The notes under the pieces were generated by a model that was not told where the DNA came from, searched no databases, and saw nothing but the letters and a program-made list of their open reading frames with translations. Below, one piece after another: positions 1-64,000 of a stretch of 64,000 bases of DNA (its first letter is position 1; each line of letters starts with the position of its first letter). Location of the stretch: the IMG/VR virus record IMGVR_UViG_3300029288_000078, positions 54,733-118,732 of that record. One strand, given 5' to 3'. Both the position numbers and the translations under genes were made by a program. The DNA comes from a virus. Lineage: Duplodnaviria; Heunggongvirae; Uroviricota; Caudoviricetes.

Positions 1-185
1 ATTGATTCTGCGTGGGCTTTCATTAGAGCTTGGTAGTCTGGGCTTTTAGACAGAAGAAAAACCAAATGATCTTCCATTACATCAATGCGAGCTTTTAGTG
101 CGGTACCTGCTGCTAGTACTTCATTTAGTTTGCCTAATATGTGTTCAACGGGCGTAGCTTTTAATAAATCGATATCGTTACTCAT
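1..185 (-). CDS. Hypothetical protein, 5' part only (runs off window start)
   Basis: ATG at 185 with GGAGG-type SD upstream; open frame MSNDIDLLKATPVEHILGKLNEVLAAG... to window edge; follows portal co-directionally. Confidence 0.7.
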   Translation of the reverse strand, partial: MSNDIDLLKATPVEHILGKLNEVLAAGTALKARIDVMEDHLVFLLSKSPDYQALMKAHAES

Positions 186-238
186 AGGGAACCTCCTTAA
201 CTTAATTATCTCAACACCCTACGAGTAAGTCAAACCCA

Positions 239-2257
239 CTAATTTAAATTAACTTTTACCCAAGATTCAAATAAAGATTCAACAGAGCTTTTTTGCATTG
301 GTTCGGCGAGTTGTTTAGAGTTGCGTTTATATATTTCGCGTAAACTCTGGGATTGTTGCATTGGCTCTTGTGCTTGTTCTGGAGATGCTTGTTGATCAGG
401 TTGTGGTTGATTGGCTTGTTCGATTTGTATTTGCCCTGTTTGTAATTGTTGTGCTGACATGGCGGTTTGCATTTGAGACTGGGCTTGCTGATCTTGAATC
501 GGTGTGACTTTAAGTTGTTGATACACTTGGTTCATATTTGTATCGATAATAAAGTCGTATGCTGGATTGTTTTCGGCTTCTTTATCGGCTAAAAAGTACT
601 TGCGGTACTCCCAATACTTCATGTTTTTTGCAACAAATTGATTAAAGTGAGGGCAAAGTGGAGCGTCGCCGGCAAAAGGGAAGGGATCTGTTCTATCAGA
701 ATCACACCATAGAGAGTTCATCGTCGCAGTAGTATTAAGTTCGTTTACATTACGACTGACGATAGCATCTCTGGTATCTTCACCAACGCCGGAATAACTA
801 ATAGCGAATATTTCTTTACCTTCTCTAAAATGATCAAATACAATGGCATTAAGTCCATCATAAATAACATCCAAAAGCATTCTCAAGCCTGTTTCTTCAC
901 CATATACTATTTCGGTTTGTTTTCCTGCCTGAGTCATAGAGCCTTGTGCACTTAACCCTAGAGAACCATAGCCCATTTCCATAGGACTGATTTGAAATGC
1001 CGAACATAATGCACGTACTATATGCTCTTCTAAATGTAAAAATTCCAAGTCTTTTGGGGATTGATTAAGTGGGATGAAATTAGCTTTAACAGGCCCACCA
1101 ATAACAGGAATTACATTAGAGTTGTCAGTACGGGTTACGAAGTTGTGGAATTGTTGTCTAAAGTCTTCAATATCATCTTCGGATAATTGAGCGCTGGGGC
1201 TGGTACTTTCTAACACCAACATCCCTTTAGATGCCATGCCTTTAACAAACTGATTTCTTAAATAAGTTAAAGTTTGTTGGTGAACATAAACCATATAAAC
1301 AGCAAGTTCAATCGGGGCTAAAGGGTAGCTATTTAAATCAAATAACGCTTGACTCTGATAGTTCCAAATAACCAAATCGTCTTGAGTAAAAAAGTTTACA
1401 TCTTGCCCATCAATTCTTTGCACATAAGCTACTGGTCGCTGTACTGGCTTTAACTCAGTGTATGCTTCTAAGTCTTTTGTACTTTGATAATGAGTATCGT
1501 CTCCCACTGCAAGAGTAGGTACTTCGCCATCCATAACGCGATAAATCGTTTCCACAGGTACAGGACGAAATAATATTGCCAAGCCAGATTGATCTCGAAT
1601 AATCTGAGTTGCACATCTGCCAAAAGTTAATAAGTTTCTAGTTTGTGCTTGGAGAAATTGGTATAAATTACAGTTTTTAAAATCAGCATCAGAAGTAACA
1701 TAAACTAGATTAATTAAATCCTGATCTTTAGTACCGCAATGCATAATCCAATCTAAAATTGACTTACCTTGTTCATTGCGTATGTGTTTGGCTTGTTCAA
1801 AATCTTCTTTATTACCAAAGTTCTTTAGAGATAGTGCATTAAGCTCTCTAATCCGAGTACCTTTATCGAACTTAGATTCAGAAGGCCGACCAATGGAAGT
1901 TACTTGCGCTGCTCGTTTAGAGATAATTGCCGAAATGTAAGGATCTATAATTGACACTTCTCTAAGCTCAGTATCGCTTAATCGTTTAAACCCTTTTTGC
2001 TCTACCGCTCCATACGATGCTTGAGTACGTCTAGTACCAAACACAACCTTAGATTGAGTGGTTGAATCTAGTTTTTCTGGAAACTCTTGTGGCTTAACTG
2101 ATTTCCTCATCTCACCAACAAAATGATCAGTAGAAAACGGTTGTGGATCGATTTCTACTATCGGCCTTTTAGTTTTTTCAATAGGCTTACTAATTAAATC
2201 AACTTTTTCGGTTTTCTTTGTCGATTTTTTTAATGCCGAATCTTTCTTCTTTGTCAT
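239..2257 (-). CDS. Phage portal protein
   Basis: 672 aa; portal-like segments (RNLLTFGRCATQIIRD, FRPVPVETIY, KGMLVL, DLEFL...ALCSAFQISPMEMG); Gln-rich tail; near terminase. Confidence 0.85.
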   Translation of the reverse strand: MTKKKDSALKKSTKKTEKVDLISKPIEKTKRPIVEIDPQPFSTDHFVGEMRKSVKPQEFPEKLDSTTQSKVVFGTRRTQASYGAVEQKGFKRLSDTELREVSIIDPYISAIISKRAAQVTSIGRPSESKFDKGTRIRELNALSLKNFGNKEDFEQAKHIRNEQGKSILDWIMHCGTKDQDLINLVYVTSDADFKNCNLYQFLQAQTRNLLTFGRCATQIIRDQSGLAILFRPVPVETIYRVMDGEVPTLAVGDDTHYQSTKDLEAYTELKPVQRPVAYVQRIDGQDVNFFTQDDLVIWNYQSQALFDLNSYPLAPIELAVYMVYVHQQTLTYLRNQFVKGMASKGMLVLESTSPSAQLSEDDIEDFRQQFHNFVTRTDNSNVIPVIGGPVKANFIPLNQSPKDLEFLHLEEHIVRALCSAFQISPMEMGYGSLGLSAQGSMTQAGKQTEIVYGEETGLRMLLDVIYDGLNAIVFDHFREGKEIFAISYSGVGEDTRDAIVSRNVNELNTTATMNSLWCDSDRTDPFPFAGDAPLCPHFNQFVAKNMKYWEYRKYFLADKEAENNPAYDFIIDTNMNQVYQQLKVTPIQDQQAQSQMQTAMSAQQLQTGQIQIEQANQPQPDQQASPEQAQEPMQQSQSLREIYKRNSKQLAEPMQKSSVESLFESWVKVNLN

Positions 2258-2261
2258 TTAA

Positions 2262-3248
2262 TTATCCTTCTATTGCGCCTGAAATTTGGCATCTTAGAGC
2301 AACAGAATTTAAAGAATTATTAGTTGCTGTGATTTGTGTGGTTTTTAAAGTACTAGTAAACTGCGCTGAATCAGAACCTAATTTTTCAATAATCAAACCT
2401 TGTGAGTTGCCATCAAAAGTTAAAGTTAACTCGCCTGATGCAATAATATGAGCAAACCTAATCATGTAATCAAATATAACTAAACCGCCTGATACAGCAG
2501 ATTCATTCGTAGAATAGGGATTTAAAAATTCAATATAATCATTGGTTATTCGTAAGATTTGAAAAGTGCCTCTGTTGTAGAAATTAAAACCAACATTATT
2601 GATAATTACGAAATCATGAACGCGAGGTTGAGTGGTAGTGGGTTGTACAAAGATTTTAAATGCAGTGGCAAAGGATGTGCTTAAATCGACAATTGCTTCT
2701 TCGCCAAGTAAACCCTCATCGTTAACTACAATGTATCCCACACCTTTAGATTGAATAGTTAAAAGTTTGTCACAATTAAAGGCGGCAAAAGGACTGGTAA
2801 ACGAGTCAGTGTTGCGTTCTATCCATAGTTGATCGCCGGTGTTAACGGTTGTTGTGTCTATTGGGGTACCGGCTACGGTCATCAGTTTCATTGAACGTGG
2901 GCCAACTCTTGTTAGAGCAACTTGAGTGGTAGCGTCTATTCCTATTGCTCTTAATGATCGGAATAATGGGTTTGCGCCTACGCCATTCCACGTCATTCTA
3001 GTTGTTTCTTCTAATTCATTGGGGCGAGAGATATCAAATTGAGTGGTAGCAATACTAGCTGATAAAGTTCGTTGTGTAGAAACAATAGTACTGGTTTCTC
3101 CAGATGCAATAACAGTTTCTGATGATCTAACATTGGCTACGGCTATCTGACTAAATGTATCGGTAATGTCAGAAAGTCTAATTTTGGGATTCTCTACATT
3201 AGGATCGACATAAATCAAAACAGCTGTAGATAGATTAAGAAACGGCAT
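2262..3248 (-). CDS. Putative virion structural protein
   Basis: 328 aa, beta-rich Thr/Ser/Ile composition, between terminase and portal, good SD (AAGGAG). Confidence 0.55.
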   Translation of the reverse strand: MPFLNLSTAVLIYVDPNVENPKIRLSDITDTFSQIAVANVRSSETVIASGETSTIVSTQRTLSASIATTQFDISRPNELEETTRMTWNGVGANPLFRSLRAIGIDATTQVALTRVGPRSMKLMTVAGTPIDTTTVNTGDQLWIERNTDSFTSPFAAFNCDKLLTIQSKGVGYIVVNDEGLLGEEAIVDLSTSFATAFKIFVQPTTTQPRVHDFVIINNVGFNFYNRGTFQILRITNDYIEFLNPYSTNESAVSGGLVIFDYMIRFAHIIASGELTLTFDGNSQGLIIEKLGSDSAQFTSTLKTTQITATNNSLNSVALRCQISGAIEG

Positions 3249-3293
3249 TGGTAATTCTCCTTAAGTTTTATCGGTAATATTGCCATTGTAACA

Positions 3294-6200
3294 TCAACCA
3301 AACTTGAAGAATATCCCACCACCTCGCCTATTCTCTTTTTCGGATGCAATGCGCTCTTGATTCAAAGTAAAGGAGGGTGAGGCTTGCGCTAATGGTATGG
3401 CAAACGGAATATTAAACTTAGGCGTTAAATCTGCTATGCCATGTTCTCGTAAAAAATGATCGCTCATCTGTTTTTTTGCTAAAGCTATTTGAGCATCAAG
3501 GTTATTAGGATCACGAGCAGCTTCAAACAAATCTTCAGTGGAAACTTCTTTTCGATTGTTAGCAGCAAAGTGTATTTCTGATTCTGAGACAAAAGGATCT
3601 AGCCCGTATCTCAGAGAATCTTGCGCATGATTAAAATGATCTTTGTCATATTTTTCAAAATTATACCCAGTTTGCGTGCGTTCGTGTGTCCATTTTTGAA
3701 ACTCTTCTATCATGTCCACACTTAGGCGATCATCTAAAATACAAAAATTAACTTCTTGAGTTGCTACGTTCCACAACAAAGAGCGTACTTGAGATACTCC
3801 GGTTTCAATTCGTGCTGGTTTAACATCTCTGGTAGGTAAGTAGTGTTTGGCAAAATAGGTCGGAGCCGCAGCATCAGCCATATCAGGACAAATTAAATCT
3901 GGCGCAAACGCCTTACCATATGTATTAACGCAATAAAGTGCCCAATCTTGGTTTGAGTAGCCTGTTTTTAATTCGGAATGTAAAACAAAAGCTCTTTGTT
4001 CTTTTCGACTATAAGCGACAATTACCAAGGCAGCTGGATCTGTATATCCCCAGTCAATTCCCCAATGTATCTTCCACCCACGTTCTTTTAATACTTTATA
4101 TAAATCTCTTTTACTCGGTGTAACTAACTTTTTATCATCAGGGTTTTCACTGGCTAAACATTTTTCATACGCTTCTTCTGTTAAGTTCATAGGATTAAAA
4201 TCTTCGCCACGGGTTATCCAGCGGTAAGCAGCTTTAGATTCTTTAACGTGGAGATGAGGCGAAAACATAGGAAACACTAAACCAGAACTTTCAGGTTTCC
4301 AGTTTAAAATTTGTGAAATGATTTTTTTAGTATCTTTAACATCACGTAATCGGCCTGCTACGAAATTGGCTGTTCGGAGAGAAGGAGAGGTGCCTGTTTG
4401 TTTTGTTGCTCTGGCTTGGCACGCTACGAAAGCACCGCAAGTTCTACATCCATGATAAGCAAGAACTTCTATATAATTACTTTTGTTTTCTAGTTCAGCA
4501 GCAGCCTCTCCCCATATAATTTCCAAAGTATCTCGATGTATTAATGCTGGGATTTTTGGTTTTTCTGGCTGATGCAAAGCGGTTGGACATTTTTGCATAA
4601 AATCACCAAGTGACCATTTATGCAATCGAATGCCTTTAACTTCTGGGTTTTCTGCGTCGTCTATAAGAGATTGTAATGGACCACCTGAAAACTTACGCGA
4701 TGATAAATAAACAGAAACCGGATCAAACCCTTCTTTCATAGTTGGATCGGCTACATTTGCAGCTTCAGACATAATATCTGGATCTAGCAAATCAATCTCG
4801 TCGCTGATCATTAAAGATCCCCTGGCAGAATTTGTACCCTTTAAAGTCGCTACCATCACGACTATCTTGCAATCTTTTTTGTCAGTAAATGAGTTTGGAG
4901 GTAAGTTATTTAATATTTTTTCTTCTTTGTTGTTAATATCGGCATAATCAACAACTTCAGGTATCATTAAGAATTTGTCGAGGTATTTAATACACGCTTG
5001 ACTTTGTGTTTTTGTAGCAGCTAACTGACAACAATCTCGACGAAAATGCAACATTCCGTAGAAGTGTAAGATGGCGCTGCACAGAGTGTTGTGAGTTACT
5101 AATCCATTTTGAAGACAATAAAGAGAAGTTGGAGAATCAACCGTAATATCGTAACAATGATATTTTCCCGCAGGAATTACTTTGAAGCCTAATCCGTCGT
5201 GTTTAAAGTTGCGTTCGGTGAATAGTTCGTATTCTAGTTTCCATTTCTTGCTAGGAGTCACAAGATAAGGATCTAATTCCTTAATAATTCTTTTGCAGAT
5301 ATTATTATTGTTGATAGTAAATTTAAAGAGAGGTCCGTTTTTATAAGCATAATCAGGATTTGCTCCCCATCTGTTTTTGCATGTAATAGTAGATTCGTAT
5401 TGCCATAAAACAAAAACGGCATATTGAACAGCACGTACAACCTGTTCTGCTTGCATTCCCAACGATATACATAATGTGTTTTTGTTAAAAGCTTTGCCTA
5501 CATTAACGCTGCCATCTGTATCTATAATTCCTGCAACAAAATTTAACAAAGTTTCTCTATCCCATGAGTAAATTGCACTCCAATCTACTGTTTTTTCATG
5601 TGCTTTTTTATTCCTGATATGTTGTTCATAAAAATCAGAAAATATATATTTCACCCCTGGGCGCTGCGAGTGAATAATATAACTAAAATTATTGCTTCTT
5701 AATTTTAAATAGGTTGTATTTAACAAACCAGCTACTTTTTCTGGGATTAGTTCATTGGCACTTGATATTCTTAATCCGCATTCCGTAGAGCAACCGTCAC
5801 CTAAGAAAGCACCTAGAGCATATGCATAAGGATCGTGTGTATTTCCTAATGGTAGTGCCAATTCTTTTCGAACAACTCTATCTCTAAAGTTAAAATCTTT
5901 TACTTTTTTGACTTCATATTTTTCTATAAAGCCTCCTTGTTGTCGCCATTTTCCTCGCGTTAACCAAGGATGTTCTTCAGTACACGTTGCCCAGATTTTT
6001 CCTCCCCATGTTAAATGTACGCATTCTTGGATTCCCTGATCCCATACTCCAATAACTTTTATTTCTTTTGCATGTTCATCGTAAACTGTATCGCCAATTT
6101 TTAAGTTTTGAATTTCTACAGGGCCGGAAGGAGTTGCAATTAATGTAGTTTTTTCTATACATTTCATTCCATTTCGATTTACAGCTACCACATGCCTAAA

Positions 6201-6410
6201 ATCACCGGAATTAGTTAACATGGTATTGTATATAGACCACATGAATTCAAGCGGATTGGAAGTTGATAATTCATCTACATTATATCGGGGCAAGTCTATA
6301 TTAAGAAACATTTTAATATGGAGATATAGCTCTTCCTTAGAAGAACAAACTTCCCAAAATTCACGTTTTCTATATTCTTCGGGCGTCAAAATTACATCAT
6401 TAACCTGCAT
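3294..6410 (-). CDS. terL: Terminase large subunit, intein-containing (about 680 aa after splicing)
   Basis: Walker A-like NRNGMK/T split by intein; Walker B MISDEID; RNase H-like nuclease motifs WGIDWGYTDP and NHAQDSLRY. Confidence 0.92.
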   Translation of the reverse strand: MQVNDVILTPEEYRKREFWEVCSSKEELYLHIKMFLNIDLPRYNVDELSTSNPLEFMWSIYNTMLTNSGDFRHVVAVNRNGMKCIEKTTLIATPSGPVEIQNLKIGDTVYDEHAKEIKVIGVWDQGIQECVHLTWGGKIWATCTEEHPWLTRGKWRQQGGFIEKYEVKKVKDFNFRDRVVRKELALPLGNTHDPYAYALGAFLGDGCSTECGLRISSANELIPEKVAGLLNTTYLKLRSNNFSYIIHSQRPGVKYIFSDFYEQHIRNKKAHEKTVDWSAIYSWDRETLLNFVAGIIDTDGSVNVGKAFNKNTLCISLGMQAEQVVRAVQYAVFVLWQYESTITCKNRWGANPDYAYKNGPLFKFTINNNNICKRIIKELDPYLVTPSKKWKLEYELFTERNFKHDGLGFKVIPAGKYHCYDITVDSPTSLYCLQNGLVTHNTLCSAILHFYGMLHFRRDCCQLAATKTQSQACIKYLDKFLMIPEVVDYADINNKEEKILNNLPPNSFTDKKDCKIVVMVATLKGTNSARGSLMISDEIDLLDPDIMSEAANVADPTMKEGFDPVSVYLSSRKFSGGPLQSLIDDAENPEVKGIRLHKWSLGDFMQKCPTALHQPEKPKIPALIHRDTLEIIWGEAAAELENKSNYIEVLAYHGCRTCGAFVACQARATKQTGTSPSLRTANFVAGRLRDVKDTKKIISQILNWKPESSGLVFPMFSPHLHVKESKAAYRWITRGEDFNPMNLTEEAYEKCLASENPDDKKLVTPSKRDLYKVLKERGWKIHWGIDWGYTDPAALVIVAYSRKEQRAFVLHSELKTGYSNQDWALYCVNTYGKAFAPDLICPDMADAAAPTYFAKHYLPTRDVKPARIETGVSQVRSLLWNVATQEVNFCILDDRLSVDMIEEFQKWTHERTQTGYNFEKYDKDHFNHAQDSLRYGLDPFVSESEIHFAANNRKEVSTEDLFEAARDPNNLDAQIALAKKQMSDHFLREHGIADLTPKFNIPFAIPLAQASPSFTLNQERIASEKENRRGGGIFFKFG
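5088..6161 (-). mobile_element. Intein with LAGLIDADG homing endonuclease (residues C84-N441, 358 aa)
   Basis: Starts CIEKTT; block B TEEHPW; endonuclease blocks LGAFLGDG and VAGIIDTDG; ends VTHN followed by T(+1). Confidence 0.93.
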
Positions 6411-6478
6411 TTATAATTCCTCTTGTTATTAAAGGAATTATAAACGATTAATGATCAAATATACTAGCCATTGGATTT

Positions 6479-6751
6479 TTACTTTTTAACGGCAGGCAAT
6501 GTTGGCTCTAAAGTTTTCTTTAATTCGTCGATCTCAGCCTGTCTCGCAGCTGCTAATCTTTCATCCTGCTCTTTTGCTAACTTGTCATATGCAGTACTAA
6601 TATCAATAGAATCATTAACCGAATTATTAAGCTGATTAACACCTTTTTTCCAGTTTGCTTTAATCTTCGCTTGCCGTGCCTGATCTTTAATAAACCAAGT
6701 AATAAATAAATTTACCAACGGAGTAACGAGATTTAATATTGCTACTATCAT
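6479..6751 (-). CDS. Small membrane-anchored coiled-coil protein (possible lysis accessory)
   Basis: N-terminal hydrophobic helix then charged coiled coil; overlaps stop of upstream lipoprotein gene. Confidence 0.5.
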   Translation of the reverse strand: MIVAILNLVTPLVNLFITWFIKDQARQAKIKANWKKGVNQLNNSVNDSIDISTAYDKLAKEQDERLAAARQAEIDELKKTLEPTLPAVKK

Positions 6752-7407
6752 TGTTCTTGATATCCTCTCGTGGTTATACGGTGTACTTTGCCAGACTTAA
6801 GCCCAACTGCCCGATATACACAATCTCCAGTGTTCATTAAATAATAACAATAAATGCCTGTACACTCCATCGGATTACAACCTTCTCTTGCTACTACGTC
6901 ACTACCTTCCGATAACTGAATCATTTGCTTTAAGCCTGCCGGAGATTGACACAATGTTGCACCAACCGTTTTAATCGTTACACCATCACACGTGTTATAA
7001 GCTTCCATGTTTTCTTTTTCACTAGTAAAATCTATAACAGCACTTTTAATAGCGCCCAGTTTTGTCAGACTCTCTACCTTCATTAAACAACTGCCAACGT
7101 TTTCTACTAAAGGACGGGGTTGATAAACAAAAACATAAGGATTTGTGGTTGGACTAAAAATCCTAACACGCCTATGACAAGTAGTAATAAATAAACGCTC
7201 AGTATCTTTTGGTAAGGTAAATTTAAATTCTCTATAAGCTTTGTGTGGTACTACTGCCAATCCTTTATACGCTACACCGTCAATGCTAAATTCAAGATCG
7301 GCTGGGATTTTGAATGTGTCTAAAGAACTACCCATTGCTTGCGATATGTAAATTGGCGCTGGTGTTGCACAGGAAATTAACAATAAAAATAACGGAATAA
7401 ATCTCAT
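6748..7407 (-). CDS. Cys-rich lipoprotein
   Basis: Signal peptide with lipobox MRFIPLFLLLIS-C; multiple Cys in mature part. Confidence 0.7.
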   Translation of the reverse strand: MRFIPLFLLLISCATPAPIYISQAMGSSLDTFKIPADLEFSIDGVAYKGLAVVPHKAYREFKFTLPKDTERLFITTCHRRVRIFSPTTNPYVFVYQPRPLVENVGSCLMKVESLTKLGAIKSAVIDFTSEKENMEAYNTCDGVTIKTVGATLCQSPAGLKQMIQLSEGSDVVAREGCNPMECTGIYCYYLMNTGDCVYRAVGLKSGKVHRITTRGYQEQ

Positions 7408-7416
7408 AAACCCTCC

Positions 7417-7887
7417 TTAAAGTGCCGCAATATCTGCGTCACGTTGTGCAAGCCGTTGGATGCGCCAAATGTTAAATGCCGTAGCTTCAGCTAATTTTCC
7501 TGTTACATATGCTTGGGCTGCTTCTGTAGTAGGAAATATAGCAGGAACATATGCAGCAATATTAAGAGCCATATCATTCCAGCTTTGGTTTACAGTGCTG
7601 GCAACAACTCTATCTTTTGTGCCATAGACAACGTACATCTGGGAATCTACATCAGCGTTAAAACTGTCTTTTAAAGCTGCTATTTGTACAGCTTTAGTTG
7701 CCTCTGCTTTGGCTGCTGTGTCTTCTACGATAGACAGAACGCCTTCGGTGTCTACTACTTTTAAAAAGCGTAAGTCTAATCCTTCGGGTGTTTCTATTTG
7801 CACAAAATTCTCAGAATCAAAGCCGTTGTAAAACACCTCGAATATCTGAGTTACTGCTAAATCTAATTTTCCAATTAATGCGTACAT
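7417..7887 (-). CDS. Tail fibre assembly/chaperone-like protein (paralogue A)
   Basis: Directly downstream of fibre gene; aligns with 9517..10038 (AKAEATKAVQIAALK vs AKAEAAKAQQVAALK). Confidence 0.55.
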   Translation of the reverse strand: MYALIGKLDLAVTQIFEVFYNGFDSENFVQIETPEGLDLRFLKVVDTEGVLSIVEDTAAKAEATKAVQIAALKDSFNADVDSQMYVVYGTKDRVVASTVNQSWNDMALNIAAYVPAIFPTTEAAQAYVTGKLAEATAFNIWRIQRLAQRDADIAAL

Positions 7888-7897
7888 AAGCTATTCC

Positions 7898-9484
7898 TTA
7901 AATAAAGTACCAACCAGAAACGTCGATAGTAGCGGCACCCGTACCACAAGCCAGCGCCCTAAACGTACCTCCAATTTCCGATCTATTTGAACCTGAACTG
8001 TCAGCTACTACGCCAAAATCTTGGTTGCTTGTTCCATACACAACTACCGTACCATTTACATACCCAGAACTATTTCTAGTTGGTACATTAGGAGGTGTAG
8101 TAAAAACAAATGAAGTTAACGCGGTTAGGCCGTTAGCTGTAATAGATAGGCCAGTAATCCTACATTCAAAAAAGCAAATACCGTTTGATACGCGGTATTT
8201 TGCCCCAGTTATTGTGGTAGATCCTGGTTTAGTCATATTTGATACAGGTGTTACCGTGGGGTTCCATACTGATTGGCTAGGATTTGCATCCTGTGGAAAT
8301 TGAGCTATTGCCCCAACCACATCACCGCTTAAATGATTAGGAGAACTGTCTACCCAAGTCCCCTCGCCAATGCCCTCCGGCTCTAGATCGAGGACTGCGC
8401 CATTTTGTACTAAACTCATACCTGTAAAGGTTGTAGGCGAACCCGATGTTCCCGATACGTCAAATTCAAGGCCAAAGTTAGTTGATGCTGCATTTACTGT
8501 TAAATCAATATACGTCATACCTGCGGTAATCGTATATGCACTAGAACGTGCTCCAGAACCTGCTGCGTTTGTTAAAAGAACTTGTACAGTAATTCCTGAT
8601 GGAATCGATGCAGTAAAATACAATCTGTATACTTTTCCTACGACTAAATTACCAACTAAGTTTAAAATACCAGCAACACCAGTAGAGGCAGTATTTACAC
8701 CTGTCCAGCTAGAAGTTGTACTAGAAAAGCCACTTTCAAAAGTAGATCCTGAGTTAATAGCCGCTACAGTTAAAAAATTTGCAAAAGAAGCTCCGTTATC
8801 TTCATAATCTAATTTGCCGCCATCACTATATCGAGATAGCTTGGCTGCTGGTAAAACATAACTAAATAAAGCTGCGCGAGAAATATGCTTAGTGACTCCA
8901 ACGTCTCCTGAAATCCTGAAGTTAGGTGAGCCTGCAATATTTCTTAAAGTCTGTCCTGTTATTATTTCAGATACACCATTTAAAGTAACAGTTATTGTAG
9001 TACCTGAACGAGATACTATAATAGTTTGGTAAACACCGTCTATTACTTTTAAAATTGTAGTAGGAGATGTTGTTGTAAGTCCTGCTCCACCTACTTGATA
9101 AAGTTGGATAAAATTAGAAGCGTTTTTCTGAAGAAAACAAAAGTTATTACCGTCAACATAGAAAAAAGCTAAGTTGTCGGCAGTAGTGCTTTGTTTGAAA
9201 ACACCTGCCACAAGGATAGTAAAATCTCCATTACCTACCGACATAAGACTAGATACAGCAGTTTGTATACTTCCTGCACCACCTGCATCAAAGAAGTACG
9301 ACGCCTTATCCGCAGCCGCATTTTGTATATTTTGCACAGATGGCAGTTGATTACCGTTCGTATTGGACACAGGTAAATCAGGATCGAAAGTTAGCATGTC
9401 GATGATGCTGTTATCTGCTTTTTTGCCTTTGATCTTCGTATTGCCGCTCGCTCGCGGGTTCATAAAAATGCGATCACTCGTCAT
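7898..9484 (-). CDS. Tail fibre / receptor-binding protein A with LamG/ConA-like domain
   Basis: 528 aa, G/S/T-rich; LamG-like GDFTILVAG...YQTIIVSRSGTTITVTLNG; shares blocks with 10041..11597. Confidence 0.7.
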   Translation of the reverse strand: MTSDRIFMNPRASGNTKIKGKKADNSIIDMLTFDPDLPVSNTNGNQLPSVQNIQNAAADKASYFFDAGGAGSIQTAVSSLMSVGNGDFTILVAGVFKQSTTADNLAFFYVDGNNFCFLQKNASNFIQLYQVGGAGLTTTSPTTILKVIDGVYQTIIVSRSGTTITVTLNGVSEIITGQTLRNIAGSPNFRISGDVGVTKHISRAALFSYVLPAAKLSRYSDGGKLDYEDNGASFANFLTVAAINSGSTFESGFSSTTSSWTGVNTASTGVAGILNLVGNLVVGKVYRLYFTASIPSGITVQVLLTNAAGSGARSSAYTITAGMTYIDLTVNAASTNFGLEFDVSGTSGSPTTFTGMSLVQNGAVLDLEPEGIGEGTWVDSSPNHLSGDVVGAIAQFPQDANPSQSVWNPTVTPVSNMTKPGSTTITGAKYRVSNGICFFECRITGLSITANGLTALTSFVFTTPPNVPTRNSSGYVNGTVVVYGTSNQDFGVVADSSGSNRSEIGGTFRALACGTGAATIDVSGWYFI

Positions 9485-9516
9485 GTTAACTTCCTTTCAA
9501 ATTAGAATTACTCTGA

Positions 9517-10038
9517 CTATCCATTAAGAATAGCGGCCTTGTCTGCGTTAAATTGAGCTGATCTTTCGATGCAGAATAAAGAGTATGCCTCACATGCAGC
9601 TACTTTAGGTGTTGCATAAGCTAGTACTGCTGTTTCATCTGCGAACAAATTACCTACATAAGAAGAAGGCTTCGTAACCATCTTCTCCCATGTTAAGTAC
9701 TGTCTTGTTGCACTGTTTTCATTCATGGTACCGAATAAAGCAAACATTGCATCTGTGATGTCTTTATCGGAGATGGCTTTAAGAGCTGCTACCTGCTGCG
9801 CTTTGGCAGCTTCTGCTTTGGCCGCAACCTTCTCGCTGTCTCCTACCAAAGTTATTACGTCTTCGATTAAGACGGCTTTAACACAGTCGGCAGATAAGCC
9901 TTCGGGGAGTTCTAAATGTACGCAAATAGGCTCAGTGTCTGAAACGCTCCGCCCAGGGTTAACATCATCTTTTTCTTCTGCGATATAGTAACCTCTAACT
10001 ACTAACTCTTCCTTGTTTACCATAACAAATGTTTTCAT
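9517..10038 (-). CDS. Tail fibre assembly/chaperone-like protein (paralogue B)
   Basis: Start moved to MKTFVMV at 10038, immediately after fibre B stop; paralogous to 7417..7887. Confidence 0.55.
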   Translation of the reverse strand: MKTFVMVNKEELVVRGYYIAEEKDDVNPGRSVSDTEPICVHLELPEGLSADCVKAVLIEDVITLVGDSEKVAAKAEAAKAQQVAALKAISDKDITDAMFALFGTMNENSATRQYLTWEKMVTKPSSYVGNLFADETAVLAYATPKVAACEAYSLFCIERSAQFNADKAAILNG

Positions 10039-10040
10039 AA

Positions 10041-11597
10041 TTAAGCTATCCTTATTGCTTCGATTGACCCGCGCCAACTTGGAGTTCCGCCTGTATATTC
10101 TACGCGCCCTGTAACGTAAAAGGTGGTCGGAGTGTATATAGTTACAGTTTTGTGTGGAACAGTAAGCGTTGGGATACACGTTTGCGCAACATATATTCCG
10201 AAGTTTACAAAGTCATACCCAAAGGTAACTCCATCGGGCACGCCACTGGTTACCCCCGTAGCTATAGTTGCTTCAAAATAACTTTGTCCTGTTCCCGAGC
10301 CGCCGGGAGATGCAATAGCGCTGATTCTCCATGTGCCGGGAGATAGAGTGATGCCAGTTAATGCTAAATGATTACCTGTAGTAGTAGCGTTCACCGCTAC
10401 AGTTAGCTTACTATTTACAATTTCCCTTTTACAATTCGTCGGCAATGCCCCGGTAGCTGCACCATGTAGACCGTTGCCAGAAGAGTCTAACCATAGATTT
10501 GTTGGTGTACCTGTTAAGGTTTGTGCAACAATCCCCTCCGGCTCCAGGTCAAGGACTGCGCCAAGTTGATATAAAAACATATTGTCCAATGTAGCTGTAG
10601 TTGTACCGTTCGCTAAAATACCGATATAAGTACTTAGACAGGTAAATTCTACGGTATTTGTTGCATTTGCAGTTAAAGTATTAGACGCAGCTACTTCCAC
10701 CCCATTAACTATCTTTTTAGTTACTGTTGCCCAAGTATTATGTAACCATAGTGCGCCTGTAACATTTCCTACAGTTACGGTTAACCGATATTTATTACCA
10801 ATAATAAAACCGTTTCTTTTTATTCCAGAGGTATCGGTAGCTCCTGTAAAAGTTACCTGTCCACCCGTGATAAGAACATTCACGTCAAGCGACCAATATC
10901 CGGTGTTGCTGCTAAAATCCTGATCAGCAGCTACGGTATTTTTTAATCCCCCTCCAATATCCTCCCAATCGAGCTTAGCGCCGTCGCTATATCTTTGGAT
11001 CTTTTCTGCGGGGAGGGCGTAGTTGAGAAGAACACAGCGTGATATTTGGTTTGGGTAACATAAACCATTATCATTAATTCTTAGATCAGAAGTTAAGTTT
11101 ACCATACCTGTGTAAGAGCCAATGGTCGATCCTGTATATGGTATCGATACCCCATCAATGTAAATTTTAAATCCTGAAGGAGATAGTGATCCGTCGTGCG
11201 TCACTGCAATAGTATGCCAATTTAAATCCTCGACTAATCCCGTAGCTGTAATTGCTTGTATATAATTAGTATTATTTGTTGAAAACAACTGGATTCTTAC
11301 TGCGCCAGCGTTGTTACACATAACTAAATACTCTTTTGCAGAGCCACCATATTCTTTACCAATATAAAGTCCTTCATCAGCAAGATCGAGTCTTTTGAAT
11401 GTACCAATTATGCTAATCGCACCTAATATAGATAGGTTGTTATTATCAGCAACTACTATGTTACTAGTGTTTGTAGCACCAGCATTAAACTTATAACTCG
11501 CCTTATCCGCCACCGCGTTTTGAATATCTTGCATAATGTCGTGAGTGAAGCCCGTTGCGTCATCTCTCAAAATTAACTTGTTCGTCTTGACTGTCAT
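10041..11597 (-). CDS. Tail fibre / receptor-binding protein B with LamG/ConA-like domain
   Basis: 518 aa; LamG-like WHTIAVTHDG...FKIYIDG; shares IQNA(A/V)ADKASY, RYSDG(G/A)KLD and GAVLDLEPEGI with fibre A. Confidence 0.7.
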   Translation of the reverse strand: MTVKTNKLILRDDATGFTHDIMQDIQNAVADKASYKFNAGATNTSNIVVADNNNLSILGAISIIGTFKRLDLADEGLYIGKEYGGSAKEYLVMCNNAGAVRIQLFSTNNTNYIQAITATGLVEDLNWHTIAVTHDGSLSPSGFKIYIDGVSIPYTGSTIGSYTGMVNLTSDLRINDNGLCYPNQISRCVLLNYALPAEKIQRYSDGAKLDWEDIGGGLKNTVAADQDFSSNTGYWSLDVNVLITGGQVTFTGATDTSGIKRNGFIIGNKYRLTVTVGNVTGALWLHNTWATVTKKIVNGVEVAASNTLTANATNTVEFTCLSTYIGILANGTTTATLDNMFLYQLGAVLDLEPEGIVAQTLTGTPTNLWLDSSGNGLHGAATGALPTNCKREIVNSKLTVAVNATTTGNHLALTGITLSPGTWRISAIASPGGSGTGQSYFEATIATGVTSGVPDGVTFGYDFVNFGIYVAQTCIPTLTVPHKTVTIYTPTTFYVTGRVEYTGGTPSWRGSIEAIRIA

Positions 11598-11665
11598 TGC
11601 TGTCTCCTAATCTGTTTTAGTCCGATGCCGACTTTAATATGAAATATAAAAGCTTGCTTTAGGTG

Positions 11666-12484
11666 CTATAGCTTTAGAACACGCCAAACCACCGATTGAG
11701 GGGCTCCTGATGTTTGTGTATATTGTATGTTTTGCCCACTTAAAGTGATTATTCCAAAGCTCGTATTAAGTGCCTGAGCTAAACGAGTTCCTCCATTTGC
11801 CGACATGACAATAGCAAAGGCTGAATAGTTTAGGCCGTCTACAGGGACTGATGCCGTTACTAAATAAGTCCCCATATCGCCACCGCCAAGATTTTGAACA
11901 GTATATATCGTCGTAGCAGTGCTGGTAGGTACTGTTAATTCACCGAATTGAGACGAAATTCTTCCATTAACTCTTAAAGTAATATCACCACTATTTGTTG
12001 GACCAACCGTCCAGTTTCCACTTTCAGAAGAAGATAGAGTTTCGGTAACAACCGAATTGTTCGATGATCTTTGGATTAAACTAAAAGTTCCTCTAGTACC
12101 TGCACTTGGGCCATAAGCATTTAAGTAGCTTATTGACGCGGAGTTCATTAGCCGTAATTTATTAGCTCCATGAAGCGTTGCACTACCGTCAACCCCAGAA
12201 ATATCTAAACCGTTAGTTACTCCAACAGCACCATTAAACATATGCTTAGCAGTAGAAGGGCTGGCAGCAGTTACTGTTAGAGCACCTGTACTGCTCTGAT
12301 TCAAAGTAGGGGTTGTCCCATCAGCAGCAAACAGACTAAAGCCCGATCCAACTGGAAACGTCGCGCTCTTGGTAGTACCAATGTACACGTCCATTGGTTG
12401 ACCAGCTTTGGATTTTATAACATCAGCGTAAGCTGGCGCAGACAGTCCTGCTAAGAGTAAAAGTAACTTAAGTTTTTTAAACAT
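11666..12484 (-). CDS. Fibre-like protein with N-terminal Sec signal peptide
   Basis: MFKKLKLLLLLAGLSAPAYA-D cleavable signal; fibre-like body and C-terminus GQNIQYTQTSGAPQSVVWRVLKL. Confidence 0.55.
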   Translation of the reverse strand: MFKKLKLLLLLAGLSAPAYADVIKSKAGQPMDVYIGTTKSATFPVGSGFSLFAADGTTPTLNQSSTGALTVTAASPSTAKHMFNGAVGVTNGLDISGVDGSATLHGANKLRLMNSASISYLNAYGPSAGTRGTFSLIQRSSNNSVVTETLSSSESGNWTVGPTNSGDITLRVNGRISSQFGELTVPTSTATTIYTVQNLGGGDMGTYLVTASVPVDGLNYSAFAIVMSANGGTRLAQALNTSFGIITLSGQNIQYTQTSGAPQSVVWRVLKL

Positions 12485-12486
12485 AA

Positions 12487-15174
12487 TTAAACACCTCTAT
12501 AATTAATTTCGTTATATGTTCCACCAACAGCCTCAACTAAAGCATTAGTAATTGTTCCTGCATTAGAAACTCCTGTCTCAACAAGGTTTCTATCAGCAGC
12601 AGCACCTAAGCTAAGTAAATTAGTAACCGTTACGCCACTATTTACTGTAAGATGGTTTCTGGTCATTGTGTTATCATCGCCAGTTATGCTTACCGCAGTT
12701 GTTAAAGTAGTGGCAAATATCCAAGAAGCACCAACTACATCGTTATTATTACCAGAAATAACCAATCCTGCTGCGGTACTAAATGTTATCGCAGTGTTTG
12801 GCATGAACTTAATTTCAATATTGTTTTTATCTAAAGTTAATGTTGTAGCCTGTGTGTGGCTCTTACCCATTAAAATAGAATCACCAGCAGCAGCGTCGGC
12901 ATATGCAGCAGCAAGGGTAGAATAACTACCAGTACCGAAGCCTACAAGTTTTGTGTATCCACCGTATTGCAAAGGAATCGCAGTAGCTAAAGGTGCATTA
13001 CCTGCAACAATTTGGTATTTCAATGTTGAACTAGGAGTAAACCCAGTCCAATCCAAATAAATATTATCGTTATCCCAATTTAATACCAGACCATTTGTGT
13101 TAATAGTGCGAATCCGTCCTGCGGTTACATCCCACTCTAAAACAGTAGCTCCCTTAATCATTTCTTTATTGTCAAGGTTGTGTGTCAACATAGTTGTAGC
13201 GGTAGAATCAAGCCAACTTGAAGTATATTGATTGGCCAAAGCTACAGCAGTTTTTGTATATCTGTTGTTATAAAAAGCTTTAACTTCTAAATATTTTCCA
13301 CCCGTGAAATCAAAGTTTGCTGTCTGTGTATCTATAGTTAACGAAGCTGCACTCTTGTCCATTAATAATGCACTTACATCTACAGACTGCTTATTTGTGC
13401 CGTCATAATAAAAGAAAGCAAAGTTCTGAGGCTCGCCAGTTAATCCATGAGATAAAACCAAAGCATTACTGTTTGTAGTTACACTTGTTTCATAAATTTC
13501 TACAGGATTTACTTCATCCAACATCATATGAATTTTGGAAGGACTTGTACCAAAAGCAGAGTTTGTACCTGTATAAGCATTTCCACTATCAGCAGTGTGA
13601 ACAAATCCAACATACACATAACGATAAAGTTGAATTAAATCAGGAGAAGTTGTGCTTAATAAAAATTGACTTACTGTTGATACGTTTATTACTTTTCTAC
13701 CATTATCAGTTAAAGTAATTGCATCGCTTAATTTCCAAAGGTCAATGTATAAATAATATGTAGTGCTATTCGCTGGGCTTGCAAGCAATGTAGCTAAATC
13801 AATATTTACATCAACATTAGTAGTAGTGCTGTCTGTTCCTGCGCCTGTTACTAAAGTGTATCCGTTGCTAAGTTGAATAAAACCAGCATTAAGTGTTGCT
13901 ATGCTACCGTTCATCTCGCGTATTTTAAAAGAAGAATCTCCACCAGCTCCGCCAGATCCTGCACCAATAAACTGATTAATATCTCCAACTACAACATCAG
14001 ACCAAGCTCCACCTGTGTACTGCAAAGGACAAATACCCACAGGTACGCCGCTCACAAAAGTAGGATATGTTGCACTGCCTAATGATGCATTTGGTTTTCC
14101 ATAAAGAGCATATATTTTTTGATCAGCTCTTATTTCAAAGCCAATGTAACAATAATCACCATTCACTACCGTAGGTAATGTGGTAGGTGTTACAAAGTTT
14201 CCTGTACCAACACCAGAAGAAATATCGTATGTACCACTTAACCCAGAAATACTTTTGCCGTCTAAAAGAGGTAAAGTTTTCTTTCGTCCATCCGGCATGG
14301 TCACTGTGGTTGTACTAACTGTAAATACTTTTCCAGCAGCAGTTAATTTTGCCGGGATTAATAATGCAGTGTTTGCGTTGTCGAGAATGACGTTTAATTT
14401 TGTATTCGCTGGAGTAGCGATTTCAGAAAGAGCATTTGCGTTATTGATAGTGTTGGTTTGTGTTTCTAAATCAACAAAACCTAAACCAGTTGGAGAGTTG
14501 TTTATGGTACCGCAAAGTATAGTTTCGATTTGATCTGTTTTGCCTGCTAAGGACAGATCGATTGGAAAATTACCTTCATTTAGCGTAGCATCAGCAATGT
14601 AAACAGTAGTGCCGTTTGTTAACGATGCAGCAGGAATTACAATATAACACTGTAACCCGTCTACTACAAAAGAAGGATCGGGAGGAGAGAAAGGAGTTGT
14701 ATTAAACACTCCCGTTACTCTTGTAAACTCATCGCCAGCCGGAATAGCAGCAAAGGAATTGTTAGCTAAATCAGTTTTTGTAGTATAGTCATCTTTAGCA
14801 TTTGGTTTTGCAATGCGTACTATAACATTGCTTAGACTAGTTCCTTTGGTGTGTCGAATCAGAAAACTAATAGTAAATGTTTTATTTTTTAAGAATCGTG
14901 CAGTGTCGGATTTAATTCTGTGTCCAACGATTATATCTCCACCACCTGTTGCCCAAGTCACGGCAATGGAATTTTTCGACCAAGTGGTATTAGGAGTAAT
15001 CACAGAGGAAACGGCTATTGTGTTTACACCACTGGAAGTAGTTTCATAGCCAAACCATCTGTCAACAGTCCATGTAGGGCTTGTAGTTAATGTAGCCGAA
15101 CTAAATGATCGATTGTTAATGGCAAAATTACCGTTAACAAAGAAGTTTTGTTTGTCGTCATATGGTCTAAACAT
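12487..15174 (-). CDS. Tail fibre/spike with carbohydrate-binding-like N-terminus and beta-helix-like C-terminus
   Basis: 895 aa; NFFVNGNF...WTVDRW motif typical of fibre CBM-like domains; C-terminal YSTLAAAYADAAAGDSI then parallel beta-helix-like repeats. Confidence 0.6.
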   Translation of the reverse strand: MFRPYDDKQNFFVNGNFAINNRSFSSATLTTSPTWTVDRWFGYETTSSGVNTIAVSSVITPNTTWSKNSIAVTWATGGGDIIVGHRIKSDTARFLKNKTFTISFLIRHTKGTSLSNVIVRIAKPNAKDDYTTKTDLANNSFAAIPAGDEFTRVTGVFNTTPFSPPDPSFVVDGLQCYIVIPAASLTNGTTVYIADATLNEGNFPIDLSLAGKTDQIETILCGTINNSPTGLGFVDLETQTNTINNANALSEIATPANTKLNVILDNANTALLIPAKLTAAGKVFTVSTTTVTMPDGRKKTLPLLDGKSISGLSGTYDISSGVGTGNFVTPTTLPTVVNGDYCYIGFEIRADQKIYALYGKPNASLGSATYPTFVSGVPVGICPLQYTGGAWSDVVVGDINQFIGAGSGGAGGDSSFKIREMNGSIATLNAGFIQLSNGYTLVTGAGTDSTTTNVDVNIDLATLLASPANSTTYYLYIDLWKLSDAITLTDNGRKVINVSTVSQFLLSTTSPDLIQLYRYVYVGFVHTADSGNAYTGTNSAFGTSPSKIHMMLDEVNPVEIYETSVTTNSNALVLSHGLTGEPQNFAFFYYDGTNKQSVDVSALLMDKSAASLTIDTQTANFDFTGGKYLEVKAFYNNRYTKTAVALANQYTSSWLDSTATTMLTHNLDNKEMIKGATVLEWDVTAGRIRTINTNGLVLNWDNDNIYLDWTGFTPSSTLKYQIVAGNAPLATAIPLQYGGYTKLVGFGTGSYSTLAAAYADAAAGDSILMGKSHTQATTLTLDKNNIEIKFMPNTAITFSTAAGLVISGNNNDVVGASWIFATTLTTAVSITGDDNTMTRNHLTVNSGVTVTNLLSLGAAADRNLVETGVSNAGTITNALVEAVGGTYNEINYRGV

Positions 15175-15183
15175 TGTATTACC

Positions 15184-16452
15184 TCAAATTACTCGCCAGT
15201 TTGTTGAACCGTCAGCTTTAAATCTATAAGTTTCGTTTTGTGAAGTGAAAGTGAAGGAGCTTAAGCCTTCAATGGTATCTGAACCTGATGTGACAGTGAC
15301 TTTGTAATCATTTGGATTAAGTTTTTTAATGATTACTTCCATGCCTTTTAATGTGCTGGCTGATAACAAGTTAATACTTACATCATTTAAATTGGCAGCA
15401 TCTACTTGTATTAGGGTGTGGCCTTTTGTCAGACTAAAAGCAGTGATAGGAGACATGATACTTGTAACTGGAGTAGAAATACCTCCGTCTACAGTTAGCA
15501 TTGAGTATGTGTTTGAAGTTCCTATGGAGAAATTAACACCAATAGAGGGTGTCATTCGAGCCATTTCAGTATTACCGCATTTAAAGATAAACGGCATACC
15601 ACTTGTGGTGCCGAGTATTAAACTGGCTGCAACGAAATTGCCGCCATTAAATGCGACTTGTTTCCATACGGCAGCTGCATTAGTATTGTCGGTACATAGA
15701 TAAATTTCTTTTGTGTTTGTATTAAGCCAGAGTGAACCGTTTTTGTATGCGTCAATATCGGAGTTAGTATTTGGCGTTGCTGTTGATATAGCTAATTGTA
15801 CTAAGTTGTCATGTCCCCCATCTCCAAATACGCCGCCATTTATGTTGGTTAAGAGTAAATGATCTGTAGGAGAGGCTGTGTCGTAAATCTGATGTATGCG
15901 AGAGATTCCGCCTACACTGTTTTCGATCACACTAGTAGCAGAACCAAGTGTTTTGAACTTACCAGCTATGTCTGTACATTGTAGTTCTATACAGCTGAAT
16001 AAAACGCCACCTGTTACATAGGTTGAGAGAGGACTTGCAAGGTTGGCTTCTAAAGGTTCTTCTGGAGTAAAAACAGCAGCAATAGTGCCATTTCTTAAAG
16101 TCCAAAATACGCATCTACGAAAATATCCCACAGTACTTGCAGGAAAGGTAATTGCAATGGCAGCGTTGTTTGTGGTTTGTGTCTGAAAATCAATCCAATT
16201 GTCTACAAAATTAATACTGTAGTCTTCTGCAAATTTAGTAATTCTATCTGTACCGTTACTGGATTTAACGATATTTGCGGAGAAGTATAGTTTAGCATCC
16301 GGTGTATTGGCGGCATAAACCCTGATAGGATGACGAGTATTTTGCTCTATATAGTCAACAATGGTATTTATAGGAGTTTCGCCTGTGGTACCTATTGCTA
16401 GTAAAGCATTTTCTTGTGTTAACTGACTGGTTTTTGGATAAGTACGTGGCAT
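15184..16452 (-). CDS. Tail fibre/baseplate-associated protein
   Basis: 422 aa; C-terminal trimer-type motif (VDAAN...INLLSA...IIKK...VTV...DTIEG...NWRVI) common in tail appendages. Confidence 0.55.
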   Translation of the reverse strand: MPRTYPKTSQLTQENALLAIGTTGETPINTIVDYIEQNTRHPIRVYAANTPDAKLYFSANIVKSSNGTDRITKFAEDYSINFVDNWIDFQTQTTNNAAIAITFPASTVGYFRRCVFWTLRNGTIAAVFTPEEPLEANLASPLSTYVTGGVLFSCIELQCTDIAGKFKTLGSATSVIENSVGGISRIHQIYDTASPTDHLLLTNINGGVFGDGGHDNLVQLAISTATPNTNSDIDAYKNGSLWLNTNTKEIYLCTDNTNAAAVWKQVAFNGGNFVAASLILGTTSGMPFIFKCGNTEMARMTPSIGVNFSIGTSNTYSMLTVDGGISTPVTSIMSPITAFSLTKGHTLIQVDAANLNDVSINLLSASTLKGMEVIIKKLNPNDYKVTVTSGSDTIEGLSSFTFTSQNETYRFKADGSTNWRVI

Positions 16453-16504
16453 AGTTAATCCTCAAAAATTAAAATCATTGCTAACAACATTGTAGCTCAA
16501 CTGA

Positions 16505-17224
16505 TTATCCCAATAGTAATATCGATATCCAATCACCATTAGGAATTGTGTAGTTAAACGTTACAACTGAGCCGGAAGTAGTGTAATCGTATCCACCGCC
16601 TGGTCGTCTTGGAAGTCCGTTATGTACAACTAAAACGTTTTTGCCGGTGAGGTCAGAAGATGCGGTAAATTGGGTTTGGCCTGCGGAAGTGATGTCGTCT
16701 CTGCCCATTGCATTGGGTAGGCCAAAAATCGTAACCCAATGTCCGGCAGGTATTGTATATAAGAAAGATACTGTGTCGTTTAAAACTGTGTAATCGCTGC
16801 CTAGTTTTTTTAAAATACCATTGTGCATTACAACTTCGATTTTGTTTAATAGTCCGTCGAGGTAAACAAAATCGGTTTGGCCAGTAGAGGTATAATCATC
16901 GCGCCCGCTTCCGAAGGCTGTAGCTTTATCTGTGAATGAAAGTTTTTTATTACCATCGGTTGTTAAGATTTGCCCTGGGGTACCATCGGTTGGTAATTCA
17001 AAAACCACATTCGCCGTTAAACTATTTGGAGCCTTAAACCCTACATAATGACTACCATTGGCGGCTAGTTCTTTTAAACGTAGTTCGCCAACAGTAGCAG
17101 CATCAATTGGTTCAACAGAAACATTTGGAGTGGATAATGTTTTTGAGCTAATGTCATAAAATATTTCTTTGATTCGGCCTTTTAAACCAGTAACCGTATT
17201 ATGAAAATCAAGTAACAAGCTCAT
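16505..17224 (-). CDS. Virion protein with two tandem C-terminal beta domains
   Basis: Duplicated GRDD(Y/I)TS.GQT.F...V.HNG...DYT....V.F.YTIP.G.W unit. Confidence 0.55.
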   Translation of the reverse strand: MSLLLDFHNTVTGLKGRIKEIFYDISSKTLSTPNVSVEPIDAATVGELRLKELAANGSHYVGFKAPNSLTANVVFELPTDGTPGQILTTDGNKKLSFTDKATAFGSGRDDYTSTGQTDFVYLDGLLNKIEVVMHNGILKKLGSDYTVLNDTVSFLYTIPAGHWVTIFGLPNAMGRDDITSAGQTQFTASSDLTGKNVLVVHNGLPRRPGGGYDYTTSGSVVTFNYTIPNGDWISILLLG

Positions 17225-17284
17225 ATTATAACCCAGCCCAAGATATTAAGTTTGGTATATGCAATTGATATTGTAGCTAATTCC

Positions 17285-18892
17285 TTACGACAATATCTCA
17301 ACTACTTCTTCTGGGTTGAATGCAAGTTTGGCAGTGGTAGTCGTTTTGCCAAGAGGAACAATGCAGTTAGTTACTGTGCTAGGAGCTGTAGGAGTAATGG
17401 CACCGGCAGTAGCAGCAGATAGATAGTACATTACGCCAACAGTTAATGCAGCGTAGCTTCCGTATGCGTCAACTGGTTTGCCTTCGAGGAAATGGATTTT
17501 ACCAGAAGCGGTAGTAGCAATGGAGGCGTCGATTACAATGCCGAGTTTAGAACTACAAGTAGCAATAGCGTCGGCTTTAGCTAAATCAACATGACCATTA
17601 GTCTTAAGATAAACAATTTGACCAACAGTAATGGTGCTGGCATTATCGTTTACGCATATTTCGAAATCATCAGAAGAGTTAGCTTTAAGAGCTAATGCAT
17701 CAAATACGGCATTTTGACTAGGAGCAACATCAGTTACGCCGTCTACAATAGCATCGGACACAGCAGCGGCTTTAGCGCGAGCATCTGTGTAATAAAGATT
17801 GGTGCCTTCTGTGATATTAGTAGTTGTGATTGTAACGGCACCAGCGGTAGGTGATTGACCGTTTACAGTTTTAACAACAACAGAGTCATCGGCTTTAAGG
17901 GCTAATGCATCAAATACGGCATTTTGACTTGGAGCTACATCGGTAATAGCATCAGTAATTGAGTCAGCAACGGTTGCAGCTTTAGCGCGAGCATCGGTAT
18001 AATAAAGGTTAGTCGTTCCTTCGCTGACATCATCTGTATCAAGAGACACTACGCCTTGTTGACCGTTTACAGAAGTAACGGCATCAGCAGCAGGGGAATG
18101 CTCCCAAATAGTACCGTTAAATATTGCAAAATCGCCAACTCCGTACAATACAGCATTCATAGTACCGGCTGTATTAGCGCGATAAACATCGCCCAAGTTT
18201 GGAGCAGCAGCGCCACCAGTTAAAGCGGTAGGGCCAGAAGCTGCGGGAGTAATACCGCCTTGCATACTAGAAGAGTTTAGCGAGAATACAGCTGATATAC
18301 TTCCGCTAACAAGTTGCCATTCAGTGTAAATATTATTATTGGTTGTTGTTCCTGCTTCGATGTTTACTTGTAAGTTAAGTCCACCGTTTGTAAGAACAAA
18401 AGTAGGAGTTGCACCAATGCCGGCACCATGAACATAAGAAACGGATAAATCATTTCCTACTACACCAGCGACAGTCGAGTACCAAAGCATGTTTCCAGGA
18501 AAAATAACTGAGGCACTTGTTGCGATAGTAGAGAGTGCGCCGCTATTAGGGTTAAATGCGCCTTTGTATTCCATAACGCTATTAGGCAATTGAGCAACAG
18601 GTACTTTACCGCCGGCATCCAAAGTAGCAACACCGTTATTAGCAGCGCGTTGTGTCAATGGAATAAAAGTATCGGTTGTATATTTCTTGGTAGCCGCATC
18701 TTGATCATTTACAGGATCAGCTACATTGGTTAATCGTTTAGCTCCAAGATCAAAATGACCAGTAGCTGTAGCACTTTCTTTGATTTCGATGGCTGAAGCG
18801 CCGACCTTAATACTTAGAAAGTCAATTGTTTCTTGCGCGGTATTGCGGATTTTCTTGCCATTCTCGTAGACGTAAATATTCCTAGCTGCCAT
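17285..18892 (-). CDS. Fibre-like virion protein with internal duplication and DUF2190-like C-terminus
   Basis: LTNVADPVNDQDAATKKY stalk motif; two copies of EG(T)TNLYYTDARAKAA...DVAPSQNAVFDALALKA. Confidence 0.6.
   Translation of the reverse strand: MAARNIYVYENGKKIRNTAQETIDFLSIKVGASAIEIKESATATGHFDLGAKRLTNVADPVNDQDAATKKYTTDTFIPLTQRAANNGVATLDAGGKVPVAQLPNSVMEYKGAFNPNSGALSTIATSASVIFPGNMLWYSTVAGVVGNDLSVSYVHGAGIGATPTFVLTNGGLNLQVNIEAGTTTNNNIYTEWQLVSGSISAVFSLNSSSMQGGITPAASGPTALTGGAAAPNLGDVYRANTAGTMNAVLYGVGDFAIFNGTIWEHSPAADAVTSVNGQQGVVSLDTDDVSEGTTNLYYTDARAKAATVADSITDAITDVAPSQNAVFDALALKADDSVVVKTVNGQSPTAGAVTITTTNITEGTNLYYTDARAKAAAVSDAIVDGVTDVAPSQNAVFDALALKANSSDDFEICVNDNASTITVGQIVYLKTNGHVDLAKADAIATCSSKLGIVIDASIATTASGKIHFLEGKPVDAYGSYAALTVGVMYYLSAATAGAITPTAPSTVTNCIVPLGKTTTTAKLAFNPEEVVEILS
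17680..18085 (-). repeat. Intragenic tandem duplication of about 68 codons
   Basis: Near-identical DNA, e.g. gctaatgcatcaaatacggcattttgact and gctttagcgcgagcatc each twice; boundaries approximate. Confidence 0.8.
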
Positions 18893-19101
18893 TATTTCTC
18901 TCCTTCTGTGGTATTAAAACTAAAGGAAACTCTCACAATAGCTTCTATTCCACTGCCACTAACTAAATTCTGTACTTTTTCAGAAAGATCTTTTGATATC
19001 TCTGCCATTTTAGATTCGAAGTCTGGGTGATTCTTGATCACTTCGCTTAAATCTACTTTTGTTTTCCTCTTAGATTTTACAGTACTTTTCTTAAGAACCA
19101 T
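18892..19101 (-). CDS. Small basic hypothetical protein
   Basis: 69 aa ORF coupled between structural genes. Confidence 0.5.
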   Translation of the reverse strand: MVLKKSTVKSKRKTKVDLSEVIKNHPDFESKMAEISKDLSEKVQNLVSGSGIEAIVRVSFSFNTTEGEK

Positions 19102-19106
19102 GCTTT

Positions 19107-19925
19107 TTATATCTCCTGTTGAATATCGAGTTCCATATGTAAGTCGATTGCGTTGGGTGTTGCGATTCCTGATGGAGGTTCAGCTCGGCCAATAGAAATG
19201 ATACTCACATTTATGTCTGTTATAGGAGTTGTGGTCATATCTCCGGGAATTGTTGGATGTAATAATACTTGAGCACCGGGTGTGGCATTTAATCCAACTA
19301 ACGCGCTGGGTATGTAACCTTGTTTGATTATCCACCCGAACGAACTGTCTGTGATTTCTTGCACTGTTATACCGGCTATATCAGATAAGCTATGTAAAGT
19401 TGCGTCGGCTAAACTTACTGAGCCGTTATCATTCCAAGCAACTATTTTATATTTAGCTATTGTTGATCCACTGCCGTTTTTAACTTCTTTATTACCAAAA
19501 GGATCAATAAGAGTTCGCATGTCATTATTGCGAGCGTATTGAACTACGTAATCGGGAATGGTATGTACTGTAGGAGCTGAATGAAAAGATAATTGTTTAT
19601 TGGAAGAAGGTCGGGATATAAAACCAGCCGATCCTGTTACTTCTCCTATATCAACAACGTCATTACCGTCATCATCCCAAGCTAAGTCACAGTTAATTGT
19701 CATTCCAAGGCGGCTATTAATGCTGGTAACTTTGTAGCGATTAACAGTGCCGGGAAAAGAAAAGCTATTAAAGCAATCGATAAAAACGATGTCATTAACT
19801 TGTACGTCAAAGGCAGAAAACAAACCTAATCCATCAAACAGTTCTGCGTCTACTGTCCAACTGGTAGCAGTATTTTGAGCTGAACTTAGTGGTATAAACC
19901 TAGCGTTAAAAGGCACTGCTGACAT
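19107..19925 (-). CDS. Virion structural protein with DUF2190-like C-terminal domain
   Basis: C-terminus (TIAKYKIVAW...VSLADA...IAGIT) resembles C-terminus of 17285..18892. Confidence 0.45.
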   Translation of the reverse strand: MSAVPFNARFIPLSSAQNTATSWTVDAELFDGLGLFSAFDVQVNDIVFIDCFNSFSFPGTVNRYKVTSINSRLGMTINCDLAWDDDGNDVVDIGEVTGSAGFISRPSSNKQLSFHSAPTVHTIPDYVVQYARNNDMRTLIDPFGNKEVKNGSGSTIAKYKIVAWNDNGSVSLADATLHSLSDIAGITVQEITDSSFGWIIKQGYIPSALVGLNATPGAQVLLHPTIPGDMTTTPITDINVSIISIGRAEPPSGIATPNAIDLHMELDIQQEI

Positions 19926-19934
19926 AAAAATTCC

Positions 19935-22900
19935 TTAGAAGTAGAAGCTTGCTTTTGAGGCTGCTGCTGCTGTAAAACCTGTTAATAATGTTCTGAAGCT
20001 TGAGCCGGAAATTAAAGTGAAAGTACTAGCGCTGGAGCCGATACCATTAGCAACTAAGTTCATTCTTATGGCGTAAACACGAACTGCTTGATCGACTGTG
20101 GTTGCGGCATTTAAGTCTGGACATTCAAGTGCTATTTCAGTTCTGCCTGTGGTTTCTGCTGCGGTAAAGATGACGTGAACGCTATGGTAAACAACAGTAG
20201 TAGGTTTATTAAGTATTAAAGTACTTCGGCTGCCTGTAGTAAAATCTTTGGTTGCGGTAACTAAAGCTAAATCGGTTAAAGAACCAGAAGCTTTAACGAC
20301 TATATTGCCGCCATCGAAACTAAGTATTTGTGTATCATTGCTTGAACCTCCACCCCCACTACCAGTAAGGGTAACAGAAGTAGAGTCACTGGAAATTGCA
20401 ATACCGCTGCCAGCAACTTTTAGGGTTTTAAATTGTAAATCAACACCGACTTTAGAAGAGAAGATTCCTGTTCCTGTGCCGATATTGGAGGCTGTGTTAA
20501 CTTCGCCAGAACCGCCACCAGTAGCATTAATAGTAATACTGGTTGAGTTGTTGCTTATCGTGACGTTGGTACCAGCTACGAGGGATTTAAATTCTAAGTA
20601 GCCTGTACTTGCATTTTTTTGTGCAAACACTCCATTGCCCGAACCTAAGTTTGTGCCTGAAGCTGCCCACGAATAAGTAATGGAATCAGTATCGGAGGTT
20701 ATTGCTAATCCAGAAGTAGTTAAAGCTTTAAGGGATTTGAATTGTAAATCAACGCCTACTTTTTGTGCATAAACGCCTGTACCTGTACCAACATTAGAGG
20801 CTGTATTGATTTCACCAGATCCTCCTCCACCCGTAGCGTTTATCGTAATAGCTGTAGATGTATTGGTAATGGTTACATTGGTACCAGCGATTAAAGATTT
20901 AAATTCAAAATTTCCGGTAGTGCCGTTTTTCTGTGCAAATACTCCGGTGCCTGCTCCTAAGTTTGTACCTGTTGCAGCTAATGCGTATGTAATGGTATTG
21001 GCATCTGAAGTAATAGATAAGCCAGAAACAGTATTGGCGACTAAAGACTTAAAGCGTAAATCGACACCAAGTTTACTTGCAAATACTCCTGCGCCAGCTC
21101 CTAGATTAGAAGCTGTATTAATTTCTCCACTACCACTGCCCCCTGTAGCATTAATAGTAATGGCATTAGAATCACTACTTAAAGTGACATTAGTACCAGC
21201 AATTATCTTTTTGAATTGAAGATCAACACCAAGTTTTTGATAAAAAAGTCCTTCTCCTACAGAGCCTCGATTGGATGCAGTATTGGCTTCTCCTGCTCCA
21301 CTGCCTGTAGTTGAAATAAGAATGTCATTTGCTTCTTGAGAGAGAGTAATGCCTAATCCAGCTTTAAGTCGATAAAACTGTAAGTCAACACCGGATTTAT
21401 AGGCAAACATTCCAAGGCCATCAATGCCCGTACCTAAGTTTGATGCGGTATTAACTTCTCCTGCTCCACCTCCGCCTGATCCACCAGTGCGTTCGTCTCT
21501 AATTCGTACCTTCCACCCTGCTTTAAGAGGATAAGAAAACTCTAATTCATGATCAGATATCTTTCTAAAGCATTCATTAAGTCCACCTGTTTGATCTTGA
21601 GTTTGAGGAATATCATTTACCCAAACTTGCAAATCAACATTAGAAACCGTGGCTATCCATGGTTGTACTTCTGCACCTGAATACGTATTGCCAACGGTTA
21701 ATATATTTGCATTAACTATTGTGGTATCAGAACCTAATACGATGATTTCTTCTTTAGCTATATCAGTAATAATATTATAAAGAGAATTGTCTAGTTTGCT
21801 TAAGGCTTCAGGGTACGTGTCGCCGGCAGCAATGATATGGGTTGAGGAATAAGCTTCATAGTTGGTTTCCGATAAAATACCAAGTCGAGTTCTAATGGCT
21901 AAAGGCAAATCCCAACCAACAGTGCCGGTTTCGCCGGATGTTAAATCAGGAGCATCACCTAAACCTGTAATTACTCCACCTCTGCGGTGCCATAAAACGA
22001 AAATCCTATCAGAGTAGCCAGAATCGCTTGGATTGATTGGCACGTTTCCAATAGGGCAATTTACTATGGTTAAAGTTGCGTTGGATTCGGCTTCTGGAAT
22101 ATCAACATAAAGACATTCGCCATCATTAATAGGCACTGAGCCAGCATTAATTGTATACAGTGCTGTTCTGCCTGCAACTTCAATAACAAGCGGCGCAGTC
22201 CATTCTAACGTGTTATTGCCAGTCACAGATTCAAACGTTACTTGGCCACCACCTGTTAGAAAAGTGTTTTGATATTCTCGCAGGAGTTTAATTTTACTCC
22301 ATGCTTTGTCTAAGTGTTCCCAACTGCGGCTTCTCCACATGGGGCCGTAATCGCGTAGGTAAATAAAATCACTATTACGTCTGGCTATCCAATAGTAATC
22401 AGTTGTGGGAGCGTTTGTGGTTGATGATAAAACTTGTATATCGCTGGCAGAGTAACGTGATCTAAAAAAGCGTAGTGGTTCAGTAGAGGGAGTGTCGATT
22501 ACTTTTGCTAACTTAAGAGCTACAACAGAGTTATCGGCAACAACACCTTCAATTTGAGAAACTGACGCCGTGGCATTAGCTAACTCAACAACTCTATAAT
22601 ACTGAGAATATCCTTGACTCTCTTTTCTGATGTAATCGCCAACTGCAATACCAGCAAAATCTGCGGTTACACCCGATACTACTTTTTCCCAGTTAGTGAC
22701 AAAATCTGAATATGTTGTGGCTGGTGTGATGGATTTCCAGATAACACTATTACCAGCGTTCTTAGTTACTTCTCGTTCCAATACTAAATAAGCGTTAGCT
22801 CCATTTGGAATAGCAACATTAAATTGCACATCGCTATATTCTCGGTACGAGCTTGTTTGGAATGTGTTGCCAAGTTGCCATTCGATATCAGTGTAATTAG

Positions 22901-23834
22901 CCCTCCAACTTGCGCTGGCAGTACCGATATTACTTAGATTAGTGCCAGACCAAGAGTATATAAAATCTGGTTTAGGTTGTAAGGTATGACCAATGCTATC
23001 GAAATAAATTCCTGATAAGCTTAACCCACCAACATAGGCTTGTACACCGCTGCTTGAATACCAAACAGATGAACCAGAAATTTCAGCAATACGAGTACAA
23101 AGAGCATCGAACATCTCTTTGAAAGATCGAATGCCTTTATCGTTGATTATGCCTGTATTATCTCTGGATTTAAAAGAAGAGGTTGATTCATTTGAGGTAC
23201 CTGTACCTGTAGTAAGTGGCTCTCCTCGATTAGGACTCCACGGAAACTTATAGCCAGGGTTTGGACTAGCGCCACCTGAACCTAATCTAAACATTAATGG
23301 TCGAGCGTCAGAGAGTGTGGTTACATCAGAGTTAGAAGTTGCACATACGGTAATAGGTATGGCATCGGTTGAGAAGCCTACAGTATTAACCGATAGCTCC
23401 ATTTGTATTATGTTCTGAGAGTTTTGGGTTGCTGTAAATTCTGCGCCTTCAGTATTGCCACTAACAGATAAAGGGTCCCAATAGCTGGCAGAAACAGGAG
23501 CTTGGGTAAGGTTTTGAAATTTAGCTTCCAAGTAAACAAAAGGCTGACTAGGAGGCAATTCTATTTGCTGATCTACTGCGTCAGGTGCGCCTAAGTAGAA
23601 TGAACCGTTTGTATCTAAGGGATTAAATACAAAACAATCAGCAATAGAAACAGTTACGAACAATCCTGATTTGCCAGTAATTTCAAAACCACGGGCGATA
23701 TAAGGATTAGAAGAACCAACAAAAGCTTCTATCAATGCACGGAAATCGTAAGCTGTATAGCTCTCCATTCCAAGCATTTGAGGTAGATCTAATCGTTGTT
23801 GGGATGTTATATGAACTCTAGCAAGTACCGCCAT
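19935..23834 (-). CDS. Long tail fibre proximal / fibre-anchoring protein with 7 repeats
   Basis: Probable start MAVLARV at 23834 (SD AGGTGG); seven about-50-aa repeats N(L/V/I/R)G.G.G.(F/Y)..K.G.DL.FK.L. Confidence 0.65.
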   Translation of the reverse strand: MAVLARVHITSQQRLDLPQMLGMESYTAYDFRALIEAFVGSSNPYIARGFEITGKSGLFVTVSIADCFVFNPLDTNGSFYLGAPDAVDQQIELPPSQPFVYLEAKFQNLTQAPVSASYWDPLSVSGNTEGAEFTATQNSQNIIQMELSVNTVGFSTDAIPITVCATSNSDVTTLSDARPLMFRLGSGGASPNPGYKFPWSPNRGEPLTTGTGTSNESTSSFKSRDNTGIINDKGIRSFKEMFDALCTRIAEISGSSVWYSSSGVQAYVGGLSLSGIYFDSIGHTLQPKPDFIYSWSGTNLSNIGTASASWRANYTDIEWQLGNTFQTSSYREYSDVQFNVAIPNGANAYLVLEREVTKNAGNSVIWKSITPATTYSDFVTNWEKVVSGVTADFAGIAVGDYIRKESQGYSQYYRVVELANATASVSQIEGVVADNSVVALKLAKVIDTPSTEPLRFFRSRYSASDIQVLSSTTNAPTTDYYWIARRNSDFIYLRDYGPMWRSRSWEHLDKAWSKIKLLREYQNTFLTGGGQVTFESVTGNNTLEWTAPLVIEVAGRTALYTINAGSVPINDGECLYVDIPEAESNATLTIVNCPIGNVPINPSDSGYSDRIFVLWHRRGGVITGLGDAPDLTSGETGTVGWDLPLAIRTRLGILSETNYEAYSSTHIIAAGDTYPEALSKLDNSLYNIITDIAKEEIIVLGSDTTIVNANILTVGNTYSGAEVQPWIATVSNVDLQVWVNDIPQTQDQTGGLNECFRKISDHELEFSYPLKAGWKVRIRDERTGGSGGGGAGEVNTASNLGTGIDGLGMFAYKSGVDLQFYRLKAGLGITLSQEANDILISTTGSGAGEANTASNRGSVGEGLFYQKLGVDLQFKKIIAGTNVTLSSDSNAITINATGGSGSGEINTASNLGAGAGVFASKLGVDLRFKSLVANTVSGLSITSDANTITYALAATGTNLGAGTGVFAQKNGTTGNFEFKSLIAGTNVTITNTSTAITINATGGGGSGEINTASNVGTGTGVYAQKVGVDLQFKSLKALTTSGLAITSDTDSITYSWAASGTNLGSGNGVFAQKNASTGYLEFKSLVAGTNVTISNNSTSITINATGGGSGEVNTASNIGTGTGIFSSKVGVDLQFKTLKVAGSGIAISSDSTSVTLTGSGGGGSSNDTQILSFDGGNIVVKASGSLTDLALVTATKDFTTGSRSTLILNKPTTVVYHSVHVIFTAAETTGRTEIALECPDLNAATTVDQAVRVYAIRMNLVANGIGSSASTFTLISGSSFRTLLTGFTAAAASKASFYF
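20346..21470 (-). repeat. Seven tandem fibre-shaft repeats
   Basis: GE(I/V/A)NTASN... and AA(T/S)GTNLG... units visible in translation; boundaries approximate. Confidence 0.8.
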
Positions 23835-23908
23835 GTTAATTCCACCTAAGTTTAATTTATTGGACTTATACAATGATAGTACAACTAGTACCTTAAACAG
23901 TTATTTTA

Positions 23909-26368
23909 TCAGGCATACGGGAACAGAGATGAATCAACGTATTTTAATGGTGGGTAATTTACTTCAGTGTTCACAAATACACCGGCTGCTACAATTTGCC
24001 GAACCAACGTAAAGAAGAAATCACGTGCTGCTGTAGTTCCTGTTATGTATAAAGGTCGTTCTCTGCCATCTATGTGTAATGCAGGTGCAACTAAACTTCT
24101 TACTATTTGTACTTGCGCTCCTACTAAATGTTCTTTTTGAAAAACATAACTCGGATCTAAAATAATCTGGCCAGTTGCTACATTAATAAATCCAATAGGC
24201 CCTTCTTGTGAATCAGTGCCGTAATCAAAAATCACATTACCAGATAGAGGAAATGCACTGGTACTGGCAACGTTTACAGAAAGTAAGTTATCACCTTTTG
24301 TTACGTGAGTTTGTAATGATGAAATGATATTCCCGACAACAAATCTAGTAATAGTGCCTTGCGTATCGTAAACATAAGGGCCAGTATATCCAGAATTACT
24401 AGACGTACTGGTTTCTTGAAACGTACAAATCATATTAGACAAAACTCTTAAATTATTAACAGAAGTTTTATCCATGAATTGCGTGCCTAGAGAACCTCCA
24501 AACCATCCTGATCGCTTACCACTCACGGTGTTAAGCACTTTCCCATTGGTACCTGTGCCTACTCCAGAAAGAAAATAAACTCGTAAGTCATCTTGCATAA
24601 CTACTGCACATTTCTTACTAGACAAAGCACTACCTATCGACTCTTTACCAACGATTAAATTGCCGGCATCAAAAGAAATCGTAAAAGTCATGTTGTCTTC
24701 AAAGCCAGCAGCAGTTTTCGAAATAGTATCAGGAAACAATAAATAGAAATCATATTCTTGTTGGTACGCAGGAGTAGCCTGATATACGTCGGGATCGCCT
24801 GCCCAATCAATACCTGTAAAATTTGTCTTGCCATAACCTAATTCAAAAACAACTTCGTAATCGTTTAATACTTTTTTGCAATATTGTTCTTTGTTAATTA
24901 AAGCTGAGTTTAATATGCCAGTAGTATCTACATCGGCAATAGTAAACCCCCACCCATGCAATAAGCCGTGTCTATAACCAAAACTTGCCTTTAGTTCAGC
25001 ACTTTGAATTTCGCCATAAATAGGATTGGTTTTATTAAAAGAAGTTATGACTGTGTAGGGAAGAACTGAAATATTATCAGAAGAAACGTCAACTGTGAAT
25101 AAAGCGTTAAGGCCAACTTCACTTGCTCCAATGGTGTGGTAATAAAGTTTTTTGTAATCTGGTCTAACCCTATCTGTACCTAACACGAATTGATTATCAG
25201 CTTTAGGTAAACTCTCCATGGTTTTGCGCTTTAATAAAATACTATCTCTAGTAAAATCCATAACAGGAGCTTGCCAACCATGTAGAAATGCTCCTCCTTT
25301 AAGTTTGCGCTTTACTACCGATGGTACGGCTGACACAAACAATGAATATTCAGATTCCGATGCTTCGTTGGAAATACAATATTCTTTATTTTGAATAATA
25401 GTTGAGCGTTTGTCTTGTGTAAAAACTATGGTGTTATTAGCAGGCTCAACTAAAGATGCAGAGCCGATTTGAAAGCGTTCGTTGCGAATAATAAAGTAAT
25501 CGTAACCAACTTCTTCAACTGTATAGGTACCATTAAATACATCAAACGGTGCGGCAAGTCCTCTAAACGTTACAAAGTCGCCTACATTAACTAAATATAC
25601 TTTTGGGTTTACACCTGTACCATCCCAAGTGAATTTAGTTATATCAGTCCACAATACAGAATTTTTCTTTTCTACATTCCAAACAGTGCCAGCAGTATTT
25701 AAGGTGTTCGCAATGGAAGGAAACTTAAGAGAGTTTTGTGCAGTGCCGCCGATGATCTGGATGAACGCCCCGCCACCATAAGTTTTACTAGTTAAGCGTA
25801 CATAGGTTTTAGAGTTTTCACGTTCGAACGAGGTATCAGCAAATACATCTGATTGAGCTGCATTAATAATTCCAGCATATTCGGTAGCCTTAACATTGTT
25901 TAAATCAGAAACTTGACCAGCATAAATACCAATCGACAAATCGCCTTTATCTGTTCTAATCTTTAATACGTCTTTGTCTTGAAAGCTAAAGGGTTCACTA
26001 AGGGTAGAGATAAACGATGGAGAGACTAATGACTTGTCATAAAAAATACTCATCAAACGAATAATGGTATTAGAAATTTGCTTGGGATAAGAAACTACGG
26101 CAGGCACAATTTCACGAAAAGCATCTACCCCTAGTCCTGATTGCTGAGGTACGGTAAATCCTTCTTGAGCGCCTAATCGGATTAAATATTTACCAGAAGC
26201 TGTTGTTAGAAATAATTGTCTAAACGCTTCTAAAGTTAGGTTTTCAAAGTTTTGGCTCTCATTGTCGATTGCCTTGTAAATAGCTGGCAATAACATTTTT
26301 TTGCCAGTCTCAACGTCTATATCTGGAATTTTAAAATGACGTGGTACAAAATCTAATATCTTTGTCAC
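23909..26368 (-). CDS. Baseplate wedge protein (P2 gpI / T4 gp7-like N-terminus)
   Basis: N-terminal QLFLTTASGKYLIRLGAQEG matches tail protein I motif; directly downstream of baseplate J. Confidence 0.65.
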   Translation of the reverse strand: MTKILDFVPRHFKIPDIDVETGKKMLLPAIYKAIDNESQNFENLTLEAFRQLFLTTASGKYLIRLGAQEGFTVPQQSGLGVDAFREIVPAVVSYPKQISNTIIRLMSIFYDKSLVSPSFISTLSEPFSFQDKDVLKIRTDKGDLSIGIYAGQVSDLNNVKATEYAGIINAAQSDVFADTSFERENSKTYVRLTSKTYGGGAFIQIIGGTAQNSLKFPSIANTLNTAGTVWNVEKKNSVLWTDITKFTWDGTGVNPKVYLVNVGDFVTFRGLAAPFDVFNGTYTVEEVGYDYFIIRNERFQIGSASLVEPANNTIVFTQDKRSTIIQNKEYCISNEASESEYSLFVSAVPSVVKRKLKGGAFLHGWQAPVMDFTRDSILLKRKTMESLPKADNQFVLGTDRVRPDYKKLYYHTIGASEVGLNALFTVDVSSDNISVLPYTVITSFNKTNPIYGEIQSAELKASFGYRHGLLHGWGFTIADVDTTGILNSALINKEQYCKKVLNDYEVVFELGYGKTNFTGIDWAGDPDVYQATPAYQQEYDFYLLFPDTISKTAAGFEDNMTFTISFDAGNLIVGKESIGSALSSKKCAVVMQDDLRVYFLSGVGTGTNGKVLNTVSGKRSGWFGGSLGTQFMDKTSVNNLRVLSNMICTFQETSTSSNSGYTGPYVYDTQGTITRFVVGNIISSLQTHVTKGDNLLSVNVASTSAFPLSGNVIFDYGTDSQEGPIGFINVATGQIILDPSYVFQKEHLVGAQVQIVRSLVAPALHIDGRERPLYITGTTAARDFFFTLVRQIVAAGVFVNTEVNYPPLKYVDSSLFPYA

Positions 26369-26380
26369 AATATCGCCCTC

Positions 26381-29300
26381 TTAGCTCACAATAATGTCAT
26401 TTTCGGTGTCAAACACAATGGCTTTTTCAACATCACCAACAACAATACGATCGCCTTGACTTGTAGGTTTGGTATCAATAATAGTTACCGAAAACACACC
26501 GGGTAAGCTTTGTACTGCTCGAATGATTTCACTTAATATTACTGGTTTGCCTACCGATAGTTTATTAATATATCCAGCTACGGTAGCTCTTACTGTTTCG
26601 GCAATAATAGAACTATCCACACCATCTTTTGGTTTAATTTGTAATCGAACAACAATGGATTTAACCAATGGAGTTAATATTTCGATACTAGTACCGGCTG
26701 CACGAACGCCTGGGTAAAGCGCTACGTTACTAGGGTTGCCATCGACTACTTTGTGGGATTCTCTTAGTAAGCCAGAAAAAGTTAAATATGAATCAATACC
26801 GCGCACTACGTTTTCACTAGCTCCAAGTTTAAACAGACAAGATATTTTAGAACCCAATGCACTGGTCATGGTGAGAGAGTTGGCTTCGGGTAATAAATAT
26901 AAGTTAGCTTTGGTTTTATCTATTGGATCTATGGTTCTGCCTGCAACATATCTATAACCATAATCTGCGTTTGCTTTTTGGAAGGTAACAGCAGAAGCAT
27001 TGGCTCCAAGAATAAACGGAGCACCACCATTAACATCCGTACTGGCAGGCGCACTAGCTAAAATAAAATCAACAGTAGGACATAACAGAGTTGTATCAAA
27101 TGTAGATAAGGGGTTGTCATGATCGGCTGCACTTGCTAAACCAGTCGATGCTATTACAAAATTACCAATCAAACTAATAGGCACCCAAGAAACCGAACCG
27201 CCTGTAGCATTAGATGAAGTAATACGAATTGAATCACCTGTAAATATATTTTCCGCTGCCATTACTCGTAACGGTCTATCACCAACAAAAGGGCCTACTA
27301 ACCAATCTGATGTTCCTCCATTTAAGGTGGACACTGTTTCATTTTCAGCGTTTGGATTGTAAATGATTATCTGATTCCTACCGTTATGCGCAACGATTTT
27401 AAATGTACCTCTATTACCTAGAGCGAACTCATTGTTGCAGACTAACCAATCATCAGTATTTACTTGCATCTCTGAAAGTTTTAAAGTGTCTGTGTTTTCA
27501 GCAGCCGAGTTGGAAGCCCAAATGCTAACAAAATTACCAGCTAATTTCCTAACCAAAACTTTAATATTTCCACTGTTATACGACAAATCATACATGGAAC
27601 CTTCTTTGCGATTGCTCCTAATGTTCTTTTCGTTATACACAGCAGAGAGAAACACCATCATTTTGCGATGAACTGGGAATAAATTAGGACTTAATATAAT
27701 GGAAATAGAGCCACCGTTATTAATTATTTCTTGTTTGATACTTGGCGAAATAACAATAACTTCTCTTGAATTGTTTACTTGTACAACAGGGTAGCCCATA
27801 TATTCTTGAGAGTTAGTGTAGCCAACCGAAGGTGTTTTACAGGTAATCAAAGGAAAGGCTGCAAAAGGTAATTCTGTTTTCGAGATTGTTAAGATTGCAG
27901 TTTTCGTTTCTGTTCCTGTAGTGGCGTTACTTACTTCGATGTAATCATAGCCGTTATAAATACCACTTGAGTAAACACCTACATTAGTAACAGCGAAGGT
28001 GCCATTAAACCCAGAAGTAGTAAACCCAGAGATAGTGATGTTCAACCCTATCCACAAATCACTTTTTACCCCAGCGCCTAAAGCGTAGCGTACTGTGCTC
28101 CCCCCTACCTGTTCTGCATAGGCAAGAGCTTTTTTAATATCACCAAAAATCATTAACATATCACCAACACGAGCTGATAAGTCAGAAGTATTGGTTGTTA
28201 TTTTAACTAAATCATCTGCTACAGAACTAAACGTTACTGTAATTGAGCCTGCATTATCCATGGGTTCGGTTTGGAAAGTACCCATGCCGTTGCGATAAAA
28301 AGCAAATCTACCTTGGCTGGCACCTTGTTTAGAATAACGAACGAACTGTAAGCTGCGGAAATAAGTAACAATATCACTAATGTTCGCAGAGGTAATGCTA
28401 GAGCCTGTTGGTAACAATCTGTATGGTCGTAAAACAGGAGACACTAAAGAGTTTTCTACCTTGACCATTGCGCCTTGAGGAACGAACGTAGCACTGGCAG
28501 CGTCTACAGTTACTTTGCTTGCTCCTAATAAACCAGAATTAGCCTGATAAGGATCGTACACTGCGCTGGCATTTGCATTAATAAACATTTCAGCTTTATT
28601 TGCAGTTACTCCTTTCACTTTAACGGCACCACTAAACCCAACCAATAAAGATGAGATTTGTACTTTTTGGCTAGAGTCAACATCTTCAACATGTGCTTGG
28701 GCTGATAATGAGGAAATAGACGAGAACGCCATCCAACGAGCTAAGGTATTGCCATTGGAAGGAACTATATAAACTTCTTCATTCACTGGAGAATATAACT
28801 GAGTTGAGCCGTCTGTGGACTCGGTTTTAGTTGGGAATATAGAATCAGGAGTAGAAACCAAAGCAGTAATATAACCACCACTGGCATTGTAATCATAGAT
28901 AGCTGCACTGCCAGAATATTTACAAGCAAATGCATGGTAGTCGTATGCAGTTTCGATGTCGGATAGGTTTTCCATTTGAGCATTATAAGCTTTTGGATGC
29001 GAACTATAAGTAGCTTGAGTAACAATGAAGGCTGCGTTGCCAACTACTTCTGCTGTGGCTAACGTACCATAAGTATTAAGCTTAGATACAATATTGGTAA
29101 TTGTATTCTTGCTTGCATTTAACGGATAAGAACTTAAATTATATTGAGATGCCTGTAGTGATATAAGTCTTAAAAACGATTCGCTACCGCTTTGTGATGC
29201 TCCATAGCCTGACGCTAAATAAGTAAAGGAGTTGGCTAGTATTCCAGAAGCGGTTACCAGAGTTGGCGATACACCGTTTTGTAAATCAGTTTGGCTCATG

Positions 29301-32300
29301 CCTCCAATAGAGCCAGCTACGGTTATATAAAATTGCTCGCTGGTTTGAATGCGGTGATCAACTAAAGTAGCGGTAACAATATTAGAGCCGGGAGGAGGAA
29401 GCTGAGGCACTGCTAACACACAACTCTTTGCAGTACGCCTTACAGGAGCCGTGGCAGACCACGCAGGTGCTACTGACGCGGCTATAAACGTAAACGTACT
29501 TGATGAGGTTGTGGTAATAACAGTGCTGGCTAATGTTAAATCAGCAAAAGGTATGCCACCAATATTAGATAAAGCCGAAGTGTTAACTATAGCTCCACTG
29601 TCCAAGTAAGGTATAGAGTAAGTCATGGTAACTAATGCTGTGTTATCACCTGTGGTAGCAGAAGCGGTGTAAGGCCCATATGCTGCGGTAATGCTTCCAC
29701 TGGATAACGGAGTGCCTGCCTCTGTAACTGAGATTGTATAAGACAGAGTGAGTGAATCAATAACGGTAATTACAAAAGTGCCGACAAAATCAGCATTGTT
29801 TAAACTCGATCCTATTGGTTTAGAGGCACTAGAAAAGGTCAGTGTAGCTCCGTTTAAGTACTTGTGAGGAGCTGGATAGTTTACAACAACAATATTTGAA
29901 CCTGTCGATGTATCAATAGTTAAGGCAGTATTTAATCTACTGAAATCTATTGAACCGACATTGCTTGGTGCCACTGCTGTTGCTGTATATTTATATTGAT
30001 TTGCACTTACATAGCTAACAATTGCATTAGTAAGATTAATATCAGAGGCAAGTAGTCCACCAATCGAAGTGCCGGCAAAGCTTATATCAATGCCTTCTCC
30101 ACCAACGAAAGGATGACCAACTTGAGTGACTACAACTTCTGCTGAGCTTGGCGTAGTAGTTAAAGTGCGATTGTAATATGGGAATGACACTGTGCCAGAA
30201 CCCGTAGGAGGTGGATTGGCAGTGTTTAAAGCTGTGTATGAAAATGTATCGGCACTAAGCCATACAACAGTTGCATTACTTACTGACAAATCACCCGCAG
30301 AAATACCATCAATCCCTACCGGCGCTGTAATGTTTACTTTATCGCCGCTTAATAAGCCATGTGCTGTTTTATTAACAACAATGACATCTGAACTAGAAGT
30401 CGTATAGGCAGTACACCCTGTAATGGTTACGGTTTTATATCGCATAAGCCCTGGTGCGTTACATGTAACAGTAGTGGGCGTTGTGCTGGTAATTAAATAA
30501 GAGCCAGAGAGGGGATGATTGCCGGCTAACTTAACAACATCGCCAGTAGTGTATTTTGTAGGATCTAACGAGCTACCACTAAACGTAATATCAACAGTGC
30601 CAGCATTAGGAACTACACTAACATCTAAGGTGCCAATAGTTAAAAGAGAGCCAGACACTAGAGAACCAGAAGCCAGTTCAGCAATGAGTGTAGTCTCAGG
30701 AACTAAATTAACAAATGCAGATCGGTGCGAAACAAGTACGTCAGACTTATCAGGCGCACTAGGATAACGAATCATCAGTTTTAAGCGATTAGCAGCTTCT
30801 ACTTCTATTGATCTTAAAACTATCGCCGTTGCAAAGGTATCGTATTTATAAACACCAACTGATTTAGTCAGTATTCTAAAATCATTTAAGTTGAAGTCTT
30901 TAAATGTCGAATAAACATCGAAGAACTGTTTGTTAGCATCATCAGGATCTTTAAGAGTGAATTGCATTGAATATGCCTCCCCTCCTCCTGTGATATCCGA
31001 ACAAGTATCGATAACAGCTCTTTTGTGCATGGGAATAATAATGGTTTTTTCAATTGAATTTAAATCCATTTCCACTACTAATTTATCGTCTTTAGTAATA
31101 GGCAAATCTCTTAATCTTAATGATATGTTTCTATAATTTTGAACTACTCCGGCATCAACTGCGGTATCAAAAGGCAGAGCTGGTCTAATAACATCAACCC
31201 CTCGCATGAACCCAGCAAACGGAGCTGCATTCGAAGTGTTATAAACGCGCCCTGTGTAATTAGCTAATCGACCTGTTTGGATTGCAGCTTGATACCCGTG
31301 TGGATAGGCACTTACTACAGTAGCTTCTTGAATGGTTGGATTAGTTAGGGTATCAATAACGTCTATGTAATCACTTTCAATTGCTAAATATCCTCTAGTT
31401 CCATACCCATCCGCAGGAATAGTACGATTATTAATGCTTTTAATAACTGTAAACCCACCGTCTATTTTGTCTGTTTGTAAAGCCGCTACGTGAGGTTGTA
31501 CACTTGAGGCATTGCCGGCATCTAATATAGTGCTGGCATTACCAATGGTGCCAAATAAACTGATAGAACCTGTTGTGGCATAAGAGTTAGTTCTAATAAC
31601 AAACGCCTCTGCTGATATCTTTTCTGCCTTGCCGGCGTGGATTTGAGCGTTAATAGTATCGACAACTTGATCTACAGTCACCGAACTTAAAGAGCCAAAG
31701 TCTACTATTTGAGGAATAACACTAGAGGAAAATACAAACAAACTACCGCCAATAAGATCGTGTGTGCCTGTAAAATTTGAATATTGTGTTGCATCAACTT
31801 CTATTTCAATCCACTCTGTTGTTGGCGATATTTGCTTAATTAAATACAAGCCACCAATGGAAGTATGCCAACCAGAGCCGGTATAATTTACCAAGTATAT
31901 CCAATCGCCTGCTACCGCATTTATAAAAATACGACTATCTGCTATGACTCCATCTAACGCTTCAAGTCTGATTATTTTCGATGAAGCTGGCGTAACCGAA
32001 GGAGTAGTTACTTTTAATTTAGAAGAAACTCCAATGGTAATAGATTTAGTCTCTGCAATAGGATCATCAAAGCCTAAGATTAGTTTAGAGTTGCCGAATA
32101 TGTTTGGAGGTATGGAGTACAACCCCCCTACCGTTGTTTTACTTCTAATTTTGGCACGAGTAGAAAGCGAACCAACTTCAATAATGGAACCAGTTGCAGG
32201 CTTAGTGGTTAATCTAATTTCACCCGTAAACCGATTAAATTGAAAATCTTTAGTTGCACCTGTACTGGTTTCGGTTGCTGCCCACATTTTCGAAGAACCA

Positions 32301-34309
32301 ATCCAACCAGCATCTAAGTTAGTGGAATGAAACCACGAAAGAAAACCTGTGGTAGCAAGTGGACTGGTAAATCTAATTTCTGTAACACCACCTACGGTAC
32401 TAATTTTCGCTACATATTCACCGTTTAAGTTACTGTCAGCTGCATTAAAAATAGTAACGAGCTGATTATAAACGCCTAATGAATCAATCGCATAATCAGT
32501 GTCTGTAGTAATAATACATTCGCCACCATTAAATCGATAAACACCGGGGCGTGCTACTTGAGGCATGATCTCTAAATATGAATCAGGAGTGTAGGTTTGG
32601 AAAGTTGACCACACAATACGCGAACCAACCTTTTGGAAATTAACACCACTAAGTTTTGTTTTTAATACTGCTATCCACTGATCAACTGTGGCACTAACAA
32701 TATTGGCAAAATAAGTAGCAAAGTCGGCATCGGTTATGGTTAAAGTTTGATATGATTTGTCAACGCGAACAACTACATTTCTAAGGTCAGCTGCAACAAG
32801 TGACCATGGATGTTGGTTAGTTGTCAGAGTAGCGGTTTTGCCTTTAAAAGATAAAGCTGCACCGTTTTTGTAAAGATAAATTGGTTTGATTTCAGACGTT
32901 GGTAAGCCTAAAATCGTTTGTAGTTCACCAGATTGAATGTTCATTATTTCTGATTTACCCGATAGATCAAACACTACAATTCCTTTTGCTCCATCGATAG
33001 TACGGAAAGAACAAATGTTGGCTTGTGAGTTAAAATCTCTTACTATTTCTAGTGGCGTTGCGGTTTCGAGATTTAAATAATTACTACCTGTAACTGTAAA
33101 TACCTCGTTTACTCCGTCAATGGTTACAGTAAGTGGCATTAAATCTTGTAAGGCGTAAGGCCCGTAATTAGCTCCAATGGCAATGCACGGAGTAACAGGA
33201 GAGTAGGTAGTTCTAAAAAACATTTCTTGGCCAGAAGCGTCTTTAACAAACAACTCATATGGCTGCCCTACAAAAGTTGGCTCTAATAAAGATCCGTCAT
33301 TGATAAAAATCTTAGAAGGCTCGCCCGGCTCTGTTGGTTCGATTACTACAACAGACGCGATGGCTTTACCTGAATCAGGATCGCGCAAGCCTAACAAAGC
33401 GGCTGTGATAGCAGCTCTTGTACCACGGGATAAGGTAGCAGGATAATCTCTAATGCGTTGGCGTAAGTCTTCATCGTTTTCAGTTGAGCGTCCATTAGCA
33501 AAAGTTGAACCATTTCTAACTTGAGCTTGTGGAAAAGGTTGTGCACCAAATCGGTTTATGGCACCAGCTAAGGCATTGCCAGATTCTCCAAATGATGTGC
33601 AAGTTACTGTGGTTGTAGTTGTATCATCGCCGTCTAAAATAACAGTTTCAGAGTCTGTAGTAAAAGATACTGCTGGAGTTGATGAGTTAGGTGTAGTCTG
33701 GCAACTAGTACCAGCTGTAACGACTCTATCTCCCCCCTGTGCTAATACTACTGTTTCTGATATTGAATGATTTTTAGTTAAGGTGCCTTCTAGTTGTAAT
33801 GTCCAAAACACACCATTATCAGTTTTTGAAATGTATTTAATGGGGCCTTCAAGGTTATTAGCAGTGCCGCGTCCAATGTAAATCTTAGGATTAGTAGAAG
33901 GATCTGGCCAAGTTGAAGCGTCTTCGATATAAACCACCGTGCCACCAGAATATGGAGCAGGTTTACCAGCATACAACTTTGAAGATTTCTTTGGAGTGCG
34001 TGGATCTGTTATTACGACAAAACCACTAGCTGGACTAGCAGGTTTACGCCCTACCCCTCCAGTGCCATCAGGCAGACCAATTGAGCCGGCTTTACGATCA
34101 AGAGCCACACCTGTTAAACTTTCAAGGTCAGTCGATTCTAATAGTTTGAGGACCATTAAGAAGTTTTGATACTGAACTGACGCAACGGATTCTAATAACG
34201 TTGCAAGAGATGAGCCTGGGGCAAGGTCAGTAAGATCAGAATTAGCTATAACGGTACGAACAAGATCGCCTAATATTTGTTCTCTGGAGCGTAGTAAAAT
34301 CTCAGCCAT
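26381..34309 (-). CDS. Giant baseplate J-like wedge protein (2642 aa)
   Basis: J N-domain (TDLAPGSSLATLLE...LTGVALDRKA...PASG.V; GRSTENDEDLRQRI...RGTRAAI) and J C-domain (VAGYINKLSVGKPVILSEIIRAVQSLPGV) separated by >2000 aa. Confidence 0.8.
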   Translation of the reverse strand: MAEILLRSREQILGDLVRTVIANSDLTDLAPGSSLATLLESVASVQYQNFLMVLKLLESTDLESLTGVALDRKAGSIGLPDGTGGVGRKPASPASGFVVITDPRTPKKSSKLYAGKPAPYSGGTVVYIEDASTWPDPSTNPKIYIGRGTANNLEGPIKYISKTDNGVFWTLQLEGTLTKNHSISETVVLAQGGDRVVTAGTSCQTTPNSSTPAVSFTTDSETVILDGDDTTTTTVTCTSFGESGNALAGAINRFGAQPFPQAQVRNGSTFANGRSTENDEDLRQRIRDYPATLSRGTRAAITAALLGLRDPDSGKAIASVVVIEPTEPGEPSKIFINDGSLLEPTFVGQPYELFVKDASGQEMFFRTTYSPVTPCIAIGANYGPYALQDLMPLTVTIDGVNEVFTVTGSNYLNLETATPLEIVRDFNSQANICSFRTIDGAKGIVVFDLSGKSEIMNIQSGELQTILGLPTSEIKPIYLYKNGAALSFKGKTATLTTNQHPWSLVAADLRNVVVRVDKSYQTLTITDADFATYFANIVSATVDQWIAVLKTKLSGVNFQKVGSRIVWSTFQTYTPDSYLEIMPQVARPGVYRFNGGECIITTDTDYAIDSLGVYNQLVTIFNAADSNLNGEYVAKISTVGGVTEIRFTSPLATTGFLSWFHSTNLDAGWIGSSKMWAATETSTGATKDFQFNRFTGEIRLTTKPATGSIIEVGSLSTRAKIRSKTTVGGLYSIPPNIFGNSKLILGFDDPIAETKSITIGVSSKLKVTTPSVTPASSKIIRLEALDGVIADSRIFINAVAGDWIYLVNYTGSGWHTSIGGLYLIKQISPTTEWIEIEVDATQYSNFTGTHDLIGGSLFVFSSSVIPQIVDFGSLSSVTVDQVVDTINAQIHAGKAEKISAEAFVIRTNSYATTGSISLFGTIGNASTILDAGNASSVQPHVAALQTDKIDGGFTVIKSINNRTIPADGYGTRGYLAIESDYIDVIDTLTNPTIQEATVVSAYPHGYQAAIQTGRLANYTGRVYNTSNAAPFAGFMRGVDVIRPALPFDTAVDAGVVQNYRNISLRLRDLPITKDDKLVVEMDLNSIEKTIIIPMHKRAVIDTCSDITGGGEAYSMQFTLKDPDDANKQFFDVYSTFKDFNLNDFRILTKSVGVYKYDTFATAIVLRSIEVEAANRLKLMIRYPSAPDKSDVLVSHRSAFVNLVPETTLIAELASGSLVSGSLLTIGTLDVSVVPNAGTVDITFSGSSLDPTKYTTGDVVKLAGNHPLSGSYLITSTTPTTVTCNAPGLMRYKTVTITGCTAYTTSSSDVIVVNKTAHGLLSGDKVNITAPVGIDGISAGDLSVSNATVVWLSADTFSYTALNTANPPPTGSGTVSFPYYNRTLTTTPSSAEVVVTQVGHPFVGGEGIDISFAGTSIGGLLASDINLTNAIVSYVSANQYKYTATAVAPSNVGSIDFSRLNTALTIDTSTGSNIVVVNYPAPHKYLNGATLTFSSASKPIGSSLNNADFVGTFVITVIDSLTLSYTISVTEAGTPLSSGSITAAYGPYTASATTGDNTALVTMTYSIPYLDSGAIVNTSALSNIGGIPFADLTLASTVITTTSSSTFTFIAASVAPAWSATAPVRRTAKSCVLAVPQLPPPGSNIVTATLVDHRIQTSEQFYITVAGSIGGMSQTDLQNGVSPTLVTASGILANSFTYLASGYGASQSGSESFLRLISLQASQYNLSSYPLNASKNTITNIVSKLNTYGTLATAEVVGNAAFIVTQATYSSHPKAYNAQMENLSDIETAYDYHAFACKYSGSAAIYDYNASGGYITALVSTPDSIFPTKTESTDGSTQLYSPVNEEVYIVPSNGNTLARWMAFSSISSLSAQAHVEDVDSSQKVQISSLLVGFSGAVKVKGVTANKAEMFINANASAVYDPYQANSGLLGASKVTVDAASATFVPQGAMVKVENSLVSPVLRPYRLLPTGSSITSANISDIVTYFRSLQFVRYSKQGASQGRFAFYRNGMGTFQTEPMDNAGSITVTFSSVADDLVKITTNTSDLSARVGDMLMIFGDIKKALAYAEQVGGSTVRYALGAGVKSDLWIGLNITISGFTTSGFNGTFAVTNVGVYSSGIYNGYDYIEVSNATTGTETKTAILTISKTELPFAAFPLITCKTPSVGYTNSQEYMGYPVVQVNNSREVIVISPSIKQEIINNGGSISIILSPNLFPVHRKMMVFLSAVYNEKNIRSNRKEGSMYDLSYNSGNIKVLVRKLAGNFVSIWASNSAAENTDTLKLSEMQVNTDDWLVCNNEFALGNRGTFKIVAHNGRNQIIIYNPNAENETVSTLNGGTSDWLVGPFVGDRPLRVMAAENIFTGDSIRITSSNATGGSVSWVPISLIGNFVIASTGLASAADHDNPLSTFDTTLLCPTVDFILASAPASTDVNGGAPFILGANASAVTFQKANADYGYRYVAGRTIDPIDKTKANLYLLPEANSLTMTSALGSKISCLFKLGASENVVRGIDSYLTFSGLLRESHKVVDGNPSNVALYPGVRAAGTSIEILTPLVKSIVVRLQIKPKDGVDSSIIAETVRATVAGYINKLSVGKPVILSEIIRAVQSLPGVFSVTIIDTKPTSQGDRIVVGDVEKAIVFDTENDIIVS

Positions 34310-34387
34310 GTGGTTTTATCCTCAACGTTTTTTGAAGTGCTATTTGAAATTGTAACATGAGGTTTTTAGTTAACAAAGGAACTCAGT

Positions 34388-34648
34388 GTGAGCCAACGAT
34401 TGCTTGTGGAAGTAATAGCAGAAGTAGAAGAACAAATAGACGATGCCGAAATGCAATATATTACATTCCCTACTACATTACACGCTATAAGATTGTTTGA
34501 ATTATTAGACAAGGCCGAACAATTAAACGAATTAGCAGCCTCGATAGTAGTGGAAATGCCAGATCCCCCACCCCCTCCGAAGAAGCGCAAAACTAAATCA
34601 GTACTACGCAATAAAAGACAAGGGAATAGGCACAGTAGAATCTTGTAA
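34388..34648 (+). CDS. Hypothetical protein, lone plus-strand gene in structural module
   Basis: GTG start with AAAGGA SD; acidic helical N-half, PPPPPKKRK basic tail. Confidence 0.5.
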   Translation: MSQRLLVEVIAEVEEQIDDAEMQYITFPTTLHAIRLFELLDKAEQLNELAASIVVEMPDPPPPPKKRKTKSVLRNKRQGNRHSRIL

Positions 34649-36151
34649 CATTACTATCATCGAAATATTAAGCGAAGTTCCCAACGCTTCTATGTTTCCA
34701 ACTACACAATTTTTAATTCTACTATCGGTTAAAATTGCATTTTGAATACTAAGAGCTATGATTTCCGATTCAGCTAATGTGTTAAACCAAGTATCACCGG
34801 CACTATCAGAAATGCCATATTCAGGATGCCATTGGTTTTCTGATCTCACAGTACTAAGGATATGGTGTATGGTTTGTCTTAAATTTGCCGCCCCATAACT
34901 CTTTTTAAAATCACCTGTAGAATCTAATAAAATATCCCCAGTACGTTCGTCTCTCTGTATATCTACGCCAAAAGCCAATACTTGTTGCCCAAGTCTTCGA
35001 AGTTCATCACTAGAAGGCGTAGCAACACGAGTGAGCGGAGACGTAACATCTAAAGGGATATAAATCATGGAGCGTTCGTTTACAGTGTTCGGATAGTAAA
35101 CGCGCACAAAACCTTTTTCTTCTGTTTTCCATGCTGATAGATTTTTTTCGCCAGACAAGAAAATAGTTAACGTACCGTCTTTATTGTCATTAATCTTTTC
35201 CACTATCCTTGGCTGTTCTTTTTGAGTAATCGAACCAATGTAAACTTGACAACTTAAGCTAATCCACTCCTTGCGAGTATCTTGTATTGTCATGGAGTTA
35301 CCTGAACCAGAAGAAACTAAATATTGCTTTTCACCATAGAGATCAACATACGGTGATTTTAGTCCATTAGCGGTAACTAGTTCGAACCACCTATCGGCTG
35401 AACCTAAATATTGATAAGCCATTTGAGAGAGGCTTTTAGCAAAAGGAATTGAGATATAACTTTTATAAGCATCATTAATAGTTACGGTAGAATCAGCAGA
35501 TAAATTATTATTACCGATTTTTAATAAGTTTGGAGGAGTGCCAGAAGTCTGCTTAAATTGAACAATAATGCCTTCGATGAATCGCTCTAATTCTAAAGAG
35601 TCTTCTAACGTTGCCAAGTCTTCAACAGTTGCACTGCGCTTTCTTGGAGCAATAGATTCGTCTCTAAGAGCAGCGGCATCAACATCCCCTAACCCAATAT
35701 AATCACAAGTTAAATTGTGTTGCTCTTTTAAAAATGCAACCATGCTTCGAAAATTAGAGATATCAAAACCCTGTACACGACTAAGTTCTCTCCGCATAAA
35801 GTCTTTTTCATCTTTATTTGGCTTTATTTCAGTAAACGTTATTAAAAACAAAAATGGAGAATATAAAACAAATTTATCAGGATAGGTCAATACGTTAACT
35901 GTATTACCTAATTTAGTGGATTGCACTGATCTTTCAAAATCAGTGAGTGCATTTTCCAATTTCTGATCTCCATTGGCATAATTCTTAAAGCGTGGGTAAA
36001 AAGTATTCCAGTTATCGACTAACCACTGATACCTCCCCCTAGCAATAGAAGGCAACAAGTCTAAGGTATAAGGATCGTTAGACTTCCATGCTAAATACAT
36101 TCCTAAATCTACTTTTAATTCGTAAAAACTTGTATATAATTTACTAGCCAT
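34604..36151 (-). CDS. Baseplate wedge protein, LysM-like + gp25/GPW-like domains
   Basis: SLSQMAYQYLGSADRWFELVTANGLKSPY (LysM-like); C-terminal GAANLRQTIHHILST...WHPEYG...TDSRI (gp25-like); upstream of J. Confidence 0.75.
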   Translation of the reverse strand: MASKLYTSFYELKVDLGMYLAWKSNDPYTLDLLPSIARGRYQWLVDNWNTFYPRFKNYANGDQKLENALTDFERSVQSTKLGNTVNVLTYPDKFVLYSPFLFLITFTEIKPNKDEKDFMRRELSRVQGFDISNFRSMVAFLKEQHNLTCDYIGLGDVDAAALRDESIAPRKRSATVEDLATLEDSLELERFIEGIIVQFKQTSGTPPNLLKIGNNNLSADSTVTINDAYKSYISIPFAKSLSQMAYQYLGSADRWFELVTANGLKSPYVDLYGEKQYLVSSGSGNSMTIQDTRKEWISLSCQVYIGSITQKEQPRIVEKINDNKDGTLTIFLSGEKNLSAWKTEEKGFVRVYYPNTVNERSMIYIPLDVTSPLTRVATPSSDELRRLGQQVLAFGVDIQRDERTGDILLDSTGDFKKSYGAANLRQTIHHILSTVRSENQWHPEYGISDSAGDTWFNTLAESEIIALSIQNAILTDSRIKNCVVGNIEALGTSLNISMIVMLQDSTVPIPLSFIA

Positions 36152-36155
36152 ATCG

Positions 36156-37202
36156 TTACACCACTGGAGGAATTGAAAGAAATGTTCCTAGAGGATCTGT
36201 TTTCGCACTGTTAAAGGCACGCATTACATTTTTTGCCTTAGTTACTGCACTGGTTGCGGTAATAGTAGAAACAGAAGCTAAGTCGCCCTTAAATCTATCC
36301 GTTGCCCCCCCTAGTACACTCGAATCATCAGGAGTTTGTATATCCCACCCCTTCAATTGGATTTGGTACCTATAAAGAAACGGAGAATTTACAGATTTTG
36401 TCATGGAGAAGTTTTTCAAAACTATTCTAAACATCTGATTGTCTTTGTAGTTTTTAAAAAACAAAGCAAATCTTTTTTTCTTAAATTCACTTACATCAAT
36501 GCTTTTTGTTGCATTATCTCTTCTTGAATTTAAATGAGTATAGAGAATAAAAAACTTATGGAGACGATGTATTTCTGTATACCCGTTACTATCTGGAGCA
36601 ACCGCACTGTAGGAATAAGGCATATGAGGTTGTATTAAATATTCTGCTGTTCTGGAGGCTGCCGCAGCGGCTCCAAATCCTGCTTGTGCGTCTCTAAAAG
36701 CCTCTGTAGGAGCATCAACCAAACCTGTGGCATAAGAAGCAGCTCGCGATAACGAAAGCATTAAAGAGGTGGCTATTCCGGTTTTAGGTATAACATCACG
36801 AAATACACTGGCTGGTACATTCGCTGTTGTACCTGCATAGCCAATTGCTCCTTGCGTGTCTCTACCTACCCCCATACCCGTTGTACCAGCAAGCATGATA
36901 TTCCAAAACACTGCTGCACTAGGCTCTTCAACTACCCCCCCTAGTGTAGGTACCGCATCAGAAGGCGCTACCATTTGTGTGCTTATAGATTCTGGAGGAA
37001 TAGGCAAGGCGTAATGAAAGTTTTGTTGATTCTTGTCGCTCAAGTCAATAATAGAAAAAACGTAGGGATAGGTTTGATACCAATTCTTGCCTTCATTCGT
37101 GTAAATATCCTCAATGGCAATACTAAGACTATCGCTATTAGCATTCCTCTTTTTGATTGCATTGATTACATCGCTAACGCCACTTAAATCTATATCAACC
37201 AC
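36156..37202 (-). CDS. Putative baseplate hub / tail-tube initiator protein
   Basis: YALPIPPESIS...TLGG.VEE and terminal SPFLYRYQIQLKG pattern of tube-initiator-like proteins; GTG start with AGGAGG SD. Confidence 0.5.
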   Translation of the reverse strand: MVDIDLSGVSDVINAIKKRNANSDSLSIAIEDIYTNEGKNWYQTYPYVFSIIDLSDKNQQNFHYALPIPPESISTQMVAPSDAVPTLGGVVEEPSAAVFWNIMLAGTTGMGVGRDTQGAIGYAGTTANVPASVFRDVIPKTGIATSLMLSLSRAASYATGLVDAPTEAFRDAQAGFGAAAAASRTAEYLIQPHMPYSYSAVAPDSNGYTEIHRLHKFFILYTHLNSRRDNATKSIDVSEFKKKRFALFFKNYKDNQMFRIVLKNFSMTKSVNSPFLYRYQIQLKGWDIQTPDDSSVLGGATDRFKGDLASVSTITATSAVTKAKNVMRAFNSAKTDPLGTFLSIPPVV

Positions 37203-37238
37203 ATCAAATCCTCCTACCGATAATAGAAGGATAGCATT

Positions 37239-37982
37239 TCAATTATCCGAAACAGGTATTGCTTTGGCGCAGTATTCTTCTAAGTCATAAGTAATAAGAA
37301 AGTTTATCTGATTGCCTTTTACAACTTGCTTGATATTCTTGTGAGCGGTTAAATATTTTTCTGTACTTTGTTCCATTGCTATAGATAACGGATCGCCCCC
37401 CCTCTTGATTTGGCAATAAGCTAAGCCATCAGCGTCTCTTAATATTTCTCGTTTTCCACTATTACATTGATCTTGACTGTAAACATTATTGTAAGCACTT
37501 CCGTATTCTAAATAACGTTCTAAGTCTTTTTGTTTAGGGAAAAAGTAATGAGTTTTTAGCCCCTCCACCCCATAGTTATGTTTTCTTACTTCATCTTCAG
37601 CAACACGAGCTTGGTTTTTTAATTCCATCATTTGTTGCAAAGTATTTAAAGTAGAATCAATATTCCTAATAAAACTTTTCGTAACAGTAAAGGTTTTAAT
37701 TTGTTTTTTGTTCTTACAGTAATCGGAATATCCTGTTTTTGATTCTGGTAATCCAACAGGCTCTGGCTCTCTATAAACTTTGATTGTCGGCTCTTTTTCA
37801 TTGGGATACTTTTCATCCAGCCAAGCATTATATTTACTTGCATCGGCAAACGTTGGCTGTGGCACTTGCTTATTGATATAGGCTACGGCTTCTGCACGTG
37901 TAGGCTCGCGAGAGGTACTTACACACCCCCCTCCTATCCAACTACCAACTAAAAGAATTGCTACAGTTAATATGTTTTTCAT
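37239..37982 (-). CDS. Putative lipoprotein
   Basis: Hydrophobic signal ending WIGGG-C; downstream of promoter P1 operon. Confidence 0.5.
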   Translation of the reverse strand: MKNILTVAILLVGSWIGGGCVSTSREPTRAEAVAYINKQVPQPTFADASKYNAWLDEKYPNEKEPTIKVYREPEPVGLPESKTGYSDYCKNKKQIKTFTVTKSFIRNIDSTLNTLQQMMELKNQARVAEDEVRKHNYGVEGLKTHYFFPKQKDLERYLEYGSAYNNVYSQDQCNSGKREILRDADGLAYCQIKRGGDPLSIAMEQSTEKYLTAHKNIKQVVKGNQINFLITYDLEEYCAKAIPVSDN

Positions 37983-38266
37983 GAAGCTATCCTTTCTGCA
38001 TCAATAGTACTCAATTTGCCTTTTTTGATTTTCCTTTTATATTCTTTTTCCTCAATTGGATCGCATTTACAAAGAGCTACCGCAGTGCCAATAGAACACC
38101 CTAGTTCAATCGCTATCGCCCGTACCCCCATACCCATTTCATGAAGCTCCACCGCCTCTTGCCTAAACGCTTCACCAAACACTAATGGCCGATGTGTCAA
38201 ATAACCAGCCTTGCGCTTTTTCTCAATACCTTCTTTAGTTTTCTTAACAAATAATTTTCTATCCAT
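37979..38266 (-). CDS. Helix-turn-helix DNA-binding protein
   Basis: AVELHEMGMGVRAIAIELGCSIGTAV HTH pattern; GGAGG SD. Confidence 0.7.
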   Translation of the reverse strand: MDRKLFVKKTKEGIEKKRKAGYLTHRPLVFGEAFRQEAVELHEMGMGVRAIAIELGCSIGTAVALCKCDPIEEKEYKRKIKKGKLSTIDAERIAS

Positions 38267-38310
38267 TGCGTCCTCCTTTGTTATACAAGTAATCTTTCTT
38301 CCTATTACTT

Positions 38311-38337
38311 ATATCGGAGGAATTCGCAGAAACTTAA
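38311..38337 (-). promoter_or_regulatory. sigma-28-type promoter P1 (TTAAGTTT-N11-TCCGATAT)
   Basis: Matches FliA consensus with exact 11-nt spacer; upstream of HTH gene. Confidence 0.7.
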
Positions 38338-39701
38338 GCCCTTTTTAATACAGACACAATCTTTTTGATAATCGGATTTTGATCGGCTAATAATTCAATA
38401 GTTTTTTCAGTAATGCACTCAAGATTCTTTAAATTAAACAAAACATCAATATGCTTAAAGTGCCTAATCACATATTGCAATACCGCAGTGTACTTGTTCA
38501 TATCCGCCATATCAGAAACAGAAAAGAACTTGTTAAATGTTTGTTCGGTTAGTTCTACATCTTCATATTTGTCGGCAAGTTCATCAATATCAAGAGCACA
38601 AAAACAATCTGGCATTGCATTTATCAGGCTCAAGGTTACAAACTTATTCCTTGGGATACGATTGGCTATTAAATAAGCTAAAGCATTAACCAAGAGACTT
38701 AAATCTTTTTTCTCAATTATAGTTTCACGTATTTCTATTAATTGACTATCGCTTACAGCTGTTCCGTTTTGTAACTCTTGAATGTAATTTGTCGCACTTA
38801 TTGGTTTGGATACGTTTATTTGTTTAAGAGCACGTTTCAAATCAAGAACCTGTGTAGTGCTAGCCTCTTGATTTGCTTCTTGAATTAACTTTTTCAAATT
38901 ATCTGGCAATCTACCTTTAGTGTGTGGCACAATTCCTTTTTTGACAAGCTCTTCTTTAGTAGCATTGACTTTTTCAAATAACCTTTTCCAACCTACCTTC
39001 ATGCCTAACTTGTGAGCGCGAGCGGTAATAGTTTGTGTGGATAAATTTACTAAATCATCGCCAGCTACGGCAATAAGAGTATGAATTGCCTGTTCTATAT
39101 CAACTTGTTTAATCGGTTTAGCTAACGCCCTGTTTAATGTTCTACTTCGTTTTGGCGCGACACTTAATTCTTTTTCTATTTTCTTCATGGTTTTCCTTTT
39201 GATAGTTAAATTGATACTTGCATTTTTTTCAGGGAATATTTTAGAATACGATATGGCTTCTTTTTCTTGTTTAGTTAAATTGCGTTGTTTCAATTCATTC
39301 CATCGTGAGTCAAATACGCTGTTCACTTTCGCTAGTTCTGTTTTCACGTATTTACTGTTAGATGATGAAGTGAAACCAGCACTCCTAATAGTTATTACCG
39401 ATTCCTGCAAGTGTTGCAATTCAGATATATCTCTTACTATTGCATCCAAAGCACCTTGTTTAAAACTCAAAGGTATTGTGGCAACCTGTTCTAATATCGC
39501 TCTTACAAGCCCCGTTCGAATACGATCTTCATGCCATTTTTGAGCGTGAGCATTACCATCAAATGAACTAAGCTTTTTCCCATCAGGATGTTGAATAGTT
39601 TGTTCTTTTCCATGACACATTATCTTGCCACTCTCAAAACTAACAACTTCGTTTAAGTTCGTTGTAAATTTCACATTAAATCTTTTCGTAATCATATGCA
39701 T
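38334..39701 (-). CDS. Hypothetical protein (455 aa, basic central region)
   Basis: Long ORF with AGGAG SD; no family recognised. Confidence 0.7.
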   Translation of the reverse strand: MHMITKRFNVKFTTNLNEVVSFESGKIMCHGKEQTIQHPDGKKLSSFDGNAHAQKWHEDRIRTGLVRAILEQVATIPLSFKQGALDAIVRDISELQHLQESVITIRSAGFTSSSNSKYVKTELAKVNSVFDSRWNELKQRNLTKQEKEAISYSKIFPEKNASINLTIKRKTMKKIEKELSVAPKRSRTLNRALAKPIKQVDIEQAIHTLIAVAGDDLVNLSTQTITARAHKLGMKVGWKRLFEKVNATKEELVKKGIVPHTKGRLPDNLKKLIQEANQEASTTQVLDLKRALKQINVSKPISATNYIQELQNGTAVSDSQLIEIRETIIEKKDLSLLVNALAYLIANRIPRNKFVTLSLINAMPDCFCALDIDELADKYEDVELTEQTFNKFFSVSDMADMNKYTAVLQYVIRHFKHIDVLFNLKNLECITEKTIELLADQNPIIKKIVSVLKRA

Positions 39702-39805
39702 AGCTCCTTTTATACAAATGCCCTAGAAACAAGCAAAAGCCCATCTTCACTCTGGTAAACCTTAATAGTAGATGTAGTCAATAGTTATTTTGAGAAAAAA
39801 GATAG

Positions 39806-40804
39806 TTACTGCTTCCAATAATACGTACACTCCATATTTGACGTGAGCAGCACTTTTGGATTTACACGACCGGCATATAAACTTGTATTGTTAACAAAAC
39901 TGCTATCTTCAATTTCATAAGTCATAAACAAATTGGAAGCGTTAACCGTTGCCGATCCTCTTGTGGGATAGAAAATAAACTTAGAATTACCTCTTACAGG
40001 AATGCGATCAACAGAAAATGCATATTGCCATAAGCTAAGTCCACCAACTCCACCTGCTGGCCAAAAATCATTATTTCTAATGGCATTTTTAGGAATAATT
40101 CGATTGAAAGAAGTATCAAAACCAGATCCATCCGATACGATACGACCGCTGAATAATTTATCGCCTGCTGTTGTTTCTGAATATTCTACGTGTATGTAAC
40201 CAGGAATTAAAATTTGAGAGCTTTCTAAATTTGAAGAAGCACTAGGATTATTAGTATTGCTAAAACCAAAAGTACCATCACATATTTGTTGGAAGCTAAT
40301 TCTTGTTTCTAAACCATCAACGCCATTGGTGCCGTTCGTTCCATTGCTTCCATTTGTTCCATTAATACCGTCCACACCATTAGTACCATTAGTACCTGCA
40401 ATACCCCCTACCCCAGCAGCGCCTCTTAAATCTATATCCCCCCATTGATTGCTTGAACAGGTTTTGAAGCTTGCACTATCTTTAATAAACACCAATGCCC
40501 CTTCTTTTTCAGGACAACATATTGGTAGTTCAGCAGCTGTGGCTATAGAAAAAGCAGTGGTTGGATCTTTAACGGTAGTTACCACCCCATCTTTAACAAT
40601 TTCAGTGGTTGGATCGGTAGCAGCATCAGGGCAAGCAATCCCCCCATCAGCTAAAAACGCAACCACACAAGTTGATCCCCCCCCTATCACATCAGGTATC
40701 TCTGCACTAACCGTATTACCATTGGCGTTTACCGTACCACTTACATTTGCACTACCACAAGATATTAAAACCAAACCACCTAATCCAAACAATATACGTT
40801 TCAT
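39806..40804 (-). CDS. Collagen-like lipoprotein
   Basis: Lipobox LVLIS-C; Gly-X-Y run GAAGVGGIAGTNGTNGVDGINGTNGSNGTNGTNGVDG. Confidence 0.8.
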   Translation of the reverse strand: MKRILFGLGGLVLISCGSANVSGTVNANGNTVSAEIPDVIGGGSTCVVAFLADGGIACPDAATDPTTEIVKDGVVTTVKDPTTAFSIATAAELPICCPEKEGALVFIKDSASFKTCSSNQWGDIDLRGAAGVGGIAGTNGTNGVDGINGTNGSNGTNGTNGVDGLETRISFQQICDGTFGFSNTNNPSASSNLESSQILIPGYIHVEYSETTAGDKLFSGRIVSDGSGFDTSFNRIIPKNAIRNNDFWPAGGVGGLSLWQYAFSVDRIPVRGNSKFIFYPTRGSATVNASNLFMTYEIEDSSFVNNTSLYAGRVNPKVLLTSNMECTYYWKQ

Positions 40805-40816
40805 ATCAATCCCCTC

Positions 40817-41140
40817 CTATAGTGATAAAAACACTCCTGTATTTGTTTCAATAATGCTCTTAATACTATCGCAATATATCCCCTCCACTATCCCTTTTTC
40901 TTTTATTGCCGCCGTTGTGATTTGCACAAACCTAACATCATAAGTGTCGGCACCTTCATTGTAAGAAACCACAATATGAGATACCCCCCTACCATTGCGC
41001 CCTATCTTAAAACTTAGTGCAATACGCCCTTTGCTGTCGGTAGTGCTACAGATGTTTTTCGCGCCCATCATTAGAAACGCTCTATGGCCGATTTGGGTAG
41101 CTATCGTTTGTGAAATTTCATTTGCCCTTACTTTTTCCAT
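40817..41140 (-). CDS. Conserved-looking phage early hypothetical protein
   Basis: Start set to MEKVRANE because the upstream ATG lies inside promoter P2; ends GIYCDSIKSIIETNTGVFLSL. Confidence 0.65.
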   Translation of the reverse strand: MEKVRANEISQTIATQIGHRAFLMMGAKNICSTTDSKGRIALSFKIGRNGRGVSHIVVSYNEGADTYDVRFVQITTAAIKEKGIVEGIYCDSIKSIIETNTGVFLSL

Positions 41141-41178
41141 CTCCAAACCCCCTTTAATAAAATGTTCTTCTATCTTAT

Positions 41179-41205
41179 ATATCGGCAAGATTTAGGTTTT
41201 CTTAA
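41179..41205 (-). promoter_or_regulatory. sigma-28-type promoter P2 (TTAAGAAA-N11-GCCGATAT)
   Basis: Consensus -10, 11-nt spacer. Confidence 0.75.
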
Positions 41206-41726
41206 GCAATTTCTTTTAAAGGCCAAATAATGGTATATTCATCGCCATTGTCGATTACTTCTGGATCTCCATTCGGTGCTGTGTTCCAACATCCACTTGC
41301 TGCAATGAATTTCGAACTTGCTGTCATATATTTGATCATTCCCGTTTTAGTTTTTCGATAGTGTTTTAGTTCTCCGCTATTTCTTTTCCAGGTGCAATAA
41401 AATACTAATTCCTTAACAAGTTCGGCTTTGTATATACGTTTGTTGTTTTCAGAAGTAAAACATCCATTAAAAGTCCATAAAGTTTCAATATTTTCATTAT
41501 CTTTAATGCAAAAACATTGTGTTTTATTTGTGTTTGCTAAACGAGTTCTGGCTACCCTTGCTTGTGTGATAGTTTTAAACACCTTGGCTTTTGTAATTTC
41601 TATAGAGCTTGTATATTCACCTGTTTTGTAGTTGAGAGATGTAATTACACAGGTATAAAGTGGCTCCCAACTGCCGTCGTCTCTGCCACTAACAATCACA
41701 AACCCGTTTTTGTTTTCCATATCCAT
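41202..41726 (-). CDS. Hypothetical early protein
   Basis: 174 aa ORF, AAGGGG SD, downstream of P3. Confidence 0.65.
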   Translation of the reverse strand: MDMENKNGFVIVSGRDDGSWEPLYTCVITSLNYKTGEYTSSIEITKAKVFKTITQARVARTRLANTNKTQCFCIKDNENIETLWTFNGCFTSENNKRIYKAELVKELVFYCTWKRNSGELKHYRKTKTGMIKYMTASSKFIAASGCWNTAPNGDPEVIDNGDEYTIIWPLKEIA

Positions 41727-41770
41727 TCCCCCTTTTATGAAGTGTTATTGATCGCCTTCTTCTATTACTT

Positions 41771-41797
41771 ATATCGGCAGAAAACGTCAAAACTTTA
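41771..41797 (-). promoter_or_regulatory. sigma-28-type promoter P3 (TAAAGTTT-N11-GCCGATAT)
   Basis: One mismatch from canonical TAAAGTTT-N11-GCCGATAA. Confidence 0.85.
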
Positions 41798-42343
41798 ATC
41801 GTTATTTTGAAGTATTTTGATTATTTTTATGGCTTGCTCAAGTGTAATATCAAAAGTTTTAATATTTATACGATTACTAGCACTTACATTTACTTGATGA
41901 TGATCATTTTTCGTGGTAAACAAATAAGGGAACTTCATTTCTTCGTATACATTGCCAGTTAATACAGCTAAAGTTTCACTGGTATTCATGGCAGCGGCAA
42001 GCGTACCGTTATCAATTGCCCATTGCCGTTTAATAATCTCTAATGCCTCGCGCTGGCCTTCTATTAGAGTAATTACAGCTTGCAAGTAATCATGTATAGC
42101 GAAACCTTTTTCTTGGAATTTTGTAGTTTTGTTTTTATCCAAATAAACAAAGTAAGTTGCATATTCTGCTTTTAAAAGTATTTTGATTAAATATTGGCGA
42201 TCATTTACCAATAGAAAACTAATACCGAAACATTCATTTTTAGCTATCAAGGTTTCATTGTAAACTGAAAAACCAGCTGTAGGATAGGCTAAATTTAAAT
42301 CACTGGCTAGCCTTTGGAGAAGATGTTTCGGTGTGGTATTCAT
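41795..42343 (-). CDS. Hypothetical early protein
   Basis: Start MNTTPK with GGGGTG SD, coupled to upstream gene. Confidence 0.65.
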   Translation of the reverse strand: MNTTPKHLLQRLASDLNLAYPTAGFSVYNETLIAKNECFGISFLLVNDRQYLIKILLKAEYATYFVYLDKNKTTKFQEKGFAIHDYLQAVITLIEGQREALEIIKRQWAIDNGTLAAAMNTSETLAVLTGNVYEEMKFPYLFTTKNDHHQVNVSASNRINIKTFDITLEQAIKIIKILQNND

Positions 42344-42344
42344 G

Positions 42345-42869
42345 TTATTCACCCCAAACTAGTTTGGTTATTTTTTCAGAACTGGCTATTATTCCTTTTC
42401 TAATCTCAGTAAAACGAGCCTTTAAAAATTCTCTTTCATCTTCTGCTGTAGCCAAATTTGCTTCTATCAAAGTTTCTACATCAAAAAAATCTTCAATAGT
42501 ATACAAAACAATGCAACCTTCTGCTTTTACCTTGCGAGGATCTAGATCATCATGCTCACGCCGACAATAATCTAAACTAGGCACTTGTATTTTGTAGCCG
42601 GCGCTGTCTTCAGTTTCGATCATTAAATTTTCTACATTGGCTTCAGTTACTTGTTTTAATAATTTATATATCCCCTGTGCTGTATTAATTTTTCTATCTC
42701 TTTTTTTAAAAATAACATTGTAAGAAAAGGTTACACAAAATCTAGTTGTTTCGCCTAATTCATTTTCATTAGCTTCGTTAGTTTCGCAACAATCAGCTAA
42801 GCCAACAGAACTGTTGAAATACTTGTCAAACATTACGCTTACTTCTTTTTCTGTTAGTTTTGAAAACAT
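42345..42869 (-). CDS. Hypothetical acidic early protein
   Basis: 174 aa, GGGGGG SD, downstream of P4. Confidence 0.65.
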   Translation of the reverse strand: MFSKLTEKEVSVMFDKYFNSSVGLADCCETNEANENELGETTRFCVTFSYNVIFKKRDRKINTAQGIYKLLKQVTEANVENLMIETEDSAGYKIQVPSLDYCRREHDDLDPRKVKAEGCIVLYTIEDFFDVETLIEANLATAEDEREFLKARFTEIRKGIIASSEKITKLVWGE

Positions 42870-42917
42870 GTTCGTCCCCCCTTGTTAGTTGTTATTCGTT
42901 TTCTTCCCTCATATATA

Positions 42918-42944
42918 TTATCGGTACAAAACAGAAAAACTTTA
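42918..42944 (-). promoter_or_regulatory. sigma-28-type promoter P4 (TAAAGTTT-N11-ACCGATAA)
   Basis: One mismatch from canonical; GATC at 42954. Confidence 0.85.
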
Positions 42945-42963
42945 GCGGTATTTGATCGGTTTT

Positions 42964-42997
42964 AAAAAGAAAAAAGCCAATGCATTTAAGCATTGGC
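42964..42997 (-). terminator. Rho-independent terminator
   Basis: 8-bp stem GCCAATGC/GCATTGGC, 6-nt loop, followed on minus strand by a U-rich tract; downstream of lipoprotein gene. Confidence 0.75.
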
Positions 42998-43022
42998 CTG
43001 AATATCACATAAGGGGAACACT

Positions 43023-43619
43023 CTATTCATCGTTTTCAGAGCCTACGTTTTCAATAAACTTTTCCTGTGCTTTTAATAGCTTTTCTTTCATTTCTGAACT
43101 AACTTTGGCCTTGGCTACTTGATCTTCTAATTGTTTGGTTAGTTCAGCTTTGGTTATAGAAACGCGAGCTGCACATCGAAGTTTTAAAGTTTTATTGCCT
43201 AAAGTATCTGGCTCTTGTACTTTTTCCCAATACCTAGCTACAAGTTTCACCCCAGATAACTTGCCCGATGTAATGAAAGCAGTTATGCCTTCATATCCAC
43301 TATCGCCTTGACTTGCATTTTCACCTAGTTGCCCAGATTCTGTTATTGCAGTTTTTACATATTGCACTATCTGACTTTTGGCTTTCAATTCAGCTGCATT
43401 CATACAAGAGTCAACCCGATTAGTCCCCCCCATAGATATTGTATAAGAGTAAAGAAGATTATTCCCCTCCTCTACTAATGGCACATCCCCTATAGTCCAT
43501 TTAGGTGTTTCATCCCCCCCACCTATTCTTTCAATAACGCTACTAGCAAAGAATTCAGGTTGTGCGTTTTTAGTACTAGAACAGCCAACAATAAGCAAAC
43601 CTATTAATAAACGTTTCAT
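43023..43619 (-). CDS. Lipoprotein, LPP20-like
   Basis: Lipobox LLIVG-C; P.W motif followed by AAELKAKSQIVQYV helix typical of LPP20-like lipoproteins. Confidence 0.6.
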   Translation of the reverse strand: MKRLLIGLLIVGCSSTKNAQPEFFASSVIERIGGGDETPKWTIGDVPLVEEGNNLLYSYTISMGGTNRVDSCMNAAELKAKSQIVQYVKTAITESGQLGENASQGDSGYEGITAFITSGKLSGVKLVARYWEKVQEPDTLGNKTLKLRCAARVSITKAELTKQLEDQVAKAKVSSEMKEKLLKAQEKFIENVGSENDE

Positions 43620-43643
43620 ATTCATTCCCCCTATACAAAAACA

Positions 43644-43832
43644 TTATTCCAATACACTCGTAATAGCTAAATCAGTGATATGCCCATCTTCTAACGCCGG
43701 ATCTGTTTTTGATACTCCAATGCTACCCAATATATTTTCATGTTGTAAGGCGTGCGTATTTACTAGCTCAAAATCCACAGGCACCTTAGCAATAATGGTT
43801 ATTACAATTTTTTTAAACGGTTTAGCTTTCAT
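43644..43832 (-). CDS. Hypothetical small protein
   Basis: GGGGAATGAAT-ATG leader shared with neighbours. Confidence 0.6.
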   Translation of the reverse strand: MKAKPFKKIVITIIAKVPVDFELVNTHALQHENILGSIGVSKTDPALEDGHITDLAITSVLE

Positions 43833-43834
43833 AT

Positions 43835-44053
43835 TCATTCCCCCTTGCCTTGTGCTGCTAAGAATTCAGGTATATCAAGTTGTGTGCCTGATAGGTAATT
43901 AATCGTCAAGCTAATTGCATACCCATCGTTTTCAGAAAACCGATCTTGTAATGCCTTCAAAACCTCTATTGCTTTGCCAGTGCTTGTTAATGATCGGTTA
44001 TGTGTTGCAAAGAAATGCACGCCGTTTAAGCTTATGTTTATCTCATAATACAT
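43835..44053 (-). CDS. Hypothetical small protein
   Basis: GGGGAATGAAT-ATG leader; first gene after P5. Confidence 0.65.
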   Translation of the reverse strand: MYYEINISLNGVHFFATHNRSLTSTGKAIEVLKALQDRFSENDGYAISLTINYLSGTQLDIPEFLAAQGKGE

Positions 44054-44101
44054 ATTCATTCCCCTTTTGTTGTTACACCGATCCTCTTTCCTCTATTACT
44101 T

Positions 44102-44128
44102 ATATCGGCAACATTCCAGAAAACTTTA
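44102..44128 (-). promoter_or_regulatory. sigma-28-type promoter P5 (TAAAGTTT-N11-GCCGATAT)
   Basis: Near canonical; GATC at 44138. Confidence 0.85.
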
Positions 44129-44677
44129 ATCTTTTTTGATCGCTAATTTAAAACCTAGTTTAGTAATTTGAGCTAATAGCCGTGCCGTTTCTTGCCTGCA
44201 ATCTTCTTGATATTCAGGGTATAGATTTAAAGCATAGGAAAAAGGATCGGCTGGCCCTATCTTAAAGGCTTCTTGACTATCCCCCCCACCATATATGCCT
44301 ACAGTTTTATTTTCCAAATCCACAATATAATGCCACTCAACATCCCCATGTTTACCTAATAAAGAAGGCTCGAATGCCCCCCCTATACCCGTATCTTCCC
44401 CATAAGCGTCAACATTAGCGCCTTGCCCATACACACTAGTTGCCTCTCCAATGAGTAAACCTACAACTTGATCAACATGTAAACTTGCTTTTTCACTTCG
44501 AATGCTACCCTTGTTATATGCTTTAATTTGCTTTTGTGCCTTTTTTAAAGTTTCTACAATTATCGGCAAATTCCCTGTAGGATACCCATCGCTATGTTTG
44601 TACAATCTTACAGTTTGATCATGTTTGCTGTGAATTCTTTGCTTGCCAGTGATAACAATAATTGATCGTGTACTCAT
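44126..44677 (-). CDS. Phage hypothetical protein with YxHxDGYP motif
   Basis: MSTRS.I...RLYKHSDGYP and HGDVEWHYIVDL, a recurrent phage early-protein pattern. Confidence 0.7.
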   Translation of the reverse strand: MSTRSIIVITGKQRIHSKHDQTVRLYKHSDGYPTGNLPIIVETLKKAQKQIKAYNKGSIRSEKASLHVDQVVGLLIGEATSVYGQGANVDAYGEDTGIGGAFEPSLLGKHGDVEWHYIVDLENKTVGIYGGGDSQEAFKIGPADPFSYALNLYPEYQEDCRQETARLLAQITKLGFKLAIKKD

Positions 44678-44716
44678 ATCGAACCCCCCCTAGTTAGTTG
44701 TTTAATCCCAGCCTCT

Positions 44717-44947
44717 TTAAGAAAGGTCAATTGCTACTTTATCTTCACTCGAAAGCTCTAATGTTTCATCATCATTTATTTCAATCGTGATAGATTTGAG
44801 TGTTTGCCCCCCCAATGTAACTTTTGTGATAATTCCTGAAATATCATCTATTTCTATCCCATCGACACCACAAGATTGACTATCAGGAATCACTCGGCCA
44901 TAAAAAAACATTCCAGTTTTTAGCTTTTTCGCTTTAATTGTACTCAT
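44717..44947 (-). CDS. Hypothetical small protein
   Basis: Start MSTIKAKK with GGGGAG SD. Confidence 0.6.
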   Translation of the reverse strand: MSTIKAKKLKTGMFFYGRVIPDSQSCGVDGIEIDDISGIITKVTLGGQTLKSITIEINDDETLELSSEDKVAIDLS

Positions 44948-44948
44948 A

Positions 44949-45164
44949 TCACTCCCCCTTATATCCCAATACCTTGCCAAACCTATTCAATAAATACCCG
45001 TCTCGTATAGCTTGATCTTGTGCTCTTTCATTTGCCCCAGTAGCATCCCCATGAGAGCCTACAGTAAAACCATTACAGTTATCGCAAGCTTCAATATATT
45101 CACAAAAGTCATCATGGGTAACTTCTAAATAACCTTTACCCTCGCAACTTTCACATTTACACAT
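44949..45164 (-). CDS. Small CxxC-CxxC zinc-binding-like protein
   Basis: CESCEGKG...CDNCNG, DnaJ-type Cys pairs; after P6. Confidence 0.6.
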   Translation of the reverse strand: MCKCESCEGKGYLEVTHDDFCEYIEACDNCNGFTVGSHGDATGANERAQDQAIRDGYLLNRFGKVLGYKGE

Positions 45165-45213
45165 ATAATCCCCCTTTGTTCCTGCCCTTTTTGATCAACT
45201 TCTTCTATCTTAT

Positions 45214-45240
45214 ATATCGGCACATTTCGCGTTTTCTTTA
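45214..45240 (-). promoter_or_regulatory. sigma-28-type promoter P6 (TAAAGAAA-N11-GCCGATAT)
   Basis: Consensus TAAAG and -10, 11-nt spacer. Confidence 0.8.
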
Positions 45241-45249
45241 GCACTATTT

Positions 45250-45483
45250 TTAAAAAGTTATGTTGGCTATTGACAGCGCTTTTATCGTGCCGTGTTGTGT
45301 AGATACGTTGTCAGGCTGCACTAGGTTGCAATTATACATATCAGCGAGTAATAGGGCACTGGTGGCGCTGTCTGCTATAACTAATGCCTGCTCTTGCCAG
45401 TTTGCTCTTTCATTAGCCGTCAACACTTCACTTTTATTCGTTAGTAACTCAATTTCACCTAAGCTAATTAAAAATATATGCAT
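45250..45483 (-). CDS. Hypothetical small protein
   Basis: Start MHIFLIS, coupled to upstream gene. Confidence 0.55.
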   Translation of the reverse strand: MHIFLISLGEIELLTNKSEVLTANERANWQEQALVIADSATSALLLADMYNCNLVQPDNVSTQHGTIKALSIANITF

Positions 45484-45484
45484 T

Positions 45485-45928
45485 TCATTCCCCTTTGATA
45501 AAAGCAAAGATTATTTCATTGGCCAAATCAAAACCAATACCACTGCAATCAATACAAGGGATTACTCTTTCAACTATATCGGTTAGATCATCCCCCTGTG
45601 CCCCCCCACTACCCATTAATTTATGAAATATTTCACTAGCAATATCATCATCTTCAAAAGCATCCGAGTCATTATTGGGATGGTTGCGAAATAATTCAAT
45701 TAATGGCATAACTAGATCGGTATATTGTTGTAAGTTTTCTAAATTTGCTAATAATTCTGCTTTTTCTTCAAAATCAATGCCAATATCAGAGCAGAAACTA
45801 GGTGCCGTATCCATAATATCGCATTGAGATCGTTCTATCATGCCCTTGGTTTCTTCATGCTCTTGACTCTCTTGAGCTAAAGCATCGGCTAATATCATGC
45901 GGGCAACTTCTTTAGTGATGTAGTTCAT
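45485..45928 (-). CDS. Highly acidic hypothetical protein
   Basis: About 30 D/E versus <10 K/R in 147 aa; after P7. Confidence 0.65.
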   Translation of the reverse strand: MNYITKEVARMILADALAQESQEHEETKGMIERSQCDIMDTAPSFCSDIGIDFEEKAELLANLENLQQYTDLVMPLIELFRNHPNNDSDAFEDDDIASEIFHKLMGSGGAQGDDLTDIVERVIPCIDCSGIGFDLANEIIFAFIKGE

Positions 45929-45974
45929 AATTTTCCCCCTTTGTTATACCGTTATCATTTTCCCTCTATATATA

Positions 45975-46001
45975 ATATCGGTAGAAAACTGGAAAACTTG
46001 A
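45975..46001 (-). promoter_or_regulatory. sigma-28-type promoter P7 (TCAAGTTT-N11-ACCGATAT)
   Basis: 11-nt spacer; GATC at 46011. Confidence 0.8.
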
Positions 46002-46020
46002 GCCTTTTTTGATCAATTTT

Positions 46021-47040
46021 TTAGCTTGCTTGTTTTTGTTTTTTTCGGCTTTGTTTGGTTGGCGCTGGATCTGTATTGGCCTTTAATACCCATTGACAGC
46101 TAAAATCTTCATTAATAGTGCAAACATGGTTAGGATGTTCGCATAATTCAAAGGTTGGCGTCAATATTACTTCTTCAATAATTGATCGCAATGCCCTTGC
46201 CCCAGTGCCTAGAGTCAATGCTTTTTCAGCTACCTTGCCCAATGCGCCTTCAGAGAATATCAAATCACAATTTAAAGCAGAAAACAGCCTAGTATATTGC
46301 GACACAATAGAATTTTCAGGTTTGGTTAATATATCTTTTAGTTCGTCAATACCTAGGGCAGTAATTTCAGCAATTACAGGCAACCTGCCCACTAATTCCG
46401 GTATCATTCCAAACTTTTGAAGATCGTATTGTGTTACCCTACCATCGGTTTTTGTAATGCCTACAAAAGCGCCCGAAACAATAAATAAGATATTCGAAGT
46501 GTCAATTTCAATCGTGCGAGATCCAGGATGTTTTCTGCCACTAGCTTCCCCATTAATGTGAACAGTGTGCCCTTCGATTATTTTCAATAAGCCTTGTTGA
46601 ACACCTTCCCCAGAAACATCCCTAGTAACCGACACACCAGCGCCTTTTTTAGCTTTTTTATCAATTTCATCAATAAAAATTATTCCGTGTTCGGTTGCCT
46701 CAATATCTTCCCCTGAAGCCTGATATAACCGCCCTATAACGGTTTCTACATCATCCCCTACATAACCGGCTTCAGTTAAACTTGTAGCATCGGCAATTGC
46801 AAAGGGAATATTTAAAAACTTTGAAATAATTTTAGCAAAGTGTGTTTTCCCGCAACCTGAAGGCCCCACCATTAAAATGTTGCTTTTTTCCAAATCTAAT
46901 TCAGGATGTTCCATGCGCAATAAGTGTTTAAATACCGCAACTGATAACGCACGCTTTGCCCCAGATTGATTTACAATGTGCTTGTTGAAAAAATTCACAA
47001 TATCTTTTGGGTTTTTGGTATTGACTACATTGGTTTTCAT
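46021..47040 (-). CDS. clpX: ClpX-like AAA+ ATPase lacking zinc-binding domain and IGF loop
   Basis: GPSGCGKT, ADATSLTEAGYVGDDVE, IIFIDEIDK, RDVSGEGVQQGLLK, RKHP, GRLPV and GARALR all ClpX-specific; no N-terminal C4 zinc domain; IGF segment absent. Confidence 0.92.
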   Translation of the reverse strand: MKTNVVNTKNPKDIVNFFNKHIVNQSGAKRALSVAVFKHLLRMEHPELDLEKSNILMVGPSGCGKTHFAKIISKFLNIPFAIADATSLTEAGYVGDDVETVIGRLYQASGEDIEATEHGIIFIDEIDKKAKKGAGVSVTRDVSGEGVQQGLLKIIEGHTVHINGEASGRKHPGSRTIEIDTSNILFIVSGAFVGITKTDGRVTQYDLQKFGMIPELVGRLPVIAEITALGIDELKDILTKPENSIVSQYTRLFSALNCDLIFSEGALGKVAEKALTLGTGARALRSIIEEVILTPTFELCEHPNHVCTINEDFSCQWVLKANTDPAPTKQSRKKQKQAS

Positions 47041-47095
47041 ATGCATTCCCCTTTTGTTAGTTGTTGTTACGCCGATCTTCTTTCCTCTATATATA

Positions 47096-47122
47096 ATATC
47101 GGTAGAAAACTGGAAAACTTTA
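47096..47122 (-). promoter_or_regulatory. sigma-28-type promoter P8 (TAAAGTTT-N11-ACCGATAT) driving clpX-like gene
   Basis: 11-nt spacer; GATC at 47132. Confidence 0.85.
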
Positions 47123-47136
47123 GCCTTTTTTGATCA

Positions 47137-47223
47137 TTAATCTTGTAATATATCCAAACCAAACACATCGGATAAAACTTTAACAGCTACAAAAACTAAA
47201 TAAAAAGAAATTATAATAGTCAT
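47137..47223 (-). CDS. 28-aa hydrophobic peptide
   Basis: MTIIISFYLVFVAVKVLSDVFGLDILQD with AAGGGGG SD; below ORF-track cutoff. Confidence 0.45.
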   Translation of the reverse strand: MTIIISFYLVFVAVKVLSDVFGLDILQD

Positions 47224-47235
47224 AACATTCCCCCC

Positions 47236-47355
47236 TTATTTATTCCAACCGTTTACTGCCAAATCTAACCTTGCTTGTTTCTTCAATTCCCGCTCTTTAC
47301 TTCTCTCTTGTAGTTTCACTGGTGTTGTGTGTTGTTTTAAAAGTTTCATTTTCAT
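47236..47355 (-). CDS. 39-aa basic peptide
   Basis: MKMKLLKQHTTPVKLQERSKERELKKQARLDLAVNGWNK with AAGGGGG SD; first ORF after P9. Confidence 0.5.
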   Translation of the reverse strand: MKMKLLKQHTTPVKLQERSKERELKKQARLDLAVNGWNK

Positions 47356-47400
47356 ACATGCCCCCTTTTTTGTTGAAACCGCTTTCTTCTCTCATATATA

Positions 47401-47427
47401 TTATCGGCACATTTCAACAAAACTTGA
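47401..47427 (-). promoter_or_regulatory. sigma-28-type promoter P9 (TCAAGTTT-N11-GCCGATAA)
   Basis: One mismatch from canonical; GATC at 47437. Confidence 0.85.
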
Positions 47428-47441
47428 GCCTTTTTTGATCG

Positions 47442-47825
47442 CTATTTGTATTTTTTAAATTGTTCAAAGGCTGGTAAACTAATTAGATACTTATACACTA
47501 ACTTGCAAACTGTTTTTTGTCTCGCATTACTATATTCAAATTTCCATATGCGTGCTCTTTCTGCATTATTACCAGCGCCAGGCAAACCTTTAAATAAGTT
47601 TGGATAACCTGCTTTTAAACTATCAGCCTTCACACCTGTTATATACACTTCTAATAACATCAAAATACTGTTTATCCAATATGCCTCAAGAGTAACCGTG
47701 CCATTAAAACTATCTTGCCTTGTTAATATTCCATGACTCTTGTTTACTAATTCTTCATCTTCCAATACATTCCTAGCTATCGCCTTGCCAATTTCTACAA
47801 ATTCAAATTTAATTAGATCTTTCAT
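47442..47825 (-). CDS. Hypothetical early protein
   Basis: 127 aa ORF with GGGGA SD. Confidence 0.65.
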   Translation of the reverse strand: MKDLIKFEFVEIGKAIARNVLEDEELVNKSHGILTRQDSFNGTVTLEAYWINSILMLLEVYITGVKADSLKAGYPNLFKGLPGAGNNAERARIWKFEYSNARQKTVCKLVYKYLISLPAFEQFKKYK

Positions 47826-47826
47826 G

Positions 47827-48216
47827 TTATTCCCCTTTGCCTAAATCATCCCAATTACTTTTCTTTGATGTGTTTATTCCAGCGCAACCACAACACCGAT
47901 GATCTAATTCATTGGGTTCATCTTTGTAGAATCCCACATGATTACACGCTGAACATTCCATTAAAAAATACCCTGCTAATACTTCATCGATTTGCTTGCG
48001 TTCTTCTTCAAACGATACCTTGTTAGCTATCTCAATTACTCGTTTATCTTCTTCACAATTAGGCTCAATAGCACCCGCACTAACCAAACGAACACAAACC
48101 AATTCAATAGCGCCTTCATCCCAAAACGCTTGTATATCATCCTCGCTATCGTTATTACTAAAACCAAAGGCACACTCTAAATACTCTTTTACTTGCCTCA
48201 ATGATATTTTACTCAT
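47827..48216 (-). CDS. Hypothetical protein with C-terminal CxxC...CxxC
   Basis: ECSACNH...RCCGCAG; after P10. Confidence 0.65.
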   Translation of the reverse strand: MSKISLRQVKEYLECAFGFSNNDSEDDIQAFWDEGAIELVCVRLVSAGAIEPNCEEDKRVIEIANKVSFEEERKQIDEVLAGYFLMECSACNHVGFYKDEPNELDHRCCGCAGINTSKKSNWDDLGKGE

Positions 48217-48258
48217 TTCATTCCCCCTTTTTGATCGCCAATAATTCCTCTATTACTT

Positions 48259-48285
48259 ATATCGGCAATATTCCAGAAAACTTTA
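48259..48285 (-). promoter_or_regulatory. sigma-28-type promoter P10 (TAAAGTTT-N11-GCCGATAT)
   Basis: Near canonical; 41-bp unit differs from P5 unit by one base. Confidence 0.85.
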
Positions 48286-48292
48286 GCACTAT

Positions 48293-48463
48293 TTATAAAA
48301 ATATTACCTCAATAGCCTTTACCAAAACATCACTAGGGCAAGTATCAGAATCGCCAAAATTAAATACCTTGCCAATATAATGCGCCCTTATTTGATCATC
48401 ACTTCCATTAATATCGGTTACTAAAGTATTGCCATTGCTAAAAATTACTTTTATCGTTCTCAT
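48293..48463 (-). CDS. Hypothetical small protein
   Basis: Start MRTIKVIFSNG with AAGGGGA SD; TDINGSDDQIRAHYIG. Confidence 0.6.
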   Translation of the reverse strand: MRTIKVIFSNGNTLVTDINGSDDQIRAHYIGKVFNFGDSDTCPSDVLVKAIEVIFL

Positions 48464-48473
48464 AACATTCCCC

Positions 48474-48749
48474 TTATTTGAAATAACCTGCTTTAAACCA
48501 ATTGGGCATATCTTCACGGGTTTTGAAACTAACTAAATAACGAGAGGGACTAAAACTAGGCTTGCTGTCTCTAATCGAAACATATTTCATTTCATCCCGG
48601 CAATCGGCGTTTTCTGCCACTATCAATGCAAGCTCGGCACTATCGCATTCAATTACCAGTTTATTGATTTTCCCTTCAGCCTTGCCCCAATAACTCATAG
48701 CACTATCAGTCATGCATACATAATATTTTCCAGTTTTAGATATTCCCAT
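48474..48749 (-). CDS. Hypothetical small protein
   Basis: Start MGISKTG (upstream ATG lies in promoter); YYVCMTD..MS.WG motif. Confidence 0.65.
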   Translation of the reverse strand: MGISKTGKYYVCMTDSAMSYWGKAEGKINKLVIECDSAELALIVAENADCRDEMKYVSIRDSKPSFSPSRYLVSFKTREDMPNWFKAGYFK

Positions 48750-48798
48750 AACACGTTCCCCTTTGTTAGTTGTTACCCTGCAAGTTCCTCTATATATA

Positions 48799-48825
48799 TT
48801 ATCGGCACATTTCAACAAAACTTTA
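48799..48825 (-). promoter_or_regulatory. sigma-28 promoter P11, perfect consensus TAAAGTTT-N11-GCCGATAA
   Basis: Exact match to canonical FliA consensus; GATC at 48835. Confidence 0.9.
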
Positions 48826-48839
48826 GCACTTTTTGATCA

Positions 48840-49115
48840 TTATTTTTCAGCAATGTTTTCTAAATAATAAGCAAGCCCAATTGCAGTCAATTCCAAAGTA
48901 CTTTCATTAGGATCTTTATTTGGATAACATTTTACATAGCCTTTTTTTGATAATGAGGAAATTGCGCCAGATAACTGCAAACCATCAATATCCCCATAAT
49001 CACATACCGACGCGGACCAAACTTCTTTATTTGCAATAACAGCGCCTGCATAACATTGAACCATAAAAGATATTGCCTGTAGTGCCCTTGTTTCTAGTTC
49101 GGTTAGTTGTTCCAT
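48840..49115 (-). CDS. Winged-helix (MarR-like) small protein
   Basis: LTELETRAL...LSGAISSLSKKGYVKC...TLELTAIG wHTH pattern. Confidence 0.55.
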   Translation of the reverse strand: MEQLTELETRALQAISFMVQCYAGAVIANKEVWSASVCDYGDIDGLQLSGAISSLSKKGYVKCYPNKDPNESTLELTAIGLAYYLENIAEK

Positions 49116-49168
49116 GGTGTGTTCCCCTTTGTTAGTTGTTACCCTCTCGCTCTTTTCTCCTACCTTAT

Positions 49169-49195
49169 ATATCGACACAAAACAGAAAAACTTTA
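49169..49195 (-). promoter_or_regulatory. sigma-28-type promoter P12 (TAAAGTTT-N11-GTCGATAT)
   Basis: 11-nt spacer; GATC at 49205; first promoter of the leftward array. Confidence 0.8.
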
Positions 49196-49373
49196 GCCTT
49201 ATTTGATCGGTTTCTTTAAAAAAGTATATGTAGGGAATAGTTTTCCAGTATTAATAGGCATTACTATATATATTCGTTTACACGGCCAATAACGCACCCT
49301 AATCACGTGCCCTATACGTTTACCTACAAAACTAGTTTCATGCAACCACGGCCTTTAAAATTACCTTATAATG

Positions 49374-49460
49374 AAATGTACAATATTTTGCACATTATTG
49401 ACCTCTTGTACAACTTAAACTTGTACACTGGAATGAAAATGTACAATATTTTGCACATTA
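49374..49460. repeat. Two identical 24-bp quasi-palindromic repeats, 63 bp apart
   Basis: AAATGTACAATATTTTGCACATTA at 49374-49397 and 49437-49460. Confidence 0.85.
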
Positions 49461-49766
49461 GTTTTTGTTGATCAATATCGGGTAAAGGTTTGTGTGTAGG
49501 TTAGTATTGGAATAGGGCAAGATATAGAAACATTTAAATACACTCTTATTTGTTCAATGTTTACAGTAATAACTCTTATTAATTGAATGTTTTGGAGTGT
49601 GGGGAATAGGGTAGATAGCAACACTTATTCACATAGGTAGGGATCGTCTCTGGAATATTCATAATGTATAAAAGAGGTACTCTAGTGTGAAATATGGGTA
49701 AAGAGAGACTGGGGACACTATGGGTAGTGTGTTTTGTGTTTGCACATAATTTTTAGAAACTTTTTT

Positions 49767-49837
49767 AGGGCTTTCAGGTGTACTTGCCACATTTGAAAGC
49801 CCTTTCAGTTTTGATAATCATAGTTATCAAAACTGAA
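49767..49837. repeat. Two abutting inverted repeats
   Basis: AGGGCTTTCA/TGAAAGCCCT (49767-49803) and TTCAGTTTTGATAA/TTATCAAAACTGAA (49804-49837, perfect 14 bp). Confidence 0.85.
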
Positions 49838-50237
49838 CAAGTACCCTATAACAGTTTATTATCATTGAATATTATAACAGTTTTTTAAATAATTACATTT
49901 CAAAATTCACTGCAATTATTCCGCAAGCTCTGGAATTCTTCAATGATTACAGGTGCCCCCTCCGAAATGCGAAAATACATTTAGATTTTGGAAAACTAGG
50001 AGTGTCTAGTACACCCCCGCATGAACACAGCCTCATTTCCCCACTGTACTACCCCTAATCCACCACACTCCCTTCCCCAACTTTATATATCTCAGTATTA
50101 TTATGAGTGCCTCTCTAATTTCCCTTTAAACAACTCTATCCCCCTATCCGAAAAGAGGTTTAGAAAATAATTCAGATTAGCAAAAATGGGTTTGAAAAAA
50201 AATTACCAAAAAAAATGGAGGGGGTATGGGGGTAAGA

Positions 50238-50552
50238 TCAAAACAATGTATTTTCGTTTATCACATGATACAACTTTATGCTTTCAATCATGTGGATGCC
50301 GTTCTCTCCAAAAGGTACCAACCCATCAAACCAATCTATATCTTCTACACTTAAGCTACCTTGATACATATCCTGCGGTGTTTGATCAGTGTAGTCAGAG
50401 TTGTCCCAATTATACTCATGCTTCAAATTGCGGATAACTTTAAGGATAGAGATTAAGCGTGGTAGTTCCTCTTGAGTTATATAATGGTGTGAGGAGATAT
50501 AATCGGCATCATTAGTATCCGCAGTGATAATAATTAATAGTTTAGTGTTCAT
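50238..50552 (-). CDS. Hypothetical protein
   Basis: Start MNTKLLIIITADTNDADY with TAAGGA SD. Confidence 0.65.
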   Translation of the reverse strand: MNTKLLIIITADTNDADYISSHHYITQEELPRLISILKVIRNLKHEYNWDNSDYTDQTPQDMYQGSLSVEDIDWFDGLVPFGENGIHMIESIKLYHVINENTLF

Positions 50553-50560
50553 ACCAATCC

Positions 50561-51193
50561 TTAATATATTTCTTCTAATGGAACATGGGCGGTTAGGTTC
50601 GCGTTTGTGGAGTACAGGTACCATTTCATAGCTTCTGGATTATTTTCGAATATTAGTTTAGTTTTGTTAACGATTGCGGTAGTCCAAACAACATGAATAA
50701 TGGCGCTGAACAGAGTAGGAACCCATAGTAGGGTGAACTTATACCAATGTGGCCAATCTGGATCTGTAGGTTTCTCTCCGCCCCAAACTACAATACCGAC
50801 GATCAGAAAGAGTATTAGGTAGAGTCCGGCAACGAGTAATCCGACGCCTATTACTTCTGGTACGGAATTAATTTTGACATTTAGTTTAAGGTTTACGTGT
50901 TGAATTGGGGTGGAATTAGTTTTAGATAGGGTGACGATAATTGCATTTTTTAGTATGGTGATTTGGTAATATTCGGAGGAGAGGTATTCGGCTACAGTGG
51001 CCATATCGCTGAGATAATCCACCATACTGATATGGATATTTGCATAGCCTTTATTGGCACCTGTAATGATTGTATTTTTAGCGTATTCTATGGCGTTAAA
51101 GGAGGCGTGACGTTTGGCGTCTGTATAGATTTTTTTAGCTTGATCTGAGTGATATTTTGTTTCGAGTTCTGGGATTGATTCTGTATTGGTCAT
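50561..51193 (-). CDS. Membrane protein (two C-terminal TM helices)
   Basis: Start MTNTESIP with CAGGAG SD; two hydrophobic segments. Confidence 0.6.
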   Translation of the reverse strand: MTNTESIPELETKYHSDQAKKIYTDAKRHASFNAIEYAKNTIITGANKGYANIHISMVDYLSDMATVAEYLSSEYYQITILKNAIIVTLSKTNSTPIQHVNLKLNVKINSVPEVIGVGLLVAGLYLILFLIVGIVVWGGEKPTDPDWPHWYKFTLLWVPTLFSAIIHVVWTTAIVNKTKLIFENNPEAMKWYLYSTNANLTAHVPLEEIY

Positions 51194-51249
51194 ATTTTTC
51201 TCCTGTAGGTATCTTTTAGCAGTATTGTTTTGATAAGGCAAGTTGTATA

Positions 51250-51545
51250 CCAGGGGAAAAATCGATGGGTGAAAAATAAACACCAATGATATTGTACAGT
51301 TGCTCCTTCTCCTCACACATCTCCTTCCTTTTTACTTTCCCATTGTATTTTGCCAGTGAAATACTTTCTTTAATAAATACAACAAGTTAAGTAAATTTAG
51401 TTTTATGTGTGTTACTTATTCCGAGTTATACACCTAGGGAAAAACGGAGGGTAAAATACGTTATCCAATGAAATCAACGAGTTAGTATAAAGTGCATGAA
51501 AATTAGGTAGAAGCGGAGTTGTTACCCTAGGAGAAAACGAGGGTA
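51250..51545. repeat. Three degenerate ~21-bp direct repeats (operator/iteron-like)
   Basis: CCAGGGGAAAAATCGATGGGTGA (51250), CCTAGGGAAAAACGGAGGGTA (51433), CCTAGGAGAAAACGAGGGTA (51526). Confidence 0.5.
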
Positions 51546-51570
51546 GATTTATAAAGTTCAATAATAATGG

Positions 51571-51750
51571 CTACTTAATCATTCTTAATTTTTTTGCTTG
51601 GAGTTGAATTCGTTCGATGAGAGATTCTTTGGGTGGTTCTTTATTGTTTAGGATTTCTTGAATAGTCCATGAGTTAGATTCGAGTGCTTTGGCGAGTCTA
51701 TGTATTGAGCCGTAGTGGATATGGAGTTCGTGTAGTAGTTGTTTATTCAT
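51571..51750 (-). CDS. Cro/XRE-like HTH protein (59 aa, not in ORF track)
   Basis: MNKQLLHELHIHYGSIHRLAKALESNSWTIQEILNNKEPP...; ATGA overlap with upstream HTH gene. Confidence 0.6.
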   Translation of the reverse strand: MNKQLLHELHIHYGSIHRLAKALESNSWTIQEILNNKEPPKESLIERIQLQAKKLRMIK

Positions 51751-51959
51751 TTTATTAGTCCTTTCTCTATGGCATATTGTTCGAGTATTTGGAGGGAGGT
51801 TGGGCTAGGAATGTTGTATCCATTTTTCCAGAGGGAGATGGTTACAGGGGAGATGTTAATTTCTTTGGATAGTGTTTTAATTTGACCTGCGTGGTTTATT
51901 AATTTTTTTACCAGTAGAGCGGAGGGGGTATTAATGATTCGGGTGGTACGTCGTGACAT
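51747..51959 (-). CDS. Cro/C1-type XRE HTH protein
   Basis: IKTLSKEINISPVTISLWKNGYNIPS is a classic XRE HTH. Confidence 0.8.
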   Translation of the reverse strand: MSRRTTRIINTPSALLVKKLINHAGQIKTLSKEINISPVTISLWKNGYNIPSPTSLQILEQYAIEKGLIK

Positions 51960-52035
51960 TAGTATTTGCCTTTTCCGAGATATTTATTGAATAGGGCGGC
52001 TAGGAGAAAGACTATGCATATGGCTAATAGGGTTG

Positions 52036-52257
52036 CTAGGATTTCCATTGTTGTTCTTTCCCTTCTTTATCTATTTTTTTAACTAGTTGTTTTCTCATGG
52101 TTTGGGCAGCGCTACTGGAGATATAGCCGCGCAGGTTGAGTCTTACAATAGCGTCGGCATCTTTTTGGAAGTGTTCGATATTTGGTAGGTATTGTATTAC
52201 GTCTTTTAGTTGTATAGCTAGAGGTTCGACTAATGCTCCGAAGTGAATTCCTGCCAT
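52036..52257 (-). CDS. Hypothetical phage protein
   Basis: 73 aa ORF with AAGGAG SD. Confidence 0.6.
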   Translation of the reverse strand: MAGIHFGALVEPLAIQLKDVIQYLPNIEHFQKDADAIVRLNLRGYISSSAAQTMRKQLVKKIDKEGKEQQWKS

Positions 52258-52378
52258 GACATATCTCCTTGTGTTTCAAATGAGAGAGCACATATAGCAA
52301 AGGTTGTTTGAATGGTCAATGAAAAAATTGTGGAAGTGGAATGGGTGTGATAAGTGTATTTTATTTAGTGGAGGAATT

Positions 52379-52612
52379 ATGAAATATTGTCAGGACTGTA
52401 AGTGGTTTGAGCAGGGGTATTCGATCGAGAAGTGTAGGAATTATAAACTCAAGGAAGATCATAGGGATATGAATGATTCCTATCTCTTTGCGGTATTTAT
52501 GAGGCCATCGGATATGCGTAAGCATCCGAAGTTGTGTGGGCAAGAGGGGCGTTATTGGGAGCCTACGTTATGGTATCGGTTTACTACTTGGTTTAGGAGT
52601 TTATTTAAATGA
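52379..52612 (+). CDS. Cys-rich small protein, EPTLWY family copy 1
   Basis: Start MKYCQDC with GGAGG SD; C-terminal WEPTLWYRF. Confidence 0.65.
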   Translation: MKYCQDCKWFEQGYSIEKCRNYKLKEDHRDMNDSYLFAVFMRPSDMRKHPKLCGQEGRYWEPTLWYRFTTWFRSLFK

Positions 52613-52770
52613 CACCGGAGCGGCATAGGGAGTTATCTACTACTGAGGCTCTTTTAACTACAGAAGAGATAAAGTTTGGTTGGCATTTTTGTCCAGATTG
52701 GGATTATGCTCTTTGTTTGCTGGATTATGAGGGATGTACTTGTAAAAAGGAGGGCAGTAGTAAGTGTTAA
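52609..52770 (+). CDS. 53-aa Cys-containing peptide
   Basis: MTPERHRELS...GWHFCPDWDYALC; ATGA-coupled. Confidence 0.5.
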   Translation: MTPERHRELSTTEALLTTEEIKFGWHFCPDWDYALCLLDYEGCTCKKEGSSKC

Positions 52771-53078
52771 CTCATTGTGATGTTTGTGAATATGAGCAAG
52801 TGGATGGGACTGAGGAGCCGTGTGTTAGTTGTATTTATCCGAATTGGGCACCTACTATTGAGCCGATGAGGTGTGACACTTGTTTACATGACGTAGATAG
52901 GCCGGCAGACAAATGTGGAAGTTGTAGGGGTAGTAATTTTAAGAAGCGGGTTATGTGTACGGAATGTGGAGCGGTTAAGCCCTTGATGACGTGTTGTTGT
53001 GGAACGGCTATGAGGTTGTGTTCTGGCAATTGGATATGTGATAAGTGCGGGTTTGTGTGTATGCGTAAGGAGCTGTAA
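52764..53078 (+). CDS. Cys-rich repeat protein (CxxC...PCxxC units)
   Basis: Multiple CxxC; paralogue of 56740..56940. Confidence 0.6.
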   Translation: MLTHCDVCEYEQVDGTEEPCVSCIYPNWAPTIEPMRCDTCLHDVDRPADKCGSCRGSNFKKRVMCTECGAVKPLMTCCCGTAMRLCSGNWICDKCGFVCMRKEL

Positions 53079-53458
53079 TGACTGAACATAAAAAGAACTT
53101 CCGTATTCTCAAGGTTGGAGATTGGTTTGTTCGAAACGATGGGATGATTGACTGTATTGAATACGGCGTGGCTGATCATACATACAGTTTAATGGGAAAG
53201 ATGGGGTCGTATACTCTGGATGGGAAACATAGGATAAACGGAAGCGATAAAGGCAACGTGGCATATCTTATTAATCCTCCTGATCTTACCCCGTTACCGA
53301 TGCCAAAAGTGAAAAAGTGGCAGTGGTTGTATAGATCTTCTCGTTTGTATGTTTTAACTGGTTCTTATTACGCCTCAAAAGAAGAGTGTGCGGTAAATAT
53401 AGGAGTCATGCCAATTGAGCCATATCTTCCTAGTGAAATAACGGAGTATGAGATATGA
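53078..53458 (+). CDS. Hypothetical phage protein
   Basis: 126 aa coupled ORF. Confidence 0.6.
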   Translation: MTEHKKNFRILKVGDWFVRNDGMIDCIEYGVADHTYSLMGKMGSYTLDGKHRINGSDKGNVAYLINPPDLTPLPMPKVKKWQWLYRSSRLYVLTGSYYASKEECAVNIGVMPIEPYLPSEITEYEI

Positions 53459-53661
53459 CTATTTTTCTAACCTCTTGGTTTCTTTGCGGTTTTATTGCCA
53501 CGTTAATATCGAGAATAAACTATAAATACAAAGTTAAAGTGTGGCATTACATAACGACTACATTAGTAGGGTGTATTAGTTTAGTTTGGATATTGTCGAT
53601 TATATTTGGTTGGTCTAGGGTGGAATCTATGATTAGCGGAGTCATGGAGTACGAGATATGA
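53455..53661 (+). CDS. Small membrane protein
   Basis: Two hydrophobic segments; ATGA-coupled. Confidence 0.55.
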   Translation: MTIFLTSWFLCGFIATLISRINYKYKVKVWHYITTTLVGCISLVWILSIIFGWSRVESMISGVMEYEI

Positions 53662-53948
53662 TGACAGAGTACTTAGAAGTTAATCGACCGAATAAGCGGT
53701 ATTGCGATGGGTGTCCACTAACTTATGTAAGTCATGGACAATTTGATTTTGAGTTCATACAATGTGGGGCTTTAAATAAGAAATTAATTACTCTAAAATC
53801 TGGAAAAATCAGAACCCCTTCTAATTGCCCATTAAAACAAAAGAAAAATTGGTATGACGGGCTAGAGCACATCAAATGCCACGATGTAGAACCCAATCCA
53901 CACTGCTTTTGCCCAAGATGTGTAGCTGCAAAGGAGGATAAAGAATGA
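53658..53948 (+). CDS. Cys-rich protein, RPNKxYCxGC family copy 1
   Basis: EYLEVNRPNKRYCDGC...TPSNCPLK; paralogue of 54085..54393. Confidence 0.65.
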   Translation: MMTEYLEVNRPNKRYCDGCPLTYVSHGQFDFEFIQCGALNKKLITLKSGKIRTPSNCPLKQKKNWYDGLEHIKCHDVEPNPHCFCPRCVAAKEDKE

Positions 53949-54088
53949 AATTAGAATTTAATATTGATGATTCTACTATCGGTATTGCAATTGTATTATT
54001 TGCTATTGTTATTGTAGTTATTGCAATAACTACTGGGGTTTGCTTATATAATGGATATTATATAAGTCATATAGGAGTATGTAAATGA
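53945..54088 (+). CDS. 47-aa single-TM peptide
   Basis: MKLEFNIDDSTIGIAIVLFAIVIVVIAITTGVCL...; coupled at both ends. Confidence 0.5.
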   Translation: MKLEFNIDDSTIGIAIVLFAIVIVVIAITTGVCLYNGYYISHIGVCK

Positions 54089-54393
54089 ATGAATATCTAA
54101 AAATAGATAGGCCAAACAAACAGTATTGCGAGGGATGTATTGCTTTTATACATTACGATACCGAATATTATTATTGTCTTGTCACCGACACTCCTTGTGT
54201 AGATAAGATAACCCCGCCCAACTGCCCGTTGAAGAAAGAATTTAACCACGACATGATATTAGCTATCATTAACTATACTGCCTCTGGCGACGTAGAATTA
54301 GCTAAAACGCTGGCATTACAATTACTAGGTAATGGGGATAAACCTACTTTTGCTACTTCCAATTCCCATACTATAGAGAAAGAAAAACAATGA
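54085..54393 (+). CDS. Cys-rich protein, RPNKxYCxGC family copy 2
   Basis: EYLKIDRPNKQYCEGC...TPPNCPLK. Confidence 0.65.
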   Translation: MNEYLKIDRPNKQYCEGCIAFIHYDTEYYYCLVTDTPCVDKITPPNCPLKKEFNHDMILAIINYTASGDVELAKTLALQLLGNGDKPTFATSNSHTIEKEKQ

Positions 54394-54527
54394 AGTACCC
54401 ACCAGAAGACGATGATATACCAACAGGATGCTTTGTTTTAGGCGTTATCGTTATTCTATTCATATTTTTCTCTCCGTTATTAGTTGATTGGATTAGTAAT
54501 CATATTGAGATTAAAATTCATGAATAA
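54390..54527 (+). CDS. 45-aa single-TM peptide
   Basis: MKYPPEDDDIPTGCFVLGVIVILFIFFSPLL...; ATGA-coupled. Confidence 0.5.
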   Translation: MKYPPEDDDIPTGCFVLGVIVILFIFFSPLLVDWISNHIEIKIHE

Positions 54528-54614
54528 ACCGCCAATAGAATGATATAAAATACTGTTTTTGTATCAACTTAAGGGTAATTATGTTGAGGTAGTGGTGGTT
54601 ATCAAACAAAAGGA

Positions 54615-55034
54615 ATGCATATTATGGCAAACGATTTAGGTTTTAAAGTACCAGAAGAATTAGTCAAGCCTATTATTAAAGATCTTGTGGCAACTTATAT
54701 AGCTCAACAAATGGGCGATGCTAATAAAGTTATTGCAGAATTAGTTTCCAAGGCTTTGAGCGTAAAAGTAAATGAAAATGGAGTTGTTGATAAATACGAT
54801 TCTTATAACCACCAAAGTTACATAAATCTTATTTTAAACAAAAGTATTCATGAATTAGCAAAAGAAACCTTAAAAGAAATTTTAGATGCCAATAAAGAAA
54901 AAATTAAAGAGCAAATAAAGCTTGCCATTTCTAAACAGGGAGATTTGGGTGAGTTTATTTTTAATGGCTTTAAAGAATCTTTAGAATCTAATTGGCATTC
55001 TCATATCTCGGTTGCTTTTAAAAGGAAAGAATAA
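54615..55034 (+). CDS. Hypothetical helical protein
   Basis: 139 aa ORF with AAAGGA SD. Confidence 0.65.
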   Translation: MHIMANDLGFKVPEELVKPIIKDLVATYIAQQMGDANKVIAELVSKALSVKVNENGVVDKYDSYNHQSYINLILNKSIHELAKETLKEILDANKEKIKEQIKLAISKQGDLGEFIFNGFKESLESNWHSHISVAFKRKE

Positions 55035-55223
55035 ATGAATTATCTGAATTATGTAATGTCTACTGTAATTACGGCGATAAGTATTACTTTGCTTATTCTA
55101 GTTAAAAGAGGAATAGAAAGCTACGGCATTTCTGCTGGCACTGTGGCTTGGTATATATTTTTGTTTTTTCTTGCTGTCGGCGTGTTTTCTTTTTGTATGC
55201 AGATATTTAGTAGGGAGGCGTAA
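55035..55223 (+). CDS. Small two-TM membrane protein
   Basis: Two hydrophobic helices. Confidence 0.55.
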   Translation: MNYLNYVMSTVITAISITLLILVKRGIESYGISAGTVAWYIFLFFLAVGVFSFCMQIFSREA

Positions 55224-55427
55224 ATGAAACTTTGTATGGATTGTAAGCATAGTTATTATGAAGTGCGTTACTTCTTAGCTGCTTCTTTTCCTATAAGAGA
55301 GATACGTTGTAAATTCCACAAAGTACCAGTAGATATAGCAAGACGAATAGATGGATATTGTGACGACGCAAAAGACTTCGAACCGACCCTTTGGTATAAA
55401 TTTAGAAAATTATTGAGGTTGGTATGA
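55224..55427 (+). CDS. Cys-rich small protein, EPTLWY family copy 2
   Basis: MKLCMDC...FEPTLWYKFRKLLRLV. Confidence 0.65.
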   Translation: MKLCMDCKHSYYEVRYFLAASFPIREIRCKFHKVPVDIARRIDGYCDDAKDFEPTLWYKFRKLLRLV

Positions 55428-55669
55428 GCTTTGAGTTTTGCCTAGCATATCCTGAAGTAATAATGACTACTGAACAAATAAATGCTCCGGTAAATATTAT
55501 ACATAAAATTGGAATATTTAATCTTAAACAAGCAGAATGTGTTTTTATAAAATTATCTATTAGTAATGTAAAAGTATATGCAATTAATGAAGATAAGATG
55601 GAAATAAGGTTGGTTACAAATTGGTGGGAAGCAAAACAATTTTTCAATGAGGATGAAAGCGTAGTATGA
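55424..55669 (+). CDS. Hypothetical small protein
   Basis: ATGA-coupled ORF. Confidence 0.55.
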   Translation: MSFEFCLAYPEVIMTTEQINAPVNIIHKIGIFNLKQAECVFIKLSISNVKVYAINEDKMEIRLVTNWWEAKQFFNEDESVV

Positions 55670-55902
55670 AGCTTGTAGTTGGCAAACACAACATGTTATG
55701 CGTTTCGGGTGAAGGATTCCGTATTGGAGATCTAATAGAAATAGAGGGAGTTCCTATTCTAAAATATCGTCCAACGGCAGATGATGTAGCAAAAGTAAGA
55801 GGCGAAAGTGGTGCGAGCATAGTTGATTGTGCTTTTGCGCTTGGTATGTGTTCTGGAGATATCGAAAAAACAGTTTTATTCTTAAGAGAAATGGGGTATT
55901 AG
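55666..55902 (+). CDS. Protein with EF-Ts N-terminal UBA-like domain
   Basis: TADDVAKVRGESGASIVDCAFALGMCSGDIEKTVLFLREMG aligns with EF-Ts [41 protein letters not shown]. Confidence 0.7.
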   Translation: MKLVVGKHNMLCVSGEGFRIGDLIEIEGVPILKYRPTADDVAKVRGESGASIVDCAFALGMCSGDIEKTVLFLREMGY

Positions 55903-55903
55903 T

Positions 55904-56236
55904 ATGAAGAACGAATTGATAGCGAGATGTGTGCACCATGTAAATAATAAAATTTGCGAACTGAATAACGAGCAAACAATTGCATGGGAAGATACACCAA
56001 AGCACATGCAAGACGGTTTAATATCGGCTATAAACGACAATCTATCGCCAAGAGAAGGTCATATTAATTGGATGATGAACAGACTAGCAAACGGCTGGAA
56101 ACTTGGTGCAGAAAAAAGTATTGAAAATAAAATTAGCCCATGTTTAATTCCCTATGAGGAGTTGCCTTATGCACAAAGAATTAAAGATTCAGTGAGGCAA
56201 GGCATAGTGGAATTTTTAAAGGAGGTACAAGAATGA
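55904..56236 (+). CDS. RyR-domain protein
   Basis: HINWMMNRLANGWKLG.EK....KISPCLIPYEELP..QRIKD matches RyR repeat. Confidence 0.75.
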   Translation: MKNELIARCVHHVNNKICELNNEQTIAWEDTPKHMQDGLISAINDNLSPREGHINWMMNRLANGWKLGAEKSIENKISPCLIPYEELPYAQRIKDSVRQGIVEFLKEVQE

Positions 56237-56505
56237 CAGCGCCTGATGTTTTAGTTAATAATATGACTCGTCCTGAAACGCTTAAAGATATTAAAAATTT
56301 TGTATTATCTCTTCCTGATGAAACTCTTGAGCAAGTAGTGGTTTTTAATATTAAGTGGGGAAATGAAGCTGGTACGGTTTCGTGGAAAAGAAAAGAAACC
56401 CCTAAACAATATTGGCGACGGAAACAACAAACAGTGGCGGCAGACGAACTCATAAGCACCTGCGAACCGATCGGAAAAACGCATGATATACTCAGCACCA
56501 ACTAA
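56233..56505 (+). CDS. Hypothetical small protein
   Basis: ATGA-coupled, AAGGAGG SD. Confidence 0.55.
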   Translation: MTAPDVLVNNMTRPETLKDIKNFVLSLPDETLEQVVVFNIKWGNEAGTVSWKRKETPKQYWRRKQQTVAADELISTCEPIGKTHDILSTN

Positions 56506-56740
56506 AGAAGAAATAGAACAATGTTTTGAAGGTAGTAATTTTGGAAGCACTGACTATGAAAATATTGTAAAACTTGGATTATTAAAAGTTGCTTGTGGGT
56601 ATCATAATGGTTCTACACTAACTTGTATCTTATATAACTTAAGATTAATCCTCCCCGATTCTAAGCAGATTTTTAGTTTAACGGATAAAGGGAAACACTC
56701 TCTTTATGAATGGTTTTCTAATTATGCAAAGGAGAAGTAA
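56483..56740 (+). CDS. Hypothetical small protein
   Basis: LLKVACGYHNGST...LTDKGK winged-helix-like end. Confidence 0.55.
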   Translation: MIYSAPTKEEIEQCFEGSNFGSTDYENIVKLGLLKVACGYHNGSTLTCILYNLRLILPDSKQIFSLTDKGKHSLYEWFSNYAKEK

Positions 56741-56940
56741 TGACAGTAAATAATCATTGTGGTACTTGCTTGCACGAAGAGTTAAGTAGTGACCAAGAGC
56801 CTTGCAATACCTGTAGAAATAGTAATTGGGAGCCATTTATAGATAGAAATTGTGACAGTTGTTTACATCGCCACAGGCCAGAAACAGTAGAACCTTGTGC
56901 GTCTTGTGGGCATACAAGATGGGAGAAAAAGAATGGCTGA
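56740..56940 (+). CDS. Cys-rich repeat protein (CxxC...PCxxC x2)
   Basis: CGTCLH..EPCNTC and CDSCLH..EPCASC; paralogue of 52764..53078. Confidence 0.65.
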   Translation: MTVNNHCGTCLHEELSSDQEPCNTCRNSNWEPFIDRNCDSCLHRHRPETVEPCASCGHTRWEKKNG

Positions 56941-57154
56941 ACCAATAAGCGAATACGAAGTAGAAACAGATGCTATATATGAGCACAGGAAAACAGGTGC
57001 TTTATATGAAACTCACGATTTCTGTAAAGTCAAGCAAGCAGAAGGCAGTGACACCACTTGGGTTGTGGGAGTGATTTATTCACCTAAAGGGAATTTTTTT
57101 CAAAAATACGCTTGTTCTGTGAACGAGTTTGTTAGTAGATTTAAGGAGATTTAA
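56933..57154 (+). CDS. DUF1653-like small protein
   Basis: Start MAEPISEY; YEHRKTGALYE...VIY...FVSRFKEI pattern. Confidence 0.55.
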   Translation: MAEPISEYEVETDAIYEHRKTGALYETHDFCKVKQAEGSDTTWVVGVIYSPKGNFFQKYACSVNEFVSRFKEI

Positions 57155-57354
57155 ACACAAATCTCTCGAATTACTTTGTGTATTTTTTGTTTTAGATCAC
57201 AATTTTCGCCTTTACAGACTTCACACTCTTTAATTTCACAACAAAACTTAAGTCCGTGGAGGATTGCTTTTTTATTAGCTTTCCAGTGGGCGTCTTTTGG
57301 TGATAGTTCGATTTGCAAGATAGTATCGGCAATTTTAATTTCTAGTTCGTCCAT
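57151..57354 (-). CDS. Hypothetical small protein (CxxCxxC), sigma-28-driven
   Basis: GGAGG SD; directly after P13. Confidence 0.6.
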   Translation of the reverse strand: MDELEIKIADTILQIELSPKDAHWKANKKAILHGLKFCCEIKECEVCKGENCDLKQKIHKVIREICV

Positions 57355-57375
57355 AAACTGTTTCCTCCTACCTTT

Positions 57376-57402
57376 ATATCGGCAGAAAAGGGAAAAACTT
57401 AA
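57376..57402 (-). promoter_or_regulatory. sigma-28-type promoter P13 (TTAAGTTT-N11-GCCGATAT)
   Basis: 11-nt spacer; isolated copy in right arm. Confidence 0.8.
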
Positions 57403-57719
57403 GATAAAGTTTGTTTAATGCCATAAATAGCTAGACCAACAAAGGCACCTGCAATGAAGCCTACGGGGCCTGCTGCTGCACCAAACCCAGCTCCACTTCC
57501 AACCATACCTATTGCAGTCATACCGCTTGCAGCGACCGCCGTACCGCCTGTTATGCCACCTGCTCCGGCTGCCATAGCTGCTTTAAGTTTTTTACCAGTA
57601 GGGCTTTCATCATCCATTAGCCGTTCAAAACCATCTTTAATATCTTCAAAATCCATTTGTTTCTCCTTTTTTCGTTTAGGATTTCTTGTTATCTTTCGCA
57701 ACTTTTGTAATTTATTCAT
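57399..57719 (-). CDS. Glycine-zipper membrane protein
   Basis: Start MNKLQKL with GGAGGG SD; C-terminal Gly/Ala-rich hydrophobic stretch with GxxxG repeats. Confidence 0.6.
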   Translation of the reverse strand: MNKLQKLRKITRNPKRKKEKQMDFEDIKDGFERLMDDESPTGKKLKAAMAAGAGGITGGTAVAASGMTAIGMVGSGAGFGAAAGPVGFIAGAFVGLAIYGIKQTLS

Positions 57720-57841
57720 CTCTATTCCCTCCAAATTGTGGTTTCTTAGAAAATATGGAGCTTGTCAAGAATTATTTTTGATTTATGGCTAACAGAAATT
57801 AAAATGCTCTTTAGGGCGGATTAAAGGAGTTAAAATGCTCT

Positions 57842-58072
57842 TTAGTTAAGATATTTGGAAAGCACGTCTTGGTTTTGGATTTCGTGTTTAATTTTTATCC
57901 ATGTATTTTCTTGTTTTTCTCGAAATTCTTTTTGTTTGTTTGCGTAATACTTAGGTTTGACGGTTAGGCTTTGTTGCCAGAACGGTTCTGTATTATCTGT
58001 AATGGTTACTACTTGTTCTTTTTTATTCATAAAATCCTTCTTTGGTTCATATAAACAACACCATGCGTTCAT
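57842..58072 (-). CDS. Hypothetical small protein
   Basis: 76 aa ORF; weak SD. Confidence 0.45.
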   Translation of the reverse strand: MNAWCCLYEPKKDFMNKKEQVVTITDNTEPFWQQSLTVKPKYYANKQKEFREKQENTWIKIKHEIQNQDVLSKYLN

Positions 58073-58261
58073 ATGTATTGTTTATGCGCCTCTCCAGAAA
58101 AACGCCTAACCAGATTGTAGTCAGGCGTGGGAGAGACGTTTTAGCAGAAATACATCTTACGCCTACGTTTACTTAAAGACAAGGAGGAGGGCGTGTACAA
58201 AATGAAAAAACTCTTCTAAGATAACAGCAAATTAAAAACAAGCTGGGGCGGAGGGTGCATT

Positions 58262-58591
58262 TTGAAAAGCAATAGAAATATATTTTCGGCGTATGATGTT
58301 GATAAAGTAGAGGAATTTGAATGGTGGTTTTACGATAATGTTGAATCATACAGAGCTATTCAGGATTGTATTACGATATATGGACGGGTGGCGAAAAAGA
58401 AGTTCAGTTTGCGGATGGTATTGGAGATGTTGCGGGCTGGAATTGATATTCGGTGGCGGCACATTGAAGTTTCTTTAAACAATGATTTTATTCCTATGTT
58501 ACAGCGCAGATTAGAAATGGATAGGCCGGATTTAATGGAATACTTAACAGCGATCAGAAAGAGTCATACAAAAAAAGGAGGTTTGGAATGA
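58262..58591 (+). CDS. Hypothetical phage protein
   Basis: TTG start with GGAGG SD; FSLRMVLEMLR...SLNNDFIP; coupled to dehydrogenase. Confidence 0.6.
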   Translation: MKSNRNIFSAYDVDKVEEFEWWFYDNVESYRAIQDCITIYGRVAKKKFSLRMVLEMLRAGIDIRWRHIEVSLNNDFIPMLQRRLEMDRPDLMEYLTAIRKSHTKKGGLE

Positions 58592-59439
58592 TGATAGTGG
58601 GTGTAATTGGTATTGGGGTTGTAGGAGGTGCGATCAAAAAGAGCTTTGAACTACATGCGCCTTCGGTGGATTTGCGCTGTTATGACAAGACTGGAGAGTA
58701 TTCTGGCGAGGAAAACAGGTTACGGATATTGGATGCTGAGGTTATTTTTGTATGTGTTCCTACTCCGACTCAACACGGCGGGCAAAACTTAGAAGCGCTT
58801 TGTAATGTTATAGAAATGTTAAACACTGCAAAATATCAGGGTGTGATTTGTATTAAGTGTACGGTATTGCCCGGTATGTGTGAATATATTGCCAGTACTT
58901 ATCCTTTACGTATTGTGCATAACCCTGAATTTCTTACAGCTGCTAAACCATATGAAGATTTTATGAATCAAAAAAGTATTATTATGTCTGGAAAACTTCA
59001 GGATACGAATGAGGTGCAAAGGATTTATGATCACTTGTTTGGATCACATGCTTTGTATGATTTCTATCAAACTTATGCTGATTATAAAGTAACTGAATTA
59101 GCGAAATATTACAGTAATTGTTTTTTAGCAGTGAAAGTAACGTTTGCGAATGAGATGTATGATTTGTGCAATATGATTGGAGCTAATTATGATGATGTGC
59201 GCACGGCGGCAATAAGTCAGGGATTAATTGGAGCTAATCATACTAAGGTACCGGGAACGGATGGAAAAACGGGATACGGGCTTGGGTGTTTGCCGAAAGA
59301 GACACAAGCATTATCAACCTTTTGTAGTATGATTGGATTACAACAAGAAGTTTTAAATGCAGCTATGCTTGGCAATACAAAAAGAAGAAGTTTTGATTCA
59401 CATTGTAGAGAAATTAATGAAAAGGAGATTGTTATATGA
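58588..59439 (+). CDS. ugd: UDP-glucose/GDP-mannose dehydrogenase family protein (lacks C-terminal domain)
   Basis: GIGVVG Rossmann; FVCVPTP; HNPEFL; ELAKY..N.FLA.KVTFANE; catalytic-Cys motif GYGLGCLPKE. Confidence 0.85.
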   Translation: MMIVGVIGIGVVGGAIKKSFELHAPSVDLRCYDKTGEYSGEENRLRILDAEVIFVCVPTPTQHGGQNLEALCNVIEMLNTAKYQGVICIKCTVLPGMCEYIASTYPLRIVHNPEFLTAAKPYEDFMNQKSIIMSGKLQDTNEVQRIYDHLFGSHALYDFYQTYADYKVTELAKYYSNCFLAVKVTFANEMYDLCNMIGANYDDVRTAAISQGLIGANHTKVPGTDGKTGYGLGCLPKETQALSTFCSMIGLQQEVLNAAMLGNTKRRSFDSHCREINEKEIVI

Positions 59440-59798
59440 AATTTTTATTTGGTTTAGTGAGTTTGTGTTTGGCTAGTTCAGCAATGGCATTTGATACACA
59501 TGGCAGCATTGTTTTAGGCCAACAGTATGAACCATTATTGCGAAAAACAGTTCCTAAAGCAGGGCTCGTTACTTCGGTCGGGCTTGGGTTAGGCATTGGT
59601 GTTTGGAGTTATATTGGCGTTGGTCGTACATTGGAAGATGATGAATGGTCATCTGCTGCTATTGGTGCCGATTGGTCTTTTGCTCGTCTTACTTTGGGTA
59701 CTTCATATACAGTATCAAGAGATTTAAAACGATTTAATATTGAAAAGCAAGATAATACTCAATTGATCGGTATGACTGCGAAAGTACGGCTATGGTAG
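59436..59798 (+). CDS. Secreted, small beta-barrel-like outer-membrane protein
   Basis: Signal peptide ending SAMA-F; amphipathic beta strands; C-terminal aromatic residue (AKVRLW). Confidence 0.55.
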   Translation: MKFLFGLVSLCLASSAMAFDTHGSIVLGQQYEPLLRKTVPKAGLVTSVGLGLGIGVWSYIGVGRTLEDDEWSSAAIGADWSFARLTLGTSYTVSRDLKRFNIEKQDNTQLIGMTAKVRLW

Positions 59799-60088
59799 TG
59801 AGTTTATGTTTTGCTAATCTTTTATCTTTGTGGATGATGGGCGCAGAACAGCGAGATAATTTAGTAGTGAGTACTTTGAAGCAGGCTAATTATGCAGGGC
59901 AGGAATTAGTAATTAATGTAAACAACCCTTGGTATTCTCCTGTTTCTTGTCCTCGTATTTATGCTTTTTTAGATAAGTGGACAATTCCTGGTTTGAAATA
60001 TCACAACATGCCAACCTCGACTATGACTCACGGGCGATGTGGCGTCGAGGCTTGTACCTGTACAAAGAAAACAATTTGCGTTCTATAG
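59792..60088 (+). CDS. Small hypothetical protein in glycan operon
   Basis: Overlap-coupled ORF; hydrophobic N-terminus, Cys-rich end. Confidence 0.45.
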   Translation: MVVSLCFANLLSLWMMGAEQRDNLVVSTLKQANYAGQELVINVNNPWYSPVSCPRIYAFLDKWTIPGLKYHNMPTSTMTHGRCGVEACTCTKKTICVL

Positions 60089-60097
60089 GATAAGGTC

Positions 60098-61594
60098 ATG
60101 ATTGTTTTGCCGCAGCCTCCTAACGATAAGCAAAAATATTTATACACAGAATCTAATCGTTTTTTATTTTATGTTTTTGCAATATCTAGTTCATTGTTAT
60201 TGTTTTCTGGAATGTATTTATTTACATGGGCAAATCCTGCCTTAATAGTTTATGGATTGTTTGTTACAGTTAATGTTTTGTATTTAATTATTTCATATGT
60301 CATTGGTGTTTTTGGCAAGGGTTTTGATTTAGATGCACATAATTCCATTATTACTAAATACAATAAAAGAGATTCATCTGTTGATATATTTCTTCCTATT
60401 GCAGGTGAAAGCATAGAAGTTATTGCTAACACTTGGAAGTATGTAGCTCAATTAGATTGGCCAAAAGAGTTATTAAAAGTACACATATTAGATGATGGAT
60501 TTTCTGATGCAGCTAGAGATTTAGCTATCACTTTTGGCTTTAATTATATTCGCAGAGATGATAGACCGCACTTGAAAAAAGCAGGTAATGTCAGAAATGC
60601 TTTTAAGCAAACTAGTGGAGACTTTATAGTTATATTGGACGCAGATTTTTGTCCACGTCCTGATTTTTTACATGAAACAGTACCGTATATGTTGAGTGAT
60701 GAAAAAATTGCAATAGTACAGACTCCACAGTTCTTTGAAGTAAAACCTGAGCAAACTTGGGTTGAACAAGGCGCAGGATTTATCCAAGAGTTATTTTATA
60801 GACTGATACAGGTAAGTAGAGATACTTGGGGAGCCAGTATTTGTGTTGGCAGTTGTGCGCTATATAGACGTTCAGCCTTAGAACCAATGGGCGGTACTTA
60901 TCCAATTGAGCATAGCGAGGATTTGCACACGGGATTATCAATGTTAATACAAGGACTTAGAGTTAAATATATTCCAATTTCAGTTGCTGCGGGTGTTTGT
61001 CCTGATTCCCATCAGTCCTTTTTTGTACAGATGTATCGATGGTGTACAGGTTCTACTTCGCTGTTATTTAATAAAATGTTTTGGACTGCTAAATTAACAT
61101 TCATGCAACGGCTTTGTTATTTATCTGGCATGGGATATTACGTTTCTACAGCATTGGGCATTTGGTTATCGGTATTGCCCAGCGTCATTATGGTTTGGTT
61201 TTTGCCAGAAAAACTGCTCTGGTATACTATGTTTTTCTATACCCCTTCTTTTTTGTTTGGCACCTTATTCATGAGATATTGGAATAAGTCTCGCGGAAAT
61301 ATTATTCACGCTCTGATGACTCGGCAAATTTCTTATTATTCTCATTTCTTTGCTTTAAAAGATAAGTTATTTAAATCTACGATGCCTTGGATTCCTACAG
61401 GCGCGGTAACTAATAACAGTCGGTTTCGGACTGCTCGATATTTGATGTGGGCATGGAGTTCTGTAGTAACTGTTTTAGTTGTTTCTGGCGCATTTTATCA
61501 TATGGATGGTTTGCTTGATTATGACTTTTATCCTACCCTGTTTTTTTGCGGTCTAAACTACTGGATAACTTCGACTATTCTTCGCGACCAATAA
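60098..61594 (+). CDS. Processive GT2 glycosyltransferase, cellulose synthase (BcsA)-like, no PilZ domain
   Basis: VDIFLP..GE, HILDDG, KKAGN, ILDADF, VQTPQFF, SEDL and QMYRW (D,D,D,QxxRW); 2 N-terminal and several C-terminal TMs. Confidence 0.9.
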   Translation: MIVLPQPPNDKQKYLYTESNRFLFYVFAISSSLLLFSGMYLFTWANPALIVYGLFVTVNVLYLIISYVIGVFGKGFDLDAHNSIITKYNKRDSSVDIFLPIAGESIEVIANTWKYVAQLDWPKELLKVHILDDGFSDAARDLAITFGFNYIRRDDRPHLKKAGNVRNAFKQTSGDFIVILDADFCPRPDFLHETVPYMLSDEKIAIVQTPQFFEVKPEQTWVEQGAGFIQELFYRLIQVSRDTWGASICVGSCALYRRSALEPMGGTYPIEHSEDLHTGLSMLIQGLRVKYIPISVAAGVCPDSHQSFFVQMYRWCTGSTSLLFNKMFWTAKLTFMQRLCYLSGMGYYVSTALGIWLSVLPSVIMVWFLPEKLLWYTMFFYTPSFLFGTLFMRYWNKSRGNIIHALMTRQISYYSHFFALKDKLFKSTMPWIPTGAVTNNSRFRTARYLMWAWSSVVTVLVVSGAFYHMDGLLDYDFYPTLFFCGLNYWITSTILRDQ

Positions 61595-61597
61595 ACC

Positions 61598-61625
61598 TTG
61601 ACTGCCTAGCCCTTTTTGTTATATA
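61598..61625 (+). promoter_or_regulatory. Possible sigma-70-type promoter TTGACT-N16-TATATA with TGn extension
   Basis: Intergenic, upstream of 61647 ORF. Confidence 0.4.
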
Positions 61626-61646
61626 AGCAACAAAAAGGAAGCTGTG

Positions 61647-61775
61647 ATGAAAAATCCTGTCAAAAAACGCATTCCAATAGCTCCTCCATCTCAAAGACAT
61701 AAAAGTAAAAAAGACTACAATCGCAAAAAACCGATTGAAGAAATTGTCAAAAACGTAGAGCAGGAGAAGCAATGA
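61647..61775 (+). CDS. 42-aa basic peptide (ArfA-like pattern)
   Basis: MKNPVKKRIPIAPPSQRHKSKKDYNRKK...; AAGGAAG SD. Confidence 0.5.
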   Translation: MKNPVKKRIPIAPPSQRHKSKKDYNRKKPIEEIVKNVEQEKQ

Positions 61776-61891
61776 TTTATACCATGTCGTTTTGTATGCA
61801 CGACAGACACAATAGAAACAGATCGTGCCCTGACCTTAGAGTGTCTTGTCATTCATGCTCAACTTATTTAAAAATAAAAGAGGAGAAGTCA

Positions 61892-62308
61892 ATGTTAGAT
61901 ATTAGAAATCATAAAATTGAAGAGTTGCAATTCAGAGATTCCAATGCAGAGATTGTTGCTATTTATGATTTAACGAGACAGGGGAGATGGACTAATTCTC
62001 GTGTATTGATTATTTTTAAACAAGCCGACGGAGTAGATTGCCACAAGACAACTACGAATGGTTTTATACATAGTGAAACATGTTTGCATCACTTCGATGT
62101 CATCCTCAAACCTAAAAAAACGTTATACGTAAAACCTCTAATGACTTTATTAAAACAGTATGCATTTCAAACCAGTCAAGACGGGTTGGTATACCAAAGC
62201 AGATACTTAATCGCGTATTGTACCTGTGGCCAACCTACTCTTGAAAACACTCACACTCCAGAATTTATCAACCTTTTCTGTGAATACAAGGAAGAATCAC
62301 ATGTTTAA
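61892..62308 (+). CDS. Hypothetical phage protein
   Basis: Probable start MLDIRNHK with GAGGAG SD; an upstream in-frame start at 61772 is also possible. Confidence 0.55.
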   Translation: MLDIRNHKIEELQFRDSNAEIVAIYDLTRQGRWTNSRVLIIFKQADGVDCHKTTTNGFIHSETCLHHFDVILKPKKTLYVKPLMTLLKQYAFQTSQDGLVYQSRYLIAYCTCGQPTLENTHTPEFINLFCEYKEESHV

Positions 62309-62651
62309 TTTATTTAAAAAAGAAAACAAACAAGCAACTGTCTGGGATTCAGTATTGACCATTCATCTGAAAAACGGCAAAATAGTAACTAAAACTTACA
62401 AGCATTATTTTGGTAAATGGAAAGGTCCTTGTGACGGAAACGATTATCAGTTTTTGGATAATTTTTCTGAAGGATTATTTTTAGCCGATGATGAAGCCTG
62501 TTTGTATTTATATACAGATATAGATCACGTCGAATTTACCAATATTCCTTATCTAGTTACCTTCAAAGAAGGATATGTCGGGTTGGTGTTTGAACGTGAG
62601 TGGGAATTTGTTTCTGAACAAAAACAAACTTTTCCTGTGGAGAACAAATGA
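62301..62651 (+). CDS. Hypothetical protein
   Basis: Start MFNLFKKE with AAGGAAG SD. Confidence 0.6.
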   Translation: MFNLFKKENKQATVWDSVLTIHLKNGKIVTKTYKHYFGKWKGPCDGNDYQFLDNFSEGLFLADDEACLYLYTDIDHVEFTNIPYLVTFKEGYVGLVFEREWEFVSEQKQTFPVENK

Positions 62652-62905
62652 AATATTTTATGTTTTTTAGTTTATTGTTTACTGCATGTGAATTGCCAGA
62701 GAATATGCCGACACGTAGCTATTATGATATGAAATGCGTAGATGTTGTGTTTACTGGCTCTCAATTTAAAATGAAACGCTGCGAAAACAGATTAGAAGTT
62801 TGTTATATAAACACAGCATATAAAGCATCTGAAATCGATGAAAATGGAGTTGGAAAAGAATATTTTAAATCCAACAATGCTATCAGTTGTATGAGCAAAG
62901 GATGA
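62648..62905 (+). CDS. Small lipoprotein
   Basis: MKYFMFFSLLFTA-C lipobox; C..RCEN..EVCY..AISC pattern. Confidence 0.65.
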   Translation: MKYFMFFSLLFTACELPENMPTRSYYDMKCVDVVFTGSQFKMKRCENRLEVCYINTAYKASEIDENGVGKEYFKSNNAISCMSKG

Positions 62906-62908
62906 CAA

Positions 62909-63088
62909 ATGAAAGACTGTAAAGATTGTGTTCTTAGTTTTCAATATAAAGAATTCAGAATTTGTAATGCGTTTGATTATCCAATGGAATGTAGTTTGGC
63001 ACGGGAATCTGGAAACTGCGGATTAGAAGCCAGAGAATTTTCACCTACTCTTTGGTACATGTTTAAAAAGCTTTTGAGGTTGGTGTAA
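62909..63088 (+). CDS. Cys-rich small protein, EPTLWY family copy 3 (59 aa, not in ORF track)
   Basis: MKDCKDC...EFSPTLWYMFKKLLRLV. Confidence 0.65.
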   Translation: MKDCKDCVLSFQYKEFRICNAFDYPMECSLARESGNCGLEAREFSPTLWYMFKKLLRLV

Positions 63089-63339
63089 TGCATCGGCCTA
63101 ATCGATATTTATCTGAATGTTGTTTTTGTAAGCAAACTGTGCCTTATATGCAGGGTTGGCTTAAACGAAAAACTATCAACATGCCAGAGGTGCAGGGTAA
63201 CTTTATTGTAGTGTGTAAGCCTTGTTTTGAAGTACATCGTAAAGAATTACACCCAGCTAAAAACGCTCCATTTGTGGGAACGTGGGATATGGATAAATCA
63301 CCTAGAAAACACATGTTTAATAGAGGTACAAAACAATGA
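63088..63339 (+). CDS. Small CxxC...CxxC protein
   Basis: ECCFCKQTV...VVCKPC. Confidence 0.55.
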   Translation: MHRPNRYLSECCFCKQTVPYMQGWLKRKTINMPEVQGNFIVVCKPCFEVHRKELHPAKNAPFVGTWDMDKSPRKHMFNRGTKQ

Positions 63340-63578
63340 TTGATCTAGTAAAGAACTATACAGTAGGGGTGAATTTAATTCCGGTTGAACATCATTTTGT
63401 AATATCAGAAAGCGCATTAGATGATGTGGCTATTGGTAGTTATAGAAGTGGCTTTGCAGCTTGTAAGAAAGAATTAATAAAAGACTTACAAAACATAATT
63501 AAAGACGAAACCCTTAAGGGATTATTGATAGATAGAATATTTGAGTATGACGATGGATATGGATATTTAGACCAATAA
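63336..63578 (+). CDS. Hypothetical small protein
   Basis: ATGA-coupled ORF. Confidence 0.55.
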   Translation: MIDLVKNYTVGVNLIPVEHHFVISESALDDVAIGSYRSGFAACKKELIKDLQNIIKDETLKGLLIDRIFEYDDGYGYLDQ

Positions 63579-63593
63579 TTAAGGCAAATAATA

Positions 63594-63785
63594 ATGATTA
63601 AACGTTTTGTTACTCACTTCTTGATGGTTTTTGTAGCGGCAGTTGTGGTTTTTCTATTTTTTGGACTTTTAGCTGGCGGCACTATAGCTTTTGCTGACGG
63701 TTATCCCAAAACAGGAAGTGCGGCTATATTTACAGCGTTTGTTATATACGCTTTTGTAGCAACTATTACACAGGGGGAGAAGTAA
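63594..63785 (+). CDS. Small two-TM membrane protein
   Basis: Two hydrophobic helices. Confidence 0.55.
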   Translation: MIKRFVTHFLMVFVAAVVVFLFFGLLAGGTIAFADGYPKTGSAAIFTAFVIYAFVATITQGEK

Positions 63786-63786
63786 T

Positions 63787-64000
63787 ATGACTGAGATTAA
63801 ATTTTGGGAAGCAATGAAGGCAGAATCAGAAGGCAAGACGGTGCAATTCAGGTGGGATGAATATTGGCACGACTATGATAAAAGCTGCGGAATTTCTAAA
63901 GAGTGCCATAGCTATAAATGGCGCATAAAGCCTGAGCCGGTTAAATACAGCGTGTATATGTGGCTTGATAGACAACCAGAAATTGATAATAGCTGCCATC
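63787..64000 (+). CDS. Hypothetical phage protein, 5' part only
   Basis: MTEIKFWEAMKAESEGKTVQF...WRIKPEP open to window end; GGGAGA SD. Confidence 0.6.
   Translation, partial: MTEIKFWEAMKAESEGKTVQFRWDEYWHDYDKSCGISKECHSYKWRIKPEPVKYSVYMWLDRQPEIDNSCH

Follow-up and report, generated by a model that had tools for sequence, protein, structure and literature searches.

Arrayed sigma-28-type promoter elements in an uncultivated landfill phage and the factor that may read them

Introduction

Phages are known either to rely on the primary sigma factor of their host or to supply a sigma factor or polymerase of their own. In the genome of an uncultivated phage of landfill origin (182.7 kb, rated 100% complete), a series of bipartite elements resembles the promoters of the bacterial flagellar sigma factor sigma-28 (FliA/SigD), and the question raised by this locus is which factor reads them. 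A preliminary description of a 64,000-nt stretch of this genome, here called the window, had listed 13 such elements and had taken them for an early and takeover regulon gated by the host flagellar sigma factor. No description of systematic phage use of that factor was found among 8 million open papers. We assessed the elements, the genes behind them, and the candidate readers across the window, the whole genome, related phages, and unrelated viral contigs.

Sigma-28-type elements and their distribution

Pattern scans recovered all 13 minus-strand sites of the window, and the box counts and the spacer of the preliminary description were reproduced. The -35 box reads TAAAGTTT (core TAAA) in seven of the 13 sites, TCAAGTTT and TTAAGTTT in two each, and TAAAGAAA and TTAAGAAA in one each; the sites lacking the exact octamer are off by 1-4 of its 8 positions, but all 13 keep the G at position 5. 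The -10 box reads GCCGATAT in six sites, GCCGATAA and ACCGATAT in two each, and ACCGATAA, TCCGATAT and GTCGATAT in one each. Within this element (GCCGATAA/T), CGATA is invariant and GCCGATA occurs in 8/13 window sites. The octamers are separated by exactly 11 nt in all 13 sites and in every other site of the genome. Both boxes and their spacing agree, as had been claimed, with the published sigma-28 consensus TAAAGTTT-n11-GCCGATAA (PMC2859248) and with the Bacillus subtilis SigD consensus TAAA-N15-GCCGATAT (PMC5200910). The site at 48799 is an exact TAAAGTTT-N11-GCCGATAA match. A pattern allowing one mismatch gave 24 matches (shuffles, 3.7 +/- 1.7), a count that no shuffle reached.

The signal also held in a scan of the full genome, which contains approximately 19 such sites, 13 in the window and about 6 elsewhere. 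They occupy 16 of 107 upstream regions, compared to 0.1 +/- 0.4 in shuffles and 2 in the reverse complement. The strict motif was absent from 74 unrelated viral loci (~1.3 Mb) retrieved through the ClpX-like gene described below. The placement of the elements ahead of a Shine-Dalgarno sequence and start codon was confirmed; the gap between the -10 box and the start codon, previously put at 40-60 nt, is slightly shorter, measuring 32-55 nt for the window sites and 22-55 nt when all sites of the genome are counted.

Conservation extends beyond the two boxes. A C precedes the -35 box, and upstream of it lies an A-tract that carries GATC and often reads GATCAAAAAAGGC. The motif TA(G/T)AGGAA is conserved ~7 nt downstream of the -10 box, and the likely start site shows a conserved TAGAGGAA. 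The units also share long flanks, with GATCAAAAAAGGC upstream and a conserved leader, GTAACAACTAACAAAGGGGAA.

It was noted that the promoter type is kept in related phages while the small genes behind it are not homologous. A relative with 60-80% protein identity carries 5 sites, which precede non-homologous genes; two more distant ones (46-50% sheath identity, 45% GC) carry 3-4 intergenic sites, and two further related contigs, L221 and G022, have one site each. The promoter type was also encountered on many unrelated viral contigs, with arrays of 10 sites in 5 kb on L088, 6 on L113, and 5 on L083; these contigs have no proteins in common with the phage within the sampled loci. Judged by their sequence, the elements are promoter-like and match the sigma-28/SigD consensus. 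What is established is that the motif exists, that it is not distributed by chance, that it is consistently placed and oriented, and that relatives conserve it.

Genes and units behind the elements

Twelve of the window sites fall in one minus-strand block (37979..49195) of ~25 small genes, mostly ORFans, at a density of up to 12 sites in 11 kb. The first promoter in the cluster (TAAAGTTT-N11-GTCGATAT, 49169..49195) lies upstream of a gene for a 91-aa winged-helix-like protein (48840-49115). It is followed by the exact-consensus promoter (48799..48825) upstream of gene 48474-48749, which matches phrog_5423 (function unknown), and by TAAAGTTT-N11-GCCGATAT at 48259..48285, whose genes 47827-48216 and 47442-47825 gave no match in family searches. 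The site TCAAGTTT-N11-GCCGATAA (47401..47427) precedes a 39-aa ORF (47236-47355), and TAAAGTTT-N11-ACCGATAT (47096..47122) precedes the gene for a ClpX-like AAA+ protein (46021-47040; matches to AAA_2, 8.6e-26, and ClpB_D2-small). Further along stand TCAAGTTT-N11-ACCGATAT (45975..46001) upstream of gene 45485-45928, TAAAGAAA-N11-GCCGATAT (45214..45240) upstream of a 71-aa Cys-rich gene (44949-45164), and TAAAGTTT-N11-GCCGATAT (44102..44128) upstream of the small genes 43835-44059 and 43644-43838. The promoter TAAAGTTT-N11-ACCGATAA (42918..42944), upstream of gene 42345-42869, is preceded by the only clear terminator hairpin of the main cluster (42999-42974). The last three sites of the block are TAAAGTTT-N11-GCCGATAT (41771..41797), 44 nt from the start codon of gene 41202-41726; TTAAGAAA-N11-GCCGATAT (41179..41205), 32 nt from that of gene 40817-41146, a match to phrog_9437 (function unknown); and TTAAGTTT-N11-TCCGATAT (38311..38337), with 44 nt between the end of the -10 box and the ATG of a 95-aa HTH gene (37979-38266; weak HTH_7 match). 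The thirteenth site (TTAAGTTT-N11-GCCGATAT, 57376..57402, minus strand) is isolated and lies upstream of a 67-aa minus-strand ORF (57151-57354) embedded among a block of small plus-strand genes.

The genes behind the promoters are nearly all small unknown ORFs, comprising phage ORFans, the ClpX-like ATPase, small HTH proteins, and a collagen-like protein. None of the genes downstream of sigma-28-type promoters is a flagellar, chemotaxis, or motility gene. The main block runs into the baseplate/tail module, lying directly upstream of it in the same orientation with a single predicted terminator. The idea of an early and takeover regulon is not borne out by genes of this kind or by this arrangement.

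Nor is the phage wholly wired to sigma-28. Sites of the form TTGACN-N16-18-TANNNT and many TGnTAnnnT sites precede replication and structural genes. In the main block, sigma-70-type matches are not enriched (58 vs 70 expected). The sigma-28-type sites are most likely a second class beside promoters of the sigma-70 and extended -10 type.

Search for a phage sigma factor and the g195 protein

A phage-encoded sigma factor that recognizes the motif would turn the set into a phage-sigma regulon, as the preliminary description had pointed out. In six-frame searches of the complete genome, Sigma70_r2, the sigma70 superfamily, and FliA_WhiG region 2 were absent (Pfam, NCBIfam), five phage sigma factors used as phmmer queries returned no homologue, and a region 2 regular expression gave no match. 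Six-frame searches likewise found no FlgM, and RNA polymerase was found neither by them nor among the annotated large proteins. Very divergent phage sigma factors of the T4 gp55 and SPO1 gp28 type may evade profile searches.

A complete sigma factor was thus not found, but the phage does encode a FliA-type region 4 standing alone, which leaves room for a phage contribution to recognition or control. This protein, g195 (83 aa; genome positions 130660-130911, outside the window), is specifically FliA-like, and its gene lies behind one of the sigma-28-type promoters. Its region 4 HTH scores 26.1 bits against PF04545 (cut-off 24.1), four FliA/WhiG models are among its top six NCBIfam models, with PhyR among the weak matches, and its best PDB sequence matches are FliA chains (6pmi_F, E = 1.5e-5). 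The AF2 model (pLDDT 87.7) has a sigma-4 fold with B. subtilis SigD as top fold match (32% identity, TM 0.76). Because it comprises only 83 residues and no region 2 was found genome-wide, we do not class g195 as a sigma factor. It may have a regulatory role, serve as a decoy, or supply one half of a split sigma factor.

In the recognition helix, SRVSQLH of FliA is replaced by DKAEIVY, with loss of the FliA residues at DNA-contacting positions, which argues against g195 reading TAAAGTTT. At its C-terminal end, g195 has an extra helix bearing an HP-x-hydrophobic motif. FlgM touches region 4 of sigma-28 in solved complexes (PDB 1rp3, 9wsf), and both complexes turn up among the g195 fold matches. 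We infer that g195 would tune the system by binding not DNA but a partner of sigma-28 region 4, either FlgM or the beta-flap of the polymerase.

Which factor reads the promoters

Our preferred reading, held with moderate confidence, is that the promoters are recognized by a sigma-28-family factor of the host (FliA/SigD). Arrays of this kind on unrelated contigs are easier to reconcile with a conserved host factor than with a phage sigma confined to one lineage, and as the phage lacks a complete sigma factor of its own but encodes a stand-alone last domain, it probably borrows, and perhaps manipulates, the host motility sigma. Host RNA polymerase with the host's own FliA/SigD-type sigma would transcribe from the ~19 sites, each promoter driving a short unit of fast-evolving small genes, probably with accessory or host-interaction roles. 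The output of the units would be set by free sigma-28 in the infected cell, that is, by its motile, FlgM-depleted state, and g195, made from one such promoter, would tune the system. Which sigma factor reads the sites, when the units are expressed, and what g195 does are all points that we infer here. A bolder version seems improbable to us: as a FliA region-4 mimic, g195 would titrate FlgM (or compete at the beta-flap) and free host sigma-28 for the ~19 phage promoters, a self-reinforcing takeover by a viral anti-anti-sigma acting through sigma mimicry, within a promoter strategy common to many unrelated uncultured phages.

The best-surviving alternative, though an unlikely one, is that a phage specificity factor reads the promoters, either an undetected divergent sigma or a split one with g195, with or without g194, as region 4 and another small protein as region 2. 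In that case the promoters would define a middle or late phage class and not a hijack of host FliA. The phage has a second possible region-4-like protein, g194, and the g195-g194 pair is conserved together with its promoter in the relative L221; the two could belong to a phage specificity factor of an unconventional kind, and the position of g195 behind a sigma-28-type promoter could reflect autoregulation. The conserved flanks (C before the -35 box, A-tract with GATC, TAGAGGAA) could likewise reflect a phage-specific factor, and a sigma-like gene of some kind is frequent in large phages with arrays. However, the sigma-like genes of other array-bearing phages do not resemble FliA, being ECF-type or divergent, and no g195-like gene was found in 19 other array-bearing or related records, most of them fragments. 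An exact cellular consensus is not expected of a divergent phage sigma, and the missing region 2 and the altered recognition helix also count against this explanation.

Less probable again is a host lineage in which a sigma-28-like factor serves a large share of promoters, so that the phage simply uses a major host class without any particular tie to flagella or motility. Bdellovibrio offers an example, as FliA-type promoters precede many of its attack-phase genes (PMC3627812). The nearest cultured relative, Myxococcus phage Mx1 (24-31% protein identity), infects Myxococcus, and both the phage and its relatives were recovered from anoxic habitats in which uncultured lineages abound. This cultured relative is the only pointer to the flagellotropic habit or Bdellovibrionota host proposed in the preliminary description. 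Against a sigma-28-dominated host, replication and structural genes of the phage are preceded by sigma-70-like and extended -10 sites, so that a conventional main class apparently exists in the host as well. It is very unlikely that the repeats are instead sites of a phage DNA-binding protein or duplicated remnants of cassette junctions that resemble sigma-28 promoters by chance: their long common flanks suggest whole-cassette duplication, but the boxes are constant while spacer sequence and flanks vary, the bipartite motif recurs in relatives (with other flanks) as well as in unrelated phages and in every case lies 20-60 nt upstream of a start codon, and an exact two-box match at fixed spacing is itself very unlikely by chance.

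If a host sigma-28 is indeed the reader, expression of a phage gene block would be linked to the motile state of the host, which would suit phages that meet swimming cells, and the recurrence of this promoter type across many uncultured phages would be accounted for. A portable test would follow as well, since heterologous assays are feasible given how conserved sigma-28 recognition is. In g195, with its FliA region 4 alone, the phage offers a concrete candidate for a viral regulator of a new type, acting on sigma/anti-sigma switching.

Comparison with known systems

Class 3 flagellar promoters (FliA in E. coli/Salmonella, SigD in B. subtilis) have the identical -35 octamer, 11-nt spacer, and -10 octamer, and 6/13 phage sites carry the Bacillus-type GCCGATAT. 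The phage sites differ in standing in arrays within a phage genome and in their extra conserved flanks; the genes they would drive are ORFans and not genes for flagellin, chemotaxis, or autolysins, and their sigma-28 dependence is predicted.

SPO1, phiEco32/7-11, and T4 phages encode the sigma factors of their own regulons (SPO1 gp28 and gp33/34, phiEco32/7-11 gp36, T4 gp55), which likewise form a stereotyped class distinct from the main host class. Here, in contrast, searches revealed no region 2, and the motif is the cellular consensus rather than a phage-specific one. The early arrays of SPO1 and T4 are similar in having many strong promoters, each before 1-3 small fast-evolving genes with strong ribosome-binding sites, but they use the primary sigma (sigma-A/sigma-70), whereas the boxes of the landfill phage are, on sequence evidence, of sigma-28 type.

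A partial parallel for g195 is PhyR, which mimics a sigma factor and sequesters the anti-sigma NepR. As a sigma domain without the rest, g195 has the architecture expected of a decoy for an anti-sigma factor, but PhyR has both sigma-like regions and a receiver domain, whereas g195 has region 4 and the extra C-terminal helix only, and its binding to FlgM is hypothetical. The FliA-driven attack-phase regulon of Bdellovibrio bacteriovorus (PMC3627812) likewise takes the sigma-28-type promoter far beyond flagellar genes, but in a cellular rather than a phage genome.

Distribution and structure of the sigma-28-type promoters

Pattern scans recovered all 13 minus-strand sites of the preliminary description (window 38311-57402) with the same coordinates, boxes, and 11-nt spacer. 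The site at 48799 was found to be an exact copy of the published sigma-28 consensus, TAAAGTTT-n11-GCCGATAA (PMC2859248), and the -10 form GCCGATAT known from SigD of B. subtilis (PMC5200910) is present in 6 of the 13. When one mismatch was allowed, the pattern was observed 24 times in the window compared to 3.7 times by expectation, a count reached by no shuffle. The whole-genome scan that had been proposed located further sites at genome positions 15045, 130229, 130960, 133331, 133782, and 138706, giving about 19 sigma-28-type sites genome-wide; 16 of 107 upstream regions carry a site, compared to 0.1 in shuffles. The SigB, SigF/G, SigE/K, and SigH-type consensus sequences were each considered as an alternative and each fits worse than SigD.

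Every site is followed by a gene, with 32-55 nt between the end of the -10 box and a start codon preceded by a strong Shine-Dalgarno sequence. In the flanks, we found a conserved C immediately 5' of the -35 box, a conserved A-tract upstream of it (GATCAAAAAAGGC in seven sites), and a conserved TA(G/T)AGGAA about 7 nt past the -10 box, which is the expected position of the transcription start. It was also noted that GATC occurs at a fixed position 10-13 nt upstream of the -35 box in 7 of the 13 promoters (window 42,945-49,210). The phage encodes a Dam-like methyltransferase (genome 151,371-151,904; Pfam Dam E = 1.4e-4, below the cut-off), and methylation might modulate these promoters. Several units additionally have a common leader, GTAACAACTAACAAAGGGGAA, between promoter and start codon (window 42,870-49,170), which suggests either cassette duplication or a translational enhancer.

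The main cluster, from 49,195 down to 37,979, has the same orientation as the baseplate/tail module and adjoins its upstream end; only one terminator-like hairpin was found within it. The downstream genes are nearly all small and have no family match, the exceptions being a ClpX-like AAA+ protein, a collagen-repeat protein, two small HTH-like proteins, and two PHROGs of unknown function. By likeness to host-takeover modules, early timing of the sigma-28-type regulon is plausible, while the 'early regulon', flagellotropism, and Bdellovibrionota host of the preliminary description are speculation. Directly upstream of the cluster lies a gene-poor stretch in which a 24-nt sequence, AAATGTACAATATTTTGCACATTA, occurs as two exact direct copies 63 nt apart and a 14-nt segment forms a perfect palindrome (window 49,374-49,460 and 49,804-49,837); these are candidate operator or origin elements.

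Phage genome, relatives, and host

The IMG/VR record, of which the window covers bases 54,733-118,732, is 182,732 bp long, with a CheckV completeness of 100% and a GC content of about 38%. It encodes a DnaE-type polymerase with an intein (genome 15,143-18,514), DnaB, a GroEL-like chaperonin, RecA-like and ClpX-like ATPases, and a CHAP + PG_binding_1 lysin. The nearest cultured phage is Myxococcus phage Mx1, whose terminase, portal, capsid, and sheath are 24-31% identical, and closer uncultured relatives were found in G006 and G007 (sheath 69%, capsid 81% identity), followed by G009 and G010 (sheath 46-50%). The structural gene at 36156-37202 had no relatives in our searches. In a 1,038-aa terminase-like protein (window 3,294-6,410, minus strand), residues 2-70 and 439-796 match the Mx1 terminase, and between these parts lies a P-loop segment resembling a helicase/primase (about residues 63-460), which may represent a domain insertion or fusion, or an element similar to an intein.

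The only public run holding the window is a landfill metagenome, which may be the source sample, and no RNA run holding the region was listed among public runs. In searches directed at the host, megablast against phages gave no match, and an Atlas look-up of the GT2 gene returned mixed phyla. When the capsid protein was compared to genome contigs, the sole relative encountered, 66% identical, came from a bin carrying the label 'uncultured archaeon', on a 5-kb lake sediment contig (CAIQQL010000021.1) that has a sigma-28-type site directly after the capsid gene. Because archaea have no sigma factors, the contig is almost certainly mis-binned phage DNA.

Candidate readers of the promoters

The preliminary description had raised the alternative of a sigma factor encoded by the phage itself. 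No sigma region 2 was found in six frames of the complete genome using the Sigma70_r2, sigma-70 superfamily, and FliA/WhiG models; the only matches they gave were to region 4. Searches of this genome with phmmer, using five phage sigmas (that of Mx1 among them), and with a region-2 regular expression found nothing, and this genome has no homologue of the Mx1 'putative sigma factor'. Neither an RNA polymerase nor the anti-sigma factor FlgM was detected in the genome. Since the boxes match a cellular consensus that bacteria of different phyla share, recognition by a host factor of the sigma-28 family is the simplest reading; we regard it as the best one and as somewhat more likely than not. Supply of a specificity factor by the phage appears unlikely. 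A weak sigma match in G007 over its g223/g224 homologues was dismissed as noise. Where other array-bearing phages have sigma-like genes, these are of the ECF type, gp55-like, or divergent, and none resembles FliA.

Recognition by a host sigma-28-family factor, the favored reading, would not extend to the phage as a whole. Within the cluster region, consensus sigma-70 matches were not enriched (58 compared to 70 expected), while outside it TTGACN-N16-18-TANNNT was modestly enriched (6 compared to 1.0). Extended -10 sites of the form TGnTAnnnT are also common 25-50 nt upstream of replication and structural genes; one of these, TGTTACAAT, precedes a 2,642-aa gene, and the sites in window 26,381-34,365 and at other structural genes resemble a second, sigma-70/SigA-like class. 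The presence of sigma-70-type and extended -10 sites beside the sigma-28-type sites indicates that the phage has at least two promoter classes. The interpretation in the preliminary description is partly supported, with the putative use of a host sigma-28 as the best reading. That the host employs a sigma-28-type factor as its major sigma seems slightly less probable still than a specificity factor supplied by the phage.

A region-4-only protein behind a sigma-28-type promoter

Beyond the window, the minus-strand gene g195 (genome 130,660-130,911; 83 aa) is located 48 nt behind TAAAGTTT-N11-GTCGATAA and forms a tandem pair with g194 behind this promoter (genome 130,275-130,911, minus strand, equivalent to 75,543-76,179 if the window numbering is continued; L174:12275-12911). 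Its product scores above the Sigma70_r4 cut-off, and FliA/WhiG models make up four of its best six NCBIfam matches. Among all PDB sequences the best matches were FliA chains (E. coli 6pmi_F, E = 1.5e-5, then 9wsf, 9wsm, and 1rp3), and the sigma-4 fold of its AlphaFold model (pLDDT 87.7) best matches B. subtilis SigD at 32% identity. These results identify g195 as a sigma region 4 of FliA type with no other sigma region. The recognition helix reads SRVSQLH in FliA compared to DKAEIVY-like residues in g195 and its small relatives, which also have an added C-terminal helix with an HP-x-hydrophobic motif. We infer that g195 would bind a protein, either FlgM or the beta-flap, rather than read the -35 box. 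A complex prediction in which B. subtilis FlgM replaced the host protein scored 0.28 (mark 0.34), which speaks neither for nor against such binding.

A word-indexed homologue search with g195 returned only itself and one 95% copy, and none of 19 other array-bearing or related records, most of them fragments, contained a g195-like gene. In a different metagenome, a 1.7-kb contig (L221) carries a 42%-identical homologue behind TAAAGTTT-N11-TCCGATAT; the gene after it is 91% identical to the beginning of g194, and the contig is a relative keeping both promoter and gene pair. The 113-aa g194 product is weakly region-4-like, with an NCBIfam match (E = 0.04) as its sole support; it had no PDB match and no BLAST similarity to g195, and this assignment was not confirmed.

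Recurrence in other viruses and comparison with known systems

Five sigma-28-type sites were found at the start of the G007 contig, each before a gene without a homologue in this phage. The product of one of these genes (L200:3369-4466), also without a counterpart here, is a 365-aa protein whose signal peptide is of the lipoprotein type and which contains a long Thr/Pro-rich linker. Intergenic sites number three or four in G009 and G010, although their GC content differs. An IMG/VR scan for exact TAAAGTTT-N11-GCCGATAT returned 84 stretches, with arrays in many contigs, and the sampled loci have essentially no proteins in common with this phage. Dense arrays before small genes were noted in five unrelated viral contigs (L088, with ten sites in 5 kb; L113, six; L083, five; L109; and L133), several of which have GTAAG or ATAAG about 7 nt past the -10 box. 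Against cultured phages, blastn of two array-bearing contigs gave nothing useful, and the strict motif was absent from 74 viral loci, all distant, fetched via the ClpX-like gene. The promoter type is thus conserved although the genes behind it differ, and it is found again in phages unrelated to this one.

Our literature search of open papers found no description of phage sigma-28 promoters. The sites have all the sequence features of class 3 flagellar promoters; however, those promoters control motility genes, whereas the phage sites do not. Because no sigma factor was found in the phage, the sites also fall outside the phage-sigma paradigm, and the new element in this phage is its gene for FliA region 4 only.

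Follow-up and report, generated by a model that had tools for sequence, protein, structure and literature searches.

The phage and the clpX locus

The window analysed here (64,000 nt) is part of a 182,732-bp IMG/VR phage record with a CheckV completeness of 100% and, besides the gene described below, encodes portal, terminase, baseplate and tail genes. The portal protein showed only 24% identity to that of Myxococcus phage Mx1 and 25% to those of Bacteroides phages, and a DNA search of the GenBank phage collection revealed no close relative. With a portal that shares only about 24% identity with that of any cultured phage, the phage is, judged by sequence, a distant uncultured tailed phage. 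Its DNA was matched in a single run, a landfill metagenome that may be the source sample. Seven tRNA genes were detected outside the window: six clustered (His, Gln, Cys, Tyr, Asn and Ser; 125823-126607 of G000:C1) and a separate Thr gene (158884-158966).

A clpX-like coding sequence lies on the minus strand (Table 1). An in-frame ATG upstream of its start, at 47046, would give a product of 341 aa (ORF 46021-47046, minus strand), and the residue numbering of this longer form is used throughout. The GGGG core of the Shine-Dalgarno sequence (47048-47051) is separated by 1 nt from the first ATG and by 7 nt from the second, at 47040, and the latter spacing makes the 339-aa form the likely product. 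This form agrees with the end coordinate given in the initial annotation and with the protein database entry P0002.

Pfam searches of the eight genes flanking clpX gave nothing informative. Two small reading frames were seen nearby, both on the minus strand. A 71-aa protein (44949-45164), encoded two genes downstream of clpX, carries a CxxCxGxG pattern and is weakly similar to the DnaJ zinc finger (16.7 bits, below the cut-off). A 28-codon hydrophobic mini-ORF (MTIIISFYLVFVAV...; 47137-47223) with a strong Shine-Dalgarno sequence of its own is located just ahead of the clpX promoter and has a promoter unit on either side.

Table 1. Features of the clpX locus. Positions are those of the window and residues those of the 341-aa form.
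Feature	Position	Strand	Details
clpX-like coding sequence	46021..47040	minus	339 aa + stop
Shine-Dalgarno AAAAGGGGA	47047..47055	minus	7 nt before ATG 47040
Walker A GPSGCGKT	46843..46866	minus	residues 61-68; invariant columns
Pore-1 loop GYVG	46756..46767	minus	residues 94-97
Walker B IIFIDEIDK, catalytic Glu127	46657..46683	minus	residues 122-130
Pore-2 loop RDVSGEGVQQ	46594..46623	minus	residues 142-151
RKH loop tripeptide	46528..46536	minus	residues 171-173
Remnant VGITKTDGRVTQY replacing the IGF loop	46426..46464	minus	13 residues, 195-207, between GAF and DLQKFG
Arg finger R221	46384..46386	minus	invariant alignment column
Sensor-2 GAR	46195..46203	minus	residues 282-284
Disordered C-terminal tail	46024..46080	minus	residues 323-341, pLDDT 45-69; last 15 residues Lys/Arg-rich, net +5
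Sigma-28 (FliA)-type promoter-like element	47096..47122	minus	-35 TAAAGTTT (47115-47122), 11-nt spacer, -10 ACCGATAT (47096-47103)
62-nt promoter/leader unit upstream of clpX	47075..47136	minus	direct repeat of 45954-46015, 94% identity
Second 62-nt promoter/leader unit	45954..46015	minus	directly after the clpX stop, serves the next gene
Sigma-28-type array, examples	41769-41798, 42916-42945, 44100-44129, 45973-46002, 47094-47123, 47399-47428, 48257-48286, 48797-48826, 57374-57403	minus	

Identity and motor motifs of the phage ClpX

The open reading frame encodes a true ClpX. Its product passed the NCBIfam ClpX profile NF003745 (386.9 bits, cut-off 359) and scored below the cut-off of TIGR00382, the other ClpX profile (344.6 vs. 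370.75), as expected after the loss of about 90 residues. Pfam recognized the AAA_2 and ClpB_D2-small domains; among the PHROGs, phrog_4339, the true ClpX family, was matched with an E value of 1.1e-88 and phrog_5534 with 2.6e-21. Solved ClpX chains were retrieved by phmmer with E values of 1e-84 to 1e-75 and 41-44% identity. An AlphaFold2 model of the protein had a mean pLDDT of 91.3, and its best 50 PDB matches in Foldseek were all ClpX chains (TM 0.70-0.86). HslU was rejected as an identity: the alignment showed no inserted I-domain, the TIGR00390 profile was far below its cut-off (191.9 vs. 362.45), and the genome carried no gene of the HslV/proteasome family.

Each of the motor motifs named in the initial annotation, which had described all of them as intact, was found in the translation (Table 1), and in an alignment of 70 ClpX sequences the catalytic and pore motifs fell on invariant or nearly invariant columns. 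A prediction of three-copy self-assembly (residues 12-320, using the 70-row alignment) reached a score of 0.28, with a mark of 0.42.

Loss of the zinc-binding domain and the IGF loop

The phage ClpX begins at the AAA+ module: its alignment to NF003745 opens at profile position 56, and HMMER aligned full-length solved ClpX chains to it from about their residue 62-66, past the zinc domain. Pfam zf-C4_ClpX (PF06689) was not found in the protein nor anywhere in the complete phage genome, and since a promoter lies directly upstream of clpX, no exon-like N-terminal piece is missing. The absence of a C4 zinc-binding domain, noted earlier from the translation, was thus borne out by the Pfam, NCBIfam and solved-chain alignments alike.

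The second deletion removes the IGF loop. The HMMER match to solved ClpX was always split into two pieces, with a break at query residues 200/201 at which 27 residues of the M. tuberculosis chain were skipped. In cellular ClpX (the best 80 matches among one genome per prokaryote species) this region measured 36-44 residues in all 80; an [ILVMF]G[FY] motif was located by script in 79 of these loops, and the 80th (L106) has IGF by inspection. The 13 residues that the initial annotation had counted between GAF and DLxKFG were confirmed. They hold no [ILVMF]G[FY] motif and were modelled by AlphaFold2 as a confident short turn (pLDDT about 90). The same IGF deletion was present in independent contigs from other samples, and it is therefore not an assembly artefact.

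Both deletions were seen in the HMM-based alignments to ClpX, the check named beforehand for them. An IGF- or LGF-equivalent loop elsewhere in the protein would have spoken against the initial annotation; on inspection of the translation, no IGF-like tripeptide was seen in the other surface loops, and the C-terminus (..KQKQAS) bears no docking motif of the HslU or HbYX type. The remaining genome was also searched for a cognate peptidase, as had been suggested, and neither ClpP nor a gene of the HslV/proteasome family was found in the complete phage genome.

Relatives without the IGF loop

Relatives were collected with HMMER by searching 1.84 billion cluster representatives exhaustively, and thousands of ClpX proteins were retrieved. 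Within the best 150, the loop was replaced in about a dozen clusters (50% identity) by a remnant of 10-21 residues without an IGF-type motif. The nearest relative, P0003, is 60% identical to the phage ClpX and has the same deletion together with an intact C4 zinc domain; it is encoded on a 3-kb contig next to small unannotated genes. The best cellular-type matches reached about 50-55% identity. Other IGF-less members were encoded on phage-like or mobile-element-like contigs bearing integrase, Dam, DUF932, CarD-like, or MoxR-like AAA_5 and DUF2201 genes.

From the best 80 IMG/VR viral loci, 72 ClpX genes could be parsed. An IGF-length loop was kept in 69 of these 72, most of them with the zinc domain, and both modules were absent in the other three, the 313-aa proteins of the related contigs L005, L007 and L008. 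When the ORFs of the phage were compared with those of six IGF-less loci, clpX was the sole gene in common, which indicates that the gene moves between unrelated phages. Neither a client nor an adaptor nor a conserved neighbour of clpX emerged from this comparison.

The presence of ClpP was tried as a discriminator and discarded: it was encoded in none of 4 IGF-less viral records and in 28 of 53 records with canonical ClpX, a difference in the expected direction but not significant (Fisher p = 0.11). Among near-complete phages with an IGF-bearing ClpX, ClpP was present in 8 of 13 and absent in 5.

Three further features were observed in these contigs and clusters. In two unrelated loci (P0197 and P0201) a DUF4314 protein of 69-72 aa is encoded directly after the IGF-less clpX (L004 1264-1482, L097 11414-11623 and L098 8716-8925); DUF4314 is absent from the present phage. 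In the IGF-less locus of P0124 (L094 4543-8472) clpX is followed by genes for a MoxR-like AAA_5 ATPase and a DUF2201 (vWA-MoxR-associated) protein, a second chaperone-like module. A metagenomic protein of 1238 aa (P0122) consists of several tandem ClpX-like AAA+ modules, with four matched stretches at 41% identity.

Phylogeny and selection

In a maximum-likelihood tree the phage ClpX (P0001) paired with P0003 (98% support). The pair was nested among IGF-less proteins, six in all, of which five have retained the zinc domain. The second IGF-less group in the tree, of five proteins, lacked both modules. The proposed lineage has 11 members (P0001, P0003, P0124, P0127, P0131, P0201, P0125, P0160, L005, L007 and L008), with loop remnants of 10-19 residues. 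Alignment gaps were treated as missing data in the tree, so that the shared deletion does not itself group the rows.

Constraining the two groups (clades A and B) together gave a log likelihood 33 better than that of the free quick-search tree (p-AU 0.88), nor was a tree rejected in which the 14 IGF-less rows form one clade (p-AU 0.072). The 11 nearest IGF-less ClpX proteins fit a single clade, a result which is compatible with common descent in these sequences and is no proof of it. Repeated independent loss of the loop was considered and set aside: the free tree needs 2-5 changes, but one clade of 14 is not rejected and clades A and B are better together. The simplest history would be that the loop was lost once in a lineage of phages or mobile elements, that the zinc domain was lost afterwards at least twice, and that the lineage persisted.

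Within the second group, L005 and L007 gave a dN/dS of 0.09 (dS about 1); in this branch, then, an IGF-less ClpX is under strong purifying selection. The occurrence of the same deletion in P0003, in about a dozen clusters and in three IMG/VR contigs, together with the low dN/dS, argues that the IGF-less state is maintained and not decaying.

Promoter and sigma-28-type array

The initial annotation had placed clpX under a sigma-28 promoter (P8), and a near-perfect match to the consensus does lie upstream of the gene (Table 1). The element has one mismatch to the E. coli consensus TAAAGTTT-n11-GCCGATAA (PMC2859248). From the end of its -10 box to the ATG at 47040 the distance is 55 nt, which would give a leader of roughly 50 nt. 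Neither sigma-70-like sites above chance nor terminators were detected between 45400 and 47900. Use of the sigma-28-type factor of the host, and early timing, are plausible for clpX.

The element belongs to an array: at least ten near-exact matches to the sigma-28 consensus are present on the minus strand between 38309 and 57403, each before a small gene with a strong Shine-Dalgarno sequence, and many are accompanied by an upstream box containing GATC. The 62-nt promoter/leader units on the two sides of clpX are direct repeats, and a third, weaker copy occurs at 47380-47441. Recombination between the bracketing repeats could have led to insertion of clpX, or could lead to its duplication or loss.

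A search for a phage-encoded sigma-28 gave no match to region 2 in the phage genome. Two adjacent small ORFs of 113 and 97 aa, outside the window (about 130275-130953 of G000:C1, minus strand; locus L180 1065-1743), resemble region 4 of sigma factors, and with the FliA/WhiG model the 97-aa ORF aligned over positions 149-223 (29 bits, E 7e-8). At the sigma-28-type promoters, their products might bind to the -35 boxes or compete for them.

Proposed function and alternative readings

IGF loops make most of the contacts between ClpX and ClpP, and changes of single residues or of loop length severely weaken ClpP binding (PMC7112951), in agreement with the statement of the initial annotation that these loops are needed for binding. 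ClpX without its N-domain is the fully active form used in cryo-EM structures (PMC7112951), and yeast MCX1, which has no IGF element and no ClpP partner, is a pure unfoldase (PMC10886707). With both deletions, an intact motor, no alternative docking motif and no ClpP or HslV in the phage, "uncoupled from ClpP", as first proposed from the sequence, is the natural reading of the protein.

The phage ClpX is probably, though by no means certainly, a ClpP-independent unfoldase or remodeller. It would form a hexameric AAA+ ring motor of its own that does not bind host ClpP, and would act during infection, transcription of its gene probably depending on the RNA polymerase of the host and a sigma-28-type factor. 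Clients would be bound through the pore-1, pore-2 and RKH loops, unfolded or dismantled with ATP, and then released instead of being fed to a protease. Candidate clients are a host complex that needs disassembly, or proteins otherwise destined for degradation by host ClpXP. The pore-2 loop, which is also a ClpP contact in canonical ClpXP, is retained; this fits a motor role and leaves room for a residual contact with ClpP. The 339-aa protein is small and looks easily expressed, and it offers a way to ask what a non-degrading ClpX motor does, and on which host or phage proteins.

The protein might instead poison host ClpX. Mixed hexamers with the host subunits would have too few IGF loops for ClpP, host ClpXP proteolysis would be lowered, and phage proteins, labile antitoxins or regulators could be protected; if host ClpXP were indeed blocked, the phage would encode a protease inhibitor of a new type. 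The AAA+ core of ClpX is kept in full, with about 50% identity to cellular ClpX, and the loop is cut out cleanly with its flanks retained, as would suit a subunit of this kind; phage SPO1 reportedly interferes with host ClpCP, and phages are said to target host AAA+ proteases. As IGF contacts dominate ClpP binding, fewer loops should weaken the hold (PMC7112951). A co-assembling poison should, however, track the ClpX of its host closely, and the nearest relative of the phage protein (60%) is an IGF-less phage protein, cellular-type matches reaching only about 50-55%, which makes poisoning less likely. The IGF-less forms are moreover an old lineage spread across unrelated phage contigs with no other common genes, several of its members retain the zinc domain, which suggests a substrate choice of their own, and host ClpX rings assembled before infection would not be quickly affected. 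Poisoning of host ClpX is accordingly regarded as unlikely.

It is more doubtful that the phage ClpX still works with a protease, docking to host ClpP or another peptidase through a different surface, through its basic C-terminal tail or through a phage bridging protein. The AAA+ unfoldases HslU and PAN dock through their C-terminal tails, and the disordered basic tail of the phage protein (+5 in the last 15 residues) is common to its clade-A relatives (+6 to +7); retention of the pore-2 loop also speaks for a protease partner. The tail is, however, polar and basic, unlike the hydrophobic tail of HslU or the HbYX motif, and some canonical ClpX proteins have a basic tail too, the enrichment being modest and calculated with kinship ignored. 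The phage has no ClpP or HslV, and no conserved neighbour is available as a bridge.

The protein could also be a host-takeover factor tied to the phage promoters: sigma-28 would drive the array at clpX and its neighbours, and unfoldase and host alternative sigma factor would form a positive loop. In enterobacteria the flagellar master regulator is reportedly degraded by ClpXP, and mutations in clpX are said to raise motility. We consider such a loop very improbable.

The idea that the phage captured a host clpX which is now decaying without function is close to refuted: two functional modules are gone, and repeated promoter units flank the gene as they might a passenger cassette, but the frame is open with all catalytic residues intact, the predicted fold is of high confidence, the same architecture recurs across 40-60% sequence divergence, related IGF-less genes have the dN/dS of 0.09 given above, and the GC content of clpX (0.386) matches that of the phage (0.373).

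Comparison with known systems

Bacterial ClpX (E. coli, N. meningitidis and M. tuberculosis; PDB 6wrf, 6vfs and 8yd0) has the same large and small AAA+ domains and the same motor motifs as the phage protein (TM about 0.8). It differs in its N-terminal C4 zinc-binding domain and its IGF loop, both of which are lacking in the phage protein, and the phage has no ClpP.

The ClpX proteins of jumbo phages (Agrobacterium phage Atu_ph07 gp2, Bacillus phage G gp258, Lak phages and Pseudomonas phage PA5oct) are 41-46% identical to the phage ClpX, and reviews have noted that phage ClpX may serve as a translocase or as an assembly chaperone (PMC7824862, PMC6102473). The cultured-phage ClpX matches listed at 40% identity or more all had about 28-37 extra residues in tblastn alignments, which is what retention of the loop would give. 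The bare-core ClpX/HslU-like ATPases of N4-like and other phages (phrog_5534) are likewise single genes without zinc domain or IGF loop, but share only 24-27% identity with the core of the phage protein. Membership in this family was rejected on the E values given above, and the phage protein is, by these profile scores, a true ClpX after module loss and not a member of the distant bare-core family.

A parallel by description is yeast MCX1, a ClpX orthologue without the IGF element in an organism without ClpP; MCX1 is eukaryotic and has a known client, ALA synthase. Phage ClpX, ClpP-independent roles of ClpX in bacteria and an IGF-less eukaryotic orthologue are already known. Literature searches turned up no account of a phage ClpX that lacks the IGF loop, an absence which is no proof of novelty. 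What appears to be new, from the sequences compared, is a lineage of true ClpX caught after the loss of the loop, with intermediates that still bear the zinc domain.

ClpX ranks among the best-studied protein unfoldases. Its two accessory modules have been dissected mainly by engineered truncation, and IGF mutations abolish ClpP binding in the engineered proteins (PMC7112951). The natural phage protein combines both laboratory truncations, removal of the N-domain and mutation or deletion of the IGF loop, but unlike the engineered forms it has evolved and been kept under selection in a phage lineage. That the same cuts were made naturally, and retained, argues for a recurrent need of phages for a protease-free ClpX motor.

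Follow-up and report, generated by a model that had tools for sequence, protein, structure and literature searches.

The genes of a PilZ-less GT2 and of a small predicted barrel protein form the conserved core of a putative glycan export locus in an uncultivated phage

Why would a phage carry a sugar dehydrogenase, a small secreted protein and a cellulose-synthase-like glycosyltransferase of family 2 (GT2) side by side, and which of these genes belong together? We addressed this question for the genome of an uncultivated phage (182,732 bp, ~183 kb), in a window of 64,000 nucleotides (IMGVR_UViG_3300029288_000078:54733-118732) from whose first letter all positions are counted. The initial annotation of this window had described four open reading frames on the plus strand as a surface-glycan operon. 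All four were reproduced at their coordinates, and a fifth lies directly upstream:

58262-58591, plus strand: ORF of 109 amino acids, 5′ of the dehydrogenase gene, its own stop overlapping the dehydrogenase start by 4 nt
58588-59439, plus strand: short dehydrogenase of the UDP-glucose dehydrogenase (UGDH) family, 283 amino acids (PF03721 and PF00984)
59436-59798, plus strand: predicted secreted six-strand beta protein, 120 amino acids (signal-like N-terminus, structure model, fold matches)
59792-60088, plus strand: ORF of doubtful status, 98 amino acids (no family, no homologue)
60098-61594, plus strand: predicted processive GT2 glycan synthase/translocase, 498 amino acids (motifs, TIGR03030, BcsA-like model)

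The description of these as four overlap-coupled genes holds for the first two junctions, where the dehydrogenase gene overlaps the 120-aa gene by 4 nt and the 120-aa gene overlaps the 98-aa ORF by 7 nt. The 98-aa ORF and the GT2 gene are separated by 9 nt and thus lie near each other, yet are not coupled by overlap. The 109-aa ORF, which possibly belongs to the same transcription unit as the dehydrogenase gene, had no Pfam match, is not conserved and shows no similarity to the ORF located 5′ of the UGDH gene in another locus, L004. An AGGAGG sequence is present 5′ of the dehydrogenase gene. A promoter scan detected no sigma-28-type promoter on the plus strand near the operon, and scans for sigma-70 promoters and terminators in the same region stayed at or below chance. 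Comparison of the region with cultured phages by megablast returned zero matches, as did a search of IMG/VR for near relatives starting from a single protein; relatives in IMG/VR were recovered with an alignment-based search instead.

The GT2 contains the D,D,D,QxxRW signature of processive enzymes that had been reported for it, namely ILDADF (residues 179-184), SEDL (273-276) and QMYRW (311-315). Its catalytic residues are D132-D133, D181-A-D183, S273-E-D275 and Q311..R314-W315, all of which except Ser273 were invariant in 15 homologues. The protein matched the CelA model TIGR03030 with an E-value of 3e-63 (213.9 bits, compared to a cut-off of 699.1), Pfam GT2 families with E-values down to 1e-22 and MdoH-type models weakly (1e-5), while matches to BcsA among PDB sequences reached 1e-47. 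The structure model (pLDDT 89) shows six predicted transmembrane helices (21-45, 47-71, 335-357, 370-395, 441-468 and 475-496) in addition to amphipathic helices. Foldseek placed BcsA first (5e-25), followed by plant CesA, HAS and CslF6, and the alignment with E. coli BcsA covers residues 167-682, comprising the membrane core and the GT domain, and stops before PilZ; the phage protein terminates at the point from which PilZ extends in BcsA. BcsA of E. coli and Cereibacter sphaeroides (PDB 9b8v, 4p00, 4hg6) is thus the best match in sequence as well as fold and shares the GT-A D, DxD, (S/T)ED and QxxRW motifs and the helix channel core, yet its identity to the phage enzyme is 21-24%, and the latter lacks the PilZ domain, the first two BcsA helices and a BcsB partner. 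A loop at the position of the gating loop (425-440) contains W431-I-P-T-G435, of which W431 and G435 are invariant; we take this sequence to be similar to, not identical with, gating-loop motifs of the FxVTxK type. PilZ (PF07238) was found neither in the GT2 nor elsewhere in the 182,732-bp genome, and BcsB (PF03170) was likewise not detected in the genome. Sequence and model together support a build like that of processive beta-glycan synthases that translocate their product across the membrane, with no c-di-GMP receptor, in agreement with the previously proposed lack of a C-terminal PilZ domain and with the c-di-GMP independence deduced from it.

The enzyme belongs to a large, virus-rich family of ~500-aa proteins that includes GT2s of chloroviruses, fungi and Streptomyces. 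A 517-aa chlorovirus GT2 is 46% identical over 496 residues, i.e. over the full length (E 6e-155), and presumably represents A473L of PBCV-1, judging from the strand and the 517-aa ORF. This chlorovirus protein falls into one clade with the phage enzyme and shares its length class and topology, but stems from a eukaryotic virus and has no small barrel partner. A473L itself is described as a 517-aa, 'CESA CelA-like' GT2 with six transmembrane domains and is uncharacterised (PMC5408694, PMC9614988). Fungal relatives also show 46% identity, and Streptomyces GT2s are among the nearest cellular relatives (~40%). In the tree, there are hints of the enzymes of giant viruses and fungi arising inside the phage diversity, a topology relevant to gene flow between phages and viruses of eukaryotes. 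An outgroup to the family, gp158 of Synechococcus phage S-CBWM1 (724 aa), is a putative cellulose synthase of a cultured phage and likewise a cellulose-synthase-like GT2, but shares 30% identity with our protein, and its partner is annotated as an efflux-pump membrane protein and not a small barrel. The fungal relatives were also considered as candidates for mixed-linkage glucan synthases of the type of AfTFT1, a characterised enzyme for which a switch-motif peptide is given in preprint 10.64898/2026.09.17.752320. This peptide was absent from the fungal homologues among the 510 proteins searched, even with 4 mismatches, and a mixed-linkage product is therefore not claimed. An assignment of the Streptomyces relatives to the cslA-glxA locus was rejected as well, since their neighbours are instead GH26-like, PMT_2-like and UGDH genes. 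In this Streptomyces/Kitasatospora cluster the GT2 is also linked to a UGDH; however, the host is monoderm, a small barrel protein is missing and the UGDH is of full length. We know of no characterisation of the cluster, and none emerged from literature searches directed at other subjects.

To what extent the neighbouring genes belong to the synthase can be seen from its relatives. Of 51 non-redundant viral loci that were found via GT2, 29 carry a gene of the 120-aa family directly 5′ of the synthase gene, 25 of them at a spacing of 15 nt or less and 9 with an overlap. The 22 viral loci without this gene fall into the giant-virus clade (11), the actinobacterial clade (6) and deep branches (3), with 2 others; two phage-grade loci, L049 and L051, are among those lacking it. 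The gene is absent from giant-virus, fungal and actinobacterial GT2 loci, and the only occurrence among 78 GT2 loci from bacterial genomes is on a mis-binned phage contig. Pairwise distances of the 120-aa protein and of the GT2 are correlated (r 0.68), and none of 2000 permutations gave a value as high. When loci were sampled from the side of the small protein, a GT2 gene adjoined it in two of three; in L143, the gene that follows the family gene encodes a 309-aa protein of no assigned function instead of the GT2. The conserved core thus consists of the 120-aa protein and the GT2, and the dehydrogenase is accessory. A check of operon conservation in related phages had been proposed initially; of the four genes, it is this core that recurs, with the 98-aa ORF falling outside the conserved module.

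The latter ORF had been listed as an operon member. It is present in the phage sequence, but family profile and homologue searches assigned it to no family and no homologue, matches in a protein atlas were at chance level only, and it is preceded by no Shine-Dalgarno sequence. The closest relatives do not contain it (for the closest of all, one contig was compared as a gene table), and their small-protein and GT2 genes are 9-74 nt apart. At the same junction, L020 contains an unrelated ORF with a DPPY methyltransferase-type motif and L012 an unrelated ORF of 61 amino acids. The 98-aa ORF is therefore probably a lineage-specific insertion between two core genes, and as an unrelated insertion it would have no part in the module.

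The 120-aa protein fits its previous description as a secreted protein with amphipathic strands and a terminal Trp. A hydrophobic, signal-peptide-like N-terminal helix ends in A-M-A and is followed by strands of alternating hydrophobic and polar residues, of which the structure model (pLDDT 86) shows six, each 11-15 residues long. Trp is the last residue of the phage protein and of 25 of 29 family members, although in our reading of the phage sequence it is out of register with the canonical C-terminal motif of outer membrane proteins (OMPs). The family comprises 365 unannotated clusters of ~113-127 aa, and none of the 29 members matched Pfam. Outer-membrane barrels, among them KdgM and the Phage_OMP family of cyanophages, made up most of the fold matches. 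As six strands per chain are too few for a membrane barrel, the protein would have to oligomerise. A homodimer was predicted with a score of 0.52, compared to 0.01 for the best of three controls; among solved structures, 20 of 30 pairs of one chain and 1 of 23 single chains attained this mark, counts that are only rough because our own alignment was used. Contacts agreed to at least 95% between runs, with a partner pLDDT of at least 81. In the predicted dimer, strand 1 of each chain lies against strand 6 of the other, closing a 12-strand barrel in the model. The model supports self-binding of the protein, as a prediction and not a measurement, and the protein looks like the subunit of an outer-membrane barrel, so that the earlier term "barrel-like" appears apt.

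Such a pair of proteins follows the logic of the Bcs, Pga, Alg and Pel systems, in which an inner-membrane GT2 synthase is combined with an outer-membrane beta-barrel as exit. In the porins BcsC, PgaA and AlgE, one chain provides all 16-18 strands and is combined with a TPR scaffold; their systems are gated by c-di-GMP. In comparison, the phage subunit has ~100 residues and six strands, with neither a scaffold nor a c-di-GMP receptor; scanning of the neighbouring ORFs revealed no TPR or periplasmic scaffold domain, so that an exported chain would have to pass the periplasm and peptidoglycan unaided. Closer in shape (TM 0.63) is Phage_OMP (PF24653 / IPR056410), a cyanophage six-strand fragment of ~120 aa that is predicted to form a 12-strand dimer barrel (preprint 10.64898/2026.10.24.761521). 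PF24653 gave no sequence match in the 120-aa protein or the phage genome, and the same preprint places Phage_OMP in phosphate-acquisition and virion-assembly loci and not beside a glycan synthase.

The dehydrogenase, which public gene callers start one codon later (282 aa), had been assigned to the UDP-glucose dehydrogenases. This family assignment stands, as PF00984 (2e-17) and PF03721 (5e-13) were detected together with the catalytic residues, and TuaD/AglM-type UDP-glucose 6-dehydrogenases rank first among the family matches. What is missing is the entire UDP-binding domain: beyond an NAD-binding domain of reduced length and the central catalytic domain, the protein has no further Pfam domain, and it reaches 129.7 bits against TIGR03026, below the cut-off of 189.8. 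The C-terminal UDP-binding domain PF03720 was found neither in the dehydrogenase nor as a separate copy in the phage genome. With UGDHs such as Ugd, TuaD and AglM (PDB 4a7p, 3gg2, 1dli) the protein shares the Rossmann domain for NAD and, in a central domain, the catalytic Cys, Lys and Asn; however, it is ~150 residues shorter, with an N-domain shortened by ~27 residues, and the alignments stop ahead of the C-terminal domain, with which all solved UGDHs hold UDP. This domain is lacking throughout the viral short family, including a Tupanvirus protein. The best 120 relatives listed measure 178-291 aa (median 269) and retain GxGxxG, NPEFL, K173, N177, C234 and K237 in at least 97%; across the short family, conservation is 99-100% for C234, K173 and N177 and 97% for the three glycines of GxGxxG. 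At position 238, 94% have Asp, whereas the phage protein has Glu.

The gene order dehydrogenase/120-aa protein/GT2 recurs in the closest relatives, and of the 13 GT2s most closely related to the phage enzyme, at least 9 have a short UGDH on their contig. In L028, an NDP-sugar epimerase gene lies between the GT2 and the UGDH, and the latter shows an intein match from about residue 226, just ahead of the catalytic-Cys motif. Of the 78 loci of Streptomyces and relatives, 32 have a full-length UGDH on the same strand at a distance of no more than 5 kb, and one further locus has it on the opposite strand. This recurrence of a UGDH-family gene beside the GT2 family in phages and Streptomyces fits a product related to uronic acids. 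It is in line with the uronic-acid-containing polymer that had been considered possible, whereas the production of UDP-glucuronate by the phage enzyme is not assured, since the UDP-binding domain is absent.

The hyaluronan system of chloroviruses, to which the locus had been likened, provides a functional precedent for a virus-encoded processive GT2 combined with a UGDH. It comprises the HAS A98R, the UDP-glucose dehydrogenase A609L and the GFAT A100R, is expressed early, and its polymer coats the infected cell (PMC5408694); according to a study cited there, A609L is a functional UGDH. The analogy extends to the processive-type GT2 and the UGDH-family gene, but the phage GT2 is nearer to the presumed A473L (46%) than to HAS (Foldseek E 1e-13, 12-13% identity). 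Moreover, the hyaluronan genes do not form an operon, and the functional A609L contrasts with a phage dehydrogenase devoid of the UDP-binding domain.

Considered together, the phage gene set would probably cause a Gram-negative cell to extrude a sugar polymer upon infection. More specifically, sequence and models make it about an even call that the core is a two-protein, virus-borne module for synthase-dependent glycan export, independent of c-di-GMP and with optional C6-oxidation by the accessory dehydrogenase. The GT2 in the inner membrane would polymerise a UDP-sugar to a beta-linked chain and thread it through its own six-helix channel, as suggested by its motifs and BcsA-like model; lacking the PilZ brake, it should be active once made. 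The 120-aa protein would be exported and put into the outer membrane, where two or more copies might close a barrel of at least 12 strands as the exit for the chain, to which its fold, the dimer prediction and its distribution point. In this phage lineage, the short dehydrogenase, translationally coupled 5′, probably supplies or creates a C6-oxidised sugar of the uronic-acid type for the polymer, a step that is the least secure because the UDP-binding domain is missing. It may be speculated that an altered surface of the infected Gram-negative cell would be of benefit, for example by blocking other phages.

The polymer might also stay within the envelope. A periplasmic or envelope-retained glucan, comparable to osmoregulated periplasmic glucans, could stabilise or remodel the envelope, and the barrel could act separately, for example in receptor masking or small-solute uptake instead of as an exit pore. 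The lack of a periplasmic scaffold or a large 16-18-strand porin among the neighbouring ORFs scanned would agree with this, as would small phage OMPs in contexts unrelated to glycans (preprint 10.64898/2026.10.24.761521) and the family member in L143 that is not beside a GT2. We nevertheless consider it unlikely, given that the 120-aa gene and the GT2 are tightly linked, often overlapping and co-vary in their distances, that the protein is missing wherever the host has no outer membrane, and that MdoH-type models match the GT2 weakly (1e-5, compared to 3e-63 for CelA). Many phages use GT2 enzymes to modify O-antigens, and the phage GT2 might likewise be non-processive and transfer one sugar onto a lipid carrier for O-antigen or LPS modification, as in GtrB-like seroconversion; the transfer of a single sugar to a lipid carrier had been named by the initial annotation itself as an outcome that would refute it. 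This would hardly be expected of an enzyme that combines QxxRW with six predicted transmembrane helices and with interface helices, has a loop where the gating loop is located in its relatives, and whose model can be aligned along the whole channel-forming core of BcsA, plant CesA and HAS; nor was a GtrA- or GtrC-like partner found among the neighbours scanned, and we regard this function as very improbable.

For the dehydrogenase, an activity that does not yield UDP-glucuronate is a more serious contender, albeit still a doubtful one. The enzyme might oxidise C6 of residues in the chain or of a non-nucleotide sugar, or it might work docked on the GT2 or on a host UGDH that provides the UDP pocket. 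In its favour, the whole viral short family lacks the UDP-binding domain and keeps the catalytic Cys, Lys and Asn, and the 4-nt overlap with the next gene suggests coupled production. Conversely, the best matches are UDP-glucose 6-dehydrogenases of the TuaD/AglM type, cellular GT2 relatives cluster with ordinary full-length UGDHs, and the NDP-sugar epimerase in L028 implies nucleotide-sugar chemistry. Some cultured phages, among them Bacillus phage SP-15, also carry UGDH-like genes, and SP-15 DNA bears a modification containing glucuronolactone. A role of our enzyme in DNA hypermodification with a glucuronate-type sugar, with an incidental adjacency to the GT2, is nonetheless highly improbable: the dehydrogenase gene runs into that of the small protein, the order of the three genes is found again in the closest relatives, and a membrane-embedded synthase is unable to glycosylate DNA.

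The initial interpretation as a whole is thus partly supported, and the two-protein export module is the reading that we prefer. A more far-reaching version, which we advance as a long shot, would join these observations into an ancient, self-contained viral machine for glycan secretion across the envelope, made up of a PilZ-less synthase and a dimeric six-strand mini-porin, ancestral to the A473L-type enzymes of chloroviruses and giant viruses and to the fungal enzymes; in the phage lineage, the dehydrogenase without UDP domain would dock on the synthase, giving an acidic, glucuronan-like coat that excludes competing phages.

The set of PilZ-less GT2, putative mini-porin and short dehydrogenase is common to many viruses. 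If the export module is real, no smaller system would be known in which a polysaccharide is produced and also moved over both Gram-negative membranes, and the module would dispense with the c-di-GMP control exerted on the bacterial cellulose, PNAG and alginate systems, offering a compact cassette of two or three genes for making a polymer. It would provide a first function for two unannotated viral families, the six-strand mini-porin and the UGDH without UDP domain, as well as for the uncharacterised chlorovirus A473L family, and would represent the bacteriophage counterpart of the polymer with which chloroviruses coat the infected cell.

The four genes lie on the plus strand of the window, within a long series of small plus-strand genes, at exactly the positions assigned to them in the initial annotation:

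58588-59439, plus strand, dehydrogenase of 283 aa (short UGDH)
59436-59798, plus strand, secreted six-strand protein of 120 aa (small protein)
59792-60088, plus strand, ORF of 98 aa
60098-61594, plus strand, GT2 glycosyltransferase of 498 aa

The proposed coupling of these genes by overlap holds for the first two junctions, with overlaps of 4 and 7 nt, but the GT2 gene begins 9 nt past the 98-aa ORF. An unrelated 109-aa ORF (58262-58591) overlaps the start of the dehydrogenase gene. Shine-Dalgarno sequences are strong at the dehydrogenase and 120-aa genes and weaker at the GT2 gene, while none is present at the 98-aa ORF, which is possibly translated by coupling. The virus record (182,732 bp) is graded complete by CheckV, and portal, tail and baseplate genes are present in the window. 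Among cultured phages, the portal is closest to that of Myxococcus phage Mx1, at only 24% identity. Also within the series of small plus-strand genes is a 110-aa ORF (window 55904-56236, plus strand) that matches the RyR domain (Pfam PF02026, 6e-9).

The 498-aa GT2 matches four Pfam GT2 families. Its top NCBIfam model is the cellulose synthase catalytic domain (3e-63, far under that model's cut-off), and the NodC, PgaC and MdoH models gave much weaker matches. All 15 homologues compared share the D, DxD, ED and QxxRW residues. In the AlphaFold model (pLDDT 89, pTM 0.88), transmembrane helices flank the GT domain, two on its N-terminal and four on its C-terminal side, and interface helices are present as well. 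Foldseek aligned this model to residues 167-682 of E. coli BcsA, stopping where PilZ starts, with plant CesA, CslA, hyaluronan synthase (HAS) and CslF6 next in rank. Domain searches of the whole phage genome (182,732 bp) revealed neither PilZ nor BcsB, which is in line with the earlier description of a PilZ-less GT2. Together, the motifs, the modelled fold and the lack of PilZ and BcsB in the genome point to the architecture of a processive, self-translocating synthase without a c-di-GMP brake. An identification as BcsA was ruled out by the lack of PilZ and BcsB and by a score under the equivalog cut-off. Sequence comparison instead places the phage GT2 in the family of A473L, the GT2 of chlorovirus PBCV-1. 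Saccharibacteria MAGs (L061:3372-6572, L077 and L096) encode GT2 homologues of approximately 1,060 aa in which the GT2 match occurs twice, suggesting a double synthase in tandem or fused form.

The GT2 has more than 2,000 matching proteins, and among the 120 best most are approximately 500 aa long and 45-65% identical. All long contexts opened for the closest relatives were viral and include phage contigs of 15-178 kb. One 'Bacteroidetes MAG' contig with a GT2 relative carries TubZ and further phage-like genes, and a 753-kb contig with a GT2 relative bears giant-virus-type genes. Scanning IMG/VR with the GT2 revealed 48 loci, including four records of 288-331 kb, which we take to be chlorovirus-like, one of them (330,611 bp) presumably PBCV-1. 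In the latter, the GT2 ORF, which we assume to be A473L, is located near 228 kb on the reverse strand, encodes 517 aa from the first ATG and shares 46% identity with the phage GT2 over its full length; fungal GT2s reach approximately 46% identity. The best cellular matches in 185,579 species genomes were approximately 40% identical, leaving out MAG contigs of uncertain origin, one of which is a mis-binned phage contig. These matches belong mostly to Actinomycetota (chiefly Streptomyces and Kitasatospora) and in part to Saccharibacteria. In a quick maximum-likelihood tree rooted with Salmonella BcsA and the enzyme of cyanophage S-CBWM1, actinobacterial and Saccharibacteria sequences formed one clade (SH-aLRT 98), and phage, giant-virus and fungal sequences the other (SH-aLRT 94). 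A group of giant-virus and fungal GT2s (SH-aLRT 100; loci L008, L025-L034, L040, L044 and L048, the fungal homologue P0120 and others) is nested among the phage lineages. This hints that GT2 genes passed between phages on one side and eukaryotic viruses or fungi on the other; since the tree came from a brief search with long outgroup branches, we regard the branching order as a lead and not as a result.

Gene neighbourhoods indicate that the actual partner of the GT2 is the small protein. Among 51 non-redundant viral loci, which were found via the GT2, 29 have the GT2 immediately preceded by a gene for a 120-aa protein homologue, with a gap of at most 15 nt in 25 of the 29 and overlapping genes in nine. 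The 22 viral loci without the small protein comprise 11 of the giant-virus clade, six of the actinobacterial clade, three deep branches and two of phage grade. One of 78 loci in bacterial genomes has the small protein, and this locus is a mis-binned phage contig. Pairwise distances of the small protein and the GT2 are correlated (r = 0.68; 0 of 2,000 permutations as high), and both are thus inherited as a unit. No model in Pfam, PHROG or NCBIfam matches the small protein. A profile search against 1.8 billion representatives yielded 365 clusters; among the 150 of these listed, almost all members are 105-137 aa long, and fusions with other domains do not occur. Starting from the small protein, the GT2 was immediately downstream in two of three sampled clusters. 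In the third (L143:3001-4293), the small barrel gene is followed by a 309-aa protein without Pfam match in place of the GT2, and a weak Wzy_C protein is encoded upstream. Glycan enzymes other than the GT2 may therefore also be served by the small protein.

The operon described in the initial annotation is conserved in related phages as far as the small protein and the GT2 are concerned, but the 98-aa ORF is missing in the closest relatives. Our searches found no homologue, family or confident fold for this ORF. Of the gaps measured between the small-protein gene and the GT2, only one is wider than the gap it fills. We treat it as a putative lineage-specific insertion outside the module; the junction of the two core genes tolerates insertions of this kind. 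Exactly between these genes, L020 has an unrelated 311-aa ORF (2327-3262), in which a DPPY methyltransferase-type motif was read by eye, and L012 has an unrelated 61-aa ORF (4819-5004), likewise read by eye as apparently DNA-binding.

The dehydrogenase has two domains typical of UDP-glucose/GDP-mannose dehydrogenases, one binding NAD and a central catalytic one. Its assignment to the UDP-glucose dehydrogenase family is thus supported for these two domains, but nothing follows the central domain, and a whole-genome search revealed no separate UDP-binding domain encoded by the phage. The absence of this domain is not a truncation artefact, because the 120 best relatives listed, including a Tupanvirus protein, are equally short (178-291 aa, median 269) and the catalytic residues are kept. 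Among these relatives, GxGxxG, NPEFL, Lys173, Asn177, Cys234 and Lys237 are 97-100% conserved; position 238 is Asp in 94% of them and Glu here. The arrangement of short UGDH, then small protein, then GT2 occurs in the window, in the comparison loci L002, L004 and L038 and on the contig of the GT2 homologue P0017, and in L056 the short UGDH is located approximately 1 kb further upstream. For 10 short-UGDH matches, the longest contig has the same size as that of GT2 matches (among the matches listed). In cellular loci, a full-length TuaD/AglM-like UGDH lies at most 5 kb from the GT2 on the same strand in 32 of 78 cases, and a further locus has it on the opposite strand (L074 and 32 other actinobacterial loci among L062-L136). 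This recurrent linkage of UGDH and GT2 supports a product related to uronic acid or a uronic-acid-derived sugar. Since UDP-glucuronate synthesis would have to proceed without a UDP pocket, use of an alternative substrate or docking partner by the short dehydrogenase is a live rival.

The single Streptomyces locus examined (L074:4902-10855, Streptomyces eurythermus) encodes, in this order, the GT2, a GH26-like protein, a PMT_2-like membrane protein and a UGDH. Based on these neighbours, a cslA-glxA locus was ruled out, and our literature searches, which did not target this cluster, revealed no characterisation of it. In the viral locus L028 (IMG/VR 3300049489_000410), the short UGDH (7325-9106) carries a LAGLIDADG intein, the match of which begins at approximately residue 226, just ahead of the catalytic-Cys motif, and a GalE-like NDP-sugar epimerase gene (6546-7409) is located between GT2 and short UGDH.

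The model of the small protein (pLDDT 86) comprises a signal helix and six long antiparallel strands, in which hydrophobic residues alternate with small or polar ones, and 25 of 29 family members end with Trp; this agrees with the earlier description of a secreted protein with amphipathic strands and a terminal Trp. Fold searches mainly retrieved outer-membrane barrels or fragments thereof, namely PagP, OmpF, the intimin beta-domain, KdgM, PagL and the cyanophage Phage_OMP family. At rank 12, the C-terminal part (497-631) of a 635-aa GT2 (AlphaFold DB A0A0G1RJW4) weakly resembles the small-protein fold (TM 0.54 by query) and may represent a fused form of both proteins. Since six strands are too few for a closed membrane barrel, self-association was tested. 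The predicted homodimer scored 0.52, compared to 0.01 for the best of three controls. Among proteins of solved structure, 20 of 30 one-chain pairs and 1 of 23 single chains reached this mark, counts that are only rough because our own alignment was used. The runs agreed in at least 95% of contacts, with a partner pLDDT of at least 81, and strand 1 of each copy is predicted to pair with strand 6 of the other, resulting in a closed 12-strand barrel. The prediction supports, but does not show, that the small protein pairs with itself. Six-strand phage outer-membrane proteins were predicted to dimerise likewise (preprint 10.64898/2026.10.24.761521), in phosphate-uptake and virion contexts, whereas the small protein described here adjoins a glycan synthase.

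Full-text literature searches revealed no description of the phage module. The only cultured-phage case found, the 724-aa putative cellulose synthase of Synechococcus phage S-CBWM1 (L138:2580-5932), belongs to another family than the phage GT2 and has a different partner, the preceding gene being annotated as a multidrug-resistance efflux-pump membrane protein. It is a different phage solution for a glycan synthase. Chlorovirus HAS and UGDH provide a precedent for the module (PMC5408694), and the synthase-dependent systems Bcs, Pga and Alg follow the same logic. The small protein is confined to where an outer membrane must be crossed, and this distribution is the main argument that it would act as the exit pore.
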